Shown here: positions 1 through 35,212 of the stretch, piece after piece
Layout of the letters: the number at the start of each line of letters is the position of its first letter
How positions within the stretch are numbered: the stretch's first letter is position 1
NCBI GenBank assembly: GCA_020053155.1
Contig: JAGVNS010000158.1
Location: 1 to 35,212 of the forward strand
Direction: 5' to 3'
DNA length: 35,212 nt
Origin: Nitrososphaerota archaeon
Lineage (GTDB): Archaea > Iainarchaeota > Iainarchaeia > Iainarchaeales > VGJJ01
Notes under the pieces: generated by a model
Database searches by the model: none
Told to the model about the DNA's origin: nothing
What the model saw: only the letters and a program-made list of their open reading frames with translations
Program-made: the position numbers and the translations under genes

Positions 1-496
1 ATTGGATGTCCCTTCGAAAGGGTCGTTCTCCCGTAAATAAAATTTTTCCGTTCTCGCGGTAAATCAATCCCTTTATTTTCCCAAAAGGTTTGCCCTGACA
101 CAACTCAAGAAGGGTTTCTTCCCCCTCCTTCACGATTCCAAAATCAATGGAGGGACATTCCTCCAATACTTTTTCTTTTTCAGTTGAAATGTGCGCCGCC
201 CCTATCGCAATGGGAATGGATGGGAATGCGTTTTTGAGTTTGTTTATGAGGGCGTAACTGTCTTTGTACCGGTAGCTCTTCATGGCAATCCCGAGAAGGT
301 CGGGTTGGTAGGTTTTTATCTTTCGCACCAAATCGTCGAACGAGTATCCTAGACCCATGTCTAGTGTATCATAGTCAACCCCATTCGTGTGCAGGTATTC
401 CGCGATGTATCCCAATGCTAAATCTGGAACATCCCCCGGACGGTATGCGCTTTTGTAATAGGCGACGGGAATCAGCAATACTTTCTGGAAGCGCAT
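1..496 (-). CDS. Cobalamin (B12)-binding-domain radical SAM protein, N-terminal part only (gene runs off the window start)
   Basis: My own minus-strand translation from ATG 496..494 stays open to position 1 (MRFQKVLLIPVAYYKSAYRPGDVPDLALGYIAEYL...IAIGAAHIS...DFGIVKEGEETLLEL...IYRENGKILFTGERPF). The layout matches the N-terminal Rossmann-like B12-binding domains of the complete paralogs at 7642..9171 and 13482..15089. It is absent from the ORF track because it is truncated. It starts 3 nt after the stop of the upstream GT4 gene. Confidence 0.7.
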   Translation of the reverse strand, partial: MRFQKVLLIPVAYYKSAYRPGDVPDLALGYIAEYLHTNGVDYDTLDMGLGYSFDDLVRKIKTYQPDLLGIAMKSYRYKDSYALINKLKNAFPSIPIAIGAAHISTEKEKVLEECPSIDFGIVKEGEETLLELCQGKPFGKIKGLIYRENGKILFTGERPFRRDIQ

Positions 497-499
497 TGA

Positions 500-1621
500 T
501 TATTCCTCCGGCGTTTTCCTTATAATATCTGTCCCTTTTCCTGCTTTCTGTGGTACGGGAGAGGGGATAACTCCTTCGAGAAAATGGGGGCGGTTCCACT
601 GATGATGAACCTGTTTTCCCTTTTGGGCGCGTTGAGTTGTTTTTGAGCGAATGAGGGAGTGAAGGATGGAATTGAACCCCCCCCATGATGGGGCGGACTT
701 TCCCATGTGGGGGTTTTGCAAGAGGAATTTGGATAATTCTCCATTCTCTGGACACTTTGCCGCGACGGGAAGACCCGTTCCTGCGTAATCGAAAAGTTTG
801 ACCGGGATGCTGGTTGGCAGGTTGTCCTTCCAGGGAATAACTCCCACGTCCGCTCCTGAAAGATAGCGGGACATTTCAGTGAGGGGAACGTTTTCAACGA
901 TACGGTAATGGAATCCTTTTTCGTTGATTGCTTCTTCTATCTCTTTTTTTGAACGCTGGTCTGCGTCTGAGTTGTCCGTTGAAAAAATAAATACCAGGAA
1001 GCAGCGCGATGCTTTTTTATCGAGCGCGTGGATAAAACCCATGACATCTTCGTCCCCCACACCACCCGCATACGCAATCACGCAGTCCGCTTCCTTTACT
1101 CCCCACTCTTTTCGCATGCGTTGACGGAGAATGCGATCATACGTCAAGCGGGGGTCGGTTCCATTTGGAACCAGCACCGTTTTTTTGGGGGAAAGGGAAT
1201 ACCTCTCCATCGCTTCTTTCCGGTCGCTTTCCGTGAGAAACCAGAGGGTGTGCGCCCCGGAATAAATGATGCGCCGCAATTGCAGAAACATTTTTTCTTT
1301 CAATGAATGGTGTGCGCGTTTTAATATTTCCATGGCGCGCCCATCTTCCTTAGCGTCTAAAATGAATTGCGCACCTGCGAGGCGGGAGCCTAGCATCACC
1401 CAAAGTAGGGGAGGGAGGGGGGGAGACGTTCCCATGACAATGGTGGGTTTTTCTCTGAAAATGCTCCAGGAGAGGGAGAGACCCGAACCATTTTGGGGGG
1501 AGAGGAGAGTGGTGTAGTACCCCTTTTGGGAGAATGCCTTTTCAATGGCGTACACGCGCATTCCCGCGGCCCCGGGTTTTTGGGGAAGGTAGGGTGTGTA
1601 GAGGATTGCGGTTGGTTTCAT
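500..1621 (-). CDS. Glycosyltransferase, GT-B fold (GT4-like)
   Basis: The ORF track gives 500..1735. I prefer the internal ATG at 1621 (MKPTAILYTPY...) because it makes an ATGA stop/start overlap with the upstream gene at 1618..1621, and the extra 38 residues are basic low-complexity. GT4-like C-terminal domain: 'CVIAYAGGVG...', 'LSGADVGVIPW...PVKLFDYAGTGLPVAA'. Confidence 0.75.
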   Translation of the reverse strand: MKPTAILYTPYLPQKPGAAGMRVYAIEKAFSQKGYYTTLLSPQNGSGLSLSWSIFREKPTIVMGTSPPLPPLLWVMLGSRLAGAQFILDAKEDGRAMEILKRAHHSLKEKMFLQLRRIIYSGAHTLWFLTESDRKEAMERYSLSPKKTVLVPNGTDPRLTYDRILRQRMRKEWGVKEADCVIAYAGGVGDEDVMGFIHALDKKASRCFLVFIFSTDNSDADQRSKKEIEEAINEKGFHYRIVENVPLTEMSRYLSGADVGVIPWKDNLPTSIPVKLFDYAGTGLPVAAKCPENGELSKFLLQNPHMGKSAPSWGGFNSILHSLIRSKTTQRAQKGKQVHHQWNRPHFLEGVIPSPVPQKAGKGTDIIRKTPEE

Positions 1622-2661
1622 GCGTTGGTGTCCCCTGCAAGCTGGTTTATGTTTTCTCTTATTTTTTGGGTGAATGTGTGTATTGAAAAACGTTTTTTTA
1701 TTTCGTGCAGGGTTTTCTTTCCTGGGCGTTCCCATTCCTCCATCAACGCTTTTTCAAAATTAAGGGGGTTGTGGGGAATGAGTGTTATTCCTTTTTCGTT
1801 GAAGTCATGAAATATGCCCACCCGCGATGTGATGACGGGGCAGCCGCTGGCCAATGCTTCCAATGGAACAAACCCAAATCCCTCATAGCGGGAAGGAAAA
1901 ACAAGCACGTCCGCTGCCCGATAAAAATCAGCCAGTTTTTCAGGAGGTTGGGGGGGGTGCATGACCGTGTTTTCATTTTCATTGGGTAGGAACGGGGTGC
2001 ACACGCAATGGAATCTGGTTTCATGCATCCGGGAAGAGAGGTATTGAATAATGTAAAAACCCTTTGAATGCGTGGGGTTGCCCACAAACAAAACGATTTT
2101 TTCTCCCAAACCCATTCCACATCTTTTTCGTGCCTTTTCTTTGTTTCCAGGATGGAATACGCGGGTGTCGATGGGCAGTTCAACCACGTGGGGGTTTACT
2201 CCATAAAAATGGCGGGCATCCTTTTGGGTGAAGGGTGAGTTGGCTAAAACCCTTTTCCCATTCTGCGCGCTTTTTTTTTCGTAATGCGAAAAGACGTGGC
2301 GCATGCGCCAGTAAATGGGGTCCCATTTGGAATAACCGGCTTCGGCCAGACCGGCATACGTTCCATGGAGAAAAGAAATGAGGGGAATGCCCGTCTTTGT
2401 CGGTTCCATGGCCCACCCGTGCATTCCATTGGCGATGATGAACGGGGGTTTTGTGGGCAGGGAAGAAACGTATCGCGCGAGGTTTTTTCCATGCTCTATC
2501 TCGGAGAGGTAGGGTAGTCCTTTTTGGTCGAAACCATTTTTGTTGAGCGTCTCTTTTCCCACGATTTGAATTTCAGGAATGGCTTTTTTGATGGCGCGAG
2601 AAAAAACTTCCACCCCCCCCGGAATGGAATGTTCAGTAAGCGTGAGCAGGAGCGGGTTCAT
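1618..2661 (-). CDS. Glycosyltransferase family 4 (GT-B)
   Basis: The ORF track gives 1618..2685. The ATG at 2661 (MNPLLLTLTEHSIPGGVE) gives an ATGA overlap with the upstream stop at 2658..2661. Classic GT4 motifs are present: 'IVLFVGNPTHSKGF' and the EX7E region 'VFPSRYEGFGFVPLEALASGCPVI'. Confidence 0.85.
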   Translation of the reverse strand: MNPLLLTLTEHSIPGGVEVFSRAIKKAIPEIQIVGKETLNKNGFDQKGLPYLSEIEHGKNLARYVSSLPTKPPFIIANGMHGWAMEPTKTGIPLISFLHGTYAGLAEAGYSKWDPIYWRMRHVFSHYEKKSAQNGKRVLANSPFTQKDARHFYGVNPHVVELPIDTRVFHPGNKEKARKRCGMGLGEKIVLFVGNPTHSKGFYIIQYLSSRMHETRFHCVCTPFLPNENENTVMHPPQPPEKLADFYRAADVLVFPSRYEGFGFVPLEALASGCPVITSRVGIFHDFNEKGITLIPHNPLNFEKALMEEWERPGKKTLHEIKKRFSIHTFTQKIRENINQLAGDTNA

Positions 2662-4157
2662 TTTCCAATCCCTCCTTTTTTCCATATAGTGAGATTAAAA
2701 CCATCGGAATGTGTCGTTAATTTTTGAAGCTCCGGTGAGTGAGCCGTAATGAACTCCTTGATTATTTTTCGTTCCCCATCAATGATGTCCTGGCGTTTTC
2801 CATCCTTGTCTTGCTGAGTCGCATACGAAACATCAATCACGTAATATTCACTTTCAAGAATGGATGGGGGGGTTTGGTCAACCTTGTAGTAATGCTTTGC
2901 CCCAAAGACCGGGGATAGGAAATAAATGCAGTCGTCCGCACTCCCTATTACGGTGGCGTTTGGGGGAATGGTGTTTTGGATAATGGATGAAATTTCCTGC
3001 CGGGGCTCCGCCAGCTCGTAATGGGAGGCATTGAGGAAAAACAATCCCATTCCCGCGAGTAGGAGGAAGGCAATGAGTGCAACTTTTGGAGGAATTTTTG
3101 AAAAAGAGGAATGAGAACGGAATTGGGCAATCCAAGCGTGATAAAGAGAGAGAGAGGGAATGAGGAGCATTCCCGCAAGGGGAAGGAAATACCGCAGACG
3201 CGCCGTGAACGTGAGGGGGAGCGAAAATGGCAGGTCCCAGAAATTGGTGAAATGCGAGAAGAAGAAAACGTATCCCGCGAACAGGGCGGCAAACAAGGGC
3301 CATTCTTTCCGTTGTTCCAACCTGAAAATAGCGCCCACTGAAAAAGGAACAGCGATGAAGAGGAGAAGAATGTAGGTCAGGGCATTTTTAACGAAATATG
3401 GATTCAACTGCTGTCCTATCTGCTCCCCCACACTTCCATAGCCGGTGGAGAGAGCCCCCCCATAGTTGATAGTGTTGAATCCAAAAAAAAGAAGCGCGGG
3501 AATCAACCCCCCCAAAATGAGTGGAAGAATTTTGGGTCGCTCCTTCACCAACGCTTGGACCAAAAAAGCCGCCGGTCCGATAATGGCATCCACGCGGAAA
3601 AAGACCGACAATCCAAGCAAGAGGCCCGCTCCAAGGGTTGAACGGAAACCCTTTTTCATCCACAAATAATAAGCCCCTAAAAATAGAGTGAGTACGCTCA
3701 ATTCAGGGAAAAGGGTGCGCGCTTCCCATGCGGCAGCGGGGAAAAAAAGGTAGAGCAGGGAATAGTTTACCGGGACGTTTTTTTCCTTGAGAATGAAATA
3801 AATCAGGATAAGATTGAGCAGGTGGAGCAGGAGACCGGACGCAAACGAAAAAGAGAAAGGGAGAAAGGTGAATGGAATCAAGAGGAGTGAACGTCCAATG
3901 GAATAACTGGAAATGGATTTTGGCTGTGTAAGAGGGGTCATGACCCCCCCGCAATACAACGAAGGGTTTTCCGCTACTATCGTGCCTCCCTGCACCAAAA
4001 GGTGGGCGTTTTTCAGGTATTCGTGCTCATCAATGGAGACGTAGGAGGGGGGGTAATACACCCCAAAGAGAATTACGAAAAGGACAACTCCCGCCAAAAA
4101 GAACGGATTTTTTTTGGCCCATTCCATTGCCTGAATGAAATGCTTTTTGGCTGCCAT
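2658..4157 (-). CDS. Polytopic membrane protein, GT-C-like (ArnT/PMT_2-like polyprenyl-phosphate-sugar-dependent glycosyltransferase candidate)
   Basis: A 499-aa ORF with many hydrophobic helices followed by a soluble C-terminal domain of about 120 aa. It has an acidic first-loop motif 'YVSIDEHEYLKNAHLL' right after TM1, as in ArnT/PMT-type GT-C enzymes. It is the first gene of a minus-strand operon, with a TATA-like box 27 nt upstream. Confidence 0.65.
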   Translation of the reverse strand: MAAKKHFIQAMEWAKKNPFFLAGVVLFVILFGVYYPPSYVSIDEHEYLKNAHLLVQGGTIVAENPSLYCGGVMTPLTQPKSISSYSIGRSLLLIPFTFLPFSFSFASGLLLHLLNLILIYFILKEKNVPVNYSLLYLFFPAAAWEARTLFPELSVLTLFLGAYYLWMKKGFRSTLGAGLLLGLSVFFRVDAIIGPAAFLVQALVKERPKILPLILGGLIPALLFFGFNTINYGGALSTGYGSVGEQIGQQLNPYFVKNALTYILLLFIAVPFSVGAIFRLEQRKEWPLFAALFAGYVFFFSHFTNFWDLPFSLPLTFTARLRYFLPLAGMLLIPSLSLYHAWIAQFRSHSSFSKIPPKVALIAFLLLAGMGLFFLNASHYELAEPRQEISSIIQNTIPPNATVIGSADDCIYFLSPVFGAKHYYKVDQTPPSILESEYYVIDVSYATQQDKDGKRQDIIDGERKIIKEFITAHSPELQKLTTHSDGFNLTIWKKGGIGK

Positions 4158-4180
4158 ACTGAATCGCGGGAGTATGTTTG

Positions 4181-4188
4181 TTTAAATA
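4181..4188. promoter_or_regulatory. TATA-like box (TTTAAATA), probably bidirectional
   Basis: It is centred 27.5 nt upstream of ATG 4157 on the minus strand, which implies a leaderless mRNA. It could also drive the plus-strand operon starting at 4254, which has the SD-like sequence 'AAGGTGA' 5 nt before its ATG. Confidence 0.5.
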
Positions 4189-4253
4189 AGTAGGGGGGCT
4201 GAGAATAGTCACCCAGCCCATGACCGGGTTGTACAATCATCAAAAGGTGATTC

Positions 4254-5141
4254 ATGCCTTTCTCAAACGATAAAACAGATTTTGTGAGTGTACTCATTCC
4301 CGCGTACAATGAAGCGGACTCCATCGCCGAAACCATTCGGCGCGTCGAGAGTGTGCTGAAAAAAAATAGCGTGCGGGGAGAAATAATCGTTATCAATGAT
4401 GGGAGCTGCGATGGAACGCCAGAAAAAGTGGAAAAAATGCGTGGAGTCATTCTGTTGTCCCACCCTGCCAATCGGGGATATGGGGCCAGCCTCAAAACGG
4501 GTTTGCGCGCTGCCAAAGGAAACTGGATTTTCATCACGGATGCAGATGGAACGTACCCCATTGAGGACTTTCAATCCCTGTGGGAAAAAAGGGCCCATTT
4601 CGACATGGTAGTAGGGGCGAGGAATCCCACCAGCCAGCACATTGCATGGATACGTAAGCCGGGAAAAATACTGTTATCCCTCATTGCTAATTATTTGGTA
4701 GGACGGAACATTCCCGACTTGAATTCGGGAATGCGGCTGTTCCGGAAGGATTTAGCCATGGAATTCTATCATTTGTACCCGCAGGGATTTTCATTCACCA
4801 TCACCATTACCCTGGCTTCGTTCGTAAACCATTATGCCGTGAAATACATTCCCATCGCGTACGCTGAGCGCGCCGGAAAATCAAAGATGAACGTGGTACG
4901 GGATGGACTTAATTTTATTTCCCTTATCTTTCGCGTCGTAACGTATTTCAATCCCGGTAAACTGCTCGTGCCGGTGGGAACCCTGCTCATACTCCTGGGT
5001 TTGCTCGTGGCGTATTACAGCACGTATTACTTGGGACAGTTCATGGATGCTACCACCGTTCTCCTCCTCCTCGCTGGATTTCAAGTTTACTTATTTGCAT
5101 TCATCGCCCAGCTCTGGGTCAAAACGAGGGCGTTGCGATGA
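4254..5141 (+). CDS. GT2 glycosyltransferase, GtrB/ArnC/DPM1-like polyprenyl-phosphate sugar synthase with two C-terminal TM helices
   Basis: 'VSVLIPAYNEADSI', 'VINDGSCDGT' and 'ITDADGTY' (the DXD motif). The C-terminus 'LLVPVGTLLILLGLLVAYY...LLLLAGFQVYLFAFIAQLW' is typical of GtrB-like enzymes. Confidence 0.85.
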   Translation: MPFSNDKTDFVSVLIPAYNEADSIAETIRRVESVLKKNSVRGEIIVINDGSCDGTPEKVEKMRGVILLSHPANRGYGASLKTGLRAAKGNWIFITDADGTYPIEDFQSLWEKRAHFDMVVGARNPTSQHIAWIRKPGKILLSLIANYLVGRNIPDLNSGMRLFRKDLAMEFYHLYPQGFSFTITITLASFVNHYAVKYIPIAYAERAGKSKMNVVRDGLNFISLIFRVVTYFNPGKLLVPVGTLLILLGLLVAYYSTYYLGQFMDATTVLLLLAGFQVYLFAFIAQLWVKTRALR

Positions 5142-6883
5142 AACAACACAAATCCATTGGCGCGGCGGACGCCTACCGAAAGGAAGCACTCGAACAGATT
5201 CCTCGGCTCTTAAGTCTCATGGACCGCAATCCCTTTTCCCCCACATATGGGTGTGCGGACCGCACGTATTGGTTGGACAAAGCCATTGATTTTCCAAGCT
5301 CCATCATGCAATACAGCGTCCACTCCCTCGCATTGGTGTATGCGCATGATTTTCAGGGGAACGACTACTATCACCAACCCAAAATAAGGGAATGGATACT
5401 GGCTTCCATTTCATTTTGGGAGAAGATTCAGAAGAATGATGGAAGCTTTGACGAATTTTACCCCAATGAAAGGGGGTGGGCGGGTCCCACCGGATTTTTG
5501 CTGTATGCCATGCTCTCTGCGCATGAATTACTGGGGAATGAATTTCCCTCTGAACGAAAAGAATCGTTTTTCAACGCGTGCAGAAAGGCCGCGTTGTATT
5601 TGGCGAAGTATGATGAACATGGAATTCTGGCCAACCACCACGCCATGGCCCTGCTTCCCATATATTATGCGTCCATTACCCTGAAAGAAGATGTCCTCCT
5701 CTACAATTTTGGGGAAAAACTGGATTACCTGCTAGGTCTCCAATCCAAGGAGGGGTGGTTCCTGGAATATGATGGAGCGGATTTGGGTTATTTGTCCGCC
5801 ACCATTTCATTTTTGACCAAACTCATCACCCTCCTGTCACGGGACGCACGACATGGGGAATGGAAAAAGAAAATAGAGGAATGCATTCCCCGCGCCATTG
5901 ATTTTGCATCCTACTTCGCCTACCCCAATGGGTATTATGCGGGAACCATGGGCAGCCGGCAGACGCTGCACTTTTACCCGCATGGTTTTGAATTATGGGG
6001 GAGAAAAAACGATAAAGCCGCAGGGGTGGCAGACTGGCTGGCAAAAGGTTTGTCGGAGGGAGCACTCGTTCCCCCGAGCATCATGCCCGACCGATACGTT
6101 GCGTACCGCGTGAACGAATTTTTGCAATCCTACCTGGATGCATTCCCGCGTAACACGGGAAAAATAGGAAGGCTTCCCTGGAAGGAAAAACCATTTATTC
6201 AATTCTTTCCAGAAGCCAAAATGGGAATTAAAAATACCCTCTCTTATTATGCGGCAATCAATCTGGCCAAGGGAGGCGTGCTCAAACTCTTTGACAAAAA
6301 ATCAGGAAAACTTTTCGCCAACGATTGCGGCGTGCTGTTGGAGGATAAAGAGGGGAACACGCTCACTTCCCAATGGATCGACCCCACATATCGCGTGGAA
6401 TTTTCCCCCGAAGGGTGCACGGTCTCTGGTCTCATGCACGTATGGGTTACGGAACTTCCTACCCCCCTCAAAATGATGGTTCTACGCTCTGCTCTCATTA
6501 CATTGGGAGAGAGCACGAGATTGGCATACAAAATAAAGGGAAAAATTAGGGAACGAATCATTCTCAAAAACAAAGCCGTACCCATTTCATTCCAGCGAAA
6601 TATCACATGGGAAAAATCCGGGTGCCACATTTCCGATCACATTGACGCGAGGGAGTATCCTTCTTCGTTTCTCCGCGGAAGGGTTGGGGATGAATTCTCC
6701 ATTCGGTACGTGCCCCAAAGCCTTTACTTTCAGGGACAGGAACTAAATGTTGAGGGAAGGTGGCTCACGCAAGGAGAAATAGAAGCGTTCAACCAAAAAA
6801 AAGAAGCAACCATTGAACAGACTATTGGGATTGGAATTCCGCACGTGACCCCAACCAAAACAAGAGGCGGGAAACGCGAATGA
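5138..6883 (+). CDS. Conserved-looking hypothetical protein (581 aa), function unknown; possibly an alpha/alpha-toroid N-half plus a beta-rich C-half
   Basis: A long ORF with ATGA overlaps to both neighbours (5138..5141 and 6880..6883). It has no TM segments or cofactor motifs that I recognise. The helical-repeat-like segments ('KNDGSFDEFYPNERGWAGPTGFLLYAM', 'SKEGWFLEYDGADLGYLS', 'ANHHAMALL') are only weakly reminiscent of heparinase II/III or prenyltransferase-type toroids. Confidence 0.8.
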   Translation: MKQHKSIGAADAYRKEALEQIPRLLSLMDRNPFSPTYGCADRTYWLDKAIDFPSSIMQYSVHSLALVYAHDFQGNDYYHQPKIREWILASISFWEKIQKNDGSFDEFYPNERGWAGPTGFLLYAMLSAHELLGNEFPSERKESFFNACRKAALYLAKYDEHGILANHHAMALLPIYYASITLKEDVLLYNFGEKLDYLLGLQSKEGWFLEYDGADLGYLSATISFLTKLITLLSRDARHGEWKKKIEECIPRAIDFASYFAYPNGYYAGTMGSRQTLHFYPHGFELWGRKNDKAAGVADWLAKGLSEGALVPPSIMPDRYVAYRVNEFLQSYLDAFPRNTGKIGRLPWKEKPFIQFFPEAKMGIKNTLSYYAAINLAKGGVLKLFDKKSGKLFANDCGVLLEDKEGNTLTSQWIDPTYRVEFSPEGCTVSGLMHVWVTELPTPLKMMVLRSALITLGESTRLAYKIKGKIRERIILKNKAVPISFQRNITWEKSGCHISDHIDAREYPSSFLRGRVGDEFSIRYVPQSLYFQGQELNVEGRWLTQGEIEAFNQKKEATIEQTIGIGIPHVTPTKTRGGKRE

Positions 6884-7563
6884 AAAATGTTTCCGTTGAC
6901 CATGCAGAACAAGCCGTTTTTTGGGAAAAGAAACGAGAAAAAAGAATGCCCACTCATCCCGCAGTTGAGGCGTTTGCCAAACCCAAAGTAGAAGCGATTG
7001 CCAAAATGATAGGAGTCAATTCCCAGACTCATGTGCTTGACGTGGGGTGTGGGAATGGTTTTTTCACGCATTACTGGAAGGAAAAAACCCCCCACGTCAT
7101 CGGAATCGATTTTAGCCAGGAAATGCTGATGAAAAACCAGAACCCCCTTCGCGTTCGGGGACGCGCCGAAGCGCTACCCTTCAAGGACCAATCCTTTGAC
7201 GTAGTATTCTGTTCCAATCTCCTCCATCATGTCGAAAGACCCGTCGATGTAGTCAAGGAGATGGTGCGCGTCTCCAAGAGACACGTCGTATTGTCGGAGC
7301 CCAATGCCCGGAACCCATTCATGAATCTTTTTTCACGAATCGTAAAAGAGGAAAATGGAGCGTTGAAATTTAATCCGGGGTACCTGCAAAGCATTACCAA
7401 CAATGCAGGGTTGCGTGAATTGTATTTGGGGGAGGAAGGGAGTGTGGTTCCTAACAAAACGCCTGGGTGGGCCGTTCCCATTCTGTCTCCTTTCAACGGA
7501 CCCATGGGGGGGGGATTTTACATCGTGTATGTGGGCGACCGTCTAGATATGGTCGAATATTGA
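6880..7563 (+). CDS. Class I SAM-dependent methyltransferase (Methyltransf_11-like)
   Basis: Motif I 'VLDVGCGNGFF', then 'LPFKDQSFDVVFCSNLLHHV' and 'LSEPN'. Confidence 0.85.
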   Translation: MKNVSVDHAEQAVFWEKKREKRMPTHPAVEAFAKPKVEAIAKMIGVNSQTHVLDVGCGNGFFTHYWKEKTPHVIGIDFSQEMLMKNQNPLRVRGRAEALPFKDQSFDVVFCSNLLHHVERPVDVVKEMVRVSKRHVVLSEPNARNPFMNLFSRIVKEENGALKFNPGYLQSITNNAGLRELYLGEEGSVVPNKTPGWAVPILSPFNGPMGGGFYIVYVGDRLDMVEY

Positions 7564-7641
7564 GTAAATTTCCCCCTTTTGGGTGGGCGTTTTATTAATG
7601 GTTTTTTCCCCATTCTTGGTATGGATGCTGGCTATTCCAAA

Positions 7642-9171
7642 ATGAATACAGAACATTCTATGGATGTACCAACCCTTCGTTTTCTCCTCGTTAACCCGCC
7701 CTTTCTGACTTCTTTTGGAATAAAAGAATCGGGCGGGCACGCCATGCCATTAGGGTTGATGTACGTGGCTTCCTACGTACGAAAATACGTTCCGGGAATA
7801 CAACCTCAAATTCTGGATTGTGAAAGCGACGCATTGACCGATGACCAAATAGAAAAACGGCTGAGCGAATGTCACGCCGATTTTCTTCTCCTCACGGTAC
7901 CTACTCCAACGGTTAATTCATGCAAACGCATTTCAGACATGGCAAAAAAAGCCAACCCTTCCTGCAAAGTCGTGTGGGGGGGACTCCACCCCACGGTTTT
8001 TCCCAAAGAATGCGTATCCCACCCCTCGGTTGATTTTGCCGTTATCGGAGAGGGGGAGCAAGTCATCCGCGAATTGGTGGAGCACGTGATACACGGGAAA
8101 AAGGATTTTTCGGACGTGAAAGGAATCGCTTACAAAAACGATGCAGGAGATGTTTTTCAAACGGGGATGCAGGAACTTATTCAGGACATTGATTCCATTC
8201 CCTTTCCCGCGTACGATTTGATTGAAGTCCGGAAATATCACACGGCTCCCTCCAAGAAACTTTCCAACAGCGAGAGCACCATGAACATCATGACCTCACG
8301 CGGGTGCGCATTCGACTGCATCCATTGCATTTCCAAAACAACTTGGCGTAGGAAAATGCGCTACCGCCCCCCTCAAAACGTGGCAGATGAGATGGAATAT
8401 TGTGTCAAAACGTTTGGGGTTAAGGAATTCAACTTTATGGATGACCTTTTTGGTATCAATGAAAAAAGAGTCATTGACGTGTGTGCGGAAATAAAGCGCC
8501 GCAACTTGGGAGTAAAATGGGTGGCATTCGCTCGCACCGACACGGTGACGGAACCCATGCTCAAAGCCATGAAAGAAGCGGGGTGCGTGAAGATTAGTAT
8601 GGGGATTGAGAGCGGGAACCAGGAAGTGCTCAACAAAATGAGAAAATCCCTGCGATTGGAGCAGGTGCGGAAGGGAATAAAATTAATGAAAAAGCACGGC
8701 TTTGAGGTACACTCTTCCTTCATGTTAGGAAACGTGGGGGATACGGAGGAGACCATCCGTGACACTATCAACTTCGCCAAGGAATTGGATTTGGACAACG
8801 CTACGTTTTTCATCACTTCCCCGTATCCGGGAACGGACTTGTATGGGATATCCATGAATGAGGGATTCGTCACTCCCAACACGCCATGGGAGAGTTTTGT
8901 TCCCCTGGGAAACCAACAACCCTTACTGGTGCAAAGCGCGGTTCCCTATGAGAAACTCATTCAACTCCAGAAGCAGGCATTCAAAGAGTTCTACCTTCGC
9001 CCTCGCCTCATCCTGCAGAAACTTCTGAGCATTCGTTCTGTGAGCGACGTTCGCACGCTCGCGGAAGGGTTGACCGTGTTCAAGGGGATTATGGACAAAA
9101 AAGAAGAAGTCCCTCCCTCTTCTAATTTGGTGTCGCCTCCAAGGGACGAGACAGCGGCCTCCACAATATAA
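7642..9171 (+). CDS. Cobalamin-binding-domain radical SAM enzyme (class B rSAM family)
   Basis: The ORF track start at 7579 is a TTG. ATG candidates lie at 7621, 7642 and 7660, and I chose 7642 (MNTEHSMDVPTLRFLLVNPP). B12-domain-like 'VVWGGLHPTVFP...DFAVIGEGEQVIRELV', a CX3CX2C motif 'SRGCAFDCIHC', then 'ISMGIESGNQEVL'. Confidence 0.85.
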   Translation: MNTEHSMDVPTLRFLLVNPPFLTSFGIKESGGHAMPLGLMYVASYVRKYVPGIQPQILDCESDALTDDQIEKRLSECHADFLLLTVPTPTVNSCKRISDMAKKANPSCKVVWGGLHPTVFPKECVSHPSVDFAVIGEGEQVIRELVEHVIHGKKDFSDVKGIAYKNDAGDVFQTGMQELIQDIDSIPFPAYDLIEVRKYHTAPSKKLSNSESTMNIMTSRGCAFDCIHCISKTTWRRKMRYRPPQNVADEMEYCVKTFGVKEFNFMDDLFGINEKRVIDVCAEIKRRNLGVKWVAFARTDTVTEPMLKAMKEAGCVKISMGIESGNQEVLNKMRKSLRLEQVRKGIKLMKKHGFEVHSSFMLGNVGDTEETIRDTINFAKELDLDNATFFITSPYPGTDLYGISMNEGFVTPNTPWESFVPLGNQQPLLVQSAVPYEKLIQLQKQAFKEFYLRPRLILQKLLSIRSVSDVRTLAEGLTVFKGIMDKKEEVPPSSNLVSPPRDETAASTI

Positions 9172-9190
9172 AAAAAGGGTTGAAAAAAGA

Positions 9191-10786
9191 ATGAAAAACG
9201 ATATTCCGGTTTGGGTGTGGGTACTCATTATTGGCCTGCCCTTGCTTTCTTCCCTGCCCATTTTGGGGGGATATCTAGCCAGCAGTCCCCCGGAACGCGT
9301 ATTCATGGGATTTGATTTCATTGACGATTTTCACTATTATGGGAATTACATCCATTCGTATGAAAACAATCCGTTGGATTTTTTTATTCTTAACCGCTCC
9401 ACATCCGAAAATCAGGATGGGCGTTTCTTTTTTCCTTATTTTTGGATTACGGGATTGGTGAGCACGGGAGTGGGGGTGGCGCTCGCCCTTGCATTCATGC
9501 GCATCCTCACGGGGATTATTCTCCTTTTCTTGGTATGGAAAATTTTGGAATACTTTTTTCCAGAACCCTTCTGGAGAAAAACAGCTTTTGTGTTAGCGTG
9601 TTTGGGAGCAGGTTTTGGGTGGATTACACACGTTTTAGGAATTTTCATTCCTGCGCTGGGAAAATTGTATTCCACCGACCTAACCTACTCGTTGGGGTAT
9701 AGTTTGTTCGGGTACTTGAGCTTCCCCCTCGCCATCGCGGGAGAGGCGTTATTTTTAGCCGGTCTCCTTTCTCTTTTTTTATTTTTGGAAAAAAAAGACA
9801 AAAAATACGCGTTTTTTTTCGGTCTGTCATTAATAGGAATTTTTTTTACCCATCCCGTGAGCGCCGTTACTTTTTTTCCCGTGTTTTTAGGAGGTGCGTT
9901 GTTATATTTAGTCCAAAATCCTTCGCATAAAGAGATTTTATCATTCAAAAATGTCGGGTTGGCATTTGCGGGAGCCCTGGTCCTCATTGGAATGTACGTA
10001 TGGTGGGCGTTACAGGACCCCGTTTTTCAATCGGTTTTCTTTTCGTATGGGCTTTGGCAACGAAGCGAAAGCCCCTTCTGGTGGATTTTGGGGTATGGGC
10101 TCATTCTCCTCTTTGCCCTATTGGGAGTGCGAACCCTGCAAATCGAAAACAAGCATGCGCGGGCATTCTTTTGGGCATGGTTATTGGTCATTCTCGTGCT
10201 GAGTTTGAATCCATGGAAGGGACTGCGCTTCCAGCATGCGCTTTTCATTCCATTGGTGATTCTGGCAACCTCTGGTATTCGGAGCGCATGGGATTGGATT
10301 CAAAAAAGCCCATATTCATCATGGGTCAAAACCCGGAACGCATGGGTGGGATTGATTTTAGTGATTATGGTCCCTGGAGTATTGTTCACGCTCGCCAACC
10401 ATATAAAGGACGTGCAGAATCCTTCCTTTCACAGCGGACCTTTTTTGTCACAGGAACAGATTGACGCACTAGAATTTTTAGAGGGTCAACGACCCGGAAT
10501 CGTTTTGTCCAATTACAAACTAGGGAACAATTTGATTTGGATGACTTCACATTATGCGTACTTAGGTCACTGGAATCAAACAACGGATAGGGAAGAAAAG
10601 ACTCTAAATGTGGAATCGTTTTTCAATGGAAAGATGACCACAACGCAAGCCATTTCATTTATTGCCACTGAAAAAATAAATTACATTCTGCGCGAGGGAA
10701 CGGAAACCATCCCCCCCCAACTTAATGGAGTGGAACGCATTTATCAGAACGGGACCCTTTTCATATATCGGGTGGCCGCGCCGTGA
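9191..10786 (+). CDS. Polytopic membrane protein with soluble C-terminal domain, GT-C-like candidate
   Basis: A 531-aa protein with more than 10 hydrophobic segments. It has an acidic first loop 'FMGFDFIDDFHYYGNY' after TM1 and a C-terminal non-membrane domain of about 120 aa. It lies in the same operon as the rSAM and a flippase-like gene. Confidence 0.65.
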   Translation: MKNDIPVWVWVLIIGLPLLSSLPILGGYLASSPPERVFMGFDFIDDFHYYGNYIHSYENNPLDFFILNRSTSENQDGRFFFPYFWITGLVSTGVGVALALAFMRILTGIILLFLVWKILEYFFPEPFWRKTAFVLACLGAGFGWITHVLGIFIPALGKLYSTDLTYSLGYSLFGYLSFPLAIAGEALFLAGLLSLFLFLEKKDKKYAFFFGLSLIGIFFTHPVSAVTFFPVFLGGALLYLVQNPSHKEILSFKNVGLAFAGALVLIGMYVWWALQDPVFQSVFFSYGLWQRSESPFWWILGYGLILLFALLGVRTLQIENKHARAFFWAWLLVILVLSLNPWKGLRFQHALFIPLVILATSGIRSAWDWIQKSPYSSWVKTRNAWVGLILVIMVPGVLFTLANHIKDVQNPSFHSGPFLSQEQIDALEFLEGQRPGIVLSNYKLGNNLIWMTSHYAYLGHWNQTTDREEKTLNVESFFNGKMTTTQAISFIATEKINYILREGTETIPPQLNGVERIYQNGTLFIYRVAAP

Positions 10787-11748
10787 ATTTCATAGTATCA
10801 TTTTTATCCAATCGAATCGTGCGCGCGGCCCTCGCCATTATTTTGATTGGGGGGGTTATTGTGTTGGCGAACCCCCTTGAATCCTTACCCGTTATTCTGG
10901 AGGCAGGACCCGCGTTACTGCTCTGGTTAGTGGGGGGATTCATTGGAATCATTATTGTCAATGCGTTAAGTGTGTGGTGGGTCTTGGGATTGAGGCATGG
11001 CATTTCACTCATTCGTATTTTGCGTCATTATGCGTGCAGTTGGAGCACTGAGTTCTATTTTCCTGGCAAATTAGGAATGTTTTCCCTGACCTACTTTCTA
11101 AAAAAAGAGAACGTGGAAGTGGGGGAAAGCGTGGCGGCTATTTTATTGATTAAAATGACCATGCTGATATGGCTATTCGCGTTGAGTTTGCTGGCGGTGG
11201 GAAATCTCCTAACCGCAAACGATTTTTTACTCTATTTAGGGACGCTTGTCATTGTCATTGGGGGGTTGGGAATCCTTTTTTTGACGGAGGGAGGGAGACA
11301 TTTTGTTCGGTATACCATCCTTGGGAAACATGCGGCTCACTTTGTTGGGTTTTCGAAGCTGGTTAAAACCGTTATTCAGCGCCCCACCCAATGGATGGGG
11401 TTGTTTATCCTCGTCTTTTTGAGCATTTTAATGAATGGAATCATGGTTCAAGGATTGTTTGCCGAGGTGGGATACCCACTCGATTTACTGACCATATTGG
11501 GGGTTGTTTCCTCTACCATTTTAGTGGGATTAATTCCACTCACCCTCAACGGGTTAGGCGTCAAAGAGGGTGCATTGATCGTACTCATGAGCTTGCATGG
11601 CGTTCCAACGGAAATCGCCGCGAGTGTAGGGTTGTTGAGTACCGCTACGGGGTACGTAATGTCCCTCCTCATTATGGCGTTCGTTTTGAAAGAAATTCCA
11701 TCTGTCCTTTTGAAAGGAGAAATGCCTCATGCGCGTCGCCCTGCTTAG
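10783..11748 (+). CDS. Flippase-like integral membrane protein (LPG_synthase_TM / UPF0104-like)
   Basis: GTG start in a GTGA overlap with the upstream stop. An 8-TM-like profile with 'FPGKLGMFSLTYFL' in the position of the family's P-G-R-x-G-D/E motif. It is a paralog-like counterpart of 26341..27342. Confidence 0.6.
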   Translation: MNFIVSFLSNRIVRAALAIILIGGVIVLANPLESLPVILEAGPALLLWLVGGFIGIIIVNALSVWWVLGLRHGISLIRILRHYACSWSTEFYFPGKLGMFSLTYFLKKENVEVGESVAAILLIKMTMLIWLFALSLLAVGNLLTANDFLLYLGTLVIVIGGLGILFLTEGGRHFVRYTILGKHAAHFVGFSKLVKTVIQRPTQWMGLFILVFLSILMNGIMVQGLFAEVGYPLDLLTILGVVSSTILVGLIPLTLNGLGVKEGALIVLMSLHGVPTEIAASVGLLSTATGYVMSLLIMAFVLKEIPSVLLKGEMPHARRPA

Positions 11749-12826
11749 CCCCCGCTCTCCGGTGTCGAACGCGGCCGGAATCGAGCAAAACATTCACCAC
11801 GTTTCGCACTATTTGAGCAAAAAGGGAGTAAATGTTGAGGTCTTTTGTACGACGTTTCACGCTCAACGAACGCTTACCCGGGATGGGATTTCCATTCATG
11901 AATTTCCAGCATTTGCACCTAAGGATAACTACTTTCTTTCCACCCCCCTCTATCACGCCCTGCGAAAATGGGAGGGGGGTATCGTCCATTGCAACGGCTA
12001 CAACAATTTAGTGAGCGTGGTGGGAATAATGGCCAAAAAAAAGAACCAAAAACTGGTGTTTACGCTGAACAGCAGTGGCTCCTCTTCCCGTCTACGAGAA
12101 TTACTCCACATTCCCCTCGCGTGGTTTTATCATTTCAATCGAAAAAAAATAGACCATTTGGTGTGCGTCTCAAAATGGGAGCATGAACGGCTCGCTCCCA
12201 CGTTTGGGTTGAATAAAAAGGATGTTTCCATCATTCCCAATGGCATTTCCTTATCGGAATTCAAAAAGAAAGGGAAACGAAAAAAAGGAAAAATTCTGAG
12301 CGTCGGGAGATTAGTCAAAAACAAGGGAATGCATCACCTCATCGCGGCATTTGCGCACGTTCAAAAAGAAATGCCCGAGGCCCAACTTCACATTGTGGGA
12401 GAGGGACCCCAACGTGAAGAATTGGAACAACAAGCCCACGCGTTGGGTTTGAAATCAAACGTGTTTTTCCATGGAAACATTGGTTTTGAGGAACGCGAAA
12501 CGCTGTTGGAACATTATCGCACGGCTTCCCTTTTTTCTCTGTTGACGGAATACGAGAGTCAGGGAATCGTTTTCGCGGAAGCCGCAGCGGCAGGGCTTCC
12601 CATGGCAATCCCAAACAAAGGAGTCATGCGCGAATATGTGGAAGCTGGCCTTGCTGAGGGAATTCAGGATGGGTTTAATTCGGAGGAAGTGAGTAGGGTG
12701 TTGGTTCGATTATTACGGAAAAAAAGGAGTGCCAAAAAGCCATCCCTAAAACCCCTCATTTGGGATTGGAAAGAAGTGGGAGCGGCCGTGCATCATTTAT
12801 ACCAAAAGCTCGAGAAGGAATCCTAG
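11729..12826 (+). CDS. Glycosyltransferase family 4
   Basis: 'MRVALLSPRSP...GIEQNIHHVSHYL', 'ILSVGRLVKNKGMHHLI' and the EX7E region 'LLTEYESQGIVFAEAAAAGLPMA'. The SD-like 'AGGAG' sits about 10 nt upstream of the ATG. Confidence 0.85.
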   Translation: MRVALLSPRSPVSNAAGIEQNIHHVSHYLSKKGVNVEVFCTTFHAQRTLTRDGISIHEFPAFAPKDNYFLSTPLYHALRKWEGGIVHCNGYNNLVSVVGIMAKKKNQKLVFTLNSSGSSSRLRELLHIPLAWFYHFNRKKIDHLVCVSKWEHERLAPTFGLNKKDVSIIPNGISLSEFKKKGKRKKGKILSVGRLVKNKGMHHLIAAFAHVQKEMPEAQLHIVGEGPQREELEQQAHALGLKSNVFFHGNIGFEERETLLEHYRTASLFSLLTEYESQGIVFAEAAAAGLPMAIPNKGVMREYVEAGLAEGIQDGFNSEEVSRVLVRLLRKKRSAKKPSLKPLIWDWKEVGAAVHHLYQKLEKES

Positions 12827-13501
12827 ATGTCGCTCAAGAAAGGAGAGTACGCCCCCTTCGTGGAATTTGACCAAAAAATGTCGGCCAAGCTCAAACCTCA
12901 ATTGGAAGAATGGTTTGCATCCATGCGTGGGAAAAACGTCCTGGATATTGGATGTGGGAGCGGGGACGTGGGGGCATTGTTGAGAGGGCGAATGGACGTG
13001 TATGGGGTGGACGAGCAATCCCTTGCGTTGAAAGCCGCCCAAACAAAAGGAATCAAAACAAAATTATCCTCCATTGAAAAGAATCTCCCTTACCCTTCTT
13101 CTTTCTTCGACAACGTCATTTGCAAAGATGTATTTGAACACTTGGTGCACCCCCACGACCTACTCAGGGAAATTCATCGTGTGTTGAAGGGCGGGGGAAA
13201 ATTATACGCTCACGTTCCCAATCAGTTTACGCTGTTGGACCGGATTCAAATTTTTGGGGGGAGAAGCATGGTGGTAAAACGTTGGTTTGAAGGAAGCGAG
13301 GAATGGAACTTTCCCCATTTGCGTTTTTTTACTCATTCGGGGTTTAGGGAGTTCCTGGAGAGTAATGGGTTTGAAGTAGAGAAAGAGTATTCGAATATCT
13401 GGAGTTACTCAATAGGAGGGGGAATGAATACCCGCTCTTTAAGCGGATTGTCCCCCGGACTTTTTTCTCCCGGGTTCACGTTTACTTGCCGGAAGAAGTA
13501 G
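12827..13501 (+). CDS. Class I SAM-dependent methyltransferase (Methyltransf_11-like)
   Basis: 'VLDIGCGSGDVGALL' and 'FDNVICKDVFEHLVHPHDLLREIHRVLKGGGKLYAHVPN'. The ATG directly abuts the upstream TAG. Confidence 0.85.
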   Translation: MSLKKGEYAPFVEFDQKMSAKLKPQLEEWFASMRGKNVLDIGCGSGDVGALLRGRMDVYGVDEQSLALKAAQTKGIKTKLSSIEKNLPYPSSFFDNVICKDVFEHLVHPHDLLREIHRVLKGGGKLYAHVPNQFTLLDRIQIFGGRSMVVKRWFEGSEEWNFPHLRFFTHSGFREFLESNGFEVEKEYSNIWSYSIGGGMNTRSLSGLSPGLFSPGFTFTCRKK

Positions 13502-15089
13502 CGGTTATTTCGGACGCAGGAATGACTTCCTTATTTTTGGGTTTAGAGGAATAGGGAGAAACGTTCTTGGCAATCATTCGGGGCAATCGGTCGAACACCA
13601 GGAATTTTCCAAGCGTAAAAAAGGATTTGGCATAATCCATTTTTCTGGAACTGCGGGCCATCTGGCGGAGTATCATTTTCATGGACGTAGAAGGGGTTAA
13701 TTGTTGCAAGGGAGAATTGAAGCGAATGTTATCCTCCGAAACCAGCTTGTCCAAATCCAGCGAGTGCTTTGCTACGACAAATTTGGTGGGCATTTTCCAT
13801 TCCGCTTCTTTGAAATAATGGTAATCCTCTTTTCCACTGGCAATCTCATCGTATATTTGGGAACCCGGGTAGGGGGTCATGAGCCCAAACGAAACGGTGG
13901 TGGGTTTTATTTTGGCAATCAGTTCCTGATTCATGCGAACGTCTTCCTGGGTTTCACCGGGGAGGTTGTACATCATGTTGGCAAACGTACGGATTCCCAA
14001 TTTATGGCAAATTTCAAATGCTTGGTGGATTTTCTCTACCTTACAATTCTTGTTCACCGCATCCAGCATGGCCTGGGAACCGGATTCCACTCCAAAATCG
14101 ATTTGAATGCAGCCCGCTTTTTGCATCCACGTCAACAATTCCTCATCCACTTTATCCACGCGCGTCTCTGCTCCCCAAACAAAGGGTATTTTTCGCTCAA
14201 TGAATTCCTTACAAATGTCAATGACGTGGGATTTCCAGACACAAAAATCGTCATCATAAAAATAAATCCCATCCACGTTGTATTTTTTGACCAATAACTC
14301 TACTTCATCTGCCACCGCTTTGGCGGAGCGAAAACGAATGGGTTTTTTGGTTTCATTGTATCGCCAAACGGAGGGAATGGCACAAAACGTGCAGTGTGCG
14401 GGACACCCGCGCGAGGCAAACACATACATGGATGCCAATGGGAAATAGCGAATGGCATAGGGATTAGGCTGCGTGTAGAAGGACATGTCCACTCGCTCAT
14501 AGGCGGGCATGGGTACGTTATCCAATGGTTCGATGAGGGGACGGAGGAGGGTTTTTTGAATATGGTCCTTTTCCCAAAATGAAATGCTTTGAATGGAATG
14601 AAACGCTTCTCCTTGTTTTTGGTCCAGAATGGCACGCGTCAATTCCCTAAAGGTTTCCTCTCCCTCCCCAACAACCACGTAATCAATGGGGCTGTTTTCA
14701 AAAATGAAATCTTCCGGGGCCAAGGATGAATGTTGTCCCCCCACGATTATTGTAGTGTTTATTTCAGATTTGATTCGTTTGGCAAAAGAGAGAGTGTAAT
14801 CCACTTCGTGCGTGAACGTTCCCATTCCCACCATGGTGGGGCGCATGTCTTTCAGCATTTCTATTATTTTTTCTTCTAACTCACGCGCTTTGGGGCTCTC
14901 TAGTTCAAGTATTTTCAAATCCTTGACTTTCAGGTCAATCAGTTCAACGGAAATTCCGTGCTTTTCAAGATAGGAACAAATGGTCATGAGTCCGAGGGGA
15001 GGTCTCGTACTGTGCGCCCGGCTTGGAAGGGAAATCAGACAAATGTCGGGGTGTTCATGAATCCTGTGGGATTTTTTTTCCTCAACCAT
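13482..15089 (-). CDS. Cobalamin-binding-domain radical SAM enzyme (class B rSAM family)
   Basis: 'IIVGGQHSSLAP...DYVVVGEGEETFRELT', a CX3CX2C motif 'SRGCPAHCTFC', and 'IDFGVESGSQAML'. Its 3' end overlaps the convergent methyltransferase by 20 nt. Confidence 0.9.
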   Translation of the reverse strand: MVEEKKSHRIHEHPDICLISLPSRAHSTRPPLGLMTICSYLEKHGISVELIDLKVKDLKILELESPKARELEEKIIEMLKDMRPTMVGMGTFTHEVDYTLSFAKRIKSEINTTIIVGGQHSSLAPEDFIFENSPIDYVVVGEGEETFRELTRAILDQKQGEAFHSIQSISFWEKDHIQKTLLRPLIEPLDNVPMPAYERVDMSFYTQPNPYAIRYFPLASMYVFASRGCPAHCTFCAIPSVWRYNETKKPIRFRSAKAVADEVELLVKKYNVDGIYFYDDDFCVWKSHVIDICKEFIERKIPFVWGAETRVDKVDEELLTWMQKAGCIQIDFGVESGSQAMLDAVNKNCKVEKIHQAFEICHKLGIRTFANMMYNLPGETQEDVRMNQELIAKIKPTTVSFGLMTPYPGSQIYDEIASGKEDYHYFKEAEWKMPTKFVVAKHSLDLDKLVSEDNIRFNSPLQQLTPSTSMKMILRQMARSSRKMDYAKSFFTLGKFLVFDRLPRMIAKNVSPYSSKPKNKEVIPASEITATSSGK

Positions 15090-15113
15090 ATATGAATATC
15101 CCGCCTCACGCGC

Positions 15114-16139
15114 CTATAAAGAGTTTGAGTGTGTTGGGAGTACCTTTTCAAGCATGCTCCGTCGCCACGCGAGCAACTGCATTTCCTGAAGCTGGCGTTG
15201 CTGCTTGAGCATGGACCCGATAAGACCCATGATGGCAAACTGGAAACCCAAAAGGAGGCAGAGAACAGTGAAGACCGCGCTGGGAAGATATGGTTCAATG
15301 GCTCCCGTATTCAAAAATTGGGAAATGACGCGACTGCCCGAAAGGAGACCCACGAGGATAATAGCCCCTCCCATCGTGAAAAACGTACGCAGGGGATGGT
15401 ATCGAAGCATTCCTAATAGGAGCGTAGCGCTCGCGCGTCGGGCATAACTCCAGACCGAACCAAAGAGCCTATTTTCTCCATCCATTCGTTTTCGGAAAGT
15501 GATGGGAATCTCTTCGATGCAGAGATTTTTGTCTACCACCTCGAGAATGGTTTCCTGCGTATACGTAAAATTGGACAACACGTTTAATCGCAGGGCGGCA
15601 TCCCGCGTAAATGCGCGAAAACCCGTTTGACCATCGCTCACATTTGCACCCGAGACGAAATTAACGGCCCATGTCGCCATTTTGTTTCCCCAATATTTTC
15701 CAAAAGACATGTGCTCAATGTGTCCCAGGAAACGGGAACCCAGCACCATGTCTGCACGCTTGTGCAAAATGGGTTCAATCAAATGTGGAATTTGGGACTG
15801 GTCGTATTGATTGTCTCCATCCGTATTCACAATGACATCTGCCCCTAATTTGAGGGCGGTATCAATGCCCTTACGGAATGAATAGGCTAACCCTTGGCGG
15901 GAGGCATTGGAAATGATGAGCGCCCCTGCTTCCGTGGCTTTGGGGACGGTGCGGTCCACGCTTCCATCGTCAATGACAAGGGGAATAACCACATCCACCC
16001 CTCGCATCTCTCGGGGAATGCTTTCAATAACCGCCTTAATGGTGGCCTCTTCGTTATGGGCAGGAATCATTACCACTACTTTGACTCCCGATTTGGGTTT
16101 CAGTTCAGCTGCCAATTTTGCGGAGGTTCGAAGGACCAT
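15114..16139 (-). CDS. GT2 glycosyltransferase, GtrB/DPM1-like polyprenyl-phosphate sugar synthase with C-terminal TM helices
   Basis: The ORF track start at 16157 is a TTG. The ATG at 16139 (MVLRTSAKL...) sits 27.5 nt downstream of a TATA-like box. 'VVVMIPAHNEEATI', 'VIDDGSVDRT', 'VNTDGDNQY', and the C-terminal 'GGAIILVGLLSG...LLGFQFAIMGLIGSML'. Confidence 0.85.
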   Translation of the reverse strand: MVLRTSAKLAAELKPKSGVKVVVMIPAHNEEATIKAVIESIPREMRGVDVVIPLVIDDGSVDRTVPKATEAGALIISNASRQGLAYSFRKGIDTALKLGADVIVNTDGDNQYDQSQIPHLIEPILHKRADMVLGSRFLGHIEHMSFGKYWGNKMATWAVNFVSGANVSDGQTGFRAFTRDAALRLNVLSNFTYTQETILEVVDKNLCIEEIPITFRKRMDGENRLFGSVWSYARRASATLLLGMLRYHPLRTFFTMGGAIILVGLLSGSRVISQFLNTGAIEPYLPSAVFTVLCLLLGFQFAIMGLIGSMLKQQRQLQEMQLLAWRRSMLEKVLPTHSNSL

Positions 16140-16162
16140 ATACTTGGAATGGTCCAACGAGC

Positions 16163-16170
16163 ATTAAAAA
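16163..16170 (-). promoter_or_regulatory. TATA-like box for the minus-strand GT2-rSAM operon
   Basis: The plus strand reads 'ATTAAAAA'. It is centred 27.5 nt upstream of ATG 16139, which implies a leaderless transcript. Confidence 0.45.
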
Positions 16171-16216
16171 GAGCATCCCTCTCCTACACGGGTATTGCAA
16201 TCATTGTACCAATAGC

Positions 16217-16225
16217 CTATATAAT
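16217..16225 (+). promoter_or_regulatory. TATA-like box (CTATATAAT) for the rfbB-led plus-strand operon
   Basis: A/T-rich element about 46-54 nt upstream of ATG 16271, and about 31-39 nt upstream of the alternative ATG at 16256. Confidence 0.4.
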
Positions 16226-16270
16226 CGCGTCAACCCAGCCTTTTTCAACCTATAGATGGGGTATTCCTGT

Positions 16271-17269
16271 ATGCGAATTCTAGTTACGGGAGGGTGTGGT
16301 TTCATTGGAAGTCATTACATTCGAAAGCACCTCCAAACGCATTCAGACGACCAAATCGTCAACCTGGACGCCCTCACGTATGCGGGAAGAAAGGAAAACC
16401 TGTTGGATGTGGAAAATAATTCCCACTACACGTTCATTCATGGAAATATCTGCGACCCCAACATGGTAAAAAAAGCCATGGGGGGGTGCGACCAAGTGGT
16501 TCATTTTGCGGCGGAGACGCAAGTGGATAAGGGGATTGAAGACCCGAGCATTTTTCTCAAAACCAACGTCATGGGAACATATACGTTACTTGAAGAGGCC
16601 CGAAAGCAAAACATCCAAAAATTTATTACAATCTCGACGGATGAAGTGTATGGTCACATTTTGGAGGGAAGCTTCACTGAAAAAAGCCTGCTCAATCCCC
16701 GCAATCCCTACGCGGCATCCAAAGTGGGGGGGGAGCGCTTGGCGTACAGTTATTCCCAAACCTATGGATTGGATGTCTCCATCACCCGATGCTCCAACAA
16801 TTACGGCCCCTACCAATACCCAGACAAGGTCATTCCCGTTTTTCTCATCCGCTTGTTGAGCGGGAAAAAAGTTCCATTGTATGGAGATGGACTTCATGTC
16901 CGGGACTGGTTATATGTTGAAGACCACTGTGCGGGTATCGAACGCGTGCGTGAACGTGGAAAAAAGGGGGAAGTATACAACATTGGCGGGGGAACCGAAA
17001 TGACTAATTTGGAGCTCACCAAAACACTGCTTGCTGCCGTAGGAAAAACAGAAAACGAAATAGAGTGGGTGGAAGATAGGCCTGGGCATGATAGGCGGTA
17101 CAGCTTAGACATTACCAAAATAGCGAATGAATTAGGATACAAGCCTCACTATCCCTTCAAGGAAGGATTGGCCTACACCATTGAGTGGTACAAAAAGAAT
17201 GAAGGATGGTGGATGCCCCTCCTCAACGAAAAAGCATCGTTTGCTACCAACTGGAAAAAGGTGCAATAA
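16271..17269 (+). CDS. rfbB: dTDP-glucose 4,6-dehydratase
   Basis: 'MRILVTGGCGFIGSHY', 'STDEVYG', the YxxxK motif 'YAASKVGGE', and 'RPGHDRRYSLD'. The start was moved from 16256 to the ATG just before the GxxGxxG motif. Confidence 0.9.
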   Translation: MRILVTGGCGFIGSHYIRKHLQTHSDDQIVNLDALTYAGRKENLLDVENNSHYTFIHGNICDPNMVKKAMGGCDQVVHFAAETQVDKGIEDPSIFLKTNVMGTYTLLEEARKQNIQKFITISTDEVYGHILEGSFTEKSLLNPRNPYAASKVGGERLAYSYSQTYGLDVSITRCSNNYGPYQYPDKVIPVFLIRLLSGKKVPLYGDGLHVRDWLYVEDHCAGIERVRERGKKGEVYNIGGGTEMTNLELTKTLLAAVGKTENEIEWVEDRPGHDRRYSLDITKIANELGYKPHYPFKEGLAYTIEWYKKNEGWWMPLLNEKASFATNWKKVQ

Positions 17270-18039
17270 TGATGAAAGGAATCATTCTGGCAGGGGGGCA
17301 AGGAACCCGACTTCGACCGTTGACTAAAGTCACAAACAAGCACTTGTTGCCCATCTACAAGTGGCCCATGATATACTACCCCTTGCACACCCTCATTGAT
17401 GCGGGAATAAAGGAAATACTCATCATTTCGGGACAGGACACCCTGCCCGAGCTCATTGATTTGCTTGGAGACGGAAACGATTTTGGGGTGGACCTAACGT
17501 ATAGGGTACAAATGGTTCCCGGGGGAATTCCCCACGCCATTGCAGTCGCTGAAAAGTTTGTGGGAACGGACAAGTTTCTTTCCATCCATGGGGACAACAT
17601 CATCCTGGACAGCGTCCAAAGCCATGTGGAATTGTTCAAGAAAGGAAAAGAGGAATGCCGATTGGTTTTAGTGGAAACAACCCCCGAAGCGGCCCAAAAA
17701 TCGGGTGTGGTAGAATTCGATGCCAAAGGAAACGTAAAAGGATTCGTTGAAAAATCACCCAATCCCCCCAGTCAGTGGGTCGTGACCGGGCTCTACATGT
17801 TAACCCCTGCCGTGTTTGACCTCATCCGCACATTCAAACCCAGTGGGAGGGGAGAAATAGAATCAACCGATTTGTACAACGCGTTTCTGCAGCGCAAAAC
17901 CCTTGCCGTAAGCAAACTCAAAGATGGATGGATTGACGCGGGGACGTTTGACGATTTGGTCACGACCAACCGGTACATGCAGGAACACTTCGAAAAAAGC
18001 GTCTTTGCACCCTATGCGGCAAAGTATTCCAAAGGATAA
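17269..18039 (+). CDS. rfbA: Glucose-1-phosphate thymidylyltransferase-like sugar nucleotidyltransferase (short form)
   Basis: 'MMKGIILAGGQGTRLRPLTKVTNKHLLPI' and 'GIPHAIAVAE'. The ATG overlaps the rfbB stop (TAATG at 17267..17271). The ORF-track N-terminal extension from 17206 lies inside rfbB and was rejected. Confidence 0.8.
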   Translation: MMKGIILAGGQGTRLRPLTKVTNKHLLPIYKWPMIYYPLHTLIDAGIKEILIISGQDTLPELIDLLGDGNDFGVDLTYRVQMVPGGIPHAIAVAEKFVGTDKFLSIHGDNIILDSVQSHVELFKKGKEECRLVLVETTPEAAQKSGVVEFDAKGNVKGFVEKSPNPPSQWVVTGLYMLTPAVFDLIRTFKPSGRGEIESTDLYNAFLQRKTLAVSKLKDGWIDAGTFDDLVTTNRYMQEHFEKSVFAPYAAKYSKG

Positions 18040-18053
18040 AAACGAGGAACAGC

Positions 18054-18452
18054 ATGAAAATCTTCGTCATTGGCCCCGTAGCCCCATACAAAGGGGGAAT
18101 TTCCCATTCTGGAACGCAGATGTGTCAAAATCTGGCAAAAAAACACGATGTAACCGCCATCTCATTCACACGGATGTATCCTAAACTCCTGTTCAAGGAT
18201 TCCCCTTACGAAAAAGACGCTAAGGAAAACCACCATTTCAAAACCGTCACCATGATTGATGCACTCAATCCATTTACGTGGCATGACACGGTCCAGTTTA
18301 TCAAAAAGGAAAAACCAGACCGCGTGATTTTCCAGTGGTGGACCACCTACCTCACGGCGTGCTTTTGGTACATTGAAAAACGAATCAAAAAACACACGAG
18401 GACAGGGGTCATTTTGCAGAACGTTTTTCCCCACATGGGGGATGATGAATGA
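18054..18452 (+). CDS. GT4 glycosyltransferase, N-terminal fragment (132 aa) of a split or frameshifted gene
   Basis: 'MKIFVIGPVAPYKGGISHSG...YPKLLF...FQWWTTYL...LQNVFPH' matches the N-domain of a GT4 subfamily. It stops at a TGA that overlaps the ATG of the next ORF (ATGA at 18449..18452). Confidence 0.6.
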   Translation: MKIFVIGPVAPYKGGISHSGTQMCQNLAKKHDVTAISFTRMYPKLLFKDSPYEKDAKENHHFKTVTMIDALNPFTWHDTVQFIKKEKPDRVIFQWWTTYLTACFWYIEKRIKKHTRTGVILQNVFPHMGDDE

Positions 18453-19228
18453 TGGGCTTCGTGGAATTCTTCCATGGGAAGCACTTTTCGTGGATTCACA
18501 AAGGCTTAGCTAAAAAGTTCCTCACCAACGCCGATTATTTGTGCGCCATGTCCAGCGCGGACCAAAAAATGGTCCAGAAAGAACTCCCCCACGCAAAAGT
18601 AGCATTTTTTATCGAACCCCCTTACTCCAATCCGGCCGCAGAGGCAAATGTTTTCTCCAAAAAAGAATCCAAAAAATGGTTAGGGGTATCCCCAACGGAC
18701 TCCATCATTCTTTTTTTTGGATTTATTCGCCCGTACAAGGGACTCATGTACCTGATTCGTGCCCTTCCCCGAATTTTGGAAAAGAAACCAAACACCAAAC
18801 TAGTCATTCAAGGGGTTTTCTGGAAAGACAGGCAAAAATATTTTGATGAGATTGAAAAACTGGGACTGAAAGAACACATTTTGATTCGAGAGGGATACGT
18901 GGCAGGAGATGACCGAGCGCGCGTATTCTATTCCGCGGACGTAGTGGTCATGCCCTATTTGAACATTTCTGAATCCGCCATTATTCCCTTGCCTTGGGGA
19001 TTTGGAATACCCATCATTTGTACATCCGTGGGAGGGAACGTGGATTGGATTGAGGATGGGGTGGATGGGTACTTAGTCCCCCCCCGGGATTCAACATCAT
19101 TGGCCGATGCAGTGCTAAAATTTTACTCCCAAAAAATGGAGAAAAAATTCAAAGCAGGAATGGGCAAAAAAATGAAGAAAATGAAGTGGGGTCCCACTCA
19201 TGAAAGAGTGGTTCTGGGGAACTTTTAG
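18449..19228 (+). CDS. GT4 glycosyltransferase, C-terminal part (259 aa) of the split gene
   Basis: 'ILFFGFIRPYKGLMYLI' and 'VVVMPYLNISESAIIPLPWGFGIPIICTSVGGNVDWIEDGVDGYLVPP' form a GT-B C-domain with an EX7E-like region. It continues the N-fragment without an obvious missing segment. Confidence 0.7.
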   Translation: MMGFVEFFHGKHFSWIHKGLAKKFLTNADYLCAMSSADQKMVQKELPHAKVAFFIEPPYSNPAAEANVFSKKESKKWLGVSPTDSIILFFGFIRPYKGLMYLIRALPRILEKKPNTKLVIQGVFWKDRQKYFDEIEKLGLKEHILIREGYVAGDDRARVFYSADVVVMPYLNISESAIIPLPWGFGIPIICTSVGGNVDWIEDGVDGYLVPPRDSTSLADAVLKFYSQKMEKKFKAGMGKKMKKMKWGPTHERVVLGNF

Positions 19229-19250
19229 CATGAAAAAAGGAGAATCGGGC

Positions 19251-20351
19251 ATGAACAAAATTCCAGTGACACAGTACACGGAAGCGGGAAACGAAATGAA
19301 ATACTTGAAACAGGTCATCGACTCCAAATGGTTGGGCGGCGGTCCCTTCGTTGAGAAGTTTGAGAAAACTTTTACCCAATATTGCGACATGAAGTATGGA
19401 TGTGCGGTTTCAAATGGAACAAATGCGCTGTACCTCATTCTCAAAACCCTTGGAATTGGACCTGGGGATGAGGTCATTGTGCCGGATCAAACGTTTATTA
19501 CTCCTGCGAGTATGACGTTGCACGCGGGGGGGAAACCCGTGAGCGTGGACGTGCAGCCGGATACATTCAACATGGACCCCACTCAAGTCGAGAAAGCCAT
19601 CACGCGCAAAACAAAAGCCATTGTGGGGGTAGACATGCTGGGGCATCCCGCGGATTGGGACGAGTTGAATGAAATCGCCACCAAACATGGTATCATGCTC
19701 ATTGAGGATGCGGCGGAGGCCCATGGAGCATTGTACAAAAAAAGAAAAACGGGCTCGCTATCTCCCATTACGATGTTTTCGTTCTATGGAAACAAAACCA
19801 TTACCACGGGAGAGGGGGGGATGATTCTCTCAAACGACAACGAATTCATTGAAAAGTGCTTTTTGACGCGGGGTCATGGGATGCGACCAGAGAAACGGTA
19901 CTGGCATGACGTGATGGGGTACAATTACCGCATGACCGATTTGCAAGCCGCGGTGGGATTGGCCCAATTCGAAAAAATAGAGACGTTTCTTTCCGCCAAA
20001 CGAAACGTGGCACGCCAGTATGCGGAACGATTGTCTAAAATTCCGGGCATTGATATTCCGATGGTGCGCCCGTATGCTACGCACTCATACTGGATGTATC
20101 AAATCAACGTAAACAAACCCTTTCCCATTTCACGTGATGCACTCGCAACAGAATTGGGGAAACGAAACATTGACACGCGAAGGGCGTTCTATTCGGTTCA
20201 CGTACAGCCTCCGTATGCGCAGAAAGGGGCGTTCCCCAATAGCAACCGGTGTTCGGAGACCGGACTCATGCTCCCCATCGGAGCCAATTTGACAGGCGAA
20301 CAGGTGGAATACGTGTGTGATGGGATTGAAGACAGTGCTAGGCACCGCTGA
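19251..20351 (+). CDS. DegT/DnrJ/EryC1/StrS-family PLP-dependent sugar aminotransferase
   Basis: 'GGGPFVEKFEKTF...GCAVSNGTNALYL', 'EDAAEAHGA' and 'FSFYGNKTITTGEGG' (the PLP lysine). I chose ATG 19251 because 'AAAGGAGAA' lies about 8 nt upstream. Confidence 0.9.
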   Translation: MNKIPVTQYTEAGNEMKYLKQVIDSKWLGGGPFVEKFEKTFTQYCDMKYGCAVSNGTNALYLILKTLGIGPGDEVIVPDQTFITPASMTLHAGGKPVSVDVQPDTFNMDPTQVEKAITRKTKAIVGVDMLGHPADWDELNEIATKHGIMLIEDAAEAHGALYKKRKTGSLSPITMFSFYGNKTITTGEGGMILSNDNEFIEKCFLTRGHGMRPEKRYWHDVMGYNYRMTDLQAAVGLAQFEKIETFLSAKRNVARQYAERLSKIPGIDIPMVRPYATHSYWMYQINVNKPFPISRDALATELGKRNIDTRRAFYSVHVQPPYAQKGAFPNSNRCSETGLMLPIGANLTGEQVEYVCDGIEDSARHR

Positions 20352-21132
20352 AGGATGCGTTGCGAATGACTTCAACGAGTTGATGCCAAACTGGATTTTT
20401 GTTTCCGAGTGTGGGGGGGTGGGTGCGCACGCGCCAAATGTTTTGAAAGAAATTAATCATCGTTGGAATAAGTTTCACGGAACTGTTTCCCCGCTCATAC
20501 CATATTACGGGCACCTCTGAAATTTTTAGTCCGTGAATTTGAGCAGAAAACATTAATTCGGTTTCAAAGAAAAACCACGAATCACGAACATCTCCCAAGA
20601 TGGGCAAAATGCGCGCGCGGTTAAATCCCTTGAACCCACATTGCGGGTCTGAAAAAGTAGCCCCCAAAAAAAAACGAAGAACAACCCCCGTATATACCTT
20701 TGAAACCAGCAAGCGAATAGGGTCCCGTACGATTTTAGATTGGGGATGATATCGTGAGCCACTCACCAAATCGCTACCTTTTTTTAGTTCATGAATGAGA
20801 GAAGAAACCCCCCCCACTTCCGTTGCGAGGTCCGCATCCATATAAACTACATAATCCGCATCATTTTCCCACAATCCATTGAGGATGGCACTCCCTTTCC
20901 CGGGCGTATTTACGTGCGTGATTCGAACATTTGTCCAGAGCGCGGCGATTTCTTTCAATTCATTCCACGAGGAGGGTGGTTTTCCATTGTACGCAAGGGT
21001 TACGCGCCAACGCACATCGCGAAGGGATTTTTTACATTCCCCCATGATTTGGGGGAGATTGGCACGAACATCCGAAACGTTTCCTGCATAGGTGGCAAGT
21101 AAAATATCCACGCTGGCCTGAGGGTGTACCAT
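20338..21132 (-). CDS. GT2 glycosyltransferase (ALG5/dolichyl-phosphate hexosyltransferase-like, no C-terminal TM)
   Basis: 'VDILLATYAG', 'GKGSAILNG', 'VVYMDADLATEV', 'QCGFKGFNR' and 'FFFETELMF'. A TATA-like box lies 26.5 nt upstream of the ATG. Confidence 0.8.
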   Translation of the reverse strand: MVHPQASVDILLATYAGNVSDVRANLPQIMGECKKSLRDVRWRVTLAYNGKPPSSWNELKEIAALWTNVRITHVNTPGKGSAILNGLWENDADYVVYMDADLATEVGGVSSLIHELKKGSDLVSGSRYHPQSKIVRDPIRLLVSKVYTGVVLRFFLGATFSDPQCGFKGFNRARILPILGDVRDSWFFFETELMFSAQIHGLKISEVPVIWYERGNSSVKLIPTMINFFQNIWRVRTHPPTLGNKNPVWHQLVEVIRNASFSGA

Positions 21133-21153
21133 AGGGTTTCTAAACCTCTGACC

Positions 21154-21163
21154 TATTAAAATA
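21154..21163 (-). promoter_or_regulatory. TATA-like box (near-palindromic TATTAAAATA)
   Basis: Centred about 26.5 nt upstream of ATG 21132 on the minus strand, which implies a leaderless transcript. Confidence 0.45.
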
Positions 21164-21170
21164 GGAGAGG

Positions 21171-22055
21171 ATGACCACCATTTTTCTGACGGGAGGGAGC
21201 GGGGAAATAGGGAGTGTGCTCATTCGTGAACTGGCTCCTTCGCACAAAATTAAAGCCCTTTTTTTGAATGCACCCGGAGCATTTACACATGCCCATGTCG
21301 AATGGGTTCAGGGAGATGTTACCCAACCATGGACGTATGAATCCCACTTGAAAGGAGTGAATAAAATTGTTCATCTCGCGGCCCAATTACGCGGGGGAAA
21401 AAACGAATCGTATGAAAAGGTCAACGTGAAAGGTACGCTTGAATTAGTGAAAATGGCACACGAAAAGGGCGCACGGCATGCCATTATCGCGAGTAGTGCG
21501 TCAATAACCCAAAAACCCCTTTCCCTGTATGCCCAATCAAAAAAGAAAATGGAAGAACGCCTGCGTCACGCACAAATGCCCGTGACCATCATCCGCCCCA
21601 CATTAGTGTACGGCCCCCACTCTCGCTACATTCAGTTGTTTCAAAAATGGGTGGAGGGACCGCTGCCCCTTTTTTTTCTCCCCAACAATGGAATGGCCGA
21701 CATTCGTCCGGTGCACGTGAATGATGTTTCGCATGCCATTCATGCGTTAGTCAAAAAACCCCCCAACGGAAACAAGACGTATGACATTTGTCCGCGGACC
21801 CCTTTTACCCTGCGTCAAATAATTGAAACGGTCATGGAAGCACGTGGGATAAAAAAGCCCCTGGTGGGGGTGGGGGAAGGAACGTATGCACCCATCCTCG
21901 CGCTTCTTCAGAAATGCAGGATTCCCATCCCTTCCCTTTTTTCCACTTGGGTTGCGGGGGGAAATGGGTATACCGTAAACCCCGAACCCTTTTGGGAGGC
22001 GTATGGCATTCCTTTTATTGACCCGCGAGAAGGGATTCAAAGGTGCGTGAAATGA
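21171..22055 (+). CDS. NAD(P)-dependent epimerase/dehydratase/reductase (extended SDR)
   Basis: 'IFLTGGSGEIGSVLIREL', the YxxxK motif 'SLYAQSKKKME', and 'IIRPTLVYGP'. Confidence 0.8.
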   Translation: MTTIFLTGGSGEIGSVLIRELAPSHKIKALFLNAPGAFTHAHVEWVQGDVTQPWTYESHLKGVNKIVHLAAQLRGGKNESYEKVNVKGTLELVKMAHEKGARHAIIASSASITQKPLSLYAQSKKKMEERLRHAQMPVTIIRPTLVYGPHSRYIQLFQKWVEGPLPLFFLPNNGMADIRPVHVNDVSHAIHALVKKPPNGNKTYDICPRTPFTLRQIIETVMEARGIKKPLVGVGEGTYAPILALLQKCRIPIPSLFSTWVAGGNGYTVNPEPFWEAYGIPFIDPREGIQRCVK

Positions 22056-23689
22056 CGTTCTCTCTTTTACTCGACATAGATGCGATTGCGTGGAAAAAAA
22101 TGGAATGGGGGACTTTTTTCATTGGGTTATGGGTCATTCTGGGGGTGTGGGCCGGAATGGCAGGAGTGCTTTCCCCCCTCATTCCCATTCTCGCGCTCAT
22201 ACTAACGTTTCTTTTTTTTAATGGTCATGAAAAAATAAAAAAAGAAAATACGGTTCCCACAAACGGACTTTTGTTTTTTTCAGCTCTTCTCATTATTGGT
22301 TTTTCATTTGTCTTGTTTGGGGTGCAGGGGGGATTTGATTTGAGCGCGGATACCGCTCCCGTGGTGGCGGCGCAGCTCATTTCATCCAAAATCCCCCTCA
22401 CGTATGCGCCCTATTCTTCCCTCCCATTTGTCTATCCTCCGGGTTTGCCAGTAGTGGCGGCCCAAGTAGGAATAGTTGGAATTCCCATTCACCAAATCGT
22501 TTGGGCGTTGGGTTTGGTTGGGTTTTTGCTTTTGATGTGGAGCGTAACGCGCTGGGTTTGGGCTGTGGGGCAAAAGGACATTCGTTTGGCGTGGGTGGTT
22601 CCTGCGCTTTTTCTCACATTGCGACTGCCCATGCAGAATATTTTGACGGGGGAGTATGCATTCGTTTTAGGCATGGGTCTGGGTGTGAGTGCGTGGAATA
22701 GTGGGAACGATTCCCCAAAGTCGACCCTTCACACCATTGTTTTGCTGGCCGCATCTTTTTTGGTTCACCCGTATGCAGGAATTGTTTCGTTTGTGGGTTT
22801 GTTTTTTTCTGAAATGGTTTTTCGCCCTTCTATTGATTGGAAAAAATGGGTAAAGTTGGGGGTGGGGGTGGGAGTATTTTTCATTCCATATTTGGTTCAG
22901 CTGGCTGCATTGAGAAATTTTCCCCCCGCTGAAATTCCTCTTGGGAGTCTGAATCTGGGTTCCCTGGTTCCAATGGTTTCTCTGGTGGGGTTGATTCCTT
23001 TTTTGGTTTGTTTTATTTTGCTTGTTTTGGGTTTTTTTCGCAGGCAAATGGGAAAAGGAACGCTCTCGCCCCAAGAAAAAGTGTTGGGGAGATTTGTACT
23101 TTTAGGAATAATTGGATTTTTACTCGGAAATGTCAAACCCGAATGGGTGATGGGGCCCAAATTTCTTTTGCTGACATGCATTGGGTTAGTAGGGTGGGGG
23201 TCGCTCCGTCTTTCTCCATTGTTGACGGGTAGAGTCGTTCAAGCCGGTGCGCTGGGGTTGGTACTTTTGGGCGTGCTCGTAGTAGGTACCTCCCCCACGA
23301 TGCAGGGATATGTCACGGGTTCTAAACTCACATTGGGGGAAGCGCACGCTGCCGAATGGATTCGAGAATATGTTCCCCTACATTCCCGCGTGTGGTTTTT
23401 GTCGGATGGGGAAGGGAAGATGGGGGAATATTCCAAAACCATTCCTTCCGACATGGTCCAATCGCACTATTTCAATTACACCCTGCTCCATGGAATTTTA
23501 ACCCCGGAGGTAGACCGAATCATTTCAACCGCTTCCACTTCCAATCGCATTCGTAAAAGTCAACAATACGTTCCCCTTTCCCTATTTGAGCCGGAATATG
23601 TACTAGTTGATACGCGGATTTTTCCCCCTCTAACTAAAACTCCCCTCGGGGAGAAGGATGGGTTTGTCATTTACGCCCTGCAAAAATAG
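22052..23689 (+). CDS. Polytopic membrane protein with soluble C-terminal domain (third GT-C-like candidate)
   Basis: The ORF track start at 22043 is a GTG. The ATG at 22052 forms an ATGA overlap with the SDR stop. It has more than 10 hydrophobic helices, a first loop 'GGFDLSADTAP', and a C-terminal domain of about 130 aa. The architecture parallels 2658..4157 and 9191..10786. Confidence 0.6.
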   Translation: MTFSLLLDIDAIAWKKMEWGTFFIGLWVILGVWAGMAGVLSPLIPILALILTFLFFNGHEKIKKENTVPTNGLLFFSALLIIGFSFVLFGVQGGFDLSADTAPVVAAQLISSKIPLTYAPYSSLPFVYPPGLPVVAAQVGIVGIPIHQIVWALGLVGFLLLMWSVTRWVWAVGQKDIRLAWVVPALFLTLRLPMQNILTGEYAFVLGMGLGVSAWNSGNDSPKSTLHTIVLLAASFLVHPYAGIVSFVGLFFSEMVFRPSIDWKKWVKLGVGVGVFFIPYLVQLAALRNFPPAEIPLGSLNLGSLVPMVSLVGLIPFLVCFILLVLGFFRRQMGKGTLSPQEKVLGRFVLLGIIGFLLGNVKPEWVMGPKFLLLTCIGLVGWGSLRLSPLLTGRVVQAGALGLVLLGVLVVGTSPTMQGYVTGSKLTLGEAHAAEWIREYVPLHSRVWFLSDGEGKMGEYSKTIPSDMVQSHYFNYTLLHGILTPEVDRIISTASTSNRIRKSQQYVPLSLFEPEYVLVDTRIFPPLTKTPLGEKDGFVIYALQK

Positions 23690-23719
23690 TCTTTTGTGCC
23701 CATTTGAAGGTCGTTTTTG

Positions 23720-24682
23720 TCAAACGTGAGTGATAATGTGTTCCTTTGAGACAAGTGTAGAATCTATTCTAAGGATGATGGGGGCGAATCTGCTTTTTAT
23801 TTCGCCAATTAATGCGTAGTAGTCTTCCGCGGATGCCGATTCAATTTCAAGCTCGGCGTCCCAGCTTCCAATGGTTTTTATCCAATAAATGATGTTGGGG
23901 CTTGTTCGAATATATTCACGAAGTGTTAGGTATTGGTTATTTGTTAGATTACGAAAGGTAATAAAACATTTGAAGAAAAGAAAACCTAATTTTCGATAGT
24001 TGATGGCGAGTTTATACCCGACAATGATGCCTTTTTTTTCAAGGTCAGCTCGTCTATAACGGATGATTCTTTGGGTTATACCCGTTTTCTTTTCCAGCTC
24101 GACAGAACTTGTTCGTGCATTGGTGGCGATCGCATGTAATATTTTCCAATCTTCTTCGTCCAAACTTTCAGCCGCGCTTTTATCACAGTGTAAGAAAGAA
24201 ACTTTCTTTTCAGGGTACTCGGGGAGCAAATAATATCGTGGCTTTGTTTCTGCTTCCGTTAGGATTGCGATTTGCATGTTTTGAATGAATTTGTCAAATT
24301 TTTGACAGAATACGTCCTTAAAGTCTTCGAACTCAAATATAGTTGGAAAGCGAATGGAAAACATTAAGTCAAATACTCCTTCTGTGCTTGCGAGCCAGCC
24401 AATTTCTTGGGCTGACGATAAATAGTCAATTATTTCCTGTTTTGATTCGCTCGGGATAGTGTTGAATTGCAAGTAGACCTTGAAATGAATACGTCCTGTT
24501 TTGGCGAAATGGGAAAGGGTTACATACTGCAAAATAATATCTCGGGCCTCCAGCTGGCGTATCCTATACAATACGGCTTCTTTTGAAATCTTGAGTCTTT
24601 TGGCAATCTCGCTCAGGGGGGTCGTGGCATCTGTATCAAGTAGTAACAGAATTAATCGATCCCTCTTATCCAAAGACTCCAT
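23720..24682 (-). CDS. Lrp/AsnC-family transcriptional regulator, tandem duplicated (two HTH + RAM-like units in one chain)
   Basis: Unit 1 is 'LDKRDRLILLLLDTDATTPLSEIAKRLKISKEAVLYRIRQLEARDIIL...STEGVFDLMFSIRF'. Unit 2 is 'LDEEDWKILHAIATNARTSSVELEKKTGITQRIIRYRRADLEKKGIIVGY...TIGSWDAELEIES'. A TATA-like box lies 26.5 nt upstream of the ATG. Confidence 0.8.
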   Translation of the reverse strand: MESLDKRDRLILLLLDTDATTPLSEIAKRLKISKEAVLYRIRQLEARDIILQYVTLSHFAKTGRIHFKVYLQFNTIPSESKQEIIDYLSSAQEIGWLASTEGVFDLMFSIRFPTIFEFEDFKDVFCQKFDKFIQNMQIAILTEAETKPRYYLLPEYPEKKVSFLHCDKSAAESLDEEDWKILHAIATNARTSSVELEKKTGITQRIIRYRRADLEKKGIIVGYKLAINYRKLGFLFFKCFITFRNLTNNQYLTLREYIRTSPNIIYWIKTIGSWDAELEIESASAEDYYALIGEIKSRFAPIILRIDSTLVSKEHIITHV

Positions 24683-24704
24683 TTAATTAATATAACAACA
24701 ATAC

Positions 24705-24712
24705 TTTATAAT
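24705..24712 (-). promoter_or_regulatory. TATA-like box (TTTATAAT) for the Lrp-like gene, nested in an AACAAT-N11-ATTGTT inverted repeat
   Basis: Centred 26.5 nt upstream of ATG 24682. The inverted repeat arms lie at 24697..24702 and 24714..24719. Confidence 0.5.
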
Positions 24713-24721
24713 AATTGTTAT

Positions 24722-24737
24722 TTTGTGAAAGAAATAG
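24722..24737 (+). promoter_or_regulatory. Operator-like direct repeat copy 1 (TTTGTGAAAGAAATAG)
   Basis: It matches 24753..24768 at 15 of 16 positions, and the two copies start 31 bp apart. It lies just upstream of the rSAM gene's TATA-like box. Confidence 0.5.
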
Positions 24738-24740
24738 CTC

Positions 24741-24752
24741 ATAAATATTATA
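24741..24752 (+). promoter_or_regulatory. TATA-like A/T block (ATAAATATTATA) for the radical SAM gene
   Basis: Centred about 30 nt upstream of ATG 24778 and flanked by the two direct repeat copies. Confidence 0.45.
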
Positions 24753-24768
24753 TTTGTGAAAGATATAG
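24753..24768 (+). promoter_or_regulatory. Operator-like direct repeat copy 2 (TTTGTGAAAGATATAG)
   Basis: See copy 1. This copy lies between the TATA-like box and the ATG, a position typical of a repressing operator. Confidence 0.5.
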
Positions 24769-24777
24769 TATACATAA

Positions 24778-26121
24778 ATGAGTCCTATTCGTGTAAGGGA
24801 GACGTTGGAAGAACGATTGGTCTATTACAACGGGCTTATTCCCGCCACCTACCCTGGCATTTTTCCAAACGATTTTGTCCTGCAGCCACAGGACTGGATT
24901 CTTTCCTCGAACGTGGTTAATCGGCCCTTCGTTAAAGCTAAAATCAATGAGGAATGGAAAATGATTCGACCCATTGGGACGATGGACGTCGAACTTTTGT
25001 CCAATCACATCGTGGAGCGGGCAAAGGCTGGGAAAGTCGATCTGGTGAAGAACTACCCCTGCGGGCTAAAATGTCCGGGCTGTTTTTCGGAAGAGGCAAT
25101 TTATGGGGATGCAACGAACCTAATGAAATGGCAGGAGGTAATGGCCGTCCTTGACGAGGCACAAAAAATAGGATTAACCTCAGTAAAATTTTTAGGACCC
25201 GGAGAAATGTTTCAGAATCCTGACTTATTTGATATTCTCGATGCCTTTGAGGCGCGAAAACTTCCGATTTCCATATTCACCAAAGGTGCTGAACTCGGAG
25301 ACGATGCACTTGCCCAAAGAAGTTTCGGCCATTTAGGAATAATAACGGCAAAACAACTCGTGCAGAAAATAGCCAAGTATTCGATTGTTCGAATCCTCCT
25401 CGGATTTAACTCATTCTTTACCCAACGACAAGACAGTTACGTGGGTTCGCTGCCCGGGAATTCAACCTATTCTTTCAACGACGGAGTTTTCGAAAATAGG
25501 GGCATTTCCGGCTACACCCCTAAACGAAACAATGCCCTTGTCAATCTTGTCGAAGAGGGATTCAATGCTCCGGGAAAGGGACAGCGTCTCACACTCATTA
25601 TGGCCCCTCTCTACAGCATTCAAGTGGATGAAGTGGCCGAAATGTACGAATGGGCAGCCCGTCGAAACATGCCAGTGGTTATTACCCCGACTATGGAATC
25701 CGGCGAAAAATCTCTTCGACTCCGTGCCGTAAACAAAGCCACTGACCCGGAAAACAATTGGATAAAGGAGGCATTATTCAAAGTGTACTCCCGCGCCATT
25801 GAGATCGGGATTCTATCGATTGACCAAGTTGAGACAGAAGGGGTTTCCCCATATTTTGGGTCCAAAGGATGTAACCAAGTGGCAAATGGACTCATGATGC
25901 GACTCAACGGACAAATCAAAATATGCCCCGGCTCCTCACGACCTGAACACATCTATGGAAACATTCACAATAACTCCCTTGCTGAAATTTGGATAAAGAG
26001 CCCGAACTACGCCCTCGGTCCGATGATGAATAATTGGTGTCTAGCAAAACGAGAAGGACTGCCAAAGAAAATGCAGAAAGAAACGCTAGAACAACTCAAA
26101 GCACAATACGCTTCAAAATAA
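24778..26121 (+). CDS. Radical SAM enzyme with an N-terminal extension of about 95 aa and a Cys-containing twitch/SPASM-like C-terminal region; substrate unknown
   Basis: CX3CX2C motif 'YPCGLKCPGC', 'FLGPGEMFQNPDLFDIL' (a GGE-like SAM motif), and a C-terminal 'GSKGCNQVANGLMMRLNGQIKICPGSS...YGNIHNNSLAEIWIKSP...NNWC'. Confidence 0.85.
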   Translation: MSPIRVRETLEERLVYYNGLIPATYPGIFPNDFVLQPQDWILSSNVVNRPFVKAKINEEWKMIRPIGTMDVELLSNHIVERAKAGKVDLVKNYPCGLKCPGCFSEEAIYGDATNLMKWQEVMAVLDEAQKIGLTSVKFLGPGEMFQNPDLFDILDAFEARKLPISIFTKGAELGDDALAQRSFGHLGIITAKQLVQKIAKYSIVRILLGFNSFFTQRQDSYVGSLPGNSTYSFNDGVFENRGISGYTPKRNNALVNLVEEGFNAPGKGQRLTLIMAPLYSIQVDEVAEMYEWAARRNMPVVITPTMESGEKSLRLRAVNKATDPENNWIKEALFKVYSRAIEIGILSIDQVETEGVSPYFGSKGCNQVANGLMMRLNGQIKICPGSSRPEHIYGNIHNNSLAEIWIKSPNYALGPMMNNWCLAKREGLPKKMQKETLEQLKAQYASK

Positions 26122-26340
26122 TCCTTTAAGTGGACCAAGTTGATTTTTCCTATTTTCAAATACAGACTCCTGTTTGATTAAAAAAACTGGCCAACATATA
26201 GTGATGTAAATAGTTCTCTGTACCTTTGAAAATAACTCCCCAATTCTTCCTTCCTCTGCCTGAAGGGAGCTTTATCCAGTCTTCACCTCACATTTATTTG
26301 GTGACTTTCATTTCTTTAGGGTTTTAGGTATTAGATGAGA

Positions 26341-27342
26341 TTATTTTTGGATGACATCTTTTTTTGGGGTGCGCTTCATTAATTTCTCCATGCTCTCCCG
26401 AATGCGCGGGGGTTCCTGATTGAAAAGCAATCCCCCCATGACAAAACTGGGAATGTACCCCACCAAGAAGTACAATACCGAGAAAACAATAGCGGATTCA
26501 GGGGAAACACCGTACGCGGACAACACGATTACCGCTCCTACCTCACGCGTACCAACCCCTGCAACGCCAAAGGGAATAATTTCAATGAGAGAAACAATGG
26601 GAACCGCAATCAATGCCGCGCCCCACCCTACATTAATATGGGCGGCTTGCATGAGAAAGAAACCCATGGTCACGGTCATAAGCCAAGCGCCGATGCCTAA
26701 GAGGAATACCTGAACAACAACCCCCGCGTTTTTTGTAATCAGGGGAACGTTGTCATAGAACTCTTTTCCATGGAGAGAAATCATCTCGCGGAGCGAAGAA
26801 GGAACAAATCGATTGAATACCTTCCAAAGCTTCCCCCCCACACGTCGGTTGAACACCAAAAATATTCCCGCCACAAAGATAAAGCCGAGAAAGAGGAGGA
26901 GGGGAATGGAAACAACCTCCTGACCATTCGTTGAAAAAAGGAACCAGACCCCCAAAAAAGCAAACAAAAAAAGGATGGTTACGTCAATGATTCGGTCCAC
27001 TAATACGGCCAACACGCTGCGTGCCACACCCAATTTGTCATTAATGTACAGCACGCGCACAAAATCCCCAATGCGACCGGGGGTAATGACCCCAATGAAG
27101 AGACCGATAAGCAATGTTTTTGCGGAAGTAGAAAAGGAAATGACCCCCCCCACGGAACGAACGGCCCGTCCCCACTTGAGTATTTTTCCAAGCATGAGAA
27201 CCAACCACACGCCTAACGCCCACGCAATGAAAACAATGTCCACTCCCTGAAGGGTGCGTCCCATGGTTCCAATGTCCAAACGAGTAACGGCCAAATAGAC
27301 AATGAACAATGTTACAAGGATTGAAATCCACGAGAGACGCAT
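26341..27342 (-). CDS. Flippase-like integral membrane protein (LPG_synthase_TM / UPF0104 family)
   Basis: 'ILKWGRAVRSVG' and 'GVITPGRIGDFVRVLY...LVDRIIDV' are the family signature. The profile suggests about 8 TM helices. A TATA-like box lies 28 nt upstream of the ATG. Confidence 0.75.
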   Translation of the reverse strand: MRLSWISILVTLFIVYLAVTRLDIGTMGRTLQGVDIVFIAWALGVWLVLMLGKILKWGRAVRSVGGVISFSTSAKTLLIGLFIGVITPGRIGDFVRVLYINDKLGVARSVLAVLVDRIIDVTILFLFAFLGVWFLFSTNGQEVVSIPLLLFLGFIFVAGIFLVFNRRVGGKLWKVFNRFVPSSLREMISLHGKEFYDNVPLITKNAGVVVQVFLLGIGAWLMTVTMGFFLMQAAHINVGWGAALIAVPIVSLIEIIPFGVAGVGTREVGAVIVLSAYGVSPESAIVFSVLYFLVGYIPSFVMGGLLFNQEPPRIRESMEKLMKRTPKKDVIQK

Positions 27343-27365
27343 GCATCATATCCAGAAAACAGGAA

Positions 27366-27374
27366 GTTAAAAAT
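27366..27374 (-). promoter_or_regulatory. TATA-like box (plus strand GTTAAAAAT)
   Basis: Centred 28 nt upstream of ATG 27342 on the minus strand. Confidence 0.45.
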
Positions 27375-27385
27375 CCCCCACCAAA

Positions 27386-28225
27386 CTATCCAATTTTTTC
27401 CAAACGCTGAATGCGCTCGTAAAGGGAAGGGTGCGTGGCGAACCATCCCATCACCGCGCCTGCAGAAAAAGGATTGGCGATGAACATGTGAGCCGTTCCC
27501 CGATTTGCATCCGTGAAGGGGGTGTGGGAAATTCCTTTCTCCAATTTTTTCAACGCGGACGCGAGGCCGTGTCCCGTGTGCAACGTTTTGGCCGCGGTTT
27601 CATCCGCCAAAAATTCCCGGCTGCGCGAGACGGCCAGTTGAATGAGCATGGCAATGATGGGAATGATAATGGCGATGACAATTAATCCGATGGGATTCTT
27701 CCCCTCACGTTCTCTCCCCCCAAAACCCATCCACAAAATGGAGTGGGCGATGATTCCAATCGCTCCCGCAATGGTCGCCGCCACGGAAGCAATAAGTATG
27801 TCCCGGTTTTGGATGTGCGAAAGTTCGTGGGCAATGACTCCCTCCAATTCATCATCGTTGAGCAACTGCAAAATGCCTTGAGTAAACACCACCGCTGCAT
27901 TTTCGGGACCGCGACCCGTGGCAAATGCATTGGGGGATTTTTCCGAAATGGTGTAGAGGCGAGGCATTTTGGGCAAATGCATCTTTTGAGTGACCCCCCG
28001 AACCAACCGGTGAACCCGCGCCCCTTCGGACGATTTCTCATCCAGGGGTTGGGCATGATACATCCACAATACTATTTTGTCTGAAAAGAAGTAAGAAAAG
28101 CCGTTCATAAGCACGGCAAAAAAGAATGCGACAATCATCCCGTCAAAGCCCCCCACGAGATTTCCAATGACAATCAATATGGCCGTCAGGACCCCTAAAA
28201 AAAAGACCGTTCGCAGTTGTTCCAT
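27386..28225 (-). CDS. htpX: Zinc metalloprotease HtpX (peptidase M48)
   Basis: 'VIAHELSHIQNRD' (the HExxH motif), N-terminal TM helices, and 'REFLADETAAK...THPSLYERI'. The ORF track start at 28234 is a GTG. The ATG at 28225 lies about 12 nt downstream of a strong SD 'AAGGAGGGG'. Confidence 0.9.
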   Translation of the reverse strand: MEQLRTVFFLGVLTAILIVIGNLVGGFDGMIVAFFFAVLMNGFSYFFSDKIVLWMYHAQPLDEKSSEGARVHRLVRGVTQKMHLPKMPRLYTISEKSPNAFATGRGPENAAVVFTQGILQLLNDDELEGVIAHELSHIQNRDILIASVAATIAGAIGIIAHSILWMGFGGREREGKNPIGLIVIAIIIPIIAMLIQLAVSRSREFLADETAAKTLHTGHGLASALKKLEKGISHTPFTDANRGTAHMFIANPFSAGAVMGWFATHPSLYERIQRLEKIG

Positions 28226-28286
28226 GGGATTCACTCCCCTCCTTTTTTACCATGGAGGAGGGGCCAATACGCAAGAAGCGATAAAC

Positions 28287-28296
28287 GTTTTTAAAC
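28287..28296. promoter_or_regulatory. Near-palindromic TATA-like box (GTTTTTAAAC) in the htpX / surface-protein divergent spacer
   Basis: This is the only strong A/T box in 28226..28343. It would give 5' UTRs of about 25-35 nt on both sides, each containing an SD-like G-run (GGAGGGG for htpX, GGGGG for the surface protein). Confidence 0.35.
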
Positions 28297-28343
28297 CACT
28301 TCGCGTACAGTGGGGCTATCCATTCCATTTTGGGGGAAAAACA

Positions 28344-30767
28344 GTGAACCGCAGACTGATAGGGGTCATTTTCATTGGAATCGTCTTTTTGGCATTAGGG
28401 TCTGCAGGATACGCCTCTACCACGCTCGCCATCCAGGGGGCACCCGCCTATGCCAATCAAGACAATGATATCGTGTTCAACTTCATCGCTACCAATCCTG
28501 ATTTTGATGGGCAGATTCAATTAGACACATACAAATACTATTTGAGCACCGACGCTACACTTGAAACAGGGAGCGATACCGAATTCAGTCCCACTCAGTT
28601 TCCTACTCCTTCCGGGGAGTTGACTACCGGAAAGACATTTTCAGGGGTTAAACTGGATTTGAGTTCGCAGAGCGATGGAACGTATTATCTTTTTGTGGAA
28701 ATCACCATTACCCCGCCCCTTGCATCCGAAAGTTCTCCCTCACACCAAATCATCCTGGATAAAACAAACCCGGTCATTGCCCCTTTGGTATTCAACCCTA
28801 TTCCTTTCACCGGGTGGAGCAAGATTCCAATACAGGTAACATCCTCCTGCAACGAGACACCATGCATCATGGAGTATCAAATAGGAAGCGGGACATTAAC
28901 CGCATTCACGAGTCCGCTTACCCTGTCAACGGCCAACGGGACCATTACCCTCAAAGCCACCGATGCTGCGGGAAACACCAGTACGTTGACAAGCACGGAA
29001 ACTCTCCAAATTGACACCAACGCCCCAACGGGATTTTCGATAAACGCCACCACGTCCTACACCAATGATGCAACTCCCGACATCACCATAAACGCCACGG
29101 ATGCGGGAGTGGGGGGAATGAAAGCGTACGTCAAGTGTGAGGGTACAACGGCCGGGACTGAACTATCCATGAGTGGGTCTTCACTTGTGGTGAATAATTT
29201 TGACATTACAACCGGACCGAATTGTATCACATCAAACGGAGACAAGATTCTCAAAATTTTAGTGAAAGATGCATTTGATTTTGAGACCGAAGAAAAGTCC
29301 CTTACCCTAAAATACGATGCCACCCCTCCCGACACGGTGACTTCACTCTCCATTACCAGCACGGGAAGTGACCAAATCTCATTGGACTGGCCCGCCCCCT
29401 CCGATTCGGGAGGGAGCGGAATAAACAACTATGACGTGTATCGTGGCACCACGAATTCCATCCCCGGAAGTGCATTGACCAGCACGAGTGACTCGTCTTA
29501 CACGAATACGGGATTGTCTTCCTGCACCACCTATTACTATTGGGTCAAAGCCCGCGACAACGCAGGAAACGTAGGCCCTGCGAGCAGTGCGCTGGAAGCC
29601 AAAACGAGCGGCTGTTCCGATACCGACCCCGATGATGACCCCCCGATAGACGATAATGACGGGGACGTGATTTCGTGTAACGTCACCCCCACCTACACAA
29701 ATACGGCGCTTTACGCAGGAGAAACCGTCATCATAAAAGTCACCACCAGCACCTCCCAAGTATGGACCCTCCGCGCCAACATCCCAGGAAAATCGGGAAC
29801 CCAGGAGCTGAAAAGCGGAACGGGAAAAGAAGCGAGCGCCTCCCTGAACGTACCCAATCAGGTGGGAAAATCCATTGACATTTTCTACAAATACCAGTCT
29901 GGCTCATGCGGTGCGCCCAAAAAAACATACGTTATCAAAGACCCGGCGACCAAAACCAGTGATGGAGTTAGCGATGGGGACAACACAGGTTCGGGGAGTG
30001 ATGAAGAAGGTTCCTCCCCCCCGCCCATTTTGGGAACAACAACCCCCGTGGAGCCTGTGACGCAGACCATTTCCTTTTCTCCCGACCAAATCCCTGCGCT
30101 GCTCGCCAGTGCGGGATTCAATGCAGAAAACACCCAACTGAAGGAATCCATGGCTTCTTTTTTGGTGCAGTGGAACGTGCTCAAAACCATCACCGTTGTT
30201 CCCTCCGCGGAAAATGGAAAATATTCATTGCGGATGATCATTTCCCTGCAAAACACGGGCAATCAGGGAACCATCAAGCTCATCGAGGAAATCCCCAAGG
30301 AGTTTGCTTCACTCGCAAGCGAACTTGAAAGCGATTATCCCATGACCACATTGAAAGACGACCCCCTCATTCAATTCGAATTGAAGGATTTATATGAAGG
30401 ACAAATGGTCGAAATACAAATCACTGGAAAAACCGTATACGATTCCATTGAAGAGGCCAATCAGAAAGCCGTCGAAATCGCAGAAAAGGGAACGACTCCC
30501 CCGCTCCTTTTTGGAACGGGAACCGCTCGGCCAAACCCAAACGGACGGTCGGATGTATTAGCAGGGTTTTCAGGATTAGTTGGAGCAGTAGGCTCGAATG
30601 GATTGATTATTTTAGGATTCTTGGTAGTCGTGGGATTGGTCATGGTCAGCGTCCGCGTGATTCGCACGAGTGTAGATGGGGCGGATAATCCCATCATCCG
30701 GAGTGCGGCCAATGCCCGCTATGGCAAAACACGGGAAGGAGATTTTTTCATCCGCCGAAAAAAATAG
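28344..30767 (+). CDS. Large secreted, C-terminally membrane-anchored surface protein (Ig-like/FN3 domains, Thr/Ser-rich); candidate S-layer, adhesin or glycoprotein
   Basis: I place the start at the in-frame GTG at 28344 (VNRRLIGVIFIGIVFLALGSAGYA, a signal-peptide-like sequence). The ORF-track ATG at 28167 lies inside htpX. An FN3-like segment at about 29320..29610 reads 'PPDTVTSLSITSTGSDQISLDWPAPSDSGGSGINNYDVYRG...CTTYYYWVKARDNAGNVGP'. An acidic linker reads 'DTDPDDDPPIDDNDGD'. A TM anchor 'GLIILGFLVVVGLVMVSVRVI' lies at about 30598..30663, followed by a basic tail. Confidence 0.75.
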   Translation: MNRRLIGVIFIGIVFLALGSAGYASTTLAIQGAPAYANQDNDIVFNFIATNPDFDGQIQLDTYKYYLSTDATLETGSDTEFSPTQFPTPSGELTTGKTFSGVKLDLSSQSDGTYYLFVEITITPPLASESSPSHQIILDKTNPVIAPLVFNPIPFTGWSKIPIQVTSSCNETPCIMEYQIGSGTLTAFTSPLTLSTANGTITLKATDAAGNTSTLTSTETLQIDTNAPTGFSINATTSYTNDATPDITINATDAGVGGMKAYVKCEGTTAGTELSMSGSSLVVNNFDITTGPNCITSNGDKILKILVKDAFDFETEEKSLTLKYDATPPDTVTSLSITSTGSDQISLDWPAPSDSGGSGINNYDVYRGTTNSIPGSALTSTSDSSYTNTGLSSCTTYYYWVKARDNAGNVGPASSALEAKTSGCSDTDPDDDPPIDDNDGDVISCNVTPTYTNTALYAGETVIIKVTTSTSQVWTLRANIPGKSGTQELKSGTGKEASASLNVPNQVGKSIDIFYKYQSGSCGAPKKTYVIKDPATKTSDGVSDGDNTGSGSDEEGSSPPPILGTTTPVEPVTQTISFSPDQIPALLASAGFNAENTQLKESMASFLVQWNVLKTITVVPSAENGKYSLRMIISLQNTGNQGTIKLIEEIPKEFASLASELESDYPMTTLKDDPLIQFELKDLYEGQMVEIQITGKTVYDSIEEANQKAVEIAEKGTTPPLLFGTGTARPNPNGRSDVLAGFSGLVGAVGSNGLIILGFLVVVGLVMVSVRVIRTSVDGADNPIIRSAANARYGKTREGDFFIRRKK

Positions 30768-30800
30768 GGGCTATGCGAAAAGGGAAGACGAGTCAGATAA

Positions 30801-30941
30801 CTAACGCCTCCGACGCATTGCATAAAGCGAAAAGAGAAAGAGGACCCCCCACCCCAGGGCGAGGGTAGGATAGTCCAGGCTCACGTGAAAGAGTTTGGCT
30901 CCTACCCAAAGCATGAAGGGGAAAAAGAGAAGGGATGTCAT
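30801..30941 (-). CDS. Possible small two-TM membrane protein (46 aa from the ATG; 77 aa from an upstream TTG)
   Basis: 'MTSLLFFPFMLWVGAKLFHVSLDYPTLALGWGVLFLFSLYAMRRRR' has two hydrophobic stretches and a poly-Arg tail. No other support. Confidence 0.25.
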   Translation of the reverse strand: MTSLLFFPFMLWVGAKLFHVSLDYPTLALGWGVLFLFSLYAMRRRR

Positions 30942-31122
30942 CCCCCCCAAACGAACTTTAGGAGGAAGGGGTATTTTTTCCCATTTCCTTGAAAAAAAAA
31001 GGAAAGGGCCATTCCCCCCCAAAACAAAAACCAAACAATGGCTGCCATCGCCCCCAAAAAGAGGAGAATCACCCCCTTCTTGGATTCGGTTGACCCTAAA
31101 AACCCACGTTTGGGGAGGGGAG

Positions 31123-31130
31123 GTTAAAAT
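31123..31130 (+). promoter_or_regulatory. TATA-like box (GTTAAAAT)
   Basis: Centred 27.5 nt upstream of ATG 31154, which implies a leaderless geranylgeranyl reductase mRNA. Confidence 0.45.
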
Positions 31131-31153
31131 GGTTTTGACCCGGCTCCTACATC

Positions 31154-32305
31154 ATGACCGGGAACGTAACCATTGTGGGGGCAGGGTGTGCCGGACTTCG
31201 ATTGGCTCGCCGACTGGCCGAAAAAAGCGTCCAAGTGACGGTTTATGAGGACCACCCCCAAATTGGGATTCCCGAGCATTGTTCAGGCCTCATTTCCGCA
31301 CGCAACACCAAAGAATTGGGGTTTGATTTGAGGGAAAGTTTTACGAATGACATTTATGGGGCTAAACTATTTTCCCCCAACAATACCCAGTTGCGCATCG
31401 AAAGCAAAAAGCCCGTTGCGCACGTGATGGACCGAAGCACGTTCGACCAAACGCTTTACACAGAAGCCATTCACGCGGGGGCAAATGTTGAGTTAAGTAC
31501 CAGTGTAATTAATGTCAAAGGAAATACCCTCTTTACCCAATCGAAAGGAAAAGGGGGAATGAAGAAATCCGACATCATTGTGGCAGCAGACGGGGTCAAC
31601 TCTCACATTCGAAAAATGGTGGGAGTCGAAAGCAAGCCCGGGGATTTCATTCATTCGTACCAAGTAAAGGCAGCGGGGCATTTCGAACCCCATTTTGTTG
31701 AACTCTATTTCAGTGAAAAATTCGCCCCCCACTTTTTCGCGTGGGTGATTCCCGAAAACGAGGAGAGCGCCAAAGTGGGAATAGGGTGTAAAGTGGGAGT
31801 GAATCCCGCACACGCGTTTAACGCGTTTCTAAAAGAAAAACAGATTGACATTCACGTTAAAACAAGTAACTCCTTTCTCATTCCGTGCTCTCCTCCTATT
31901 CGGAAACTGTATTTTGACCCTATACTCCTGCTTGGGGATTCGGCCTACCAAAACAAAGCGACGAGTGGAGGGGGAATCATAATGAATTGCAAAGCAGCCG
32001 ACATTTTAGGAGAGGTCATTACAGAACATATTCACAACGAAGCCCCTTTGGATGCGTATGAGAAAAAAATGGAGCCCATTTTTAGAGAACTGGAACTGCA
32101 TTACAAAATTCACCAATACCAAAGCCGGCTGGGCGATGAAGACATAAATCGATTTTTTCTCAAACTAAAGGATGCAGGCATTGAGCAGTTTCTTTCGAAT
32201 GAGGGGGATATGGATGAACCCTCTCGATTTGTGGGAAAACTCATCTCCAACCCCCGCATGATTTCACTCCTCCCTGAAGCGGTGAAGTTTTGGTTCACCA
32301 AATAG
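31154..32305 (+). CDS. Geranylgeranyl reductase family FAD-dependent oxidoreductase
   Basis: 'VTIVGAGCAGLRLARRLA...VTVYE' (the GxGxxG motif), 'EHCSGLIS', 'IVAADGVNSHIRK' and 'LLLGDSAYQNKATSGGGI'. Confidence 0.85.
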   Translation: MTGNVTIVGAGCAGLRLARRLAEKSVQVTVYEDHPQIGIPEHCSGLISARNTKELGFDLRESFTNDIYGAKLFSPNNTQLRIESKKPVAHVMDRSTFDQTLYTEAIHAGANVELSTSVINVKGNTLFTQSKGKGGMKKSDIIVAADGVNSHIRKMVGVESKPGDFIHSYQVKAAGHFEPHFVELYFSEKFAPHFFAWVIPENEESAKVGIGCKVGVNPAHAFNAFLKEKQIDIHVKTSNSFLIPCSPPIRKLYFDPILLLGDSAYQNKATSGGGIIMNCKAADILGEVITEHIHNEAPLDAYEKKMEPIFRELELHYKIHQYQSRLGDEDINRFFLKLKDAGIEQFLSNEGDMDEPSRFVGKLISNPRMISLLPEAVKFWFTK

Positions 32306-32330
32306 CCGTTTTCGTCCGGCTACACCGATA

Positions 32331-32361
32331 CTCGGGGGGTTATCCTTCGGAAACCCCCGGG
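32331..32361 (+). other. GC-rich stem-loop downstream of the reductase gene
   Basis: CTCGGGGG (32331..32338) pairs with CCCCCGGG (54..61, one G-U pair). An inner 3-bp stem TCC/GGA sits around a UUC loop. The structure starts 26 nt after the stop at 32305. Confidence 0.3.
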
Positions 32362-32373
32362 CCAATATTTTGA

Positions 32374-32404
32374 GCACATTCTTGGACGCCTCATTCTTTT
32401 TCAT
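32374..32404 (+). repeat. 31-nt imperfect direct repeat, copy A (GCACATTCTTGGACGCCTCATTCTTTTTCAT)
   Basis: It matches copy B at 33758..33788 in 26 of 31 positions. The first 14 nt and the last 8 nt are identical. Confidence 0.7.
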
Positions 32405-32460
32405 TCCATTTGAATAAAATGGGAGTTTATAGACATTTATGCAGCAGCATAGCCCTTTGG

Positions 32461-33750
32461 ATGGTTCGTGCTAATGGATTCAGTGCCTTTGCTCTTCCAC
32501 TAACAATAATGCTTATAAGGATAATGGCTATTATCCCTACTATGATTATTCCTAGGCCGATGGATGTAAAAAAAATAGTTGATTCCAAAAAATGGGTGTT
32601 AGTGTATGGAAGGCGAAAAACAGGAAAAACTTTTTTAGTACAGCATTTTGTTCGGTTTGACGAATATTTTTTCGTCAAAAATAGCGGGAGCATCCTGACT
32701 AAAAAAAGCGACTCAATTACTTATGAAACATTTATGGAAATTTTTAGAAGAACCATTGAAGAAAATAAAATCGTGGTGGTGGATGAGTTTCATCGCTTAG
32801 GGAACGATTTTTTTGATTACCTACATTTCATGAAAAAAAATGGCAAGGTAATCCTCATCTCATCGACTCTTTTTCTTTCTAAAAAACTCATTTCCGAAAA
32901 GTCGGCGTTGCTCGGTTTATTTGCCGAGGTTCCAATTGGAATCATCAATTTAGGCGATGTTTTAAACGCACTAAAAAAAAGTGATAGCTCCCTAAAAGAA
33001 CAATTAGAGCTGGCGGTATTGCTGCGTGAACCTATTGCTATCGATTATTTTGATCCAATGATGCATGTTCGAAAGACGATGGCTAAAATAATATTGGGTT
33101 CATCCAAGACCATTCCAGCGCTAATTGGAGAAATTTTTGTAGAAGAAGAAAGGGAAATCTCTGGGGTGTATGAGGGAATTCTTCGAGCCATTGCCTCTGG
33201 AAAAGTGGGCTCGGGGGAAATAACTTCTTATCTTTTCTCCAAAAAGTTAATCAAAAAAGAAGACTCGAGCATGATTCAGCAATATTTGAATAATCTTACA
33301 TCCTTTGGCATCATTCGTAAAATAGGTGTTTTTGACAAGAGGCGATTCATTTACAAGTTGACGTCTCCTCTGGCGCGAATATACTATTATGCGGATGAAA
33401 AATACAATTTATCGGAACGAATTGTTTCGGAAAAAGAGATGGCAACTATTATTGATGAGCTGATGCCAAAAATCGTGGAAGATGCCGTGAGGGAATTCCT
33501 GTCGGAAAAGAACGGTCTTATTGAGAACGTAATTGATGCCGCTGATTTTGAAGTGGATGGGGTGCTCCTCAAATTCAAGAAGCCGGAAATAGCATTAGAG
33601 GTAAAATGGAAAAAACTCGGAGAAAAAGAAATACGCCAAATCGAAGAAAAACTAAACCAAATTCAAGTCAAGGAAAAAATACTATTTGTGCCGGATAAAA
33701 CAGGGATTAAGTCCACGCTTACAGTAATGGATGTGAGGGACCTGCACTAA
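32461..33750 (+). CDS. Archaeal ATPase family protein (P-loop ATPase + wHTH + DUF234/PD-(D/E)xK-like C-terminal domain)
   Basis: Walker A 'VYGRRKTGKT', Walker B 'IVVVDEFHRL', a wHTH-like 'GILRAIASGKVGSGEITSYL', and a C-terminal 'FEVDGVLL...IALEVKWKK' (D...ExK). The start is uncertain: TTG 32410, ATG 32419, ATG 32461 (about 31 nt after the TATA-like 'TTTATAGA') or ATG 32560. The frame is stop-free from 32410, which favours an early start and adds a hydrophobic N-terminal segment. Confidence 0.8.
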   Translation: MVRANGFSAFALPLTIMLIRIMAIIPTMIIPRPMDVKKIVDSKKWVLVYGRRKTGKTFLVQHFVRFDEYFFVKNSGSILTKKSDSITYETFMEIFRRTIEENKIVVVDEFHRLGNDFFDYLHFMKKNGKVILISSTLFLSKKLISEKSALLGLFAEVPIGIINLGDVLNALKKSDSSLKEQLELAVLLREPIAIDYFDPMMHVRKTMAKIILGSSKTIPALIGEIFVEEEREISGVYEGILRAIASGKVGSGEITSYLFSKKLIKKEDSSMIQQYLNNLTSFGIIRKIGVFDKRRFIYKLTSPLARIYYYADEKYNLSERIVSEKEMATIIDELMPKIVEDAVREFLSEKNGLIENVIDAADFEVDGVLLKFKKPEIALEVKWKKLGEKEIRQIEEKLNQIQVKEKILFVPDKTGIKSTLTVMDVRDLH

Positions 33751-33757
33751 TTTGAAC

Positions 33758-33788
33758 GCACATTCTTGGACACTTTTTCCTTTTTCAT
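33758..33788 (+). repeat. 31-nt imperfect direct repeat, copy B (GCACATTCTTGGACACTTTTTCCTTTTTCAT)
   Basis: See copy A. It lies between the ATPase stop (33750) and the aldehyde dehydrogenase stop (33800). Confidence 0.7.
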
Positions 33789-33799
33789 AAAAAAAATCT

Positions 33800-35212
33800 C
33801 TACGGTTTCCCAATAACGGTATAATGCCAGGGTTTTCTTATTTTTCCTGTTAAATCCACATATATGTGTTTGAGCTGGGTGTATTCTTCCAGTGCGTGTA
33901 TGCTCAAATCGTGCCCGAAGCCGGTTTGTTTGAATCCCCCATGGGGCATTTCTGAAACGAGGGGTCCGTGTTCATTTATCCACACTTCTCCAAAGTGCAG
34001 TTGGTTTGCGATTCGAAGGGCTTTCCGTCCGTCTTTTGTCCAAATGGAGGAAGCAAGGCCATATTTCACGTCGTTGGCTTTTTGAATGACCTCTTTTTGG
34101 GATGAAAATTTTAATACGCAGAAAACGGGACCAAAAATTTCCTTCTGGCACACATCGGCGTGCTGTTTTACGTTTGTGAGGATGGTAATGGGAACAAACC
34201 ACCCGCTTTTGGGGACTGTACTTTGGTACGCTATCCTAGCGCCTTGTTTGGGTGCATTGCGAATAAACCCCATGACTCGTTCATATTGTTCCTTACTCAC
34301 TACCGGACCCAAATCCGTATTTTTATCGAGTGGGTTTCCCATGCGCACGGTTTTGCAGCGTTCCATTAGGGCCCTTACAAATTTATCGTGAATTTTTTCA
34401 TGCACATACAACCGCGTCGCGGCCGTACAATCTTGCCCGCTATTAATGAGTCCTCCAATTAGCGCTCCCTGCGCGGACTCTTCCACATTCGCATCTTCCA
34501 ACACAATGAATGGGGCTTTTCCCCCTAACTCAAAATGGGTTTTCTTCACGTTTACGGATGCGAGTTGTTGGATTCTTTTTCCGGTTTCGGTATTTCCCGT
34601 GAGGGCAATCATGTCTACATCCTCGCTTTTGGCAAGGGTCTCTCCCACTTCTTTTCCACTTCCAGTTACTACATTCAACACTCCTTTTGGGAATCCTATT
34701 TTCTCCGAGGCAGCGGCCATTTCAAGCGTGGTGATTGGTGTCACACTCGCGGGTTTGAGAATGAGCACGTTTCCTGCTGCCAATGCTGGGCCCATTTTCC
34801 AACATGCCATAGAGAAGGGATAATTCCAGGGAGTAATCGCCGCAACAACCCCAATGGGCTCGCGTTTCAAAATGGAAAATCCCGCGGGGATGTGTTCTCC
34901 TTTCTCATCAAACGCTGCATAATTTCCCGCCGTTTGACTTTGCATGGTGCGCGCGGCGCCCGCAAAAAAATGAATGTTGTCAATTCCAAATGGGATGTCC
35001 CCATCGTGGGCCATTTTCCAGCTCTTTCCCTGATTCATACATTCGAGTTTGGACAATTCTTCACTTTTTTTTTGTAATTCATCGGCGAGCTTGAATAGCC
35101 ACCCTGCGCGTTCTCCGGGTGTCATGCGGGGCCACGCTTTGGAGTCAAACGCTTTTCGAGCCGCTTCAGGGCAGGCGGCTCCAAAAACTTGGAGTCCTCG
35201 AATGTCTTCTTC
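33800..35212 (-). CDS. NAD(P)+-dependent aldehyde dehydrogenase (5' end outside the window)
   Basis: 'FELGGKAPFIV' (catalytic Glu), 'NSGQDCTAATR' (catalytic Cys), 'WNYPF' and 'PHGGFKQTGFG'. The frame stays open upstream of the track's ATG at 35125 to the window edge (...EEDIRGLQVFGAACPEAARKAFDSKAWPRMTPGERA...), so the real start lies beyond 35212. Confidence 0.9.
   Translation of the reverse strand, partial: EEDIRGLQVFGAACPEAARKAFDSKAWPRMTPGERAGWLFKLADELQKKSEELSKLECMNQGKSWKMAHDGDIPFGIDNIHFFAGAARTMQSQTAGNYAAFDEKGEHIPAGFSILKREPIGVVAAITPWNYPFSMACWKMGPALAAGNVLILKPASVTPITTLEMAAASEKIGFPKGVLNVVTGSGKEVGETLAKSEDVDMIALTGNTETGKRIQQLASVNVKKTHFELGGKAPFIVLEDANVEESAQGALIGGLINSGQDCTAATRLYVHEKIHDKFVRALMERCKTVRMGNPLDKNTDLGPVVSKEQYERVMGFIRNAPKQGARIAYQSTVPKSGWFVPITILTNVKQHADVCQKEIFGPVFCVLKFSSQKEVIQKANDVKYGLASSIWTKDGRKALRIANQLHFGEVWINEHGPLVSEMPHGGFKQTGFGHDLSIHALEEYTQLKHIYVDLTGKIRKPWHYTVIGKP

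Follow-up and report, generated by a model that had tools for sequence, protein, structure and literature searches.

What do cobalamin-type radical SAM enzymes do in the middle of a glycosylation locus? The window, i.e. the whole stretch of 35,212 nucleotides that we analysed, comes from a small, uncultivated DPANN archaeon (Diapherotrites/Iainarchaeota-like), and its first 16 kb hold three such genes. A sequence-only reading of this DNA had connected them with the synthesis of a glycan or a lipid-linked sugar intermediate. We lean towards the following answer: the enzymes would tailor a polyprenyl-phosphate-linked sugar on the cytoplasmic side, ahead of its flipping, within "three-component" extracytoplasmic glycosylation modules.

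Three distant radical SAM genes in one glycosylation island

Judging by their domains, rSAM1, rSAM2 and rSAM3 are class-B-type radical SAM enzymes, with an N-terminal B12-type Rossmann domain and a [4Fe-4S]/SAM core. The B12-binding domain that had been claimed for all three was borne out (PF02310, E-values of 7e-17, 7e-21 and 1.8e-19; 61.8, 74.7 and 70.2 bits versus a cutoff of 32.1), and the motifs quoted at the time are present in the translations. rSAM2 (7642..9171, plus strand, start at 7579 or 7642) and rSAM3 (13482..15089, minus strand) are complete. As had also been stated, both carry the cluster motif CX3CX2C, CAFDCIHC in the context SRGCAFDCIHC in rSAM2 and CPAHCTFC in the context SRGCPAHCTFC in rSAM3 (PF04055, 2.4e-25 and 4.2e-21; 90.1 and 76.3 bits). 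rSAM1 (1..496) is truncated as described, but its strand had to be corrected to minus: the gene starts at 496 and runs off the left contig end, and the B12 domain alone is visible. Because the window cuts the gene, its cluster motif, CPEKCTFC, is known only through the full-length ortholog of 474 aa in locus L001 (1460-2884, minus strand).

In alignments the B12 domain matches genuine cobalamin enzymes, namely OxsB (from residue 62), TsrM, TokK and MgmA. For the radical SAM core, AprD4 (6fd2) gave the best PDB sequence match; it aligns to the core only (residues 200-432) and does not cover the B12 domain. AprD4 and ArsL share the sequence space of these enzymes, yet they bind no cobalamin (PMC12931638). 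Cobalamin probably must be imported by the DPANN cell. The sole hint of its use is a gene of the DUF4430 (transcobalamin C-terminal) type immediately upstream of a homolog in bacterial locus L092.

The three genes had been called paralogs, and related they are, though very distantly. Since their pairwise identity is only 24-29% and they fall into three separate orthogroups, we regard them as ancient paralogs rather than a local expansion; a distant relative has a separate ortholog of each. rSAM2 has 4561 homologs. The idea that three such genes within 16 kb are unusual proved mistaken for this family: in Bathyarchaeota, Omnitrophota, Elusimicrobia and Patescibacteria, such clusters commonly contain B12-rSAM arrays of two to seven genes.

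On the minus strand, TM499, GT4b, GT4a and rSAM1 form an operon in which rSAM1 is the last gene. The plus strand reads GT2a, DUF581, MT227, rSAM2, TM531, LPG_synthase_TM, GT4c and MT224, with 4-nt overlaps, and GT2b and rSAM3 make up a two-gene operon on the minus strand (order and overlaps as read from the coordinates). rSAM2 and rSAM3 each share an operon with an ArnC/DPMS/AglJ-like polyprenyl-phosphate GT2, and downstream of rSAM2 come the GT-C fold protein TM531 and then the flippase-like protein.

Distance from named radical SAM families

For all three proteins HpnJ (TIGR03471) and BchE (TIGR02026) were the first- or second-ranked NCBIfam models. The HpnJ scores of 229.5 (rSAM2), 169.8 (rSAM3) and 159.1 bits (rSAM1 ortholog) did not reach the cutoff of 577.6, nor did the BchE scores of 225.1 (rSAM2), 178.0 (rSAM3) and 111.6 bits reach that of 481.35. 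With even these best models below half of their cutoffs, no clustering with a characterised non-glycan family was seen. The Pfam and NCBIfam searches found neither the hopanoid context genes (shc, hpnH, hpnI and hpnK) nor any tetrapyrrole or bacteriochlorophyll gene anywhere in the window.

BchE, the anaerobic Mg-protoporphyrin IX monomethyl ester cyclase, has the same domain architecture and size. In its pathway it acts after BchM, a class I methyltransferase, and here an enzyme of that class neighbours each rSAM. By contrast, our scores are below cutoff, tetrapyrrole genes are missing from the window and the host is non-phototrophic. Given such a host, the name "anaerobic Mg-protoporphyrin cyclase" on homologs is an over-annotation.

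HpnJ offers a parallel in its presumed substrate. The calditol synthase Cds is its archaeal functional analogue. HpnI (a GT2), HpnK and HpnJ work on a lipid-linked sugar, in the route to the bacteriohopanetetrol cyclitol ether, and Cds makes calditol (PMC13459092). Like the enzymes here, HpnJ is a B12-domain radical SAM protein whose presumed substrate is a sugar that a GT2 encoded nearby has placed on a membrane lipid (PMC13459092). A patescibacterial locus (L008) even shows the order GT2, deacetylase, rSAM, although that deacetylase is Polysacc_deac_1 and not a YdjC-type HpnK. On the other hand, hopanoid and GDGT genes do not accompany our genes, the lipid here is presumably polyprenyl phosphate, so that the sugar would serve as donor rather than head group, and a single ring contraction cannot account for multiple rSAM paralogs in series.

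No result speaks specifically for C-methylation, the earlier suggestion: HpnJ and BchE, the closest families, do not methylate. Class B C-methyltransferases were represented by the HpnR (TIGR04367; 58-93 bits, cutoff 650), KedN5 (NF033712; 52-88 bits, cutoff 700) and MgmA (TIGR04014; 86-114 bits, cutoff 360) models, with GenK, Fom3, GrsA/B, Cds and Gmm outside the references; none of the three cutoffs was reached. GenK, GenD1 and Fms7 resemble our proteins in that they are cobalamin-domain radical SAM enzymes acting on unactivated sugar carbons, with several paralogs possible per cluster, but their substrates are soluble pseudo-oligosaccharides of actinomycete secondary metabolism. Judged by the KedN5 and HpnR models (52-93 bits) and not by GenK itself, no specific affinity to the aminoglycoside C-methyltransferases was seen. 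The AprD4 diol dehydratase model (NF033070, cutoff 500) gave 121.7, 85.2 and 65.8 bits.

Some scores touch on a different role, in which the enzymes would act after assembly on a finished glycan, a surface protein or a ribosomal peptide, by RiPP-type C-methylation as in PoyC and ApyD, and the glycosylation genes would be mere neighbours. The ApyD model gave 134-169 bits and the RiPP C-methyltransferase model TIGR03975 gave 82-118 bits, and the window encodes a large fn3 surface protein (28167-30767). These scores, however, are far under the cutoffs of 750 and 282, and neither a precursor-peptide gene nor a RiPP recognition element was seen. Moreover, radical SAM chemistry requires the cytoplasm, whereas the glycan is completed outside the cell, and in several phyla the rSAM genes stay next to GT2 and flippase-like genes. 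We consider this role highly unlikely.

Partner genes and a proposed polyprenyl-phosphate-linked substrate

The GT4, GT2 and flippase-like neighbours listed by the sequence-only reading were all recovered. GT2a (4254..5141, plus strand; PF00535, 6e-28) appears to be a polyprenyl-phosphate glycosyltransferase of the ArnC/DPMS/GtrB/AglJ type, with PDB matches to ArnC (9hwj, 3.4e-17), DPMS (5mlz) and GtrB (5ekp); its NCBIfam matches to AglJ, Dol-P hexose transferase and ArnC are all below cutoff. GT2b (15114..16157, minus strand; PF00535, 5.3e-17) is DPMS/AglJ-like (DPMS 5mlz, 1.9e-14; AglJ model 133 bits, below cutoff). Each has two C-terminal TM helices.

The AlphaFold2 model of TM531 (9191..10786, plus strand; pLDDT 94.7) shows a GT-C fold. 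The top 20 Foldseek matches are all GT-C proteins, among them STT3 (2.7e-8), AglB (3e-8), DPY19, AftA, PglB and ArnT, with E-values from 2.7e-8 to 2.5e-5 and TM-scores of 0.45-0.59. The family profile matches AglB (3waj) at 1.1e-4, and Asp46 (D46) in the first extracytoplasmic loop is invariant. The protein would be a GT-C glycosyltransferase. The adjacent LPG_synthase_TM protein (10783..11748, plus strand; PF03706, 5.8e-23; TIGR00374 flippase-like domain 1.1e-5, below cutoff) is syntenic and differs in family from the GtrA, SMR and MATE flippases. Its sequence makes it a candidate, rather than a proven, flippase for polyprenyl-phosphate sugars. TM499 (2658..4157, minus strand), a polytopic membrane protein conserved in L001 and L003, has an invariant IDEHEY motif past the first TM helix. 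It had no Pfam and no PDB sequence match, and its weak NCBIfam match, to the AZOBR_p60025 glycopolymer formation family (7.9e-6), is below cutoff. The label "GT-C-like" given to the membrane proteins therefore holds by fold for TM531 and is only suspected for TM499.

DUF581 (5138..6883, plus strand) is a cytoplasmic protein, modelled as an (alpha/alpha) toroid plus a beta-sandwich (AlphaFold2, pLDDT 88.9). According to Foldseek (1rwa, 1e-8; 6hzn, 1e-7; PL33, PL17, PL15 and PL12 lyases), this predicted fold is that of uronate-acting polysaccharide lyases and dermatan sulfate C5-epimerase. The protein had no Pfam match. Its family is strongly conserved, with 1195 homologs at about 50% identity spread across phyla, some of them fusions of about 788 aa with a class I methyltransferase. 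Two class I SAM-dependent methyltransferases, MT227 (6880..7563; Methyltransf_11, 7.5e-23) and MT224 (12827..13501; 9.1e-18), lie on the plus strand, and MT224 is convergent with rSAM3 with a 20-nt overlap. The remaining partners are GT4-type enzymes. GT4a (500..1621, minus strand) is GT-B (GT4-like), with weak Pfam matches to Glyco_trans_4_4 and Glyco_transf_4 and a 360-aa GT4 ortholog in L001; its likely start, MKPTAILY, is at 1621, and it overlaps the GT4b stop by 4 nt. GT4b (1618..2685, minus strand) matches Glycos_transf_1 (1.5e-17) and Glyco_transf_4 (1.3e-11), as does GT4c (11729..12826, plus strand; 8.8e-30 and 1.9e-19).

These partners bear on the idea that the lipid, not the sugar, is modified: the polyprenyl or dolichyl carrier or membrane lipids would be methylated, cyclised or cross-linked, as by HpnP/HpnR, GrsA/GrsB, Gmm or the ladderane enzyme. 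In the DPANN case it could mean remodelling of host-derived lipids. Many class B enzymes do modify lipids, and GrsA/B belong to the same B12 megacluster (PMC13459092). The ladderane-lipid model gave 126-136 bits, LPG_synthase_TM is by its Pfam name the MprF lipid-flippase domain, and a geranylgeranyl reductase is encoded in the window (31154-32305). Nevertheless, the conserved partners are polyprenyl-phosphate GT2s, GT-C, the carbohydrate-fold DUF581 and GT4s, and the same cassettes occur in bacteria, which have no archaeal lipids. HpnR scored only 84-93 bits versus 650 here, in a comparison that did not include the GrsA/B, Cds and Gmm sequences. Taken together, a lipid substrate is quite unlikely.

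Conservation of the neighbourhood across phyla

The co-localisation with glycosyltransferases is conserved in related genomes. Archaeal synteny was found at 69-83% identity (L001-L004 and L090) and at about 50% identity (L005), where three rSAM orthologs are again present, and the GT2-rSAM3 pair is preserved in L003 and L090. The association with glycan genes extends to bacteria of several phyla (L008, L010/L013/L014, L091, L092, L094 and L095), so the genes do have the proposed connection to the making of glycans or lipid-linked sugars. Patescibacteria, FCPU426 and Chitinispirillaceae all show a GT2 followed by one to four B12-rSAMs and then LPG_synthase_TM. In FCPU426 (L010/L013/L014) it is GT2, rSAM and LPG_synthase_TM, with a PMT_2 GT-C close by. 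The Chitinispirillaceae locus (L095) has GT2, two rSAMs and LPG_synthase_TM, and also a methyltransferase, a PMT_2 protein and a GT2, while Portnoybacteria (L094) have GT2, rSAM, methyltransferase, two rSAMs, LPG_synthase_TM and a further rSAM. In L008 the GT2, deacetylase and rSAM are followed by a 797-aa fusion of B12, rSAM and LPG_synthase_TM domains, and one rSAM3-like protein (P0140) is fused to a class I methyltransferase.

Among the GTDB loci, a glycosyltransferase or sugar-nucleotide enzyme lay within 5 kb in 31 of 53, and in 13 of 17 for the closest homologs (raw counts, with no random-locus baseline). In the other 22 of 53 no such gene was detected within 5 kb with the window's own proteins as the only queries. 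The density of glycosyltransferases and methyltransferases was highest within 2.5 kb of the rSAM. A close homolog in Dehalococcoidia (L093) has no glycosyltransferase nearby, only an rSAM/SPASM gene. Two loci (L087 and L088) carry the cassette of GT2, DUF581, methyltransferase, LPG_synthase_TM and GT-C without any rSAM, which makes the rSAM an accessory rather than part of the cassette core.

A sugar-nucleotide and glycosylation block (16256..23689, mixed strands, by Pfam) adjoins the island and is also found in L003 and L090. It comprises an RmlB-like dehydratase (16256-17269), an RmlA-like gene (17266-18039), a split GT4 (18054-18452 plus 18449-19228), a DegT aminotransferase (19200-20351), an epimerase (21171-22055) and the polytopic TM548 (22043-23689), all on the plus strand, and GT2c (20338-21132) on the minus strand. 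Its RmlA-like, RmlB-like, DegT and epimerase genes would suit enzymes that act on soluble dTDP- or UDP-sugars before lipid transfer, like GenK, GenD1, AprD4 and DesII-like C-methylases, dehydratases or epimerases. The AprD4 match of the core fits this too, and in L092 rSAM3-like genes lie among RmlB-like, FdtA, DegT and TylCIII-like genes. However, that match leaves out the B12 domain, minimal cassettes such as that of L010 have no adjoining nucleotide-sugar genes, and both the order of GT2, rSAM and flippase-like gene in several phyla and the fusion of one rSAM to the membrane protein LPG_synthase_TM argue for a lipid-linked substrate. Soluble sugars thus seem an unlikely target.

A proposed pathway

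Under the lipid-linked reading that we prefer, GT2a or GT2b, by homology to ArnC, DPMS and AglJ, would charge dolichyl or polyprenyl phosphate with one sugar, taken from a nucleotide sugar, at the inner membrane face. The adjacent rSAM would then reductively cleave SAM, and the 5'-deoxyadenosyl radical would remove a hydrogen at an unactivated carbon of the lipid-linked sugar. Gene adjacency, cross-phylum conservation and the fusion to a flippase-like domain are observed, and from them we infer the substrate. The nearby class I methyltransferases and DUF581 may make further modifications, the LPG_synthase_TM protein would flip the completed donor, and TM531, in keeping with its modelled fold, would hand the sugar to an external acceptor. 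rSAM1 has other company, two GT4s and the polytopic TM499, joined in relatives by a flippase of the Wzx type, and so may act on a lipid-linked oligosaccharide.

As to the radical step itself, C-methylation by the methylcobalamin route is a serious possibility short of an even chance, because several-paralog arrays typify class B methylases. Other chemistry (epimerisation, dehydration or oxidation) is a conceivable choice to which we give somewhat less weight, and an HpnJ/Cds-like rearrangement of the lipid-linked sugar would be rather surprising.

More tentatively, and with more doubt than belief, we suggest a cross-domain B12-rSAM family that performs radical chemistry on polyprenyl-phosphate-linked monosaccharides, with up to four enzymes in series. 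GT-C enzymes would attach the resulting C-branched or carba-sugars to the cell surface in DPANN archaea, Patescibacteria and further uncultivated lineages, in an undescribed pathway that would also include DUF581 and its methyltransferase. C-methylation, carbocycle-forming ring contraction and epimerisation are the options for such a family. Both DPANN archaea and Patescibacteria spend their lives attached to other cells, a lifestyle in which surface glycans probably play a central part. That the arrangement recurs in many uncultivated bacteria suggests that the synthesis of surface sugars includes a radical step not yet described. If true, it would give thousands of genes mis-annotated as "BchE-like" or "YgiQ-like" a function, imply unprecedented C-methylated or carbocyclic sugars and new biocatalysts that act on unactivated C-H bonds of sugars, and offer a handle on why genome-reduced symbionts retain cobalamin-type enzymes.

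Comparison with three-component glycosylation systems

A survey of the literature found no paper on B12-rSAMs within such lipid-linked glycosylation cassettes. The island resembles the three-component systems (GtrA/GtrB/GtrC; ArnC/ArnD/ArnEF/ArnT; DprE1/E2 with arabinosyltransferases; archaeal AglD/AglR/AglS) in encoding three kinds of protein together: a polyprenyl-phosphate GT2, a candidate flippase and a GT-C. The first is represented by GT2a and GT2b through their ArnC, DPMS and GtrB matches, and the last by TM531 through its model, Foldseek matches and AglB profile match. We know of no three-component system that uses a radical SAM enzyme as its auxiliary; if the proposal is true, it would add a new reaction class to such glycosylation, and the rSAMs would be its fourth, radical tailoring component. 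In such systems undecaprenyl-phosphate sugars are acted on by auxiliary enzymes ahead of flipping, and known enzymes that change the lipid-linked sugar at this stage include ArnD, DprE1/E2 and ORF13 (PMC11127046). The present cassette differs in its flippase candidate, which belongs to the LPG_synthase_TM family instead of GtrA, SMR, MATE or Wzx, and in the conserved lyase/epimerase-fold DUF581 and methyltransferases that it adds.

Organization of the island

ORF coordinates, together with Pfam and NCBIfam domains, resolved three tightly packed transcription units, A, B and C, in the window. Unit A, on the minus strand, comprises the polytopic membrane protein TM499 (2658-4157), the glycosyltransferases GT4b (1618-2685) and GT4a (500-1621), and rSAM1 (1-496), a radical SAM gene that starts at 496 and runs off the contig end. 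In the relatives, this unit is followed by a convergent class I methyltransferase gene and a Wzx-type Polysacc_synt gene. Unit B, on the plus strand, begins with the glycosyltransferase GT2a (4254-5141), the protein that we call DUF581 (5138-6883), the class I methyltransferase MT227 (6880-7563) and rSAM2 (7642-9171). It continues with the membrane protein TM531 (9191-10786), the flippase-like LPG_synthase_TM protein (10783-11748), GT4c (11729-12826) and the methyltransferase MT224 (12827-13501), and its gene junctions are mostly 4-nt overlaps. Unit C, on the minus strand, consists of GT2b (15114-16157) and rSAM3 (13482-15089). The downstream genes were assigned with Pfam as RmlB-like, RmlA-like, a split GT4, DegT, a third GT2, an epimerase and a further large membrane protein. 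The tRNA and Rfam scans were empty.

The split GT4 lies on the plus strand as an N-terminal part of 132 aa (18054-18452) and a C-terminal part of 259 aa (18449-19228), overlapping by 4 nt. The split is kept in two related loci (L003 and L090), and a Nealsonbacteria locus (L092) has a comparable arrangement, in which a 142-aa gene without annotation precedes a GT4-type gene of 254 aa; it therefore looks like a genuine two-subunit glycosyltransferase rather than a frameshift. Farther on, at 32000-34000, the G+C content falls to about 0.40 from a level of about 0.48 in other parts; an AAA_14-type ATPase gene (32410-33750) lies in this stretch.

Three divergent radical SAM proteins

The three ORFs of the sequence-only reading, and all the motifs quoted there, were present in the translations of the window. 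The B12-binding domain PF02310 matched all of them (rSAM1, 7e-17; rSAM2, 7e-21; rSAM3, 1.8e-19), and Radical_SAM PF04055 matched the two complete genes (rSAM2, 2.4e-25; rSAM3, 4.2e-21). An ortholog of the truncated rSAM1 in a related contig (L001:1460-2884) encodes 474 aa with the motif CPEKCTFC. Pairwise identity among the three proteins was only 24-29%, and L005, an 831-kb contig of a more distant relative (about 50% identity), holds one ortholog of each; the genes therefore represent three old orthogroups. The same low identity and the three separate orthogroups rule out recent local paralogy, and the weight that had been placed on the rarity of three copies was not borne out. The window is an entire contig of 35,212 bp from an uncultivated archaeon whose closest named relatives were 'Candidatus Diapherotrites archaeon' MAGs (locus L090), which places it in DPANN (Iainarchaeota-like).

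The nearest NCBIfam models were HpnJ (rSAM2, 229.5 bits; rSAM3, 169.8; rSAM1 ortholog, 159.1; cutoff 577.6) and BchE (225.1, 178.0 and 111.6 in the same order; cutoff 481). Behind them came the P-methyltransferases, ApyD, the ladderane enzyme, BzaD, AprD4 and MgmA, and the HpnR and KedN5 methylase models scored below 95 bits. Curated cutoffs ruled out membership in HpnJ, BchE, AprD4, HpnR, MgmA and ApyD. Judged by these model scores, which serve as a proxy for a phylogeny against GenK, Fom3, HpnP, Cds and GrsA/B, rSAM1-3 appear to lie outside every named family. Clustering with a characterised non-glycan family, which would speak against a glycan role, was not seen, all scores being below the cutoffs. 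Some sources label homologs 'anaerobic Mg-protoporphyrin cyclase' or 'YgiQ', and both labels are over-annotations.

The top PDB match was AprD4, over the radical SAM core only, and alignments with OxsB, TsrM, TokK and MgmA extended over the B12 domain. Cobalamin binding by rSAM1-3 is thus putative, since AprD4 and ArsL, which fall within this sequence space, lack it (PMC12931638). In the Nealsonbacteria locus (CP179891.1, L092:6945-7970, plus strand), an rSAM3-like gene has DUF4430 and DUF6580 genes immediately upstream. DUF4430 is the C-terminal domain type of transcobalamins (PMC4350170); the two genes may form a cobalamin-supply pair, a hint that the family uses cobalamin.

The window also contains a fourth radical SAM gene (24778-26121, plus strand), which is SPASM-type, lacks a B12 domain, gives weak Pfam matches and has the motif CGLKCPGC. 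Its neighbours are a double-HTH AsnC-type regulator (23720-24682) on one side and, on the other, a second LPG_synthase_TM gene (26341-27342). In other loci, an rSAM2 homolog has an rSAM/SPASM gene next to it (L093) or fused with it (P0110, 819 aa).

Conservation of the association with glycosylation genes

The entire island was syntenic in contigs at 69-83% identity (L001-L004 and L090), and the more distant L005 (about 50%) keeps a GT2-DUF581-MTase-GT-C-rSAM3-rSAM2 block besides its rSAM1 ortholog. In FCPU426 (L010, L013, L014), GT2, radical SAM and LPG_synthase_TM genes are consecutive, with a PMT_2 GT-C gene close by. Chitinispirillaceae (L095) has GT2, two radical SAM genes and LPG_synthase_TM, adjoined by a methyltransferase, a PMT_2 protein and a second GT2, and the order in Portnoybacteria (L094) is GT2, rSAM, MTase, rSAM, rSAM, LPG_synthase_TM, rSAM. 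In Patescibacteria (L008, JBAZMW010000002.1), a GT2, a polysaccharide deacetylase and a B12-type radical SAM gene precede a single 797-aa ORF (L008:11440-13833, plus strand) that fuses B12-binding, radical SAM and LPG_synthase_TM domains. rSAM3-like genes were also found within glycan clusters of Nealsonbacteria (L092) and of Omnitrophota (L091), the latter gene being fused to a class I methyltransferase and flanked by GT4 genes.

A glycosyltransferase or sugar-nucleotide enzyme lay within 5 kb of the radical SAM gene in 31 of 53 GTDB loci, and in 13 of 17 for the closest homologs; the 53 are the loci with at least 3 kb on either side among the 600 pattern matches listed, in which close orthologs are under-sampled. 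These are raw counts without a random-locus baseline, and since the queries were limited to proteins encoded in the window, they give minimum values. The density of glycosyltransferases and methyltransferases peaked within 2.5 kb of the radical SAM gene. Synteny across phyla rules out an accidental, lineage-specific co-localisation, and the proposed link to a glycan locus withstood the comparison of neighbourhoods. There were, however, counter-examples. The sole neighbour noted for a Dehalococcoidia homolog (L093) was an rSAM/SPASM gene, and two loci (L087 and L088) carry a GT2-DUF581-MTase-LPG_synthase_TM-GT-C cassette without any radical SAM gene, which makes the radical SAM enzyme an optional add-on to the cassette.

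Glycosylation partners

GT2a matched ArnC (3.4e-17), Pyrococcus DPMS and GtrB in the PDB, and GT2b matched DPMS (1.9e-14). By sequence, both are nearest to enzymes placing a single sugar on polyprenyl phosphate. Their top NCBIfam models were AglJ, Dol-P hexose transferase, ArnC and PpgS, each below its cutoff, and two hydrophobic helices close both proteins C-terminally.

TM531 had no Pfam match, and a full-library HMMER search found 1180 representatives of its relatives. Profiles built from few sequences (6 for TM531, 3 for TM499) found nothing among PDB sequences; only a 56-sequence family profile of TM531 reached Archaeoglobus AglB at 1.1e-4. The AlphaFold model of TM531 (pLDDT 94.7) returned only GT-C proteins in the Foldseek top 20 (STT3, AglB, DPY19, AftA, PglB, ArnT), and an invariant residue, Asp46, lies in its first external loop. 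A Pfam scan of the 56 relatives gave DUF6541 in three and nothing else; when the Pfam threshold was loosened to E values of up to 5, DUF581, TM499, TM531, TM548 and their orthologs still gave nothing useful. Since hhalign detected no homology of the TM531 family with TM499 or TM548, we do not claim three GT-C paralogs.

TM499 (499 aa, minus strand) and TM548 (22043-23689, plus strand, 548 aa) are large polytopic proteins without a family match and, in a profile comparison, without detectable homology to each other. The first helix of TM499 is followed by an IDEHEY motif that does not vary.

DUF581 anchors the five-gene cassette of GT2, DUF581, MTase, LPG_synthase_TM and GT-C, with or without radical SAM genes. 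Among its 1195 homologs, identity stays at about 50% across phyla, from DPANN to Patescibacteria, Omnitrophota and Eisenbacteria (also L087, L088, L089 and L057), and some are fused to a class I methyltransferase. The model (pLDDT 88.9) has the toroid-plus-sandwich fold of the uronate-acting lyases PL8, PL12, PL15, PL17 and PL33, a fold shared with dermatan sulfate epimerase 1 in Foldseek. N166-H167 and several Tyr and Arg residues are invariant, and presumably recall the Asn-His...Tyr motif of uronate lyases. The lack of a signal peptide and the fusions to SAM enzymes in some lineages indicate that DUF581 is cytoplasmic.

Unit B therefore has the make-up of a 'three-component' glycosylation module, in which a synthase for a lipid-phosphate sugar is combined with a candidate flippase and a GT-C protein, and it carries four putative cytoplasmic tailoring genes, rSAM2 among them.

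A candidate for the acceptor glycoprotein is an 866-aa predicted surface protein (28167-30767, plus strand) that has fn3 and Ig-like domains, Thr/Ser-rich stretches and a hydrophobic anchor at its C terminus. Its first ATG overlaps an HtpX-like gene on the opposite strand, so that the true start is probably further downstream.

Proposed pathway and comparison with known systems

Domain architecture, cluster motif, the fold or family of each partner and operon structure were established here, the order GT2, radical SAM gene(s), flippase-like gene is kept across two domains of life, and one radical SAM protein is fused to the flippase-like domain. We propose that the GT2 enzyme would make a dolichyl- or polyprenyl-P-sugar at the cytoplasmic face, and that the radical SAM enzyme would take a hydrogen from this membrane-bound sugar and modify it. 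That intermediate would also be a substrate of the class I methyltransferases and of DUF581; the LPG_synthase_TM protein would flip it, and TM531 would pass the sugar to an external acceptor. Radical chemistry on a lipid-linked sugar has precedents in HpnI, HpnK, HpnJ and calditol synthase (PMC13459092), and polyprenyl-P-sugars are tailored before flipping by ArnD, DprE1/E2 and ORF13 (PMC11127046).

As to the outcome of the radical step, the series of two to four paralogs speaks for C-methylation, as does the fact that most class B enzymes are methylases (PMC12931638). For at least one enzyme, an HpnJ-like rearrangement is favoured by the HMM affinities and by the GT2-deacetylase-rSAM order of the Patescibacteria locus. 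The earlier emphasis on C-methylation was not supported.

Radical SAM enzymes of this superfamily and glycosylation schemes of this kind are each known already; what has not been described is their joint occurrence, with LPG_synthase_TM as a partner and with DUF581. In the open-access literature searched, we found no paper tying B12-type radical SAM enzymes to polyprenyl-phosphate sugars or three-component systems, nor to DPANN, Diapherotrites or archaeal N-glycosylation. The system of the window belongs neither to the HpnJ family nor to the three-component glycosylation family. It would work like the three-component glycosylation systems, with an added HpnJ-like radical step.

What the first reader, a model, noticed from the sequence alone, without database searches (positions are those of the whole stretch)
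4254..16139. Duplicated triad: GtrB-like GT2 + class I SAM methyltransferase + B12-radical SAM
Seen: the same three-component set occurs twice. Set A is on the plus strand: GT2 4254..5141, then the orphan 5138..6883, methyltransferase 6880..7563 and rSAM 7642..9171. Set B has GT2 15114..16139 followed by rSAM 13482..15089 on the minus strand. Methyltransferase 12827..13501 converges on that rSAM and overlaps its 3' end by 20 nt.

The GT2s are paralogs; both have the NE...DDGS/NDGS...D(A/G)D pattern plus two C-terminal TM helices. The two methyltransferases are both Methyltransf_11-like, and the rSAMs are paralogs.

Inference: this looks like a duplicated functional module. Each copy may make a differently methylated polyprenyl-phosphate sugar donor, using both a conventional (O/N) methyltransferase and a radical (C) methyltransferase.
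Basis: partly seen in the sequence, partly recalled or inferred. Interest (0 to 1): 0.7.

Follow-up and report, generated by a model that had tools for sequence, protein, structure and literature searches.

The report
Two distinct glycan-tailoring cassettes, not a duplication
A small groundwater archaeon carries two look-alike gene sets (sugar transferase, methyltransferase, vitamin-B12 radical enzyme) that are not copies of each other but parts of two separate, uncharacterised sugar-tailoring cassettes for surface glycans, both with relatives in many uncultured bacteria.

Summary
The "duplicated module" reading does not hold. The A/B pairs share only 26-29% identity. Each set-A protein has far closer counterparts in other archaea and in bacteria of several phyla. 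In 100 bootstrap trees the two radical SAM (rSAM) enzymes were never sisters.

Set A is a real conserved cassette. Of 13 species with an rSAM-A ortholog, 12 have a GT2-A-like gene nearby, 12 a methyltransferase, 12 a second B12-rSAM and 10 a flippase-like gene. None of 33 control loci had GT2-A-like or MT-A-like genes.

The "orphan" belongs to a large family with a polysaccharide-lyase/uronate-epimerase-like fold. It travels with GT2-A orthologs, a flippase-like protein and large membrane transferases.

For relatives of rSAM-B the recurring partners are a GT4 transferase and a methyltransferase. GT2-B-like genes appeared in 0 of 27 such loci. MT-B is the last gene of the plus-strand array that starts with GT2-A. 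A third B12-rSAM is cut off at the window's left edge.

Most likely this is one large surface-glycan locus with a lipid-linked sugar donor pathway (synthase, flippase, membrane transferase) plus radical and conventional tailoring enzymes. The chemistry of the rSAMs is not established.

The parts
1..499 (-). N-terminal part of a third B12-binding rSAM; the gene runs off the left end of the window
   Evidence: The translation has a B12-binding-domain-like N-terminus ending in ...VKEGEETLLEL. It is syntenic with the 474-aa B12-rSAM of L001 (1460-2884), which converges on a 249-aa methyltransferase beside a Wzx flippase. That L001 rSAM clusters with the 485-aa rSAM of L004 in the NJ tree.
2658..4157 (-). 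499-aa polytopic membrane protein with no Pfam family, transcribed divergently from GT2-A
   Evidence: At least 9 hydrophobic helices. Weak NCBIfam hit to a cell-surface glycopolymer formation protein. Conserved at this position in L001, L007 and L085.
4254..5141 (+). GT2-A, resembling polyprenyl-phosphate sugar synthases (GtrB/ArnC/DPM1/AglJ type), with C-terminal membrane helices
   Evidence: PF00535 E 6e-28. Best NCBIfam matches are AglJ and Dol-P-hexose transferase, both below cut-off. Nearest PDB entries are ArnC, PfDPMS and GtrB. Orthologs scoring 157-288 bits sit in bacterial rSAM-A and orphan loci.
5138..6883 (+). The 'orphan': a soluble enzyme with an (alpha/alpha) toroid plus beta-sandwich fold, like polysaccharide lyases and uronate C5-epimerases
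   Evidence: More than 1195 homologs at 47-55% identity across bacteria and archaea, with many invariant polar residues. AF2 model pLDDT 91. Foldseek matches chondroitin AC lyase, dermatan sulfate epimerase, PL17/PL15 lyases and heparinase III at E down to 3e-8 and TM about 0.5. Fused to a class I methyltransferase in at least 5 homologs.
6880..7563 (+). MT-A, class I SAM-dependent methyltransferase
   Evidence: Methyltransf_11 E 7.5e-23. Orthologs score 114-224 bits in L004, in bacterial rSAM-A loci and in the orphan loci L087 and L168.
7621..9171 (+). rSAM-A, B12-binding radical SAM enzyme (start at 7621 or 7642)
   Evidence: PF02310 plus PF04055. CxxxCxxC motif present. Orthologous clade of 27 sequences across archaea and bacteria with 100% bootstrap.
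9191..10786 (+). 531-aa membrane protein with about 13 helices; candidate GT-C-type transferase with possible distant STT3/AglB-like features
   Evidence: Hydropathy. Invariant G40-D42-F43-D45-D46-F47-H48 just after the first helix. 1180 representative clusters in the family, none recognised by Pfam. The family profile matches PDB 3vu0 at E 0.004, with VLSxYxxGN aligned to that chain's VLSWWDYGN. One of four orthologs hits PMT_2 at E 6.8e-6.
10783..11748 (+). Flippase-like membrane protein of the LPG_synthase_TM / MprF-type family
   Evidence: PF03706 E 5.8e-23. A gene of this family lies within 8 kb in 10/13 rSAM-A loci, and in the orphan loci L087, L168 and L170.
11729..12826 (+). GT4 glycosyltransferase, the recurring glycosyltransferase partner of the rSAM-B family
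   Evidence: Glycos_transf_1 E 8.8e-30. A GT4 lies directly upstream on the same strand in 28/46 rSAM-B-family loci.
12827..13501 (+). MT-B, class I SAM-dependent methyltransferase; last gene of the plus-strand array
   Evidence: Methyltransf_11 E 9e-18. Methyltransferases next to rSAM-B-family genes score higher to MT-B than to MT-A in 27/30 cases.
13482..15089 (-). rSAM-B, B12-binding radical SAM enzyme of a different family from rSAM-A
   Evidence: PF02310 plus PF04055. Orthologs at 69-76% identity in related archaea and 48% in L004. Separate clade with 100% bootstrap, never sister to rSAM-A.
15114..16139 (-). GT2-B, second AglJ/DPM1-like membrane GT2; adjacency to rSAM-B seen only in close relatives
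   Evidence: PF00535 E 5e-17. Best matches are AglJ and PfDPMS. Conserved next to rSAM-B only in L001, L007 and L085. 0/27 rSAM-B-family loci have a GT2-B-like gene.

Best explanation
The region belongs to one large surface-glycan biosynthesis locus of a DPANN-type archaeon. The closest relatives are groundwater MAGs labelled 'archaeon' and 'Candidatus Diapherotrites'. It holds two different tailoring cassettes that share relatives across phyla and only look alike at the Pfam level.

Cassette A runs from 4254 to about 11748. It has the layout of a three-component extracytoplasmic glycosylation system.
- GT2-A is inferred to load a sugar onto a polyprenyl or dolichyl phosphate on the cytoplasmic face.
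- The lyase/epimerase-fold 'orphan', MT-A and rSAM-A are inferred to tailor that lipid-linked sugar.
- The LPG_synthase_TM protein is inferred to flip it across the membrane.
- The 531-aa polytopic protein is inferred to transfer it to an external acceptor.

Cassette B is GT4 (11729) + MT-B + rSAM-B. Relatives of rSAM-B in many bacteria carry the same GT4 - rSAM - methyltransferase arrangement. It is inferred to tailor a sugar added by a cytoplasmic GT4. GT2-B is an additional Dol-P-sugar-synthase-like enzyme that is not a conserved partner of this cassette.

Shown here: domain identities, the separate phylogenetic families, conserved synteny, and the fold of the orphan. Inferred: substrates, order of steps, and the chemistry of the rSAMs (C-methylation or a radical rearrangement/dehydration of the sugar).
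For: Gene map and domains.

A and B are not close paralogs.
- Pairwise identity is 26-29%.
- Thousands of database proteins are closer to rSAM-A than rSAM-B is; the top 120 hits score at least 455 bits against 180 bits for rSAM-B.
- In NJ trees the rSAM-A, rSAM-C (the second rSAM of the bacterial cassettes, absent from the window) and rSAM-B clades have 100/97/100% bootstrap, and A+B were sisters in 0/100 replicates.

Cassette A is conserved.
- Of 13 species with an rSAM-A ortholog and at least 4 kb on both flanks, 12 have a GT2-A-like gene, 9 an MT-A-like gene, 12 any methyltransferase, 12 a second B12-rSAM and 10 an LPG_synthase_TM gene. In 33 control loci with distant B12-rSAMs, GT2-A-like and MT-A-like genes were found in 0.
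- The full window arrangement is kept in L001, L007 and L085.
- L004 has GT2A-orphan-MTA-531aa homolog-rSAM-B ortholog-rSAM-A ortholog.

The orphan.
- Fold.
- In L087, L168 and L170 it sits next to GT2-A orthologs (244-288 bits) and an LPG_synthase_TM gene. PMT_2-type membrane proteins are called in L087 and L170. Methyltransferases and rSAMs are present in some loci and absent in others.

Cassette B: GT4 upstream in 28/46, methyltransferase downstream in 23/61, second B12-rSAM within 5 kb in 20/27, GT2-B-like in 0/27. A methyltransferase::B12-rSAM fusion (P0140) lies between GT4 genes in an Omnitrophota polysaccharide locus.

Precedent for tailoring a lipid-linked monosaccharide donor in three-component systems: Kelly et al. 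2024, PMC11127046.
Against: - No biochemistry exists for any of these families. All NCBIfam equivalog cut-offs are missed.
- The GT-C assignment of the 531-aa protein is weak. Pfam hit 0/50 family members, a profile-profile comparison with PMT_2-type proteins gave 30% probability, the PDB hit has E 0.004, and the single-sequence model is unusable at pLDDT 50.
- The bacterial cassettes usually lack the orphan (3/13) and carry rSAM-C instead of rSAM-B, so 'cassette A' varies in content.
- The rSAM-B-family loci are only 35-47% identical to rSAM-B, so they may not be strict orthologs.
- In the GT2 and MT trees the A and B clades are neighbours within my sample. That sample lacks outgroups, so an ancient duplication of those two families cannot be excluded.
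- The rSAMs could act on nucleotide sugars or on a growing oligosaccharide rather than on a lipid-linked monosaccharide.
Confidence: 0.6

Rival explanations
1. A GT2 + methyltransferase + B12-rSAM module was duplicated as a unit, and each copy makes a differently methylated polyprenyl-phosphate sugar donor.
For: The same three Pfam architectures occur twice within 12 kb. Within my biased sample the GT2-A and GT2-B clades, and the MT-A and MT-B clades, are neighbours. GT2-B-like genes do sit next to B12-rSAMs and LPG_synthase_TM genes in some Patescibacteria loci (L027, L028).
Against: Identity is 26-29%. rSAM-A and rSAM-B were never sisters, and rSAM-A clusters with rSAM-C rather than rSAM-B in the NJ tree. 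No GT2-B-like gene was found in 27 rSAM-B-family loci, where GT4 is the recurring partner. The rSAM-B ortholog in L004 lies inside cassette A without GT2-B or MT-B. MT-B is co-oriented and tightly packed with the cassette-A array.
Confidence: 0.12
2. The B12-rSAMs are not methylases. They carry out a radical rearrangement, ring contraction or dehydration of a lipid-linked sugar, as proposed for HpnJ after the glycosyltransferase HpnI and for calditol synthase, or as shown for AprD4 and OxsB. The class I methyltransferases then supply the only methylations. This concerns the chemistry and is compatible with the cassette model above.
For: Best NCBIfam matches are HpnJ (229 and 170 bits) and BchE (225 and 178 bits). 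The hopanoid C-methylase HpnR scores only 84 and 93 bits. The nearest solved structures are AprD4, 9ccb and OxsB, ahead of the methylases TokK, CysS and TsrM. The literature proposes that an rSAM (HpnJ, Cds) acts on a lipid-linked sugar installed by a glycosyltransferase (PMC13459092).
Against: All matches are far below family cut-offs. From general knowledge, most characterised B12-binding rSAMs are methylases. No sequence feature tested here separates the two chemistries.
Confidence: 0.3
3. Chance juxtaposition. The locus is a gene-dense glycan island where GT2s, methyltransferases and rSAMs are all common, so the 'triads' are artefacts of grouping.
For: The window has 3 GT2s, at least 3 B12-rSAMs, 2 methyltransferases and about 5 GT4 genes. 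In control loci, some GT2 plus some methyltransferase lie within 8 kb of an unrelated B12-rSAM in 7/33 cases. The GT2-B adjacency is conserved only in close relatives.
Against: For set A the specific orthologous families co-occur in 12/13 (GT2-A-like) and 9/13 (MT-A-like) species against 0/33 controls. For set B, the GT4 - rSAM - methyltransferase order recurs in many unrelated metagenomic contigs.
Confidence: 0.1
4. The class I methyltransferases serve the rSAMs rather than the sugar, for example by methylating the corrinoid cofactor. That would explain why a methyltransferase so often sits beside, or is fused to, a B12-rSAM.
For: A methyltransferase is adjacent in 23/61 rSAM-B-family loci. 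A methyltransferase::rSAM fusion exists (P0140). Both MTs give weak NCBIfam hits to the corrinoid-protein-associated methyltransferase CpaM (35 and 33 bits, cut-off 180).
Against: The CpaM hits are weaker than many other methyltransferase families. From general knowledge, class B rSAM methylases methylate their own cobalamin from SAM. MT-A-type methyltransferases also occur with the orphan in loci without any rSAM (L087, L168).
Confidence: 0.05

Closest known systems
Three-component extracytoplasmic glycosylation systems (GtrA/GtrB/GtrC; ArnC/ArnEF/ArnT; CsbB/GtcA/YfhO; the pentofuranose systems of Kelly et al. 2024, PMC11127046)
   Same: A membrane-anchored GT2 whose nearest solved relatives are ArnC, Dol-P-Man synthase and GtrB. 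A flippase-type membrane protein and a large polytopic candidate transferase lie in the same array. Auxiliary enzymes may modify the lipid-linked donor, as the epimerase does in Kelly et al..
   Different: The flippase-like protein is of the LPG_synthase_TM (MprF-type) family, not GtrA, MATE or ArnEF. The candidate GT-C belongs to a family unknown to Pfam. The tailoring set of B12-rSAM(s), class I methyltransferase and a lyase/epimerase-fold protein turned up in none of my literature searches for such systems.
Archaeal N-glycosylation enzymes AglJ/AglD (Dol-P-hexose GT2), AglP (SAM methyltransferase), AglR (flippase) and AglS/AglB (GT-C). The pathway roles are from my own knowledge.
   Same: Both GT2s match AglJ best in NCBIfam (111 and 133 bits). 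A SAM methyltransferase lies in the same cluster. The 531-aa family aligns weakly to PDB 3vu0, placing VLSxYxxGN opposite VLSWWDYGN. I recall 3vu0 as the C-terminal domain of an archaeal AglB; the deposit calls it only 'putative uncharacterized protein'.
   Different: Scores are far below the AglJ cut-off of 325 bits. The WWDYG motif is not conserved. As far as I know, no rSAM or lyase-fold enzyme is part of described Agl pathways.
HpnI / HpnK / HpnJ (hopanoid cyclitol ether) and calditol synthase Cds
   Same: A glycosyltransferase installs a sugar on a lipid, and an rSAM (HpnJ, Cds) is proposed to rework that lipid-linked sugar (PMC13459092). HpnJ is the best NCBIfam match of rSAM-A and the second best of rSAM-B.
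   Different: The scores of 229 and 170 bits fall far short of the HpnJ cut-off of 577. No hopanoid or GDGT genes are adjacent. The GT2s here are DPM1/AglJ-like. HpnI did not appear among their NCBIfam matches; HpnB matched only weakly at 22-23 bits.
Gentamicin-type sugar methylation networks (B12-rSAM C-methylases GenK and GenD1 alongside class I methyltransferases; PMC5819394, PMC4340712)
   Same: They combine cobalamin-dependent rSAM enzymes and conventional SAM methyltransferases acting on sugars.
   Different: Those act on soluble aminoglycoside intermediates in actinomycete secondary metabolism. Here the context is a surface-glycan, lipid-carrier locus of a DPANN archaeon and of uncultured bacteria. 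No specific relationship to GenK or GenD1 was tested.

Membership tests
GT2 polyprenyl-phosphate sugar synthase (GtrB / ArnC / DPM1 / AglJ type) | GT-A (GT2) catalytic domain with a DxD-type motif | tested here: met
   PF00535 E 6e-28 (A) and 5e-17 (B). DAD and DGD motifs visible in the alignment.
GT2 polyprenyl-phosphate sugar synthase (GtrB / ArnC / DPM1 / AglJ type) | C-terminal transmembrane helices anchoring the catalytic domain | tested here: met
   Hydropathy peaks at residues about 237-288 (A) and 260-314 (B).
GT2 polyprenyl-phosphate sugar synthase (GtrB / ArnC / DPM1 / AglJ type) | Score above a curated equivalog cut-off (AglJ, Dol-P-hexose transferase, ArnC, PpgS) | tested here: not met
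   AglJ 111 and 133 bits against a cut-off of 325; the others are lower. The proteins are similar to this group but are not members of any named equivalog.
GT2 polyprenyl-phosphate sugar synthase (GtrB / ArnC / DPM1 / AglJ type) | Transfer of a sugar from a nucleotide sugar to polyprenyl or dolichyl phosphate | not testable with these tools
   Needs an enzyme assay.
Cobalamin-binding (class B) radical SAM enzymes | N-terminal B12-binding domain plus a radical SAM core with CxxxCxxC | tested here: met
   PF02310 and PF04055 in both proteins. Invariant C222/C226/C229 in family A and C195/C199/C202 in family B.
Cobalamin-binding (class B) radical SAM enzymes | Methyltransferase activity (methylcobalamin intermediate) | not testable with these tools
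   Best matches are the non-methylases HpnJ and BchE, and AprD4 and OxsB among solved structures, so methylation is not implied.
HpnJ / BchE equivalogs | Score above the NCBIfam cut-off | tested here: not met
   HpnJ 229.5 and 169.8 bits against 577.6. BchE 225 and 178 bits against 481.
Class I SAM-dependent methyltransferase | Rossmann-type methyltransferase domain with the GxGxG SAM-binding motif | tested here: met
   Methyltransf_11 E 7.5e-23 and 9e-18. VLDVGCGNG and VLDIGCGSG.
Three-component extracytoplasmic glycosylation system | Lipid-phosphate sugar synthase, flippase and GT-C transferase encoded together | tested here: inconclusive
   Synthase-like GT2: met. Flippase-like protein: PF03706 E 5.8e-23, but a different family from the known flippases of such systems. 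GT-C: about 13 helices and an acidic motif after the first helix. Sequence support is only weak and there is no usable model.
Polysaccharide lyase / uronate C5-epimerase fold (PL8, PL12, PL15, PL17; DS-epimerase), for the orphan | (alpha/alpha) toroid followed by a beta-sandwich | tested here: met
   AF2 pLDDT 91 with helices at 8-333 and strands at 353-564. Foldseek E 3e-8 to 1e-5, TM 0.43-0.53 to 1rwa, 6hzn, 7bjt, 4fnv and 3afl.
Polysaccharide lyase / uronate C5-epimerase fold (PL8, PL12, PL15, PL17; DS-epimerase), for the orphan | Sequence membership of a lyase family and its catalytic Tyr/His/Arg arrangement | tested here: not met
   No Pfam or NCBIfam hit for the window protein. No PDB hit by profile. 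Only faint Ulvan_lyase_N or Pec_lyase hits in some homologs. Catalytic residues were not mapped.
'Duplicated module' (co-duplicated triad) | A and B members are each other's closest relatives | tested here: not met
   Searches compared with 11, 28, 45, 54. A+B were sisters in 0/100 bootstrap trees for the rSAMs.
'Duplicated module' (co-duplicated triad) | Both triads recur as units in other genomes | tested here: not met
   Set A recurs. Set B with its GT2 is seen only in close relatives. Elsewhere the partners are GT4 plus a methyltransferase, and GT2-B-like genes were found in 0/27 loci.

The most novel reading that the evidence does not exclude
An uncharacterised cassette shared across domains by DPANN archaea, Patescibacteria (CPR), Omnitrophota, Aminicenantes and others makes a polyprenyl-phosphate-linked sugar. 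One to three cobalamin-dependent rSAM enzymes, a class I methyltransferase and, in some lineages, a new lyase/epimerase-fold enzyme rework that sugar. An MprF-type flippase and a new, possibly distantly STT3-like, GT-C family then export and attach it. This would be radical chemistry on a lipid-linked glycosyl donor. It would yield C-methylated or carbocyclic surface sugars in organisms that must scavenge cobalamin.
Probability: 0.3. Interest if true: 0.75.

Novelty: new variant of a known kind. Interest (0 to 1): 0.5.

Why it matters
If the model holds, these cassettes add radical SAM/cobalamin chemistry to the set of reactions known to act on lipid-linked sugar donors. So far I know of deformylation and epimerisation there.

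The work also points to three large protein families without functional annotation:
- the 'orphan' family, with more than 1195 homologs;
- the 531-aa membrane family, with 1180 representative clusters;
- the rSAM-A, rSAM-B and rSAM-C clades.

All are common in ultra-small groundwater archaea and bacteria, whose cell surfaces probably mediate attachment to hosts. Shared cassettes at 45-55% identity between DPANN archaea and CPR bacteria also suggest gene exchange between the two groups.

For the scan itself, the lesson is that matching Pfam architectures at 26-29% identity should not be read as a duplication.

Tried and rejected
- Exact look-up of rSAM-A with the 7642 start found nothing; the called gene starts at 7621.
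- A profile of the orphan family against PDB sequences found nothing. Only the fold comparison gave matches.
- The GT-C assignment of the 531-aa protein stayed unresolved. Pfam on 4 orthologs gave one PMT_2 hit. Pfam on 50 family members gave none. hhalign against PMT_2-type neighbours gave 30% probability. The single-sequence AF2 model is unusable at pLDDT 50, so no fold search was run.
- The fusions are weaker evidence than hoped. The methyltransferase domain fused to the orphan is not of the MT-A type (about 30% identity). The methyltransferase domain of the MT::rSAM fusion P0140 is only 27% identical to MT-B. They support a class-level link only.
- The promoter/terminator scan did not exceed shuffled expectation and assumes bacterial signals, so it is uninformative here.
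- Literature searches for B12-rSAM with glycosyltransferase and DPANN, and for PF03706 with glycosyltransferase, found no papers. The polysaccharide C-methylation search returned only aminoglycoside work.
- The exclusive pairing of rSAM-A with the rSAM-C clade has only 17% bootstrap support. I therefore do not claim rSAM-C as the sister group, only that rSAM-B is not.

Full report
**1. What is in the sequence**

| Gene | Coordinates | Evidence |
|---|---|---|
| GT2-A | 4254-5141 (+) | PF00535, E 6e-28 |
| 'Orphan' | 5138-6883 (+) | 581 aa, soluble, no Pfam or NCBIfam family |
| MT-A | 6880-7563 (+) | Methyltransf_11 |
| rSAM-A | 7621 or 7642-9171 (+) | B12-binding + Radical_SAM |
| MT-B | 12827-13501 (+) | Methyltransf_11 |
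| rSAM-B | 13482-15089 (-) | B12-binding + Radical_SAM |
| GT2-B | 15114-16139 (-) | PF00535, E 5e-17 |

- The cited GT2 motifs, the GxGxG motif of the methyltransferases and the CxxxCxxC motif of the rSAMs are all visible in the pairwise alignments.
- Both GT2s end in hydrophobic helices.
- The 20-nt convergent overlap at 13482-13501 is exact.

- 9191-10786 encodes a 531-aa protein with about 13 membrane helices.
- 10783-11748 encodes an LPG_synthase_TM (MprF-type, flippase-like) protein.
- 11729-12826 encodes a GT4.

These three genes link MT-A/rSAM-A to MT-B with gene junctions of -20 to +19 nt. MT-B is therefore the last gene of a plus-strand array that begins with GT2-A. rSAM-B and GT2-B form a separate minus-strand pair.

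The window also starts inside a third B12-rSAM at 1-499(-). It contains a third GT2, a SPASM-type rSAM, a second LPG_synthase_TM gene, RmlA/RmlB-like and DegT genes, several GT4s and two more large polytopic proteins. It is one large glycan locus.

**2. Source organism**

The nearest relatives are groundwater MAGs labelled 'archaeon' (Hainich well H51) and 'Candidatus Diapherotrites archaeon'. They keep the whole arrangement (L001, L007, L085).

**3. Are the pairs duplicates?**

Pairwise BLASTP gives superfamily-level similarity only.

| Pair | Identity | Bits |
|---|---|---|
| GT2-A / GT2-B | 26% | 80 |
| MT-A / MT-B | 28% over 134 aa | 45 |
| rSAM-A / rSAM-B | 29% | 180 |

- rSAM-A has homologs at 43-53% identity (455-600 bits) in Patescibacteria, Elusimicrobia, Omnitrophota, Dehalococcoidia and Chitinispirillaceae.
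- GT2 genes in those bacterial loci score 157-288 bits to GT2-A but 36-72 bits to GT2-B.
- Methyltransferases there score 114-224 bits to MT-A but 23-31 bits to MT-B.
- GT2-A is about as similar to ArnC of known structure (66 bits) as to GT2-B.

An NJ tree of 148 B12-rSAMs from the fetched loci separates three groups:
- an rSAM-A clade of 27 sequences from archaea and bacteria;
- a neighbouring 'rSAM-C' clade, the second rSAM of the bacterial cassettes, which is absent from the window;
- an rSAM-B clade on the other side of the tree.

Bootstrap support for the three clades is 100, 97 and 100%. A+B were sisters in 0 of 100 replicates. In the GT2 and MT trees the A and B clades are neighbours. 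That sample holds only relatives of A or B and no outgroups, so it cannot show exclusivity. An ancient split cannot be ruled out. A module-level duplication is not supported.

**4. Does the triad recur?**

*Set A.* I anchored a scan of one genome per species on the rSAM-A profile and scored all neighbouring ORFs against the window proteins. Orthologs were defined as at least 700 bits to the profile, with at least 4 kb on both flanks. The control loci carry only distant B12-rSAMs.

| Neighbour within 8 kb | rSAM-A ortholog loci (n=13) | Control loci (n=33) |
|---|---|---|
| GT2-A-like (≥150 bits) | 12 | 0 |
| MT-A-like (≥140 bits) | 9 | 0 |
| Any class I methyltransferase | 12 | 12 |
| Second B12-rSAM | 12 | 14 |
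| LPG_synthase_TM gene | 10 | 3 |
| Orphan | 3 | 0 |

The usual bacterial order is GT2 - rSAM-C - MT - rSAM-A - LPG_synthase_TM. Set A is therefore a genuine cassette shared between archaea and bacteria.

*Set B.* I anchored a metagenome scan on a profile of rSAM-B and its close homologs. Apart from the same-lineage contig (L088) and the L004-type genome (L089), the loci found are 34-47% identical to rSAM-B.

| Feature | Count |
|---|---|
| GT4 directly upstream, same strand | 28/46 |
| Class I methyltransferase directly downstream | 23/61 (closer to MT-B than MT-A in 27/30) |
| Second B12-rSAM within 5 kb | 20/27 |
| GT2-B-like gene in the locus | 0/27 |
| Any GT2 within 3 kb | 1/27 |

In the window the GT4 at 11729 directly precedes MT-B, so the conserved unit is GT4 + MT-B + rSAM-B.

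In L004, the only distant genome with a clear rSAM-B ortholog (48%), the order is GT2A - orphan - MTA - 531-aa homolog - rSAM-B ortholog - rSAM-A ortholog. It has no MT-B or GT2-B. The two rSAMs therefore work in one locus and are not alternative copies.

An Omnitrophota protein (P0140) fuses a class I methyltransferase to a B12-rSAM between GT4 genes. Its methyltransferase domain is only 27% identical to MT-B.

**5. The orphan**

- It belongs to a large family, with more than 1195 hits at 47-55% identity across bacteria and archaea and many invariant Asp, Glu, His, Arg, Trp and Tyr residues.
- The AlphaFold model is confident (pLDDT 91, pTM 0.92). It shows an (alpha/alpha) toroid followed by a beta-sandwich.
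- Foldseek finds chondroitin AC lyase, human dermatan sulfate epimerase 1, PL17/PL15 alginate lyases and heparinases at E 3e-8 to 1e-5, TM about 0.5 and 10-13% identity.
- Sequence searches against PDB find nothing.
- In independent loci (L087, L168, L170) it sits beside GT2-A orthologs (244-288 bits) and an LPG_synthase_TM gene. PMT_2-type membrane proteins are called in L087 and L170. Methyltransferases and B12-rSAMs are present in some loci and absent in others.
- One locus (L169) lacks the GT2.
- At least five homologs are fused to a C-terminal class I methyltransferase.

The fold suggests an enzyme acting at C5 of a uronic acid, either a lyase or an epimerase. This is an inference from fold only.

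**6. The 531-aa membrane protein**

- It has 1180 representative clusters in the 50%-identity library and no Pfam family.
- It has an invariant acidic motif (D42, D45, D46) just after the first helix, as GT-C enzymes do.
- Its family profile aligns weakly (E 0.004) to PDB 3vu0, placing VLSxYxxGN opposite that chain's VLSWWDYGN. From memory, 3vu0 is the C-terminal domain of an archaeal oligosaccharyltransferase; the deposit names it only 'putative uncharacterized protein'.
- Other tests were weak or failed.

I treat GT-C status as likely but unproven.

**7. Mechanism**

The layout matches three-component extracytoplasmic glycosylation: a lipid-phosphate sugar synthase, a flippase and a GT-C transferase. 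Auxiliary enzymes can act on the lipid-linked donor in such systems (Kelly et al. 2024, PMC11127046).

I propose that GT2-A makes a polyprenyl or dolichyl phosphate sugar. The orphan, MT-A and rSAM-A modify it in the cytoplasm. The LPG_synthase_TM protein flips it, and the 531-aa protein attaches it outside the cell. The GT4/MT-B/rSAM-B unit probably tailors a sugar added by the GT4 to a growing glycan.

The rSAM chemistry is open. The best family matches are HpnJ and BchE, well below cut-off. The nearest solved structures are AprD4 and OxsB, ahead of the methylases TokK, CysS and TsrM. HpnJ and calditol synthase are proposed to contract the ring of a lipid-linked sugar installed by a glycosyltransferase (PMC13459092). 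That is a credible alternative to C-methylation.

**8. Novelty and score**

My literature searches found no description of these cassettes.

| Assessment | Value |
|---|---|
| Kind | Known (lipid-carrier glycan pathway with tailoring enzymes) |
| New combination | B12-rSAMs, lyase-fold enzyme, MprF-type flippase and a new membrane family |
| Novelty rating | New variant of a known kind |
| Interest | 0.5 |

The recurrence of the GT2 + methyltransferase + B12-rSAM association is supported.

Noticed in passing
window 1-499 (-): The window begins inside a third B12-binding rSAM gene; only its N-terminal 166 codons are present. In the relative L001 the full 474-aa gene converges on a 249-aa class I methyltransferase next to a Wzx-type flippase. 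The lineage therefore has at least three methyltransferase/B12-rSAM pairs.
   Followed up: partly
window 5138-6883 (+): The 'orphan' belongs to a large uncharacterised family (over 1195 hits) with a confident polysaccharide-lyase/uronate-epimerase-like fold. It is fused to a class I methyltransferase in some bacteria (P0321, P0328, P0351, P0355, P0359).
   Followed up: yes
window 9191-10786 (+): This 531-aa membrane protein with about 13 helices defines a family of 1180 representative clusters with no Pfam model. It has an invariant D-x-x-D-D motif after the first helix and a C-terminal segment that aligns weakly to the WWDYG region of PDB 3vu0.
   Followed up: partly
window 18054-18452 and 18449-19228 (+): A GT4 glycosyltransferase appears split into a 132-aa gene and a 259-aa gene that overlap by 4 nt. 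Only the 259-aa product matches the GT4 C-terminal domain; the 132-aa product has no Pfam hit. The same two-gene arrangement (131 aa + 256 aa) is found in L085, so it looks like a conserved split rather than a frameshift.
   Followed up: partly
window 19200-27342: A further group of genes is present here: DegT aminotransferase, a short GT2 without membrane helices (20338-21132), an epimerase, a 548-aa polytopic protein, a SPASM-type rSAM (24778-26121) and a second LPG_synthase_TM gene (26341-27342). Similar gene content (DegT, a short GT2 scoring 92 bits, epimerase, SPASM rSAM, PMT_2-like protein) surrounds the orphan in the unrelated locus L170.
   Followed up: partly
window 28167-30767 (+): An 866-aa protein has fibronectin-III and weak Ig-like domain matches and hydrophobic segments near both ends. 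It is a candidate surface (S-layer-type) protein and a possible acceptor of the glycan.
   Followed up: no
window 16256-17269 and 17206-18039 (+): The longest ORF of the RmlA-like nucleotidyltransferase overlaps the RmlB-like dehydratase by 64 nt. The Pfam domain begins at residue 24, so the true start is probably downstream of 17206.
   Followed up: no
L086 5503-7875 (protein P0140): A 790-aa fusion of a class I methyltransferase and a B12-binding rSAM lies between GT4 genes in an Omnitrophota polysaccharide locus. That locus holds two more B12-rSAMs, an asparagine-synthase-like gene and a Wzx flippase.
   Followed up: partly
L010-L028, L036 (bacterial loci) compared with window 4254-11748: Cassette proteins are 43-55% identical between DPANN archaea and bacteria such as Patescibacteria. 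This suggests gene transfer between domains; I did not determine the direction.
   Followed up: no
L045, L056, L058, L060 (Geobacterales, including cultured Pelotalea chapellei DSM 13688): A B12-rSAM, a class I methyltransferase about 2.3 kb downstream and a GT2-B-like GT2 about 5.9 kb downstream recur in the same order. A cultured organism here could serve as an experimental entry point.
   Followed up: no

Follow-up and report, generated by a model that had tools for sequence, protein, structure and literature searches.

At positions 23720 to 26121 of the window (the whole stretch of 35,212 nucleotides analysed here), two divergent open reading frames, 23720..24682 on the minus strand and 24778..26121 on the plus strand, are separated by a 95-bp spacer (24683..24777). 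The original prediction had described two genes only, a double Lrp protein of 320 amino acids (aa) and a radical SAM enzyme of 447 aa, diverging from an A/T-rich spacer, and its coordinates are exact. Read directly, this spacer is a bidirectional control region of 95 bp with a GC content of 0.158.

The gene on the minus strand (23720..24682) encodes a tandem (single-chain dimer) Lrp/AsnC regulator of 320 aa, as seen from its domains and its AlphaFold2 (AF2) model, and belongs to a paralogue group designated "W". The protein has two HTH_AsnC modules (aa 4-50 and approximately 174-223), and behind each of them lies a ligand-binding module of the RAM type. In Pfam, the HTH_AsnC-type domain (PF13404) scored 55 bits against a cut-off of 27 and HTH_24 scored 56 bits, each over two stretches, and the RAM domain (PF01037) scored 24.5 bits against a cut-off of 25. 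The AF2 model (pLDDT 95) shows two complete modules, each an HTH plus a beta-alpha-beta-beta-alpha-beta fold. The top sequence matches in the Protein Data Bank (PDB) are LrpA and LrpC, and the single modules superimpose on Lrp regulators in Foldseek with TM scores of 0.75-0.83 and an rmsd of 2.3-2.8 Å at 20-26% identity. Membership in the Lrp/AsnC family is thus given by the Pfam score for the HTH_AsnC domain, and by the model and its superposition for the RAM domain. With its two modules fused, the 320-aa protein is a genuine transcription factor of the Lrp type in which one chain equals one dimer. Because both RAM modules are intact in the model, the sensing of a small molecule is plausible. 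The PADLOC models matched only its HTH, with that of Csa3/CARF proteins, and gave no defence-system match.

The gene on the plus strand (24778..26121) encodes a radical SAM enzyme of 447 aa from a small family without a characterised member, as judged from Pfam, its orthologues and its AF2 model. It consists of a family-specific N-terminal domain (aa 1 to approximately 90) without a Pfam match, a radical SAM core, and a C-terminal domain resembling a partial SPASM or twitch domain. Its CX3CX2C motif (25060..25083, plus strand) supplies C95, C99 and C102 as ligands of the SAM-cleaving [4Fe-4S] cluster. All three cysteines are invariant in an alignment of 30 orthologues (A1), so that the protein carries the motif of a radical SAM enzyme. 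The Pfam model Radical_SAM (PF04055) scored 27.2 bits on the window protein against a cut-off of 29.5; the family profile also retrieved relatives at a greater distance, which score 33-49 bits and pass it. The AF2 model (pLDDT 88, pTM 0.90) together with Foldseek reveals a partial TIM barrel, and the top 23 PDB matches are all radical SAM enzymes (probability 0.98-1.00, TM 0.31-0.47). These matches are distant and of the generic radical SAM/SPASM kind, from which no function is transferable. Searches of the PDB by single sequence and by profile gave nothing below an E-value of 0.01, there is no close solved structure, and the curated NCBIfam and Pfam models offer no specific family, all of them scoring far below cut-off. 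Among the PADLOC models, only pVip matched (E 0.0011), across the generic core, which does not place the enzyme in a defence system.

The C-terminal segment (25870..26040, plus strand) contains three further cysteines, C365, C383 and C421, that are invariant columns of A1 and may ligate one auxiliary Fe-S cluster with three Cys ligands. The match to SPASM is weak (aa 365-411; PF13186, 18.8 bits against a cut-off of 21.5), and three invariant C-terminal cysteines stand here in place of the seven of the SPASM motif; residues 365-409 also gave a weak profile match to BtrN (E 0.24). About 80 orthologues were found at 50-60% identity. Distant members of the family are fused to a REC receiver domain, to a metallo-beta-lactamase fold or to unassigned C-terminal extensions, and these fusions hint at regulation rather than at the substrate.

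The top Foldseek matches, SuiB and anSME, are peptide- or protein-modifying SPASM enzymes, several peptide maturases appear among the weak NCBIfam matches, and the N-terminal domain of about 90 aa could in principle serve recognition. One may thus ask whether the enzyme is a RiPP (peptide) maturase acting on a nearby small precursor peptide. However, the 700 bp downstream, compared in approximately 50 loci, contain no small ORF that is conserved, and positions 26122-26340 of the window offer only TTG-start ORFs of 21-33 aa. Nor did the N-terminal domain match PqqD or RRE at E-values up to 10, and a conserved peptidase or exporter neighbour is absent. The three C-terminal cysteines rather than seven, and an identity of 50-60% across domains of life, which is unusual for RiPP tailoring enzymes, also speak against a maturase. 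With neither a precursor ORF nor an RRE/PqqD match, membership in a RiPP cluster was rejected, and we consider a peptide substrate of this kind quite unlikely.

Candidate operators in the bidirectional control region

The spacer contains two TATA-like boxes, one for each gene, which are putative promoters by analogy with general archaeal promoter architecture. The box of the Lrp gene, TTTATAATAA in plus-strand letters (24705..24714, minus strand), is centred approximately 27 nt upstream of the Lrp ATG and falls in the proximal half of the spacer, which is conserved in an alignment of six W-group spacers (A3). Around it lies an inverted repeat, AACAAT-N11-ATTGTT (24697..24719), the position of which is conserved in all six spacers and which has no other match in the 35-kb window; it is a candidate autoregulatory operator. 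In the Lrp/AsnC family, a palindrome over the regulator's own promoter is the typical arrangement for negative autoregulation.

The box of the radical SAM gene, ATAAATATTATATTT (24741..24755, plus strand), is centred approximately 28 nt upstream of its ATG, and its core, CA(C/A)AAATATAATA, is common to three other contigs with a W-type Lrp gene (L057, L060 and L061). It is bracketed by a direct repeat: copy 1, TTTGTGAAAGAAATAG (24722..24737, plus strand), lies upstream of the box and copy 2, TTTGTGAAAGATATAG (24753..24768, plus strand), lies 31 nt after copy 1, between the box and the start codon. Given its position, a protein bound at copy 2 would block RNA polymerase. When up to two mismatches are allowed, the direct repeat has two matches in the window against 0.12 expected, and none of 100 shuffles reached two. 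The spacer is also enriched in ACAA/TTGT half-sites (five against 1.04 expected, P = 0.003). Since no Shine-Dalgarno sequence precedes either the Lrp gene or the radical SAM gene, the mRNAs of both are probably leaderless, and so are the two divergent promoters. It should be mentioned that the operators and promoters of the spacer are candidates read from sequence alone.

Base composition and a probable W-type cassette

The original prediction had regarded the whole segment as AT-rich, and this proves true of one gene and of the spacer but not of the other gene. Compared with the other 27 genes of the window, the Lrp gene is deviant (GC 0.399, z = -3.0; GC3 0.417, z = -2.7), whereas the radical SAM gene is ordinary in both measures (GC 0.462, z = -0.5; GC3 0.482, z = -1.1). 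A further trait proposed for the segment, the lack of G/C runs, loses its distinctiveness when counted: a single run of six or more (a G6 at 24616) was found against 3.7 expected (Poisson P approximately 0.12), and none of seven or more against 1.7 expected (P approximately 0.18), so that the depletion is not significant.

These data bear on the view, put forward originally, that both genes arrived recently and together as an AT-rich genomic islet. In its favour, the GC profile falls to 0.40 around 23500-25000, the 2402-bp segment (GC 0.425) ranks among the lowest 5.5% of windows of its size, and the radical SAM family crosses domains of life and lies near conjugation genes in two bacterial contigs. 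(The lowest same-size window starts at 31801 and spans an AT-rich gene at 32410..33750, with GC 0.375.) However, the composition of the radical SAM gene is host-like, within 0.5-1.1 standard deviations of the other genes, and the dip extends over the Lrp gene and the spacer only. Around the segment, no flanking direct repeats, tRNA genes, integrase or other marks of integration were found, and both a tRNA scan and an Rfam scan of the window were empty. A genomic island would combine deviant composition across the whole unit with insertion marks; here, only 23720-24777 deviates. The homology to related contigs described below, which stops at the start codon of the radical SAM gene, likewise argues against the transfer of the pair as a whole, and we judge the islet improbable.

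What deviates is thus the regulator and its control region. The Lrp of the window is the paralogue W, distinct from the usual archaeal partner "C", and the W group forms its own orthologue set. Elsewhere, W-type genes diverge from a variety of partners: a 719-aa B12-type radical SAM enzyme (L057), a gene without assignment (L060), lipoproteins of the Peripla_BP_6 family (L058 and L061) and a 165-aa protein without assignment (L059). In L057 and L060, which are short contigs of 3-4 kb with 40-42% GC, the Lrp coding sequence is 81% and 78% identical to that of the window at the nucleotide level, and the 94-nt spacers are 69% and 76% identical to the window spacer, against a maximum of 65-67% in 200 shuffles. 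The spacers align without internal gaps, one end being offset only. The flanks are at shuffle level, and homology ends at the start codon of the radical SAM gene. Because the W gene and the whole spacer recur before unrelated genes in these two contigs, the sequences suggest an exchange in which regulator and control region entered the locus together, as a cassette. The AT-rich patch at 23720-24777 therefore most likely reflects the replacement of a regulator/promoter cassette, not the acquisition of the pair.

W-type Lrp genes differ from the low-GC contigs that carry them by no more than approximately 2 GC points; that of the window is 7.4 points below the rest of the window, and the copy in L061, a contig of 53% GC, is 5.7 points below its flanks. 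Elsewhere, the GC content of tandem-Lrp genes averages 3.7 points less than that of their flanks, a deviation seen in 15 of 17 other genomes. Since these genes and the L061 copy also fall below their flanks, the AT bias of the Lrp gene could, in part or in full, be a property of the gene itself and not a mark of transfer.

Regulators of the radical SAM family in other genomes

Members of the radical SAM family come for the most part from DPANN archaea and CPR bacteria; a few Alphaproteobacteria, including a Micavibrio MAG, have them as well. A scan of contigs from other genomes yielded 48 loci with enough upstream sequence to be evaluated, and in 38 of these a divergent winged-helix regulator gene lies just upstream of the radical SAM gene. 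In archaea this partner is a tandem Lrp (20 of the 48 loci), and in CPR bacteria it is a TrmB-type regulator (18 loci). The gaps between the two genes are approximately 30-340 bp, with two outliers of 714 and 913 bp. A recognisable regulator is missing in nine loci, and some Proteobacteria-like loci carry a binding-protein gene in the same operon as the radical SAM gene instead of a divergent regulator. No other neighbour is conserved across the loci. Because 38 of the 48 loci carry a divergent upstream regulator, the radical SAM enzyme and a dedicated local regulator form a conserved unit.

In a neighbour-joining tree, the Lrp partner occurs in both archaeal clades of the enzyme and TrmB in the CPR clade. 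The nearest relatives of the window's enzyme (L001 and L005) both carry TrmB. One type of regulator can stand in for another: DPANN genomes use the C-type tandem Lrp, CPR genomes a TrmB-type protein, and other lineages a REC domain or a binding protein. The C-type spacers have a fixed layout, in which a T..GCTCA box is followed 23 nt on by a TATA box and then by a TTACYAY...ATAGTAA palindrome; all these elements are absent from the window spacer.

As a separate observation, Peripla_BP_6 proteins adjoin the radical SAM gene in bacteria and the W-type Lrp gene in two archaeal contigs. A link between the two sets was set aside, as they are only distantly related (membrane-anchored versus lipoprotein).

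Because the partners of W-type Lrp vary, regulation of the radical SAM gene by this type is less certain than in the C-type pairs. The adjacency might be incidental, the W-type Lrp regulating only itself or distant genes and the radical SAM gene having landed alongside; that W-type Lrp adjoins five different kinds of gene and that the canonical C-type control layout is missing in the window would fit such a history. The objections are that the conserved cassette includes the partner-proximal half of the promoter region, up to the partner's ATG, that copies of the direct repeat flank the radical SAM gene's TATA-like box on both sides, and that the family keeps a divergent regulator in most loci. 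We therefore hold a merely incidental adjacency to be unlikely.

A very different reading takes the Lrp-fold protein for a siroheme decarboxylase (NirDL, AhbA/B) that works with a radical SAM enzyme like NirJ, AhbC or AhbD, so that the pair would be a fragment of a tetrapyrrole pathway. NirDL (4ch7) is indeed the best whole-chain Foldseek match of the Lrp model (E 8e-15, TM 0.61), there are weak matches of the Lrp to NirdL-like_HTH and AhbA/AhbB, and the radical SAM protein has weak matches to NirJ and NirJ1 (and a relative to AhbC). However, NirDL ranks first only because the PDB has no other fused tandem; its identity is 12%, and the single modules fit Lrp regulators, at the TM scores given above, better than AhbA/B (TM 0.51). 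The AhbA/AhbB models NF040707 and NF040708 scored 17.0 bits against 125 and 16.6 against 140, and PF22451 scored 19.8 against 27. The NirJ/AhbC models scored 15-21 bits against cut-offs of 515-650 (TIGR04051, 21 against 515; TIGR04054, 14.9 against 650), with matches that span only the generic cluster-binding region. Moreover, the slot holds the unrelated TrmB in CPR and in the nearest relatives of the window, and the spacers contain conserved candidate operators. On the family scores, the fold fit of each module and the replacement of the partner, this reading was rejected, and we regard it as very improbable indeed.

Interpretation and comparison with known systems

Taken together, we consider it probable, though well short of certain, that the locus is a conserved unit of radical SAM enzyme and regulator in which the Lrp controls both promoters and a W-type cassette has replaced the local regulator. 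The two-gene module of regulator and enzyme originally proposed is borne out to this extent, with a divergent-regulator pairing kept across dozens of genomes and with spacer repeats and a palindrome that bracket both TATA-like boxes. The enzyme would hold one SAM-cleaving [4Fe-4S] cluster on C95, C99 and C102, and a putative auxiliary cluster on C365, C383 and C421. It would generate a 5'-deoxyadenosyl radical and abstract a hydrogen from its substrate, which would be held close to the auxiliary cluster, be conserved and probably not be a peptide. The Lrp may bind the palindrome and the phased direct repeats of the 95-bp spacer, and may control both divergent promoters, its own included, in response to a small ligand in the RAM modules. 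In the window, the regulator slot is filled by the W paralogue rather than by the C-type.

In DPANN archaea and CPR bacteria, genomes are very small and transcription factors few. An enzyme family that spans both domains and is almost always accompanied by a local regulator in such tiny genomes is a good candidate for a central role in the host-dependent lifestyle. I speculate, quite tentatively, that the enzyme serves this lifestyle in ultra-small, host-dependent DPANN and CPR organisms by acting on a conserved, possibly host-derived small molecule; its expression would be critical enough for a dedicated sensor-regulator to be retained even where the genome is strongly reduced, and such regulators would be exchanged as portable cassettes of regulator and bidirectional promoter, to be placed before various genes, at least two distinct radical SAM genes among them. 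The locus also provides a clean natural example of regulator turnover, with Lrp-C, Lrp-W, TrmB, a REC domain or a binding-protein partner according to lineage, and of a regulator-plus-promoter cassette reused before unrelated genes. With one enzyme, one regulator and a control region of 95 bp, it is a well-defined experimental target. No textbook view is changed, and the parts are of familiar kinds. In the collection of papers searched, nothing relevant was found on this radical SAM enzyme with DPANN/CPR, Lrp or TrmB.

Among known systems, the archaeal Lrp/AsnC (FFRP) regulators, such as LrpA of Pyrococcus (1i1g) and PH1519/FL11 (2cyy/2e1c), as well as Lrp of Escherichia coli (2gqq), have the same HTH_AsnC and RAM modules as each half of the window protein, and they share a gene that diverges from its target and a palindromic site over the regulator's own promoter. 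On the contrary, the characterised Lrp regulators are homodimers or octamers of chains of approximately 150 aa, whereas two full modules occupy one chain of 320 aa here, and the window protein sits in a DPANN-specific paralogue group. The TrmB-family regulators of CPR (PF01978, approximately 260 aa) have the same position and orientation relative to the radical SAM orthologue, in the 18 loci of the scan plus L001, but are unrelated to Lrp beyond the winged helix.

In the NirDL/NirJ and AhbAB/AhbC/AhbD systems, too, a radical SAM/SPASM-like enzyme goes together with a protein of tandem Lrp fold; the window proteins, however, fall short of their family-model scores by a factor of more than 7, and the HTH modules are typical of DNA-binding Lrp. 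In contrast to the biosynthetic operons of these systems, the genes of the window are divergent, and other lineages have TrmB in place of the Lrp partner. Finally, the SPASM/twitch enzymes (anSME, 4k36-39; SuiB, 5v1s; BtrN, 4m7t; MoaA, 1tv7; DesII, 8hzv; EpeE, 8ai1) share the CX3CX2C motif and the partial TIM-barrel core with the enzyme of the window, the GPGE segment of which looks like a SAM-binding motif and the Cys-bearing C-terminal extension of which matches the start of the SPASM motif. The resemblance has its limits, with TM scores of only 0.35-0.47, identities of 10-14%, and three auxiliary cysteines as against the seven of SPASM.

The gene pair and its surroundings

The tandem Lrp gene (23720..24682, minus strand; 320 aa) and the radical SAM (rSAM) gene (24778..26121, plus strand; 447 aa) diverge from a 95-bp spacer (24683..24777) with a GC content of 0.158, and ORF calls and the sequence place all three where the original prediction had put them. 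The regulator is a double Lrp, as proposed, with HTH_AsnC and HTH_24 each matching two stretches (55–56 bits), and it was fair to call the enzyme atypical: Radical_SAM (27.2 against 29.5 bits) and SPASM (18.8 against 21.5 bits) both fall below threshold. The AT-richness ascribed to the pair holds for one of its genes only. Compared with the other 27 genes of the window, the Lrp gene is a clear outlier (GC 0.399, z = −3.0; GC3 0.417, z = −2.7), whereas the rSAM gene is ordinary (GC 0.462, z = −0.5; GC3 z = −1.1). The 2402-bp pair segment lies in the lowest 5.5% of same-size windows by GC, and the lowest of these takes in another gene, 32410..33750 (GC 0.375). A supposed scarcity of G/C runs in the segment is not significant (runs of at least six, 1 against 3.7 expected; of at least seven, 0 against 1.7). 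A scan of the window found no flanking repeats around the pair and no tRNA genes.

Over the whole window, homopolymer runs are commoner than expected under a first-order Markov model (G/C runs of at least seven, 25 against 10.8, with 23 of the 25 inside ORFs; A/T runs of at least seven, 58 against about 32), and this looks like a genome-wide trait, not one specific to the gene pair. The gene at 32410-33750, the most AT-rich of the window (GC3 0.383), encodes an AAA_14-type ATPase with weak matches to PDC-S01 and PDC-S27, two candidate defence families of PADLOC. In L001, a locus of another genome, the TrmB-rSAM pair has a similar AAA_14/DUF4143 gene some 1.8 kb upstream, with which a similar ORF of a further locus (L010) clusters. 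A search of both genes of the pair with PADLOC models gave no support for a defence role.

Downstream of the rSAM gene lie a flippase-like LPG_synthase_TM membrane protein (26341-27342, minus strand) and an HtpX-like M48 protease (27386-28234, minus strand). M48 protease genes also occur a few kb from the rSAM gene in two other loci (L004 and L033), which may be coincidence. Cell-envelope genes surround the pair (19200-23689 and 28167-32305), encoding a DegT-type aminotransferase, a GT2 glycosyltransferase, an NAD-dependent epimerase, a 548-aa polytopic membrane protein without a Pfam match, an 866-aa fn3-containing surface protein and a geranylgeranyl-reductase-like flavoprotein. The true start of the ORF listed at 28167-30767 is probably later, because 68 nt of this ORF coincide with the start of 27386-28234.

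The radical SAM family and its conserved neighbour

The enzyme carries a CX3CX2C motif, and a database search retrieved about 80 orthologues at 50–60% identity and a second tier at 31–40%; those with a named source come from Woese-, Pace-, Nano- and Micrarchaeota, CPR/Patescibacteria and a few Alphaproteobacteria, including a Micavibrio MAG. The family is small, with 74 clusters (50% identity) at E ≤1e-30 and 174 at 1e-10 among 1.84 billion representatives. Six Cys are invariant in 30 orthologues: C95, C99 and C102 make up the rSAM cluster site, and C365, C383 and C421, too few for a SPASM domain, would fit a single auxiliary cluster. The AF2 model is confident (pLDDT 88, pTM 0.90), and Foldseek matches it only distantly to solved structures (SuiB, anSME, DesII, BlsE, EpeE, MoaA and viperin; TM 0.35–0.47, 10–14% identity). 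A PDB search with the family profile gave no match below E 0.01, all curated NCBIfam models score far below cut-off (best 38 bits against 380) and match within the cluster-binding region only, and the N-terminal ~90 residues match no Pfam family. The enzyme belongs to an uncharacterised family, enriched in DPANN and CPR, for which there is neither a curated model nor a closely similar structure.

Conserved neighbours were sought in 52 loci from one genome per species, by calling ORFs and then searching and clustering the neighbours. The sole conserved position is a divergent winged-helix protein directly upstream of the rSAM gene; of the 48 loci with enough upstream sequence, 38 have a tandem Lrp or a TrmB in this slot. 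The pairing with a regulator is real and widespread, and the possibility that the two genes are never neighbours elsewhere falls away. In Archaea, the slot is held by a tandem Lrp of 325–344 aa (20 scan loci, and L003 by direct look-up), 30–140 bp from the rSAM gene except in L017 (913 bp). In CPR bacteria, as well as in L005 and L045, its place is taken by a protein of the TrmB family (about 260 aa; PF01978, 67 bits; 18 scan loci, and L001 by direct look-up). In an NJ tree the enzymes form three clades, one of CPR (TrmB) and two DPANN-rich (Lrp); the window enzyme groups with those of L001 and L005, both of which bear TrmB.

Four Proteobacteria-like loci (L004 4694-6004; L015 4664-5938; L062 3667-5001; and the P0058 contig) have neither regulator. 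Instead, a membrane-anchored Peripla_BP_6/ANF_receptor-like gene (about 430 aa in the first three) lies directly upstream of the rSAM gene and points the same way, its end overlapping the rSAM start or almost reaching it; on two of these contigs the pair is near conjugation/relaxase genes (ArdC, TraG-like, Replic_Relax). A small gene near the rSAM gene in four loci, which in L054 overlaps the start of the rSAM, weakly resembles a response-regulator receiver (E 7e-4, under the Pfam cut-off), and one distant relative is a receiver-rSAM fusion. In two Absconditabacterales loci (L051 and L052), the rSAM gene appears fragmented in code 11 and is intact (447–455 aa) in genetic code 25, which is expected for this order; neither a TrmB nor an Lrp neighbour was found there.

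A role as RiPP maturase is unlikely because about 50 loci show no conserved downstream small ORF, an RRE and a conserved peptidase or exporter are absent, the C-terminal domain has three Cys in place of seven, and the enzyme shows unusually strong conservation across domains.

Control regions and the proposed regulator cassette

The usual archaeal partner (C-type) has the N-terminal motif LDKxDxKILxELDKNCRIP and a recurrent control region. In most of 21 loci across phyla (including L003, L006, L013, L014, L016, L033, L034 and L039, upstream of the rSAM gene), a T..GCTCA box is followed 23 nt on by a TTTRWTATA TATA box. About 16 nt past the TATA box, before the expected transcription start, lies a palindrome, TTACYAY-N-ATAGTAA; a strict pattern detects it in 8 of the 21 loci, and several others show degenerate versions. 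Next come a Shine-Dalgarno sequence and the ATG. So nearly fixed a layout, kept in different DPANN phyla, is unusual in intergenic DNA, and it supplies an operator prediction for all members of the family. C-type Lrps and paralogues of the window's own group (W-type, described below) can coexist in one genome: the archaeal contig L046 (10558-11526) has a C-type Lrp divergent from the rSAM gene and, 3.3 kb downstream, a second tandem Lrp closer to that of the window (182 against 138 bits).

The window spacer lacks the C-type layout. A TATA-like box about 27 nt before the Lrp ATG sits inside an inverted repeat, AACAAT-N11-ATTGTT (24697-24719), and another, about 28 nt before the rSAM ATG, is bracketed by two 16-nt direct repeats, TTTGTGAAAGAnATAG (24722-24737 and 24753-24768, 31 nt apart). 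Each repeat is unique to the spacer within the 35-kb window; none of 100 shuffles reaches two matches to the direct repeat, and ACAA/TTGT half-sites number 5 against 1.04 expected (P = 0.003). Because neither gene is preceded by a Shine-Dalgarno sequence, we infer leaderless transcripts for both. Lrp regulators that control their own gene usually do so from a site that overlaps its TATA box, and the inverted repeat would have this layout. Archaeal repressors that block polymerase recruitment usually bind between the TATA box and the start, where one copy of the direct repeat may serve as a candidate site.

The window Lrp belongs to an orthologue group of its own (W-type; 40–88% identity, from Woese- and Aenigmarchaeota MAGs) and is only about 30–33% identical to C-type partners. 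Its neighbours vary by contig. The divergent partner is an unrelated 719-aa B12-type rSAM in L057 (Lrp 88% identical in aa), a third gene in L060 (85%), a Peripla_BP_6 lipoprotein in L058 and L061 (58% and 63%) and a 165-aa protein in L059 (58%). The variation might suggest that the adjacency in the window is incidental, to which we give a small probability, since conservation of the cassette extends over the promoter on the partner's side and members of the rSAM family are seldom without a local regulator. Between the window and L057/L060, the Lrp genes are 81%/78% identical in nucleotides and the spacers (94–95 nt, without internal gaps) 69%/76%, against at most 65–67% in 200 shuffles; past the Lrp stop codon on one side, and precisely from the partner's ATG on the other, identity is no higher than in shuffles. 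In all six W-type spacers the TATA-like box proximal to the Lrp gene is enclosed by a (T)AACAA-N11-13-TTGTT(A) repeat. The Lrp gene thus behaves as a single unit with its bidirectional control region, a unit placed before different genes. The B12-binding-type rSAM of about 719 aa (L057 594-2753, divergent from Lrp; L060 1448-3220, downstream of it) has its best NCBIfam matches, all far below cut-off, in C- and P-methyltransferase-like families; at least two unrelated radical SAM genes thus adjoin this regulator type.

The AT-rich patch (23720-24777, GC 0.377) coincides with the cassette. On the L057 and L060 contigs (40–42% GC) the W gene matches its surroundings, and in the window it is 7.4 GC points below the rest, which favours a recent arrival from a lower-GC relative. 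The bias may be partly intrinsic to the Lrp gene, because C-type genes average 3.7 GC points less than their flanking DNA (lower in 15 of 17 loci), and in L061, a 53% GC contig, the W copy is 5.7 below. Replacement of regulator and control region is the reading towards which we lean. Horizontal acquisition of the whole pair is rather unlikely; of the inserted pair originally predicted, the AT-rich cassette stands and the rSAM gene, with its ordinary composition, does not.

Regulator or enzyme subunit

A tandem Lrp fold beside an rSAM enzyme also occurs in the siroheme-decarboxylase-type pairs NirDL/NirJ and AhbAB/AhbC/AhbD, and NirDL (4ch7), the sole fused tandem Lrp-fold protein among the Foldseek matches, is the best whole-chain match of the Lrp model (TM 0.61, 12% identity). 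The model is very confident (pLDDT 95), with two complete HTH and RAM modules. Module by module, true Lrp regulators fit far better (TM 0.75–0.83, rmsd 2.3–2.8 Å, 20–26% identity) than AhbA/B (TM 0.51), and the best sequence matches among solved structures are the regulators LrpA and LrpC. AhbA and AhbB models reach 17 bits against the Lrp (cut-offs 125–140), and NirJ models 15–21 bits against the rSAM (cut-offs 515–650). The unrelated TrmB regulator takes the same slot in other lineages, as one would expect if the protein is a transcription factor but not if it is a catalytic subunit. We reject a siroheme decarboxylase as very improbable. The pair is a conserved unit of an rSAM enzyme and a dedicated regulator, and the self-regulated two-gene module first proposed is supported. 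It is a well-defined experimental target. Its components, a twitch/SPASM-like rSAM and an Lrp regulator, belong to known kinds and do not make up a new kind of system.

Follow-up and report, generated by a model that had tools for sequence, protein, structure and literature searches.

An AT-rich ATPase gene in the genome of an archaeon of the VGJJ01 lineage appears to be a cassette of a single gene that arrived by horizontal transfer. In the reading that we prefer, to which we assign a probability of about 0.72, an ATPase-nuclease cassette of ~1.35 kb was acquired horizontally and inserted at the 5′ end of a saccharopine-dehydrogenase-like (Sacchrp_dh-like) gene, and ~3.3 kb was lost from the locus later. 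The direct repeat on either side of the ATPase gene is very probably the footprint of this insertion. The window, by which we mean the whole stretch of DNA that was analysed (35,212 nt), is an entire contig of the host genome, a 1.06-Mb, 86% complete assembly of a DPANN-type archaeon.

A direct repeat brackets a single AT-rich gene

A 31-mer starting GCACATTCTTGGAC is present twice in the window, in direct orientation on the plus strand: copy A at 32374–32404, to the left and upstream of the ATPase gene, and copy B at 33758–33788, to the right and 7 nt past the ATPase stop codon. The two copies start 1384 nt apart. The original prediction described an imperfect direct repeat bracketing exactly one gene, and this description was confirmed in its coordinates, in the identity of the copies (26 of 31 positions) and in the single open reading frame between them. 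The first 14 and the last 8 nt contain no mismatch. All five mismatches instead fall within the central 9 of the 31 nt, an arrangement with an estimated probability of 126/169911 (simple arithmetic) if mismatches were spread at random. Such clustering suits a core that is conserved or marks a crossover better than it suits decay at an even rate. No further occurrence of the 14-nt core was found in the window, where 0.27 matches at ≤2 mismatches are expected; that expectation and the 26/31 identity rule out a chance origin of the repeat pair.

Read on the minus strand, both copies have an ATG exactly 17 nt from the core, followed by AAAAAG. Copy B opens a 13-codon frame, MKKEKVSKNVRSN and a stop, and copy A a frame of 46 codons; the two frames had been anticipated at 13 and about 45 codons. 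Base composition changes at the repeat as well. G+C is 0.34–0.41 (~0.37) between the copies and 0.42–0.52 outside them, with a genome mean of 0.47, which agrees with the earlier remark that the gene is more AT-rich than its neighbours.

The ATPase gene is foreign to the genus

The ATPase gene is foreign to the genus in which it was found. A profile search detected it in 0 of the 16 other genomes of the genus, and it is present in 7 of 120 other sampled genomes of the order. The best matches within the order (76%, 75% and 69% identity) all come from other families. Relatives at 52–68% identity are scattered across Woesearchaeota, Methanosarcinales, Thermoplasmata, Altarchaeum, Pacearchaeota and one bacterial bin. 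Vertically inherited neighbour genes, by comparison, are 69–81% identical within the genus.

Both neighbours of the cassette are host genes identified by Pfam. To the left, on the plus strand (31154–32305), lies a geranylgeranyl-reductase-like flavoprotein gene, with orthologues at 69–81% identity in 15 of 16 congeners; an exact-protein look-up of this reductase in other assemblies gave no match. To the right, on the minus strand (33800–35212), lies an aldehyde dehydrogenase gene that is cut by the contig end. Its orthologues in the congeners G006 and G013 are 79–81% identical and share an identical downstream junction.

The cassette encodes an ATPase with a nuclease-like C-terminus

The cassette gene (32542–33750, plus strand) encodes an AAA+ ATPase with a winged helix and a C-terminal D...E-x-K nuclease-like motif, as judged by Pfam, alignment and AlphaFold. 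Pfam returned only AAA-type ATPase matches, including AAA_14 at 33.6 bits (cut-off 27), and matched the protein to neither DUF4143 nor DUF234, so AAA_14 replaces the DUF234-type label of the original prediction. A search of NCBIfam gave zero matches. Across an alignment of 16 homologues (52–76% identity), the Walker A (GRRKTGKT) and Walker B (VVDEFH) motifs are invariant, as are D338, E352 and K354, which lie in a strand-strand-strand context typical of the PD-(D/E)xK fold. The spacing of D338...E352-x-K354 is that of a PD-(D/E)xK nuclease, and the protein is a putative nuclease. The AlphaFold model (pLDDT 84) has fold matches to Orc1/Cdc6, to the Sulfolobus ‘archaeal ATPase’ SSO1545 and to STAND ATPases. 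No recognisable transposase (DDE, HUH, serine or tyrosine) was found in the cassette protein by Pfam, NCBIfam or fold matches.

ATPase–HTH–nuclease fusions have been catalogued both as PD-(D/E)xK members without known function (PMC3424549) and as ‘likely defence’ (PMC4158269). PADLOC gave weak matches of the window protein to the candidate systems PDC-S01 and PDC-S27 (E = 2e-7 to 3e-3). These weak candidate matches fit a defence role; the family is patchy in distribution.

The start codon is likely ATG 32542 rather than TTG 32410, because similarity to homologues at the DNA level does not extend upstream of 32508 and this ATG is preceded, at ~26 nt, by a TATA-like box. The promoter region (32512–32541, plus strand) consists of the box at 32512–32520 and an overlapping 7-4-7 palindrome at 32519–32536. 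The same upstream arrangement of box, palindrome and ATG recurs in homologues from unrelated hosts, and the cassette therefore brings its own promoter. Judging from the sequence, this promoter is probably autoregulated and its transcript leaderless. The left inner part of the cassette (32405–32511, plus strand) is without a match in the nearest homologues or in congeners.

The probable insertion site is uninterrupted in congeners

In three congeners (G006, G013 and G002), the orthologous aldehyde dehydrogenase gene is followed by three genes on the same strand: a gene for a 380–395-aa protein of the saccharopine-dehydrogenase (Sacchrp_dh) family, a second aldehyde dehydrogenase gene and an inositol-monophosphatase-family gene. 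In G006 and G013 the convergent reductase gene comes next. None of the three intervening genes was found in the window's genome. The first codons of the Sacchrp_dh-like gene hold the 14-nt core in all three congeners, where it is read as S-K-N-V, and in G013 the start codon also lies 17 nt from the core and the upstream T-run is conserved. Copy B aligns with the start and first ten codons of this gene in G013, G002 and G006, and with its T-rich native upstream region. Copy B thus reads as the native 5′ end of a lost target gene, still adjoined by the upstream region native to it and by the stop codon of the aldehyde dehydrogenase gene.

In G006, G013 and G002 the start of the Sacchrp_dh-like gene is uninterrupted and occurs in one copy, and these loci are therefore empty sites. 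The original prediction had pictured an empty site with the reductase gene directly next to the aldehyde dehydrogenase gene; uninterrupted single-copy sites do exist in relatives, with three genes before the reductase gene in G006 and G013. It had also placed the insertion at the 5′ end of a small minus-strand gene. The 5′ end holds, and the small size does not, as the target encodes 380–395 aa in congeners and is now deleted from the window.

The other side of the cassette carries less of the target. After copy A, on the minus strand, the sequence reads TCAAAA where the congeners have CCAAAA (5 of 6 positions match), and similarity is lost beyond this point, ahead of a G+C-rich hairpin, read from the sequence at 32334–32359 (plus strand), that follows the reductase gene as its terminator. 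That copy A continues into the target gene is supported by just 6–20 nt, a stretch this short because the gene body was deleted, and comparable short similarity is also present beside copy B, where it overlaps ATPase codons. A weak alignment marks 32355–32373 (plus strand) as a tentative extension of the repeat, possibly a remnant of target codons 11–17; its counterpart at copy B (33741–33757) is shifted by an indel of 2 nt and shares bases with the last codon and the stop of the ATPase gene. The deletion junction lies between the hairpin and copy A.

We propose the following order of events. The cassette would have inserted at codon 10–15 of the Sacchrp_dh-like gene downstream of the aldehyde dehydrogenase gene, so that 31 nt of the target (perhaps about 47), its start codon and first ten codons, ended up on both sides. 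Copy B would have been left as an orphan, still on the native upstream region, and copy A would have remained attached to the body of the target gene. The target body and two further genes, about 3.3 kb in all, would have been deleted afterwards.

Flanking repeats recur across the family

We sampled homologous loci from genomes (19) and metagenomes (80) and aligned the 450 nt upstream of each ATPase gene with the 450 nt downstream. Mismatched locus pairs served as a cross-locus null, with its 99th percentile as the threshold. Flanking direct repeats exceeded this threshold at 26 of 82 testable loci. When only loci with full flanks were counted, the fraction was 22/67, against 5/92 in control frames shifted by 1750 nt. 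Beside the empty sites in congeners and the absence of the gene from all 16 of them, this excess upholds the earlier proposal that a single-gene cassette was inserted. A detectable flanking repeat is absent at about two thirds of the homologous loci, including those of the three nearest relatives (G059, G107 and G098).

The repeats are 19–339 nt long and 72–100% identical, and start 1241–1886 nt apart, so they enclose one gene only. Because their length varies more than tenfold, a transposase with a fixed stagger is excluded. Their sequences differ at every locus, are not palindromic and lack a dif-like dyad. They are made of host DNA: 5′ parts of genes (a DUF763 gene in Altarchaeum, a GT4 glycosyltransferase gene), 3′ ends of genes or, at loci L063 and L261, the 3′ end of tRNA-Val(TAC). 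Some are perfect, over 41 nt in L278 and 21 nt in L272. At L064 and L056 the repeat is longer and imperfect but has a perfect block along one of its edges; in L064, 24 perfect nt adjoin 30 nt with 6 mismatches. A second empty site was found in an Altarchaeum relative (G135), which has one copy of the gene start, the native upstream region and no ATPase gene. Another genome (G133) retains a decayed remnant of the ATPase gene.

The original prediction noted the lack of an integrase or transposase. This holds for the cassette itself, and the ten flanking genes that were scanned contain no integrase either. No terminal inverted repeats were found at the inner ends of 27 repeat-flanked loci including the window (best score 10.5, against a 99th percentile of 10.0 in the cross-locus null). 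The ATPase gene usually occurs once per genome. Where two copies are present (G130), they are only 52% identical and the second lacks a convincing repeat, so that recent transposition within a genome has left no sign. In a non-exhaustive literature search, we found no description of mobility for this ATPase family.

Alternatively, the cassette might lack any mobility function itself. It could be the remainder of a larger element with an integrase, or a passenger between att sites that is mobilised in trans, either by another element's integrase or by the Xer-type recombinase of the host. Bacteria have integrase-less att-flanked elements, and the window's own genome encodes tyrosine recombinases elsewhere, on contigs C7 and C68. 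The targeting of tRNA genes and gene ends seen here also resembles that of integrase-mediated elements, for which it is, with att-like repeats, a signature (PMC4158269). We nevertheless consider this origin improbable. At 26 loci in unrelated hosts the spacing is always one gene long (1.24–1.9 kb), the ten scanned flanking genes include no integrase, the repeats have no dif-like dyad and, as they differ from site to site, many different helpers would be required.

The repeat core is a genus-wide motif

The window's genome holds 13 copies of the 14-nt core at ≤1 mismatch (6 exact and 7 with one mismatch), compared with 0 for the reversed control. Several of these copies are intergenic or at gene starts, and the core is the only complex, isolated 14-mer in the genome with so many copies. 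As GCACAWTCTTGGAC, the motif occurs 1–16 times in 15 of 16 congeners and once in 14 other genera; the control was always 0. The 101 exact sites in 17 genomes represent 43 non-orthologous loci, with an extended consensus of T at −3, G at −2 and A at +14. The original prediction held that a 14-nt core common throughout the genome would speak against an insertion. The core is such a common motif, at 43 loci, and its genus-wide occurrence rules out confinement to the ATPase locus; the insertion, however, is not refuted by it.

By strict gene calls, 21 of the motif sites are coding sense, 9 are coding antisense and 13 lie outside genes, with no enrichment near gene starts (26% vs 19%, p = 0.18). 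Most sites are unshared between the genomes G000 and G015, and orthologues without the motif have a different protein sequence over exactly those residues. A protein motif is ruled out by this mostly non-orthologous placement in G000 and G015 and by the use of five of the six reading frames, on both strands. The motif is a nucleotide-level signal. At one site the 14-mer is exact in 13 of 17 genomes, with flanks of ~55% mean pairwise identity. We rely on this fact only, since conservation of the 14-mer within orthologous sets is circular, as sites were picked by exact match.

Several possible roles were considered for the motif. We found no notable complementarity to rRNA and nothing relevant to the motif in the literature. 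A tie to an IS200/605-like repeat that shares TTCTTGGAC was ruled out, the insertion flanks being unrelated. In the complete genome G015, which has an orc1/cdc6 gene at 246 kb, the strands of 12 of 13 motif sites conform to a two-domain pattern; GC skew indicated no replication origin in this genome. The motif might be a replication-polar signal in G015, with p about 0.04, a rough value confounded by gene orientation.

A separate observation concerns one of the two nearest homologues of the window's ATPase. In its genome (G107), the motif has a sole match, with one mismatch, on the same strand as the ATPase gene and 267 nt downstream of it. This position hints at exchange with the genus of the window's host.

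With so widespread a motif, two independent copies could happen to flank the ATPase gene and be unrelated to its arrival. The 13 genomic copies at ≤1 mismatch, including several in intergenic DNA or at gene starts, give this idea some footing, as do the close motif pairs seen in congeners. At ~10 copies per Mb, however, we estimate that a same-strand pair within 1.4 kb would occur in roughly 6% of genomes. A coincidence would also have to account for the 17-nt spacing of the ATG, exact in both copies, for the AAAAAG that follows in each, and for their position around the region's only genus-foreign gene; moreover, the flanking repeats of homologues elsewhere lack the 14-nt motif. We therefore regard it as very improbable.

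Routes to the duplication

The original prediction allowed for either an att-like or a target-site duplication of about 31 nt that had since diverged. Repeats are indeed present on both sides of the gene. For the route, we give att-like recombination not quite an even chance, and consider a fresh target duplication unlikely.

In the att-like, Campbell-type route, the cassette would have carried the 5′ end of the target gene from its previous host and recombined with the chromosomal copy. The crossover would have fallen within the only block identical in both copies, the 14-nt genus motif, and the recombinase would be either the encoded ATPase-nuclease or a host function. A crossover in the genus motif would place the donor within or near the genus; yet no sampled congener has the gene. 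The att-like route fits the edge-located perfect blocks of L064 and L056 and the targeting of tRNA genes and gene ends. It also fits the divergence of the window repeat. The core is identical at 14 of 14 positions because it is a conserved genus-wide motif, and the arms of copies A and B differ at 5 of 17, as much as orthologues of different species do (4 of 17 between copy B and the G013 orthologue).

In a fresh target duplication, the encoded ATP-driven nuclease or a host repair route would make a long, variable staggered break, the cassette would be joined to it and the gaps filled. The copies would initially be identical, the arms would decay and the 14-nt motif would be retained by genus-wide selection. 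Such selection could explain the 14/14 identity, since the motif is independently conserved at 43 loci, and some members of the family do have perfect repeats (41 nt in L278, 21 nt in L272). Cleavage at variable distances is a property of ATP-dependent nucleases, for example McrBC and the type I enzymes. Repeat lengths of 19–339 nt among related elements are nevertheless difficult to reconcile with a fresh duplication, and the perfect block at the edge of an imperfect remainder in L064 looks like a crossover core with diverged arms. The 5/17 difference between the arms, about that between copy B and the G013 orthologue, argues in the same direction.

The AAA+ ATPase–winged helix–PD-(D/E)xK protein might itself be the recombinase, in which case this widespread archaeal family would constitute a new one-gene integrative element, maybe also with a role in defence. 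We advance this proposal tentatively and with some doubt. Such an element would insert at gene ends or tRNA genes and duplicate or replace the end, so that the host gene would survive.

Comparison with known systems

The domain order of the cassette protein (ATPase, winged helix, nuclease) is that of the AAA_14/DUF4143 (COG1373), Arch_ATPase/DUF234 (COG1672) and arCOG03166 families, which are likewise patchy in distribution. The literature that we found on AAA_14 and Arch_ATPase proteins treats them as defence or plasmid genes and does not report flanking target duplications or autonomous mobility. The combination of a restriction-fold nuclease and an AAA+ regulator is also seen in Tn7-like elements (TnsA, a PD-(D/E)xK protein, and TnsC, an AAA+ protein). 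Tn7, however, needs a DDE transposase, terminal inverted repeats and a fixed 5-bp duplication, none of which was seen in the cassette. The features of classical transposons and insertion sequences are equally missing: the cassette has no transposase, no terminal inverted repeats and no duplication of fixed length.

The cassette resembles CIMEs, Xer-dependent IMEX and the pdif modules of Acinetobacter plasmids in being small, in some of these cases a single gene, and bracketed by recombination sites. Those modules are moved by a recombinase encoded elsewhere. They also use one conserved dif-like site with a dyad, whereas the repeats around the cassette are differing pieces of host genes without a dyad.

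The archaeal integrative elements (SSV-type, pTN3-type and cryptic) offer a further parallel. Like the cassette, they target the ends of genes or tRNA 3′ ends, are flanked by direct att repeats of variable length and supply a replacement gene end; they too are usually present in single copy and spread horizontally. Of the features by which such elements are recognised, the cassette family shows repeats derived from host gene ends and tRNA genes as well as empty sites, but no internal integrase. Unlike these elements, whose size is several kb or more and whose definition depends on the integrase, the cassette is one 1.2-kb gene with its promoter and has no tyrosine or serine recombinase gene. 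Integrated elements of archaea are found as well as defined by integrase, and units of 1.3–1.5 kb that contain only an ATPase-nuclease gene would escape such searches. Att-like duplications surround these units in hosts that are only distantly related: DPANN archaea, Methanosarcinales, Thermoplasmata and Altarchaeum. The 14-nt motif, at 43 independent places in coding and non-coding DNA, is in addition a genus-specific, genome-level signal in a DPANN lineage. Were the protein to drive its own insertion, a recombination chemistry new to mobile DNA would be at work, and single defence-type genes would have a route for their spread. Otherwise, the loci would be evidence that, across archaea, single genes are moved in trans.

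Distribution and turnover of the 14-nt motif

The sequence common to the two repeat copies that flank the ATPase gene, GCACAWTCTTGGAC, is present in the window at 32374-32387 and 33758-33771, and elsewhere in the source genome, G000, on contigs C4, C25, C28, C57, C90, C100, C104, C116, and others. It is a 14-nt genus-specific motif: the 15 congeners that have it carry 1-16 copies per ~1 Mb genome, and it is nearly missing from sister genera. Its sites, at 43 non-orthologous loci, lie both in non-coding DNA and in coding DNA, where they occupy five of the six frames with a mild sense bias (21 sense to 9 antisense). The sites turn over from species to species, and where the motif is present the orthologous protein segments are rewritten.

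Two unrelated genes of G000, one PHP-domain-like and the other AlkD-like, have in common a 33-nt patch around the motif (C4:5850-5885 and C100:278-313), which reads RT[IF]LDTPV[AS]EL. This common patch suggests that short patches were copied between motif sites. In G107, a genome from another family that encodes one of the two nearest homologs of the window ATPase, the sole match to the motif (one mismatch; L043/L050:2611-2624) lies 267 nt 3' of the homolog, on the same strand.

Strand pattern and a conserved locus

In the complete genome of the congener G015 (L087-L139), 12 of the 13 motif sites fit a two-domain strand pattern: they are on the plus strand between 165 and 715 kb, and on the minus strand in the arc that runs from 761 kb past coordinate zero to 50 kb. 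The chromosome has an orc1/cdc6 gene at 246 kb. Its cumulative GC skew declines monotonically along the entire length, without a turning point.

Two motif copies 1.14-1.16 kb apart mark a locus at L069:1775-2945, with the same locus in G013, G008, G010, and G007 (L083-L086). Its order is a TFE-alpha gene, the motif, a tRNA, an AT-rich region with repeated palindromes (GTAATTAC), a PadR-like gene, an unassigned 197-aa gene, and a tyrosine recombinase gene. The second motif copy is inverted and lies inside the 197-aa gene.

The ATPase promoter segment and neighboring reductase

In the window (32512-32541) and upstream of ATPase homologs, a short palindrome and a TATA-like box overlap immediately 5' of the ATG. 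This segment is conserved at the DNA level throughout the ATPase family in unrelated hosts, and at the Saliniplasma-type loci L065, L269, and L272 it is itself the flanking repeat.

The G005 ortholog of the reductase gene to the left of the ATPase (G005:C41:5554-8325; L023, L037) is split by a ~1.6 kb insert within a single 933-aa open frame. Either an intein or an inserted domain might account for the insert.

Other repeats in G000

A ~55-nt repeat family containing AAACGGGGCTTTCCCACTAAAATTTTACC has 11-13 copies across G000; it may be a MITE, a CRISPR repeat, or another kind of repeat. At the ends of eight contigs (C24, C48, C65, C75, C88, C107, C160, and C161), the assembly is interrupted by a separate multi-copy repeat that has subterminal hairpins. 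The motif has TTCTTGGAC in common with this second repeat, an overlap that is probably due to chance; the repeat itself looks like the end of an IS200/IS605-type element.
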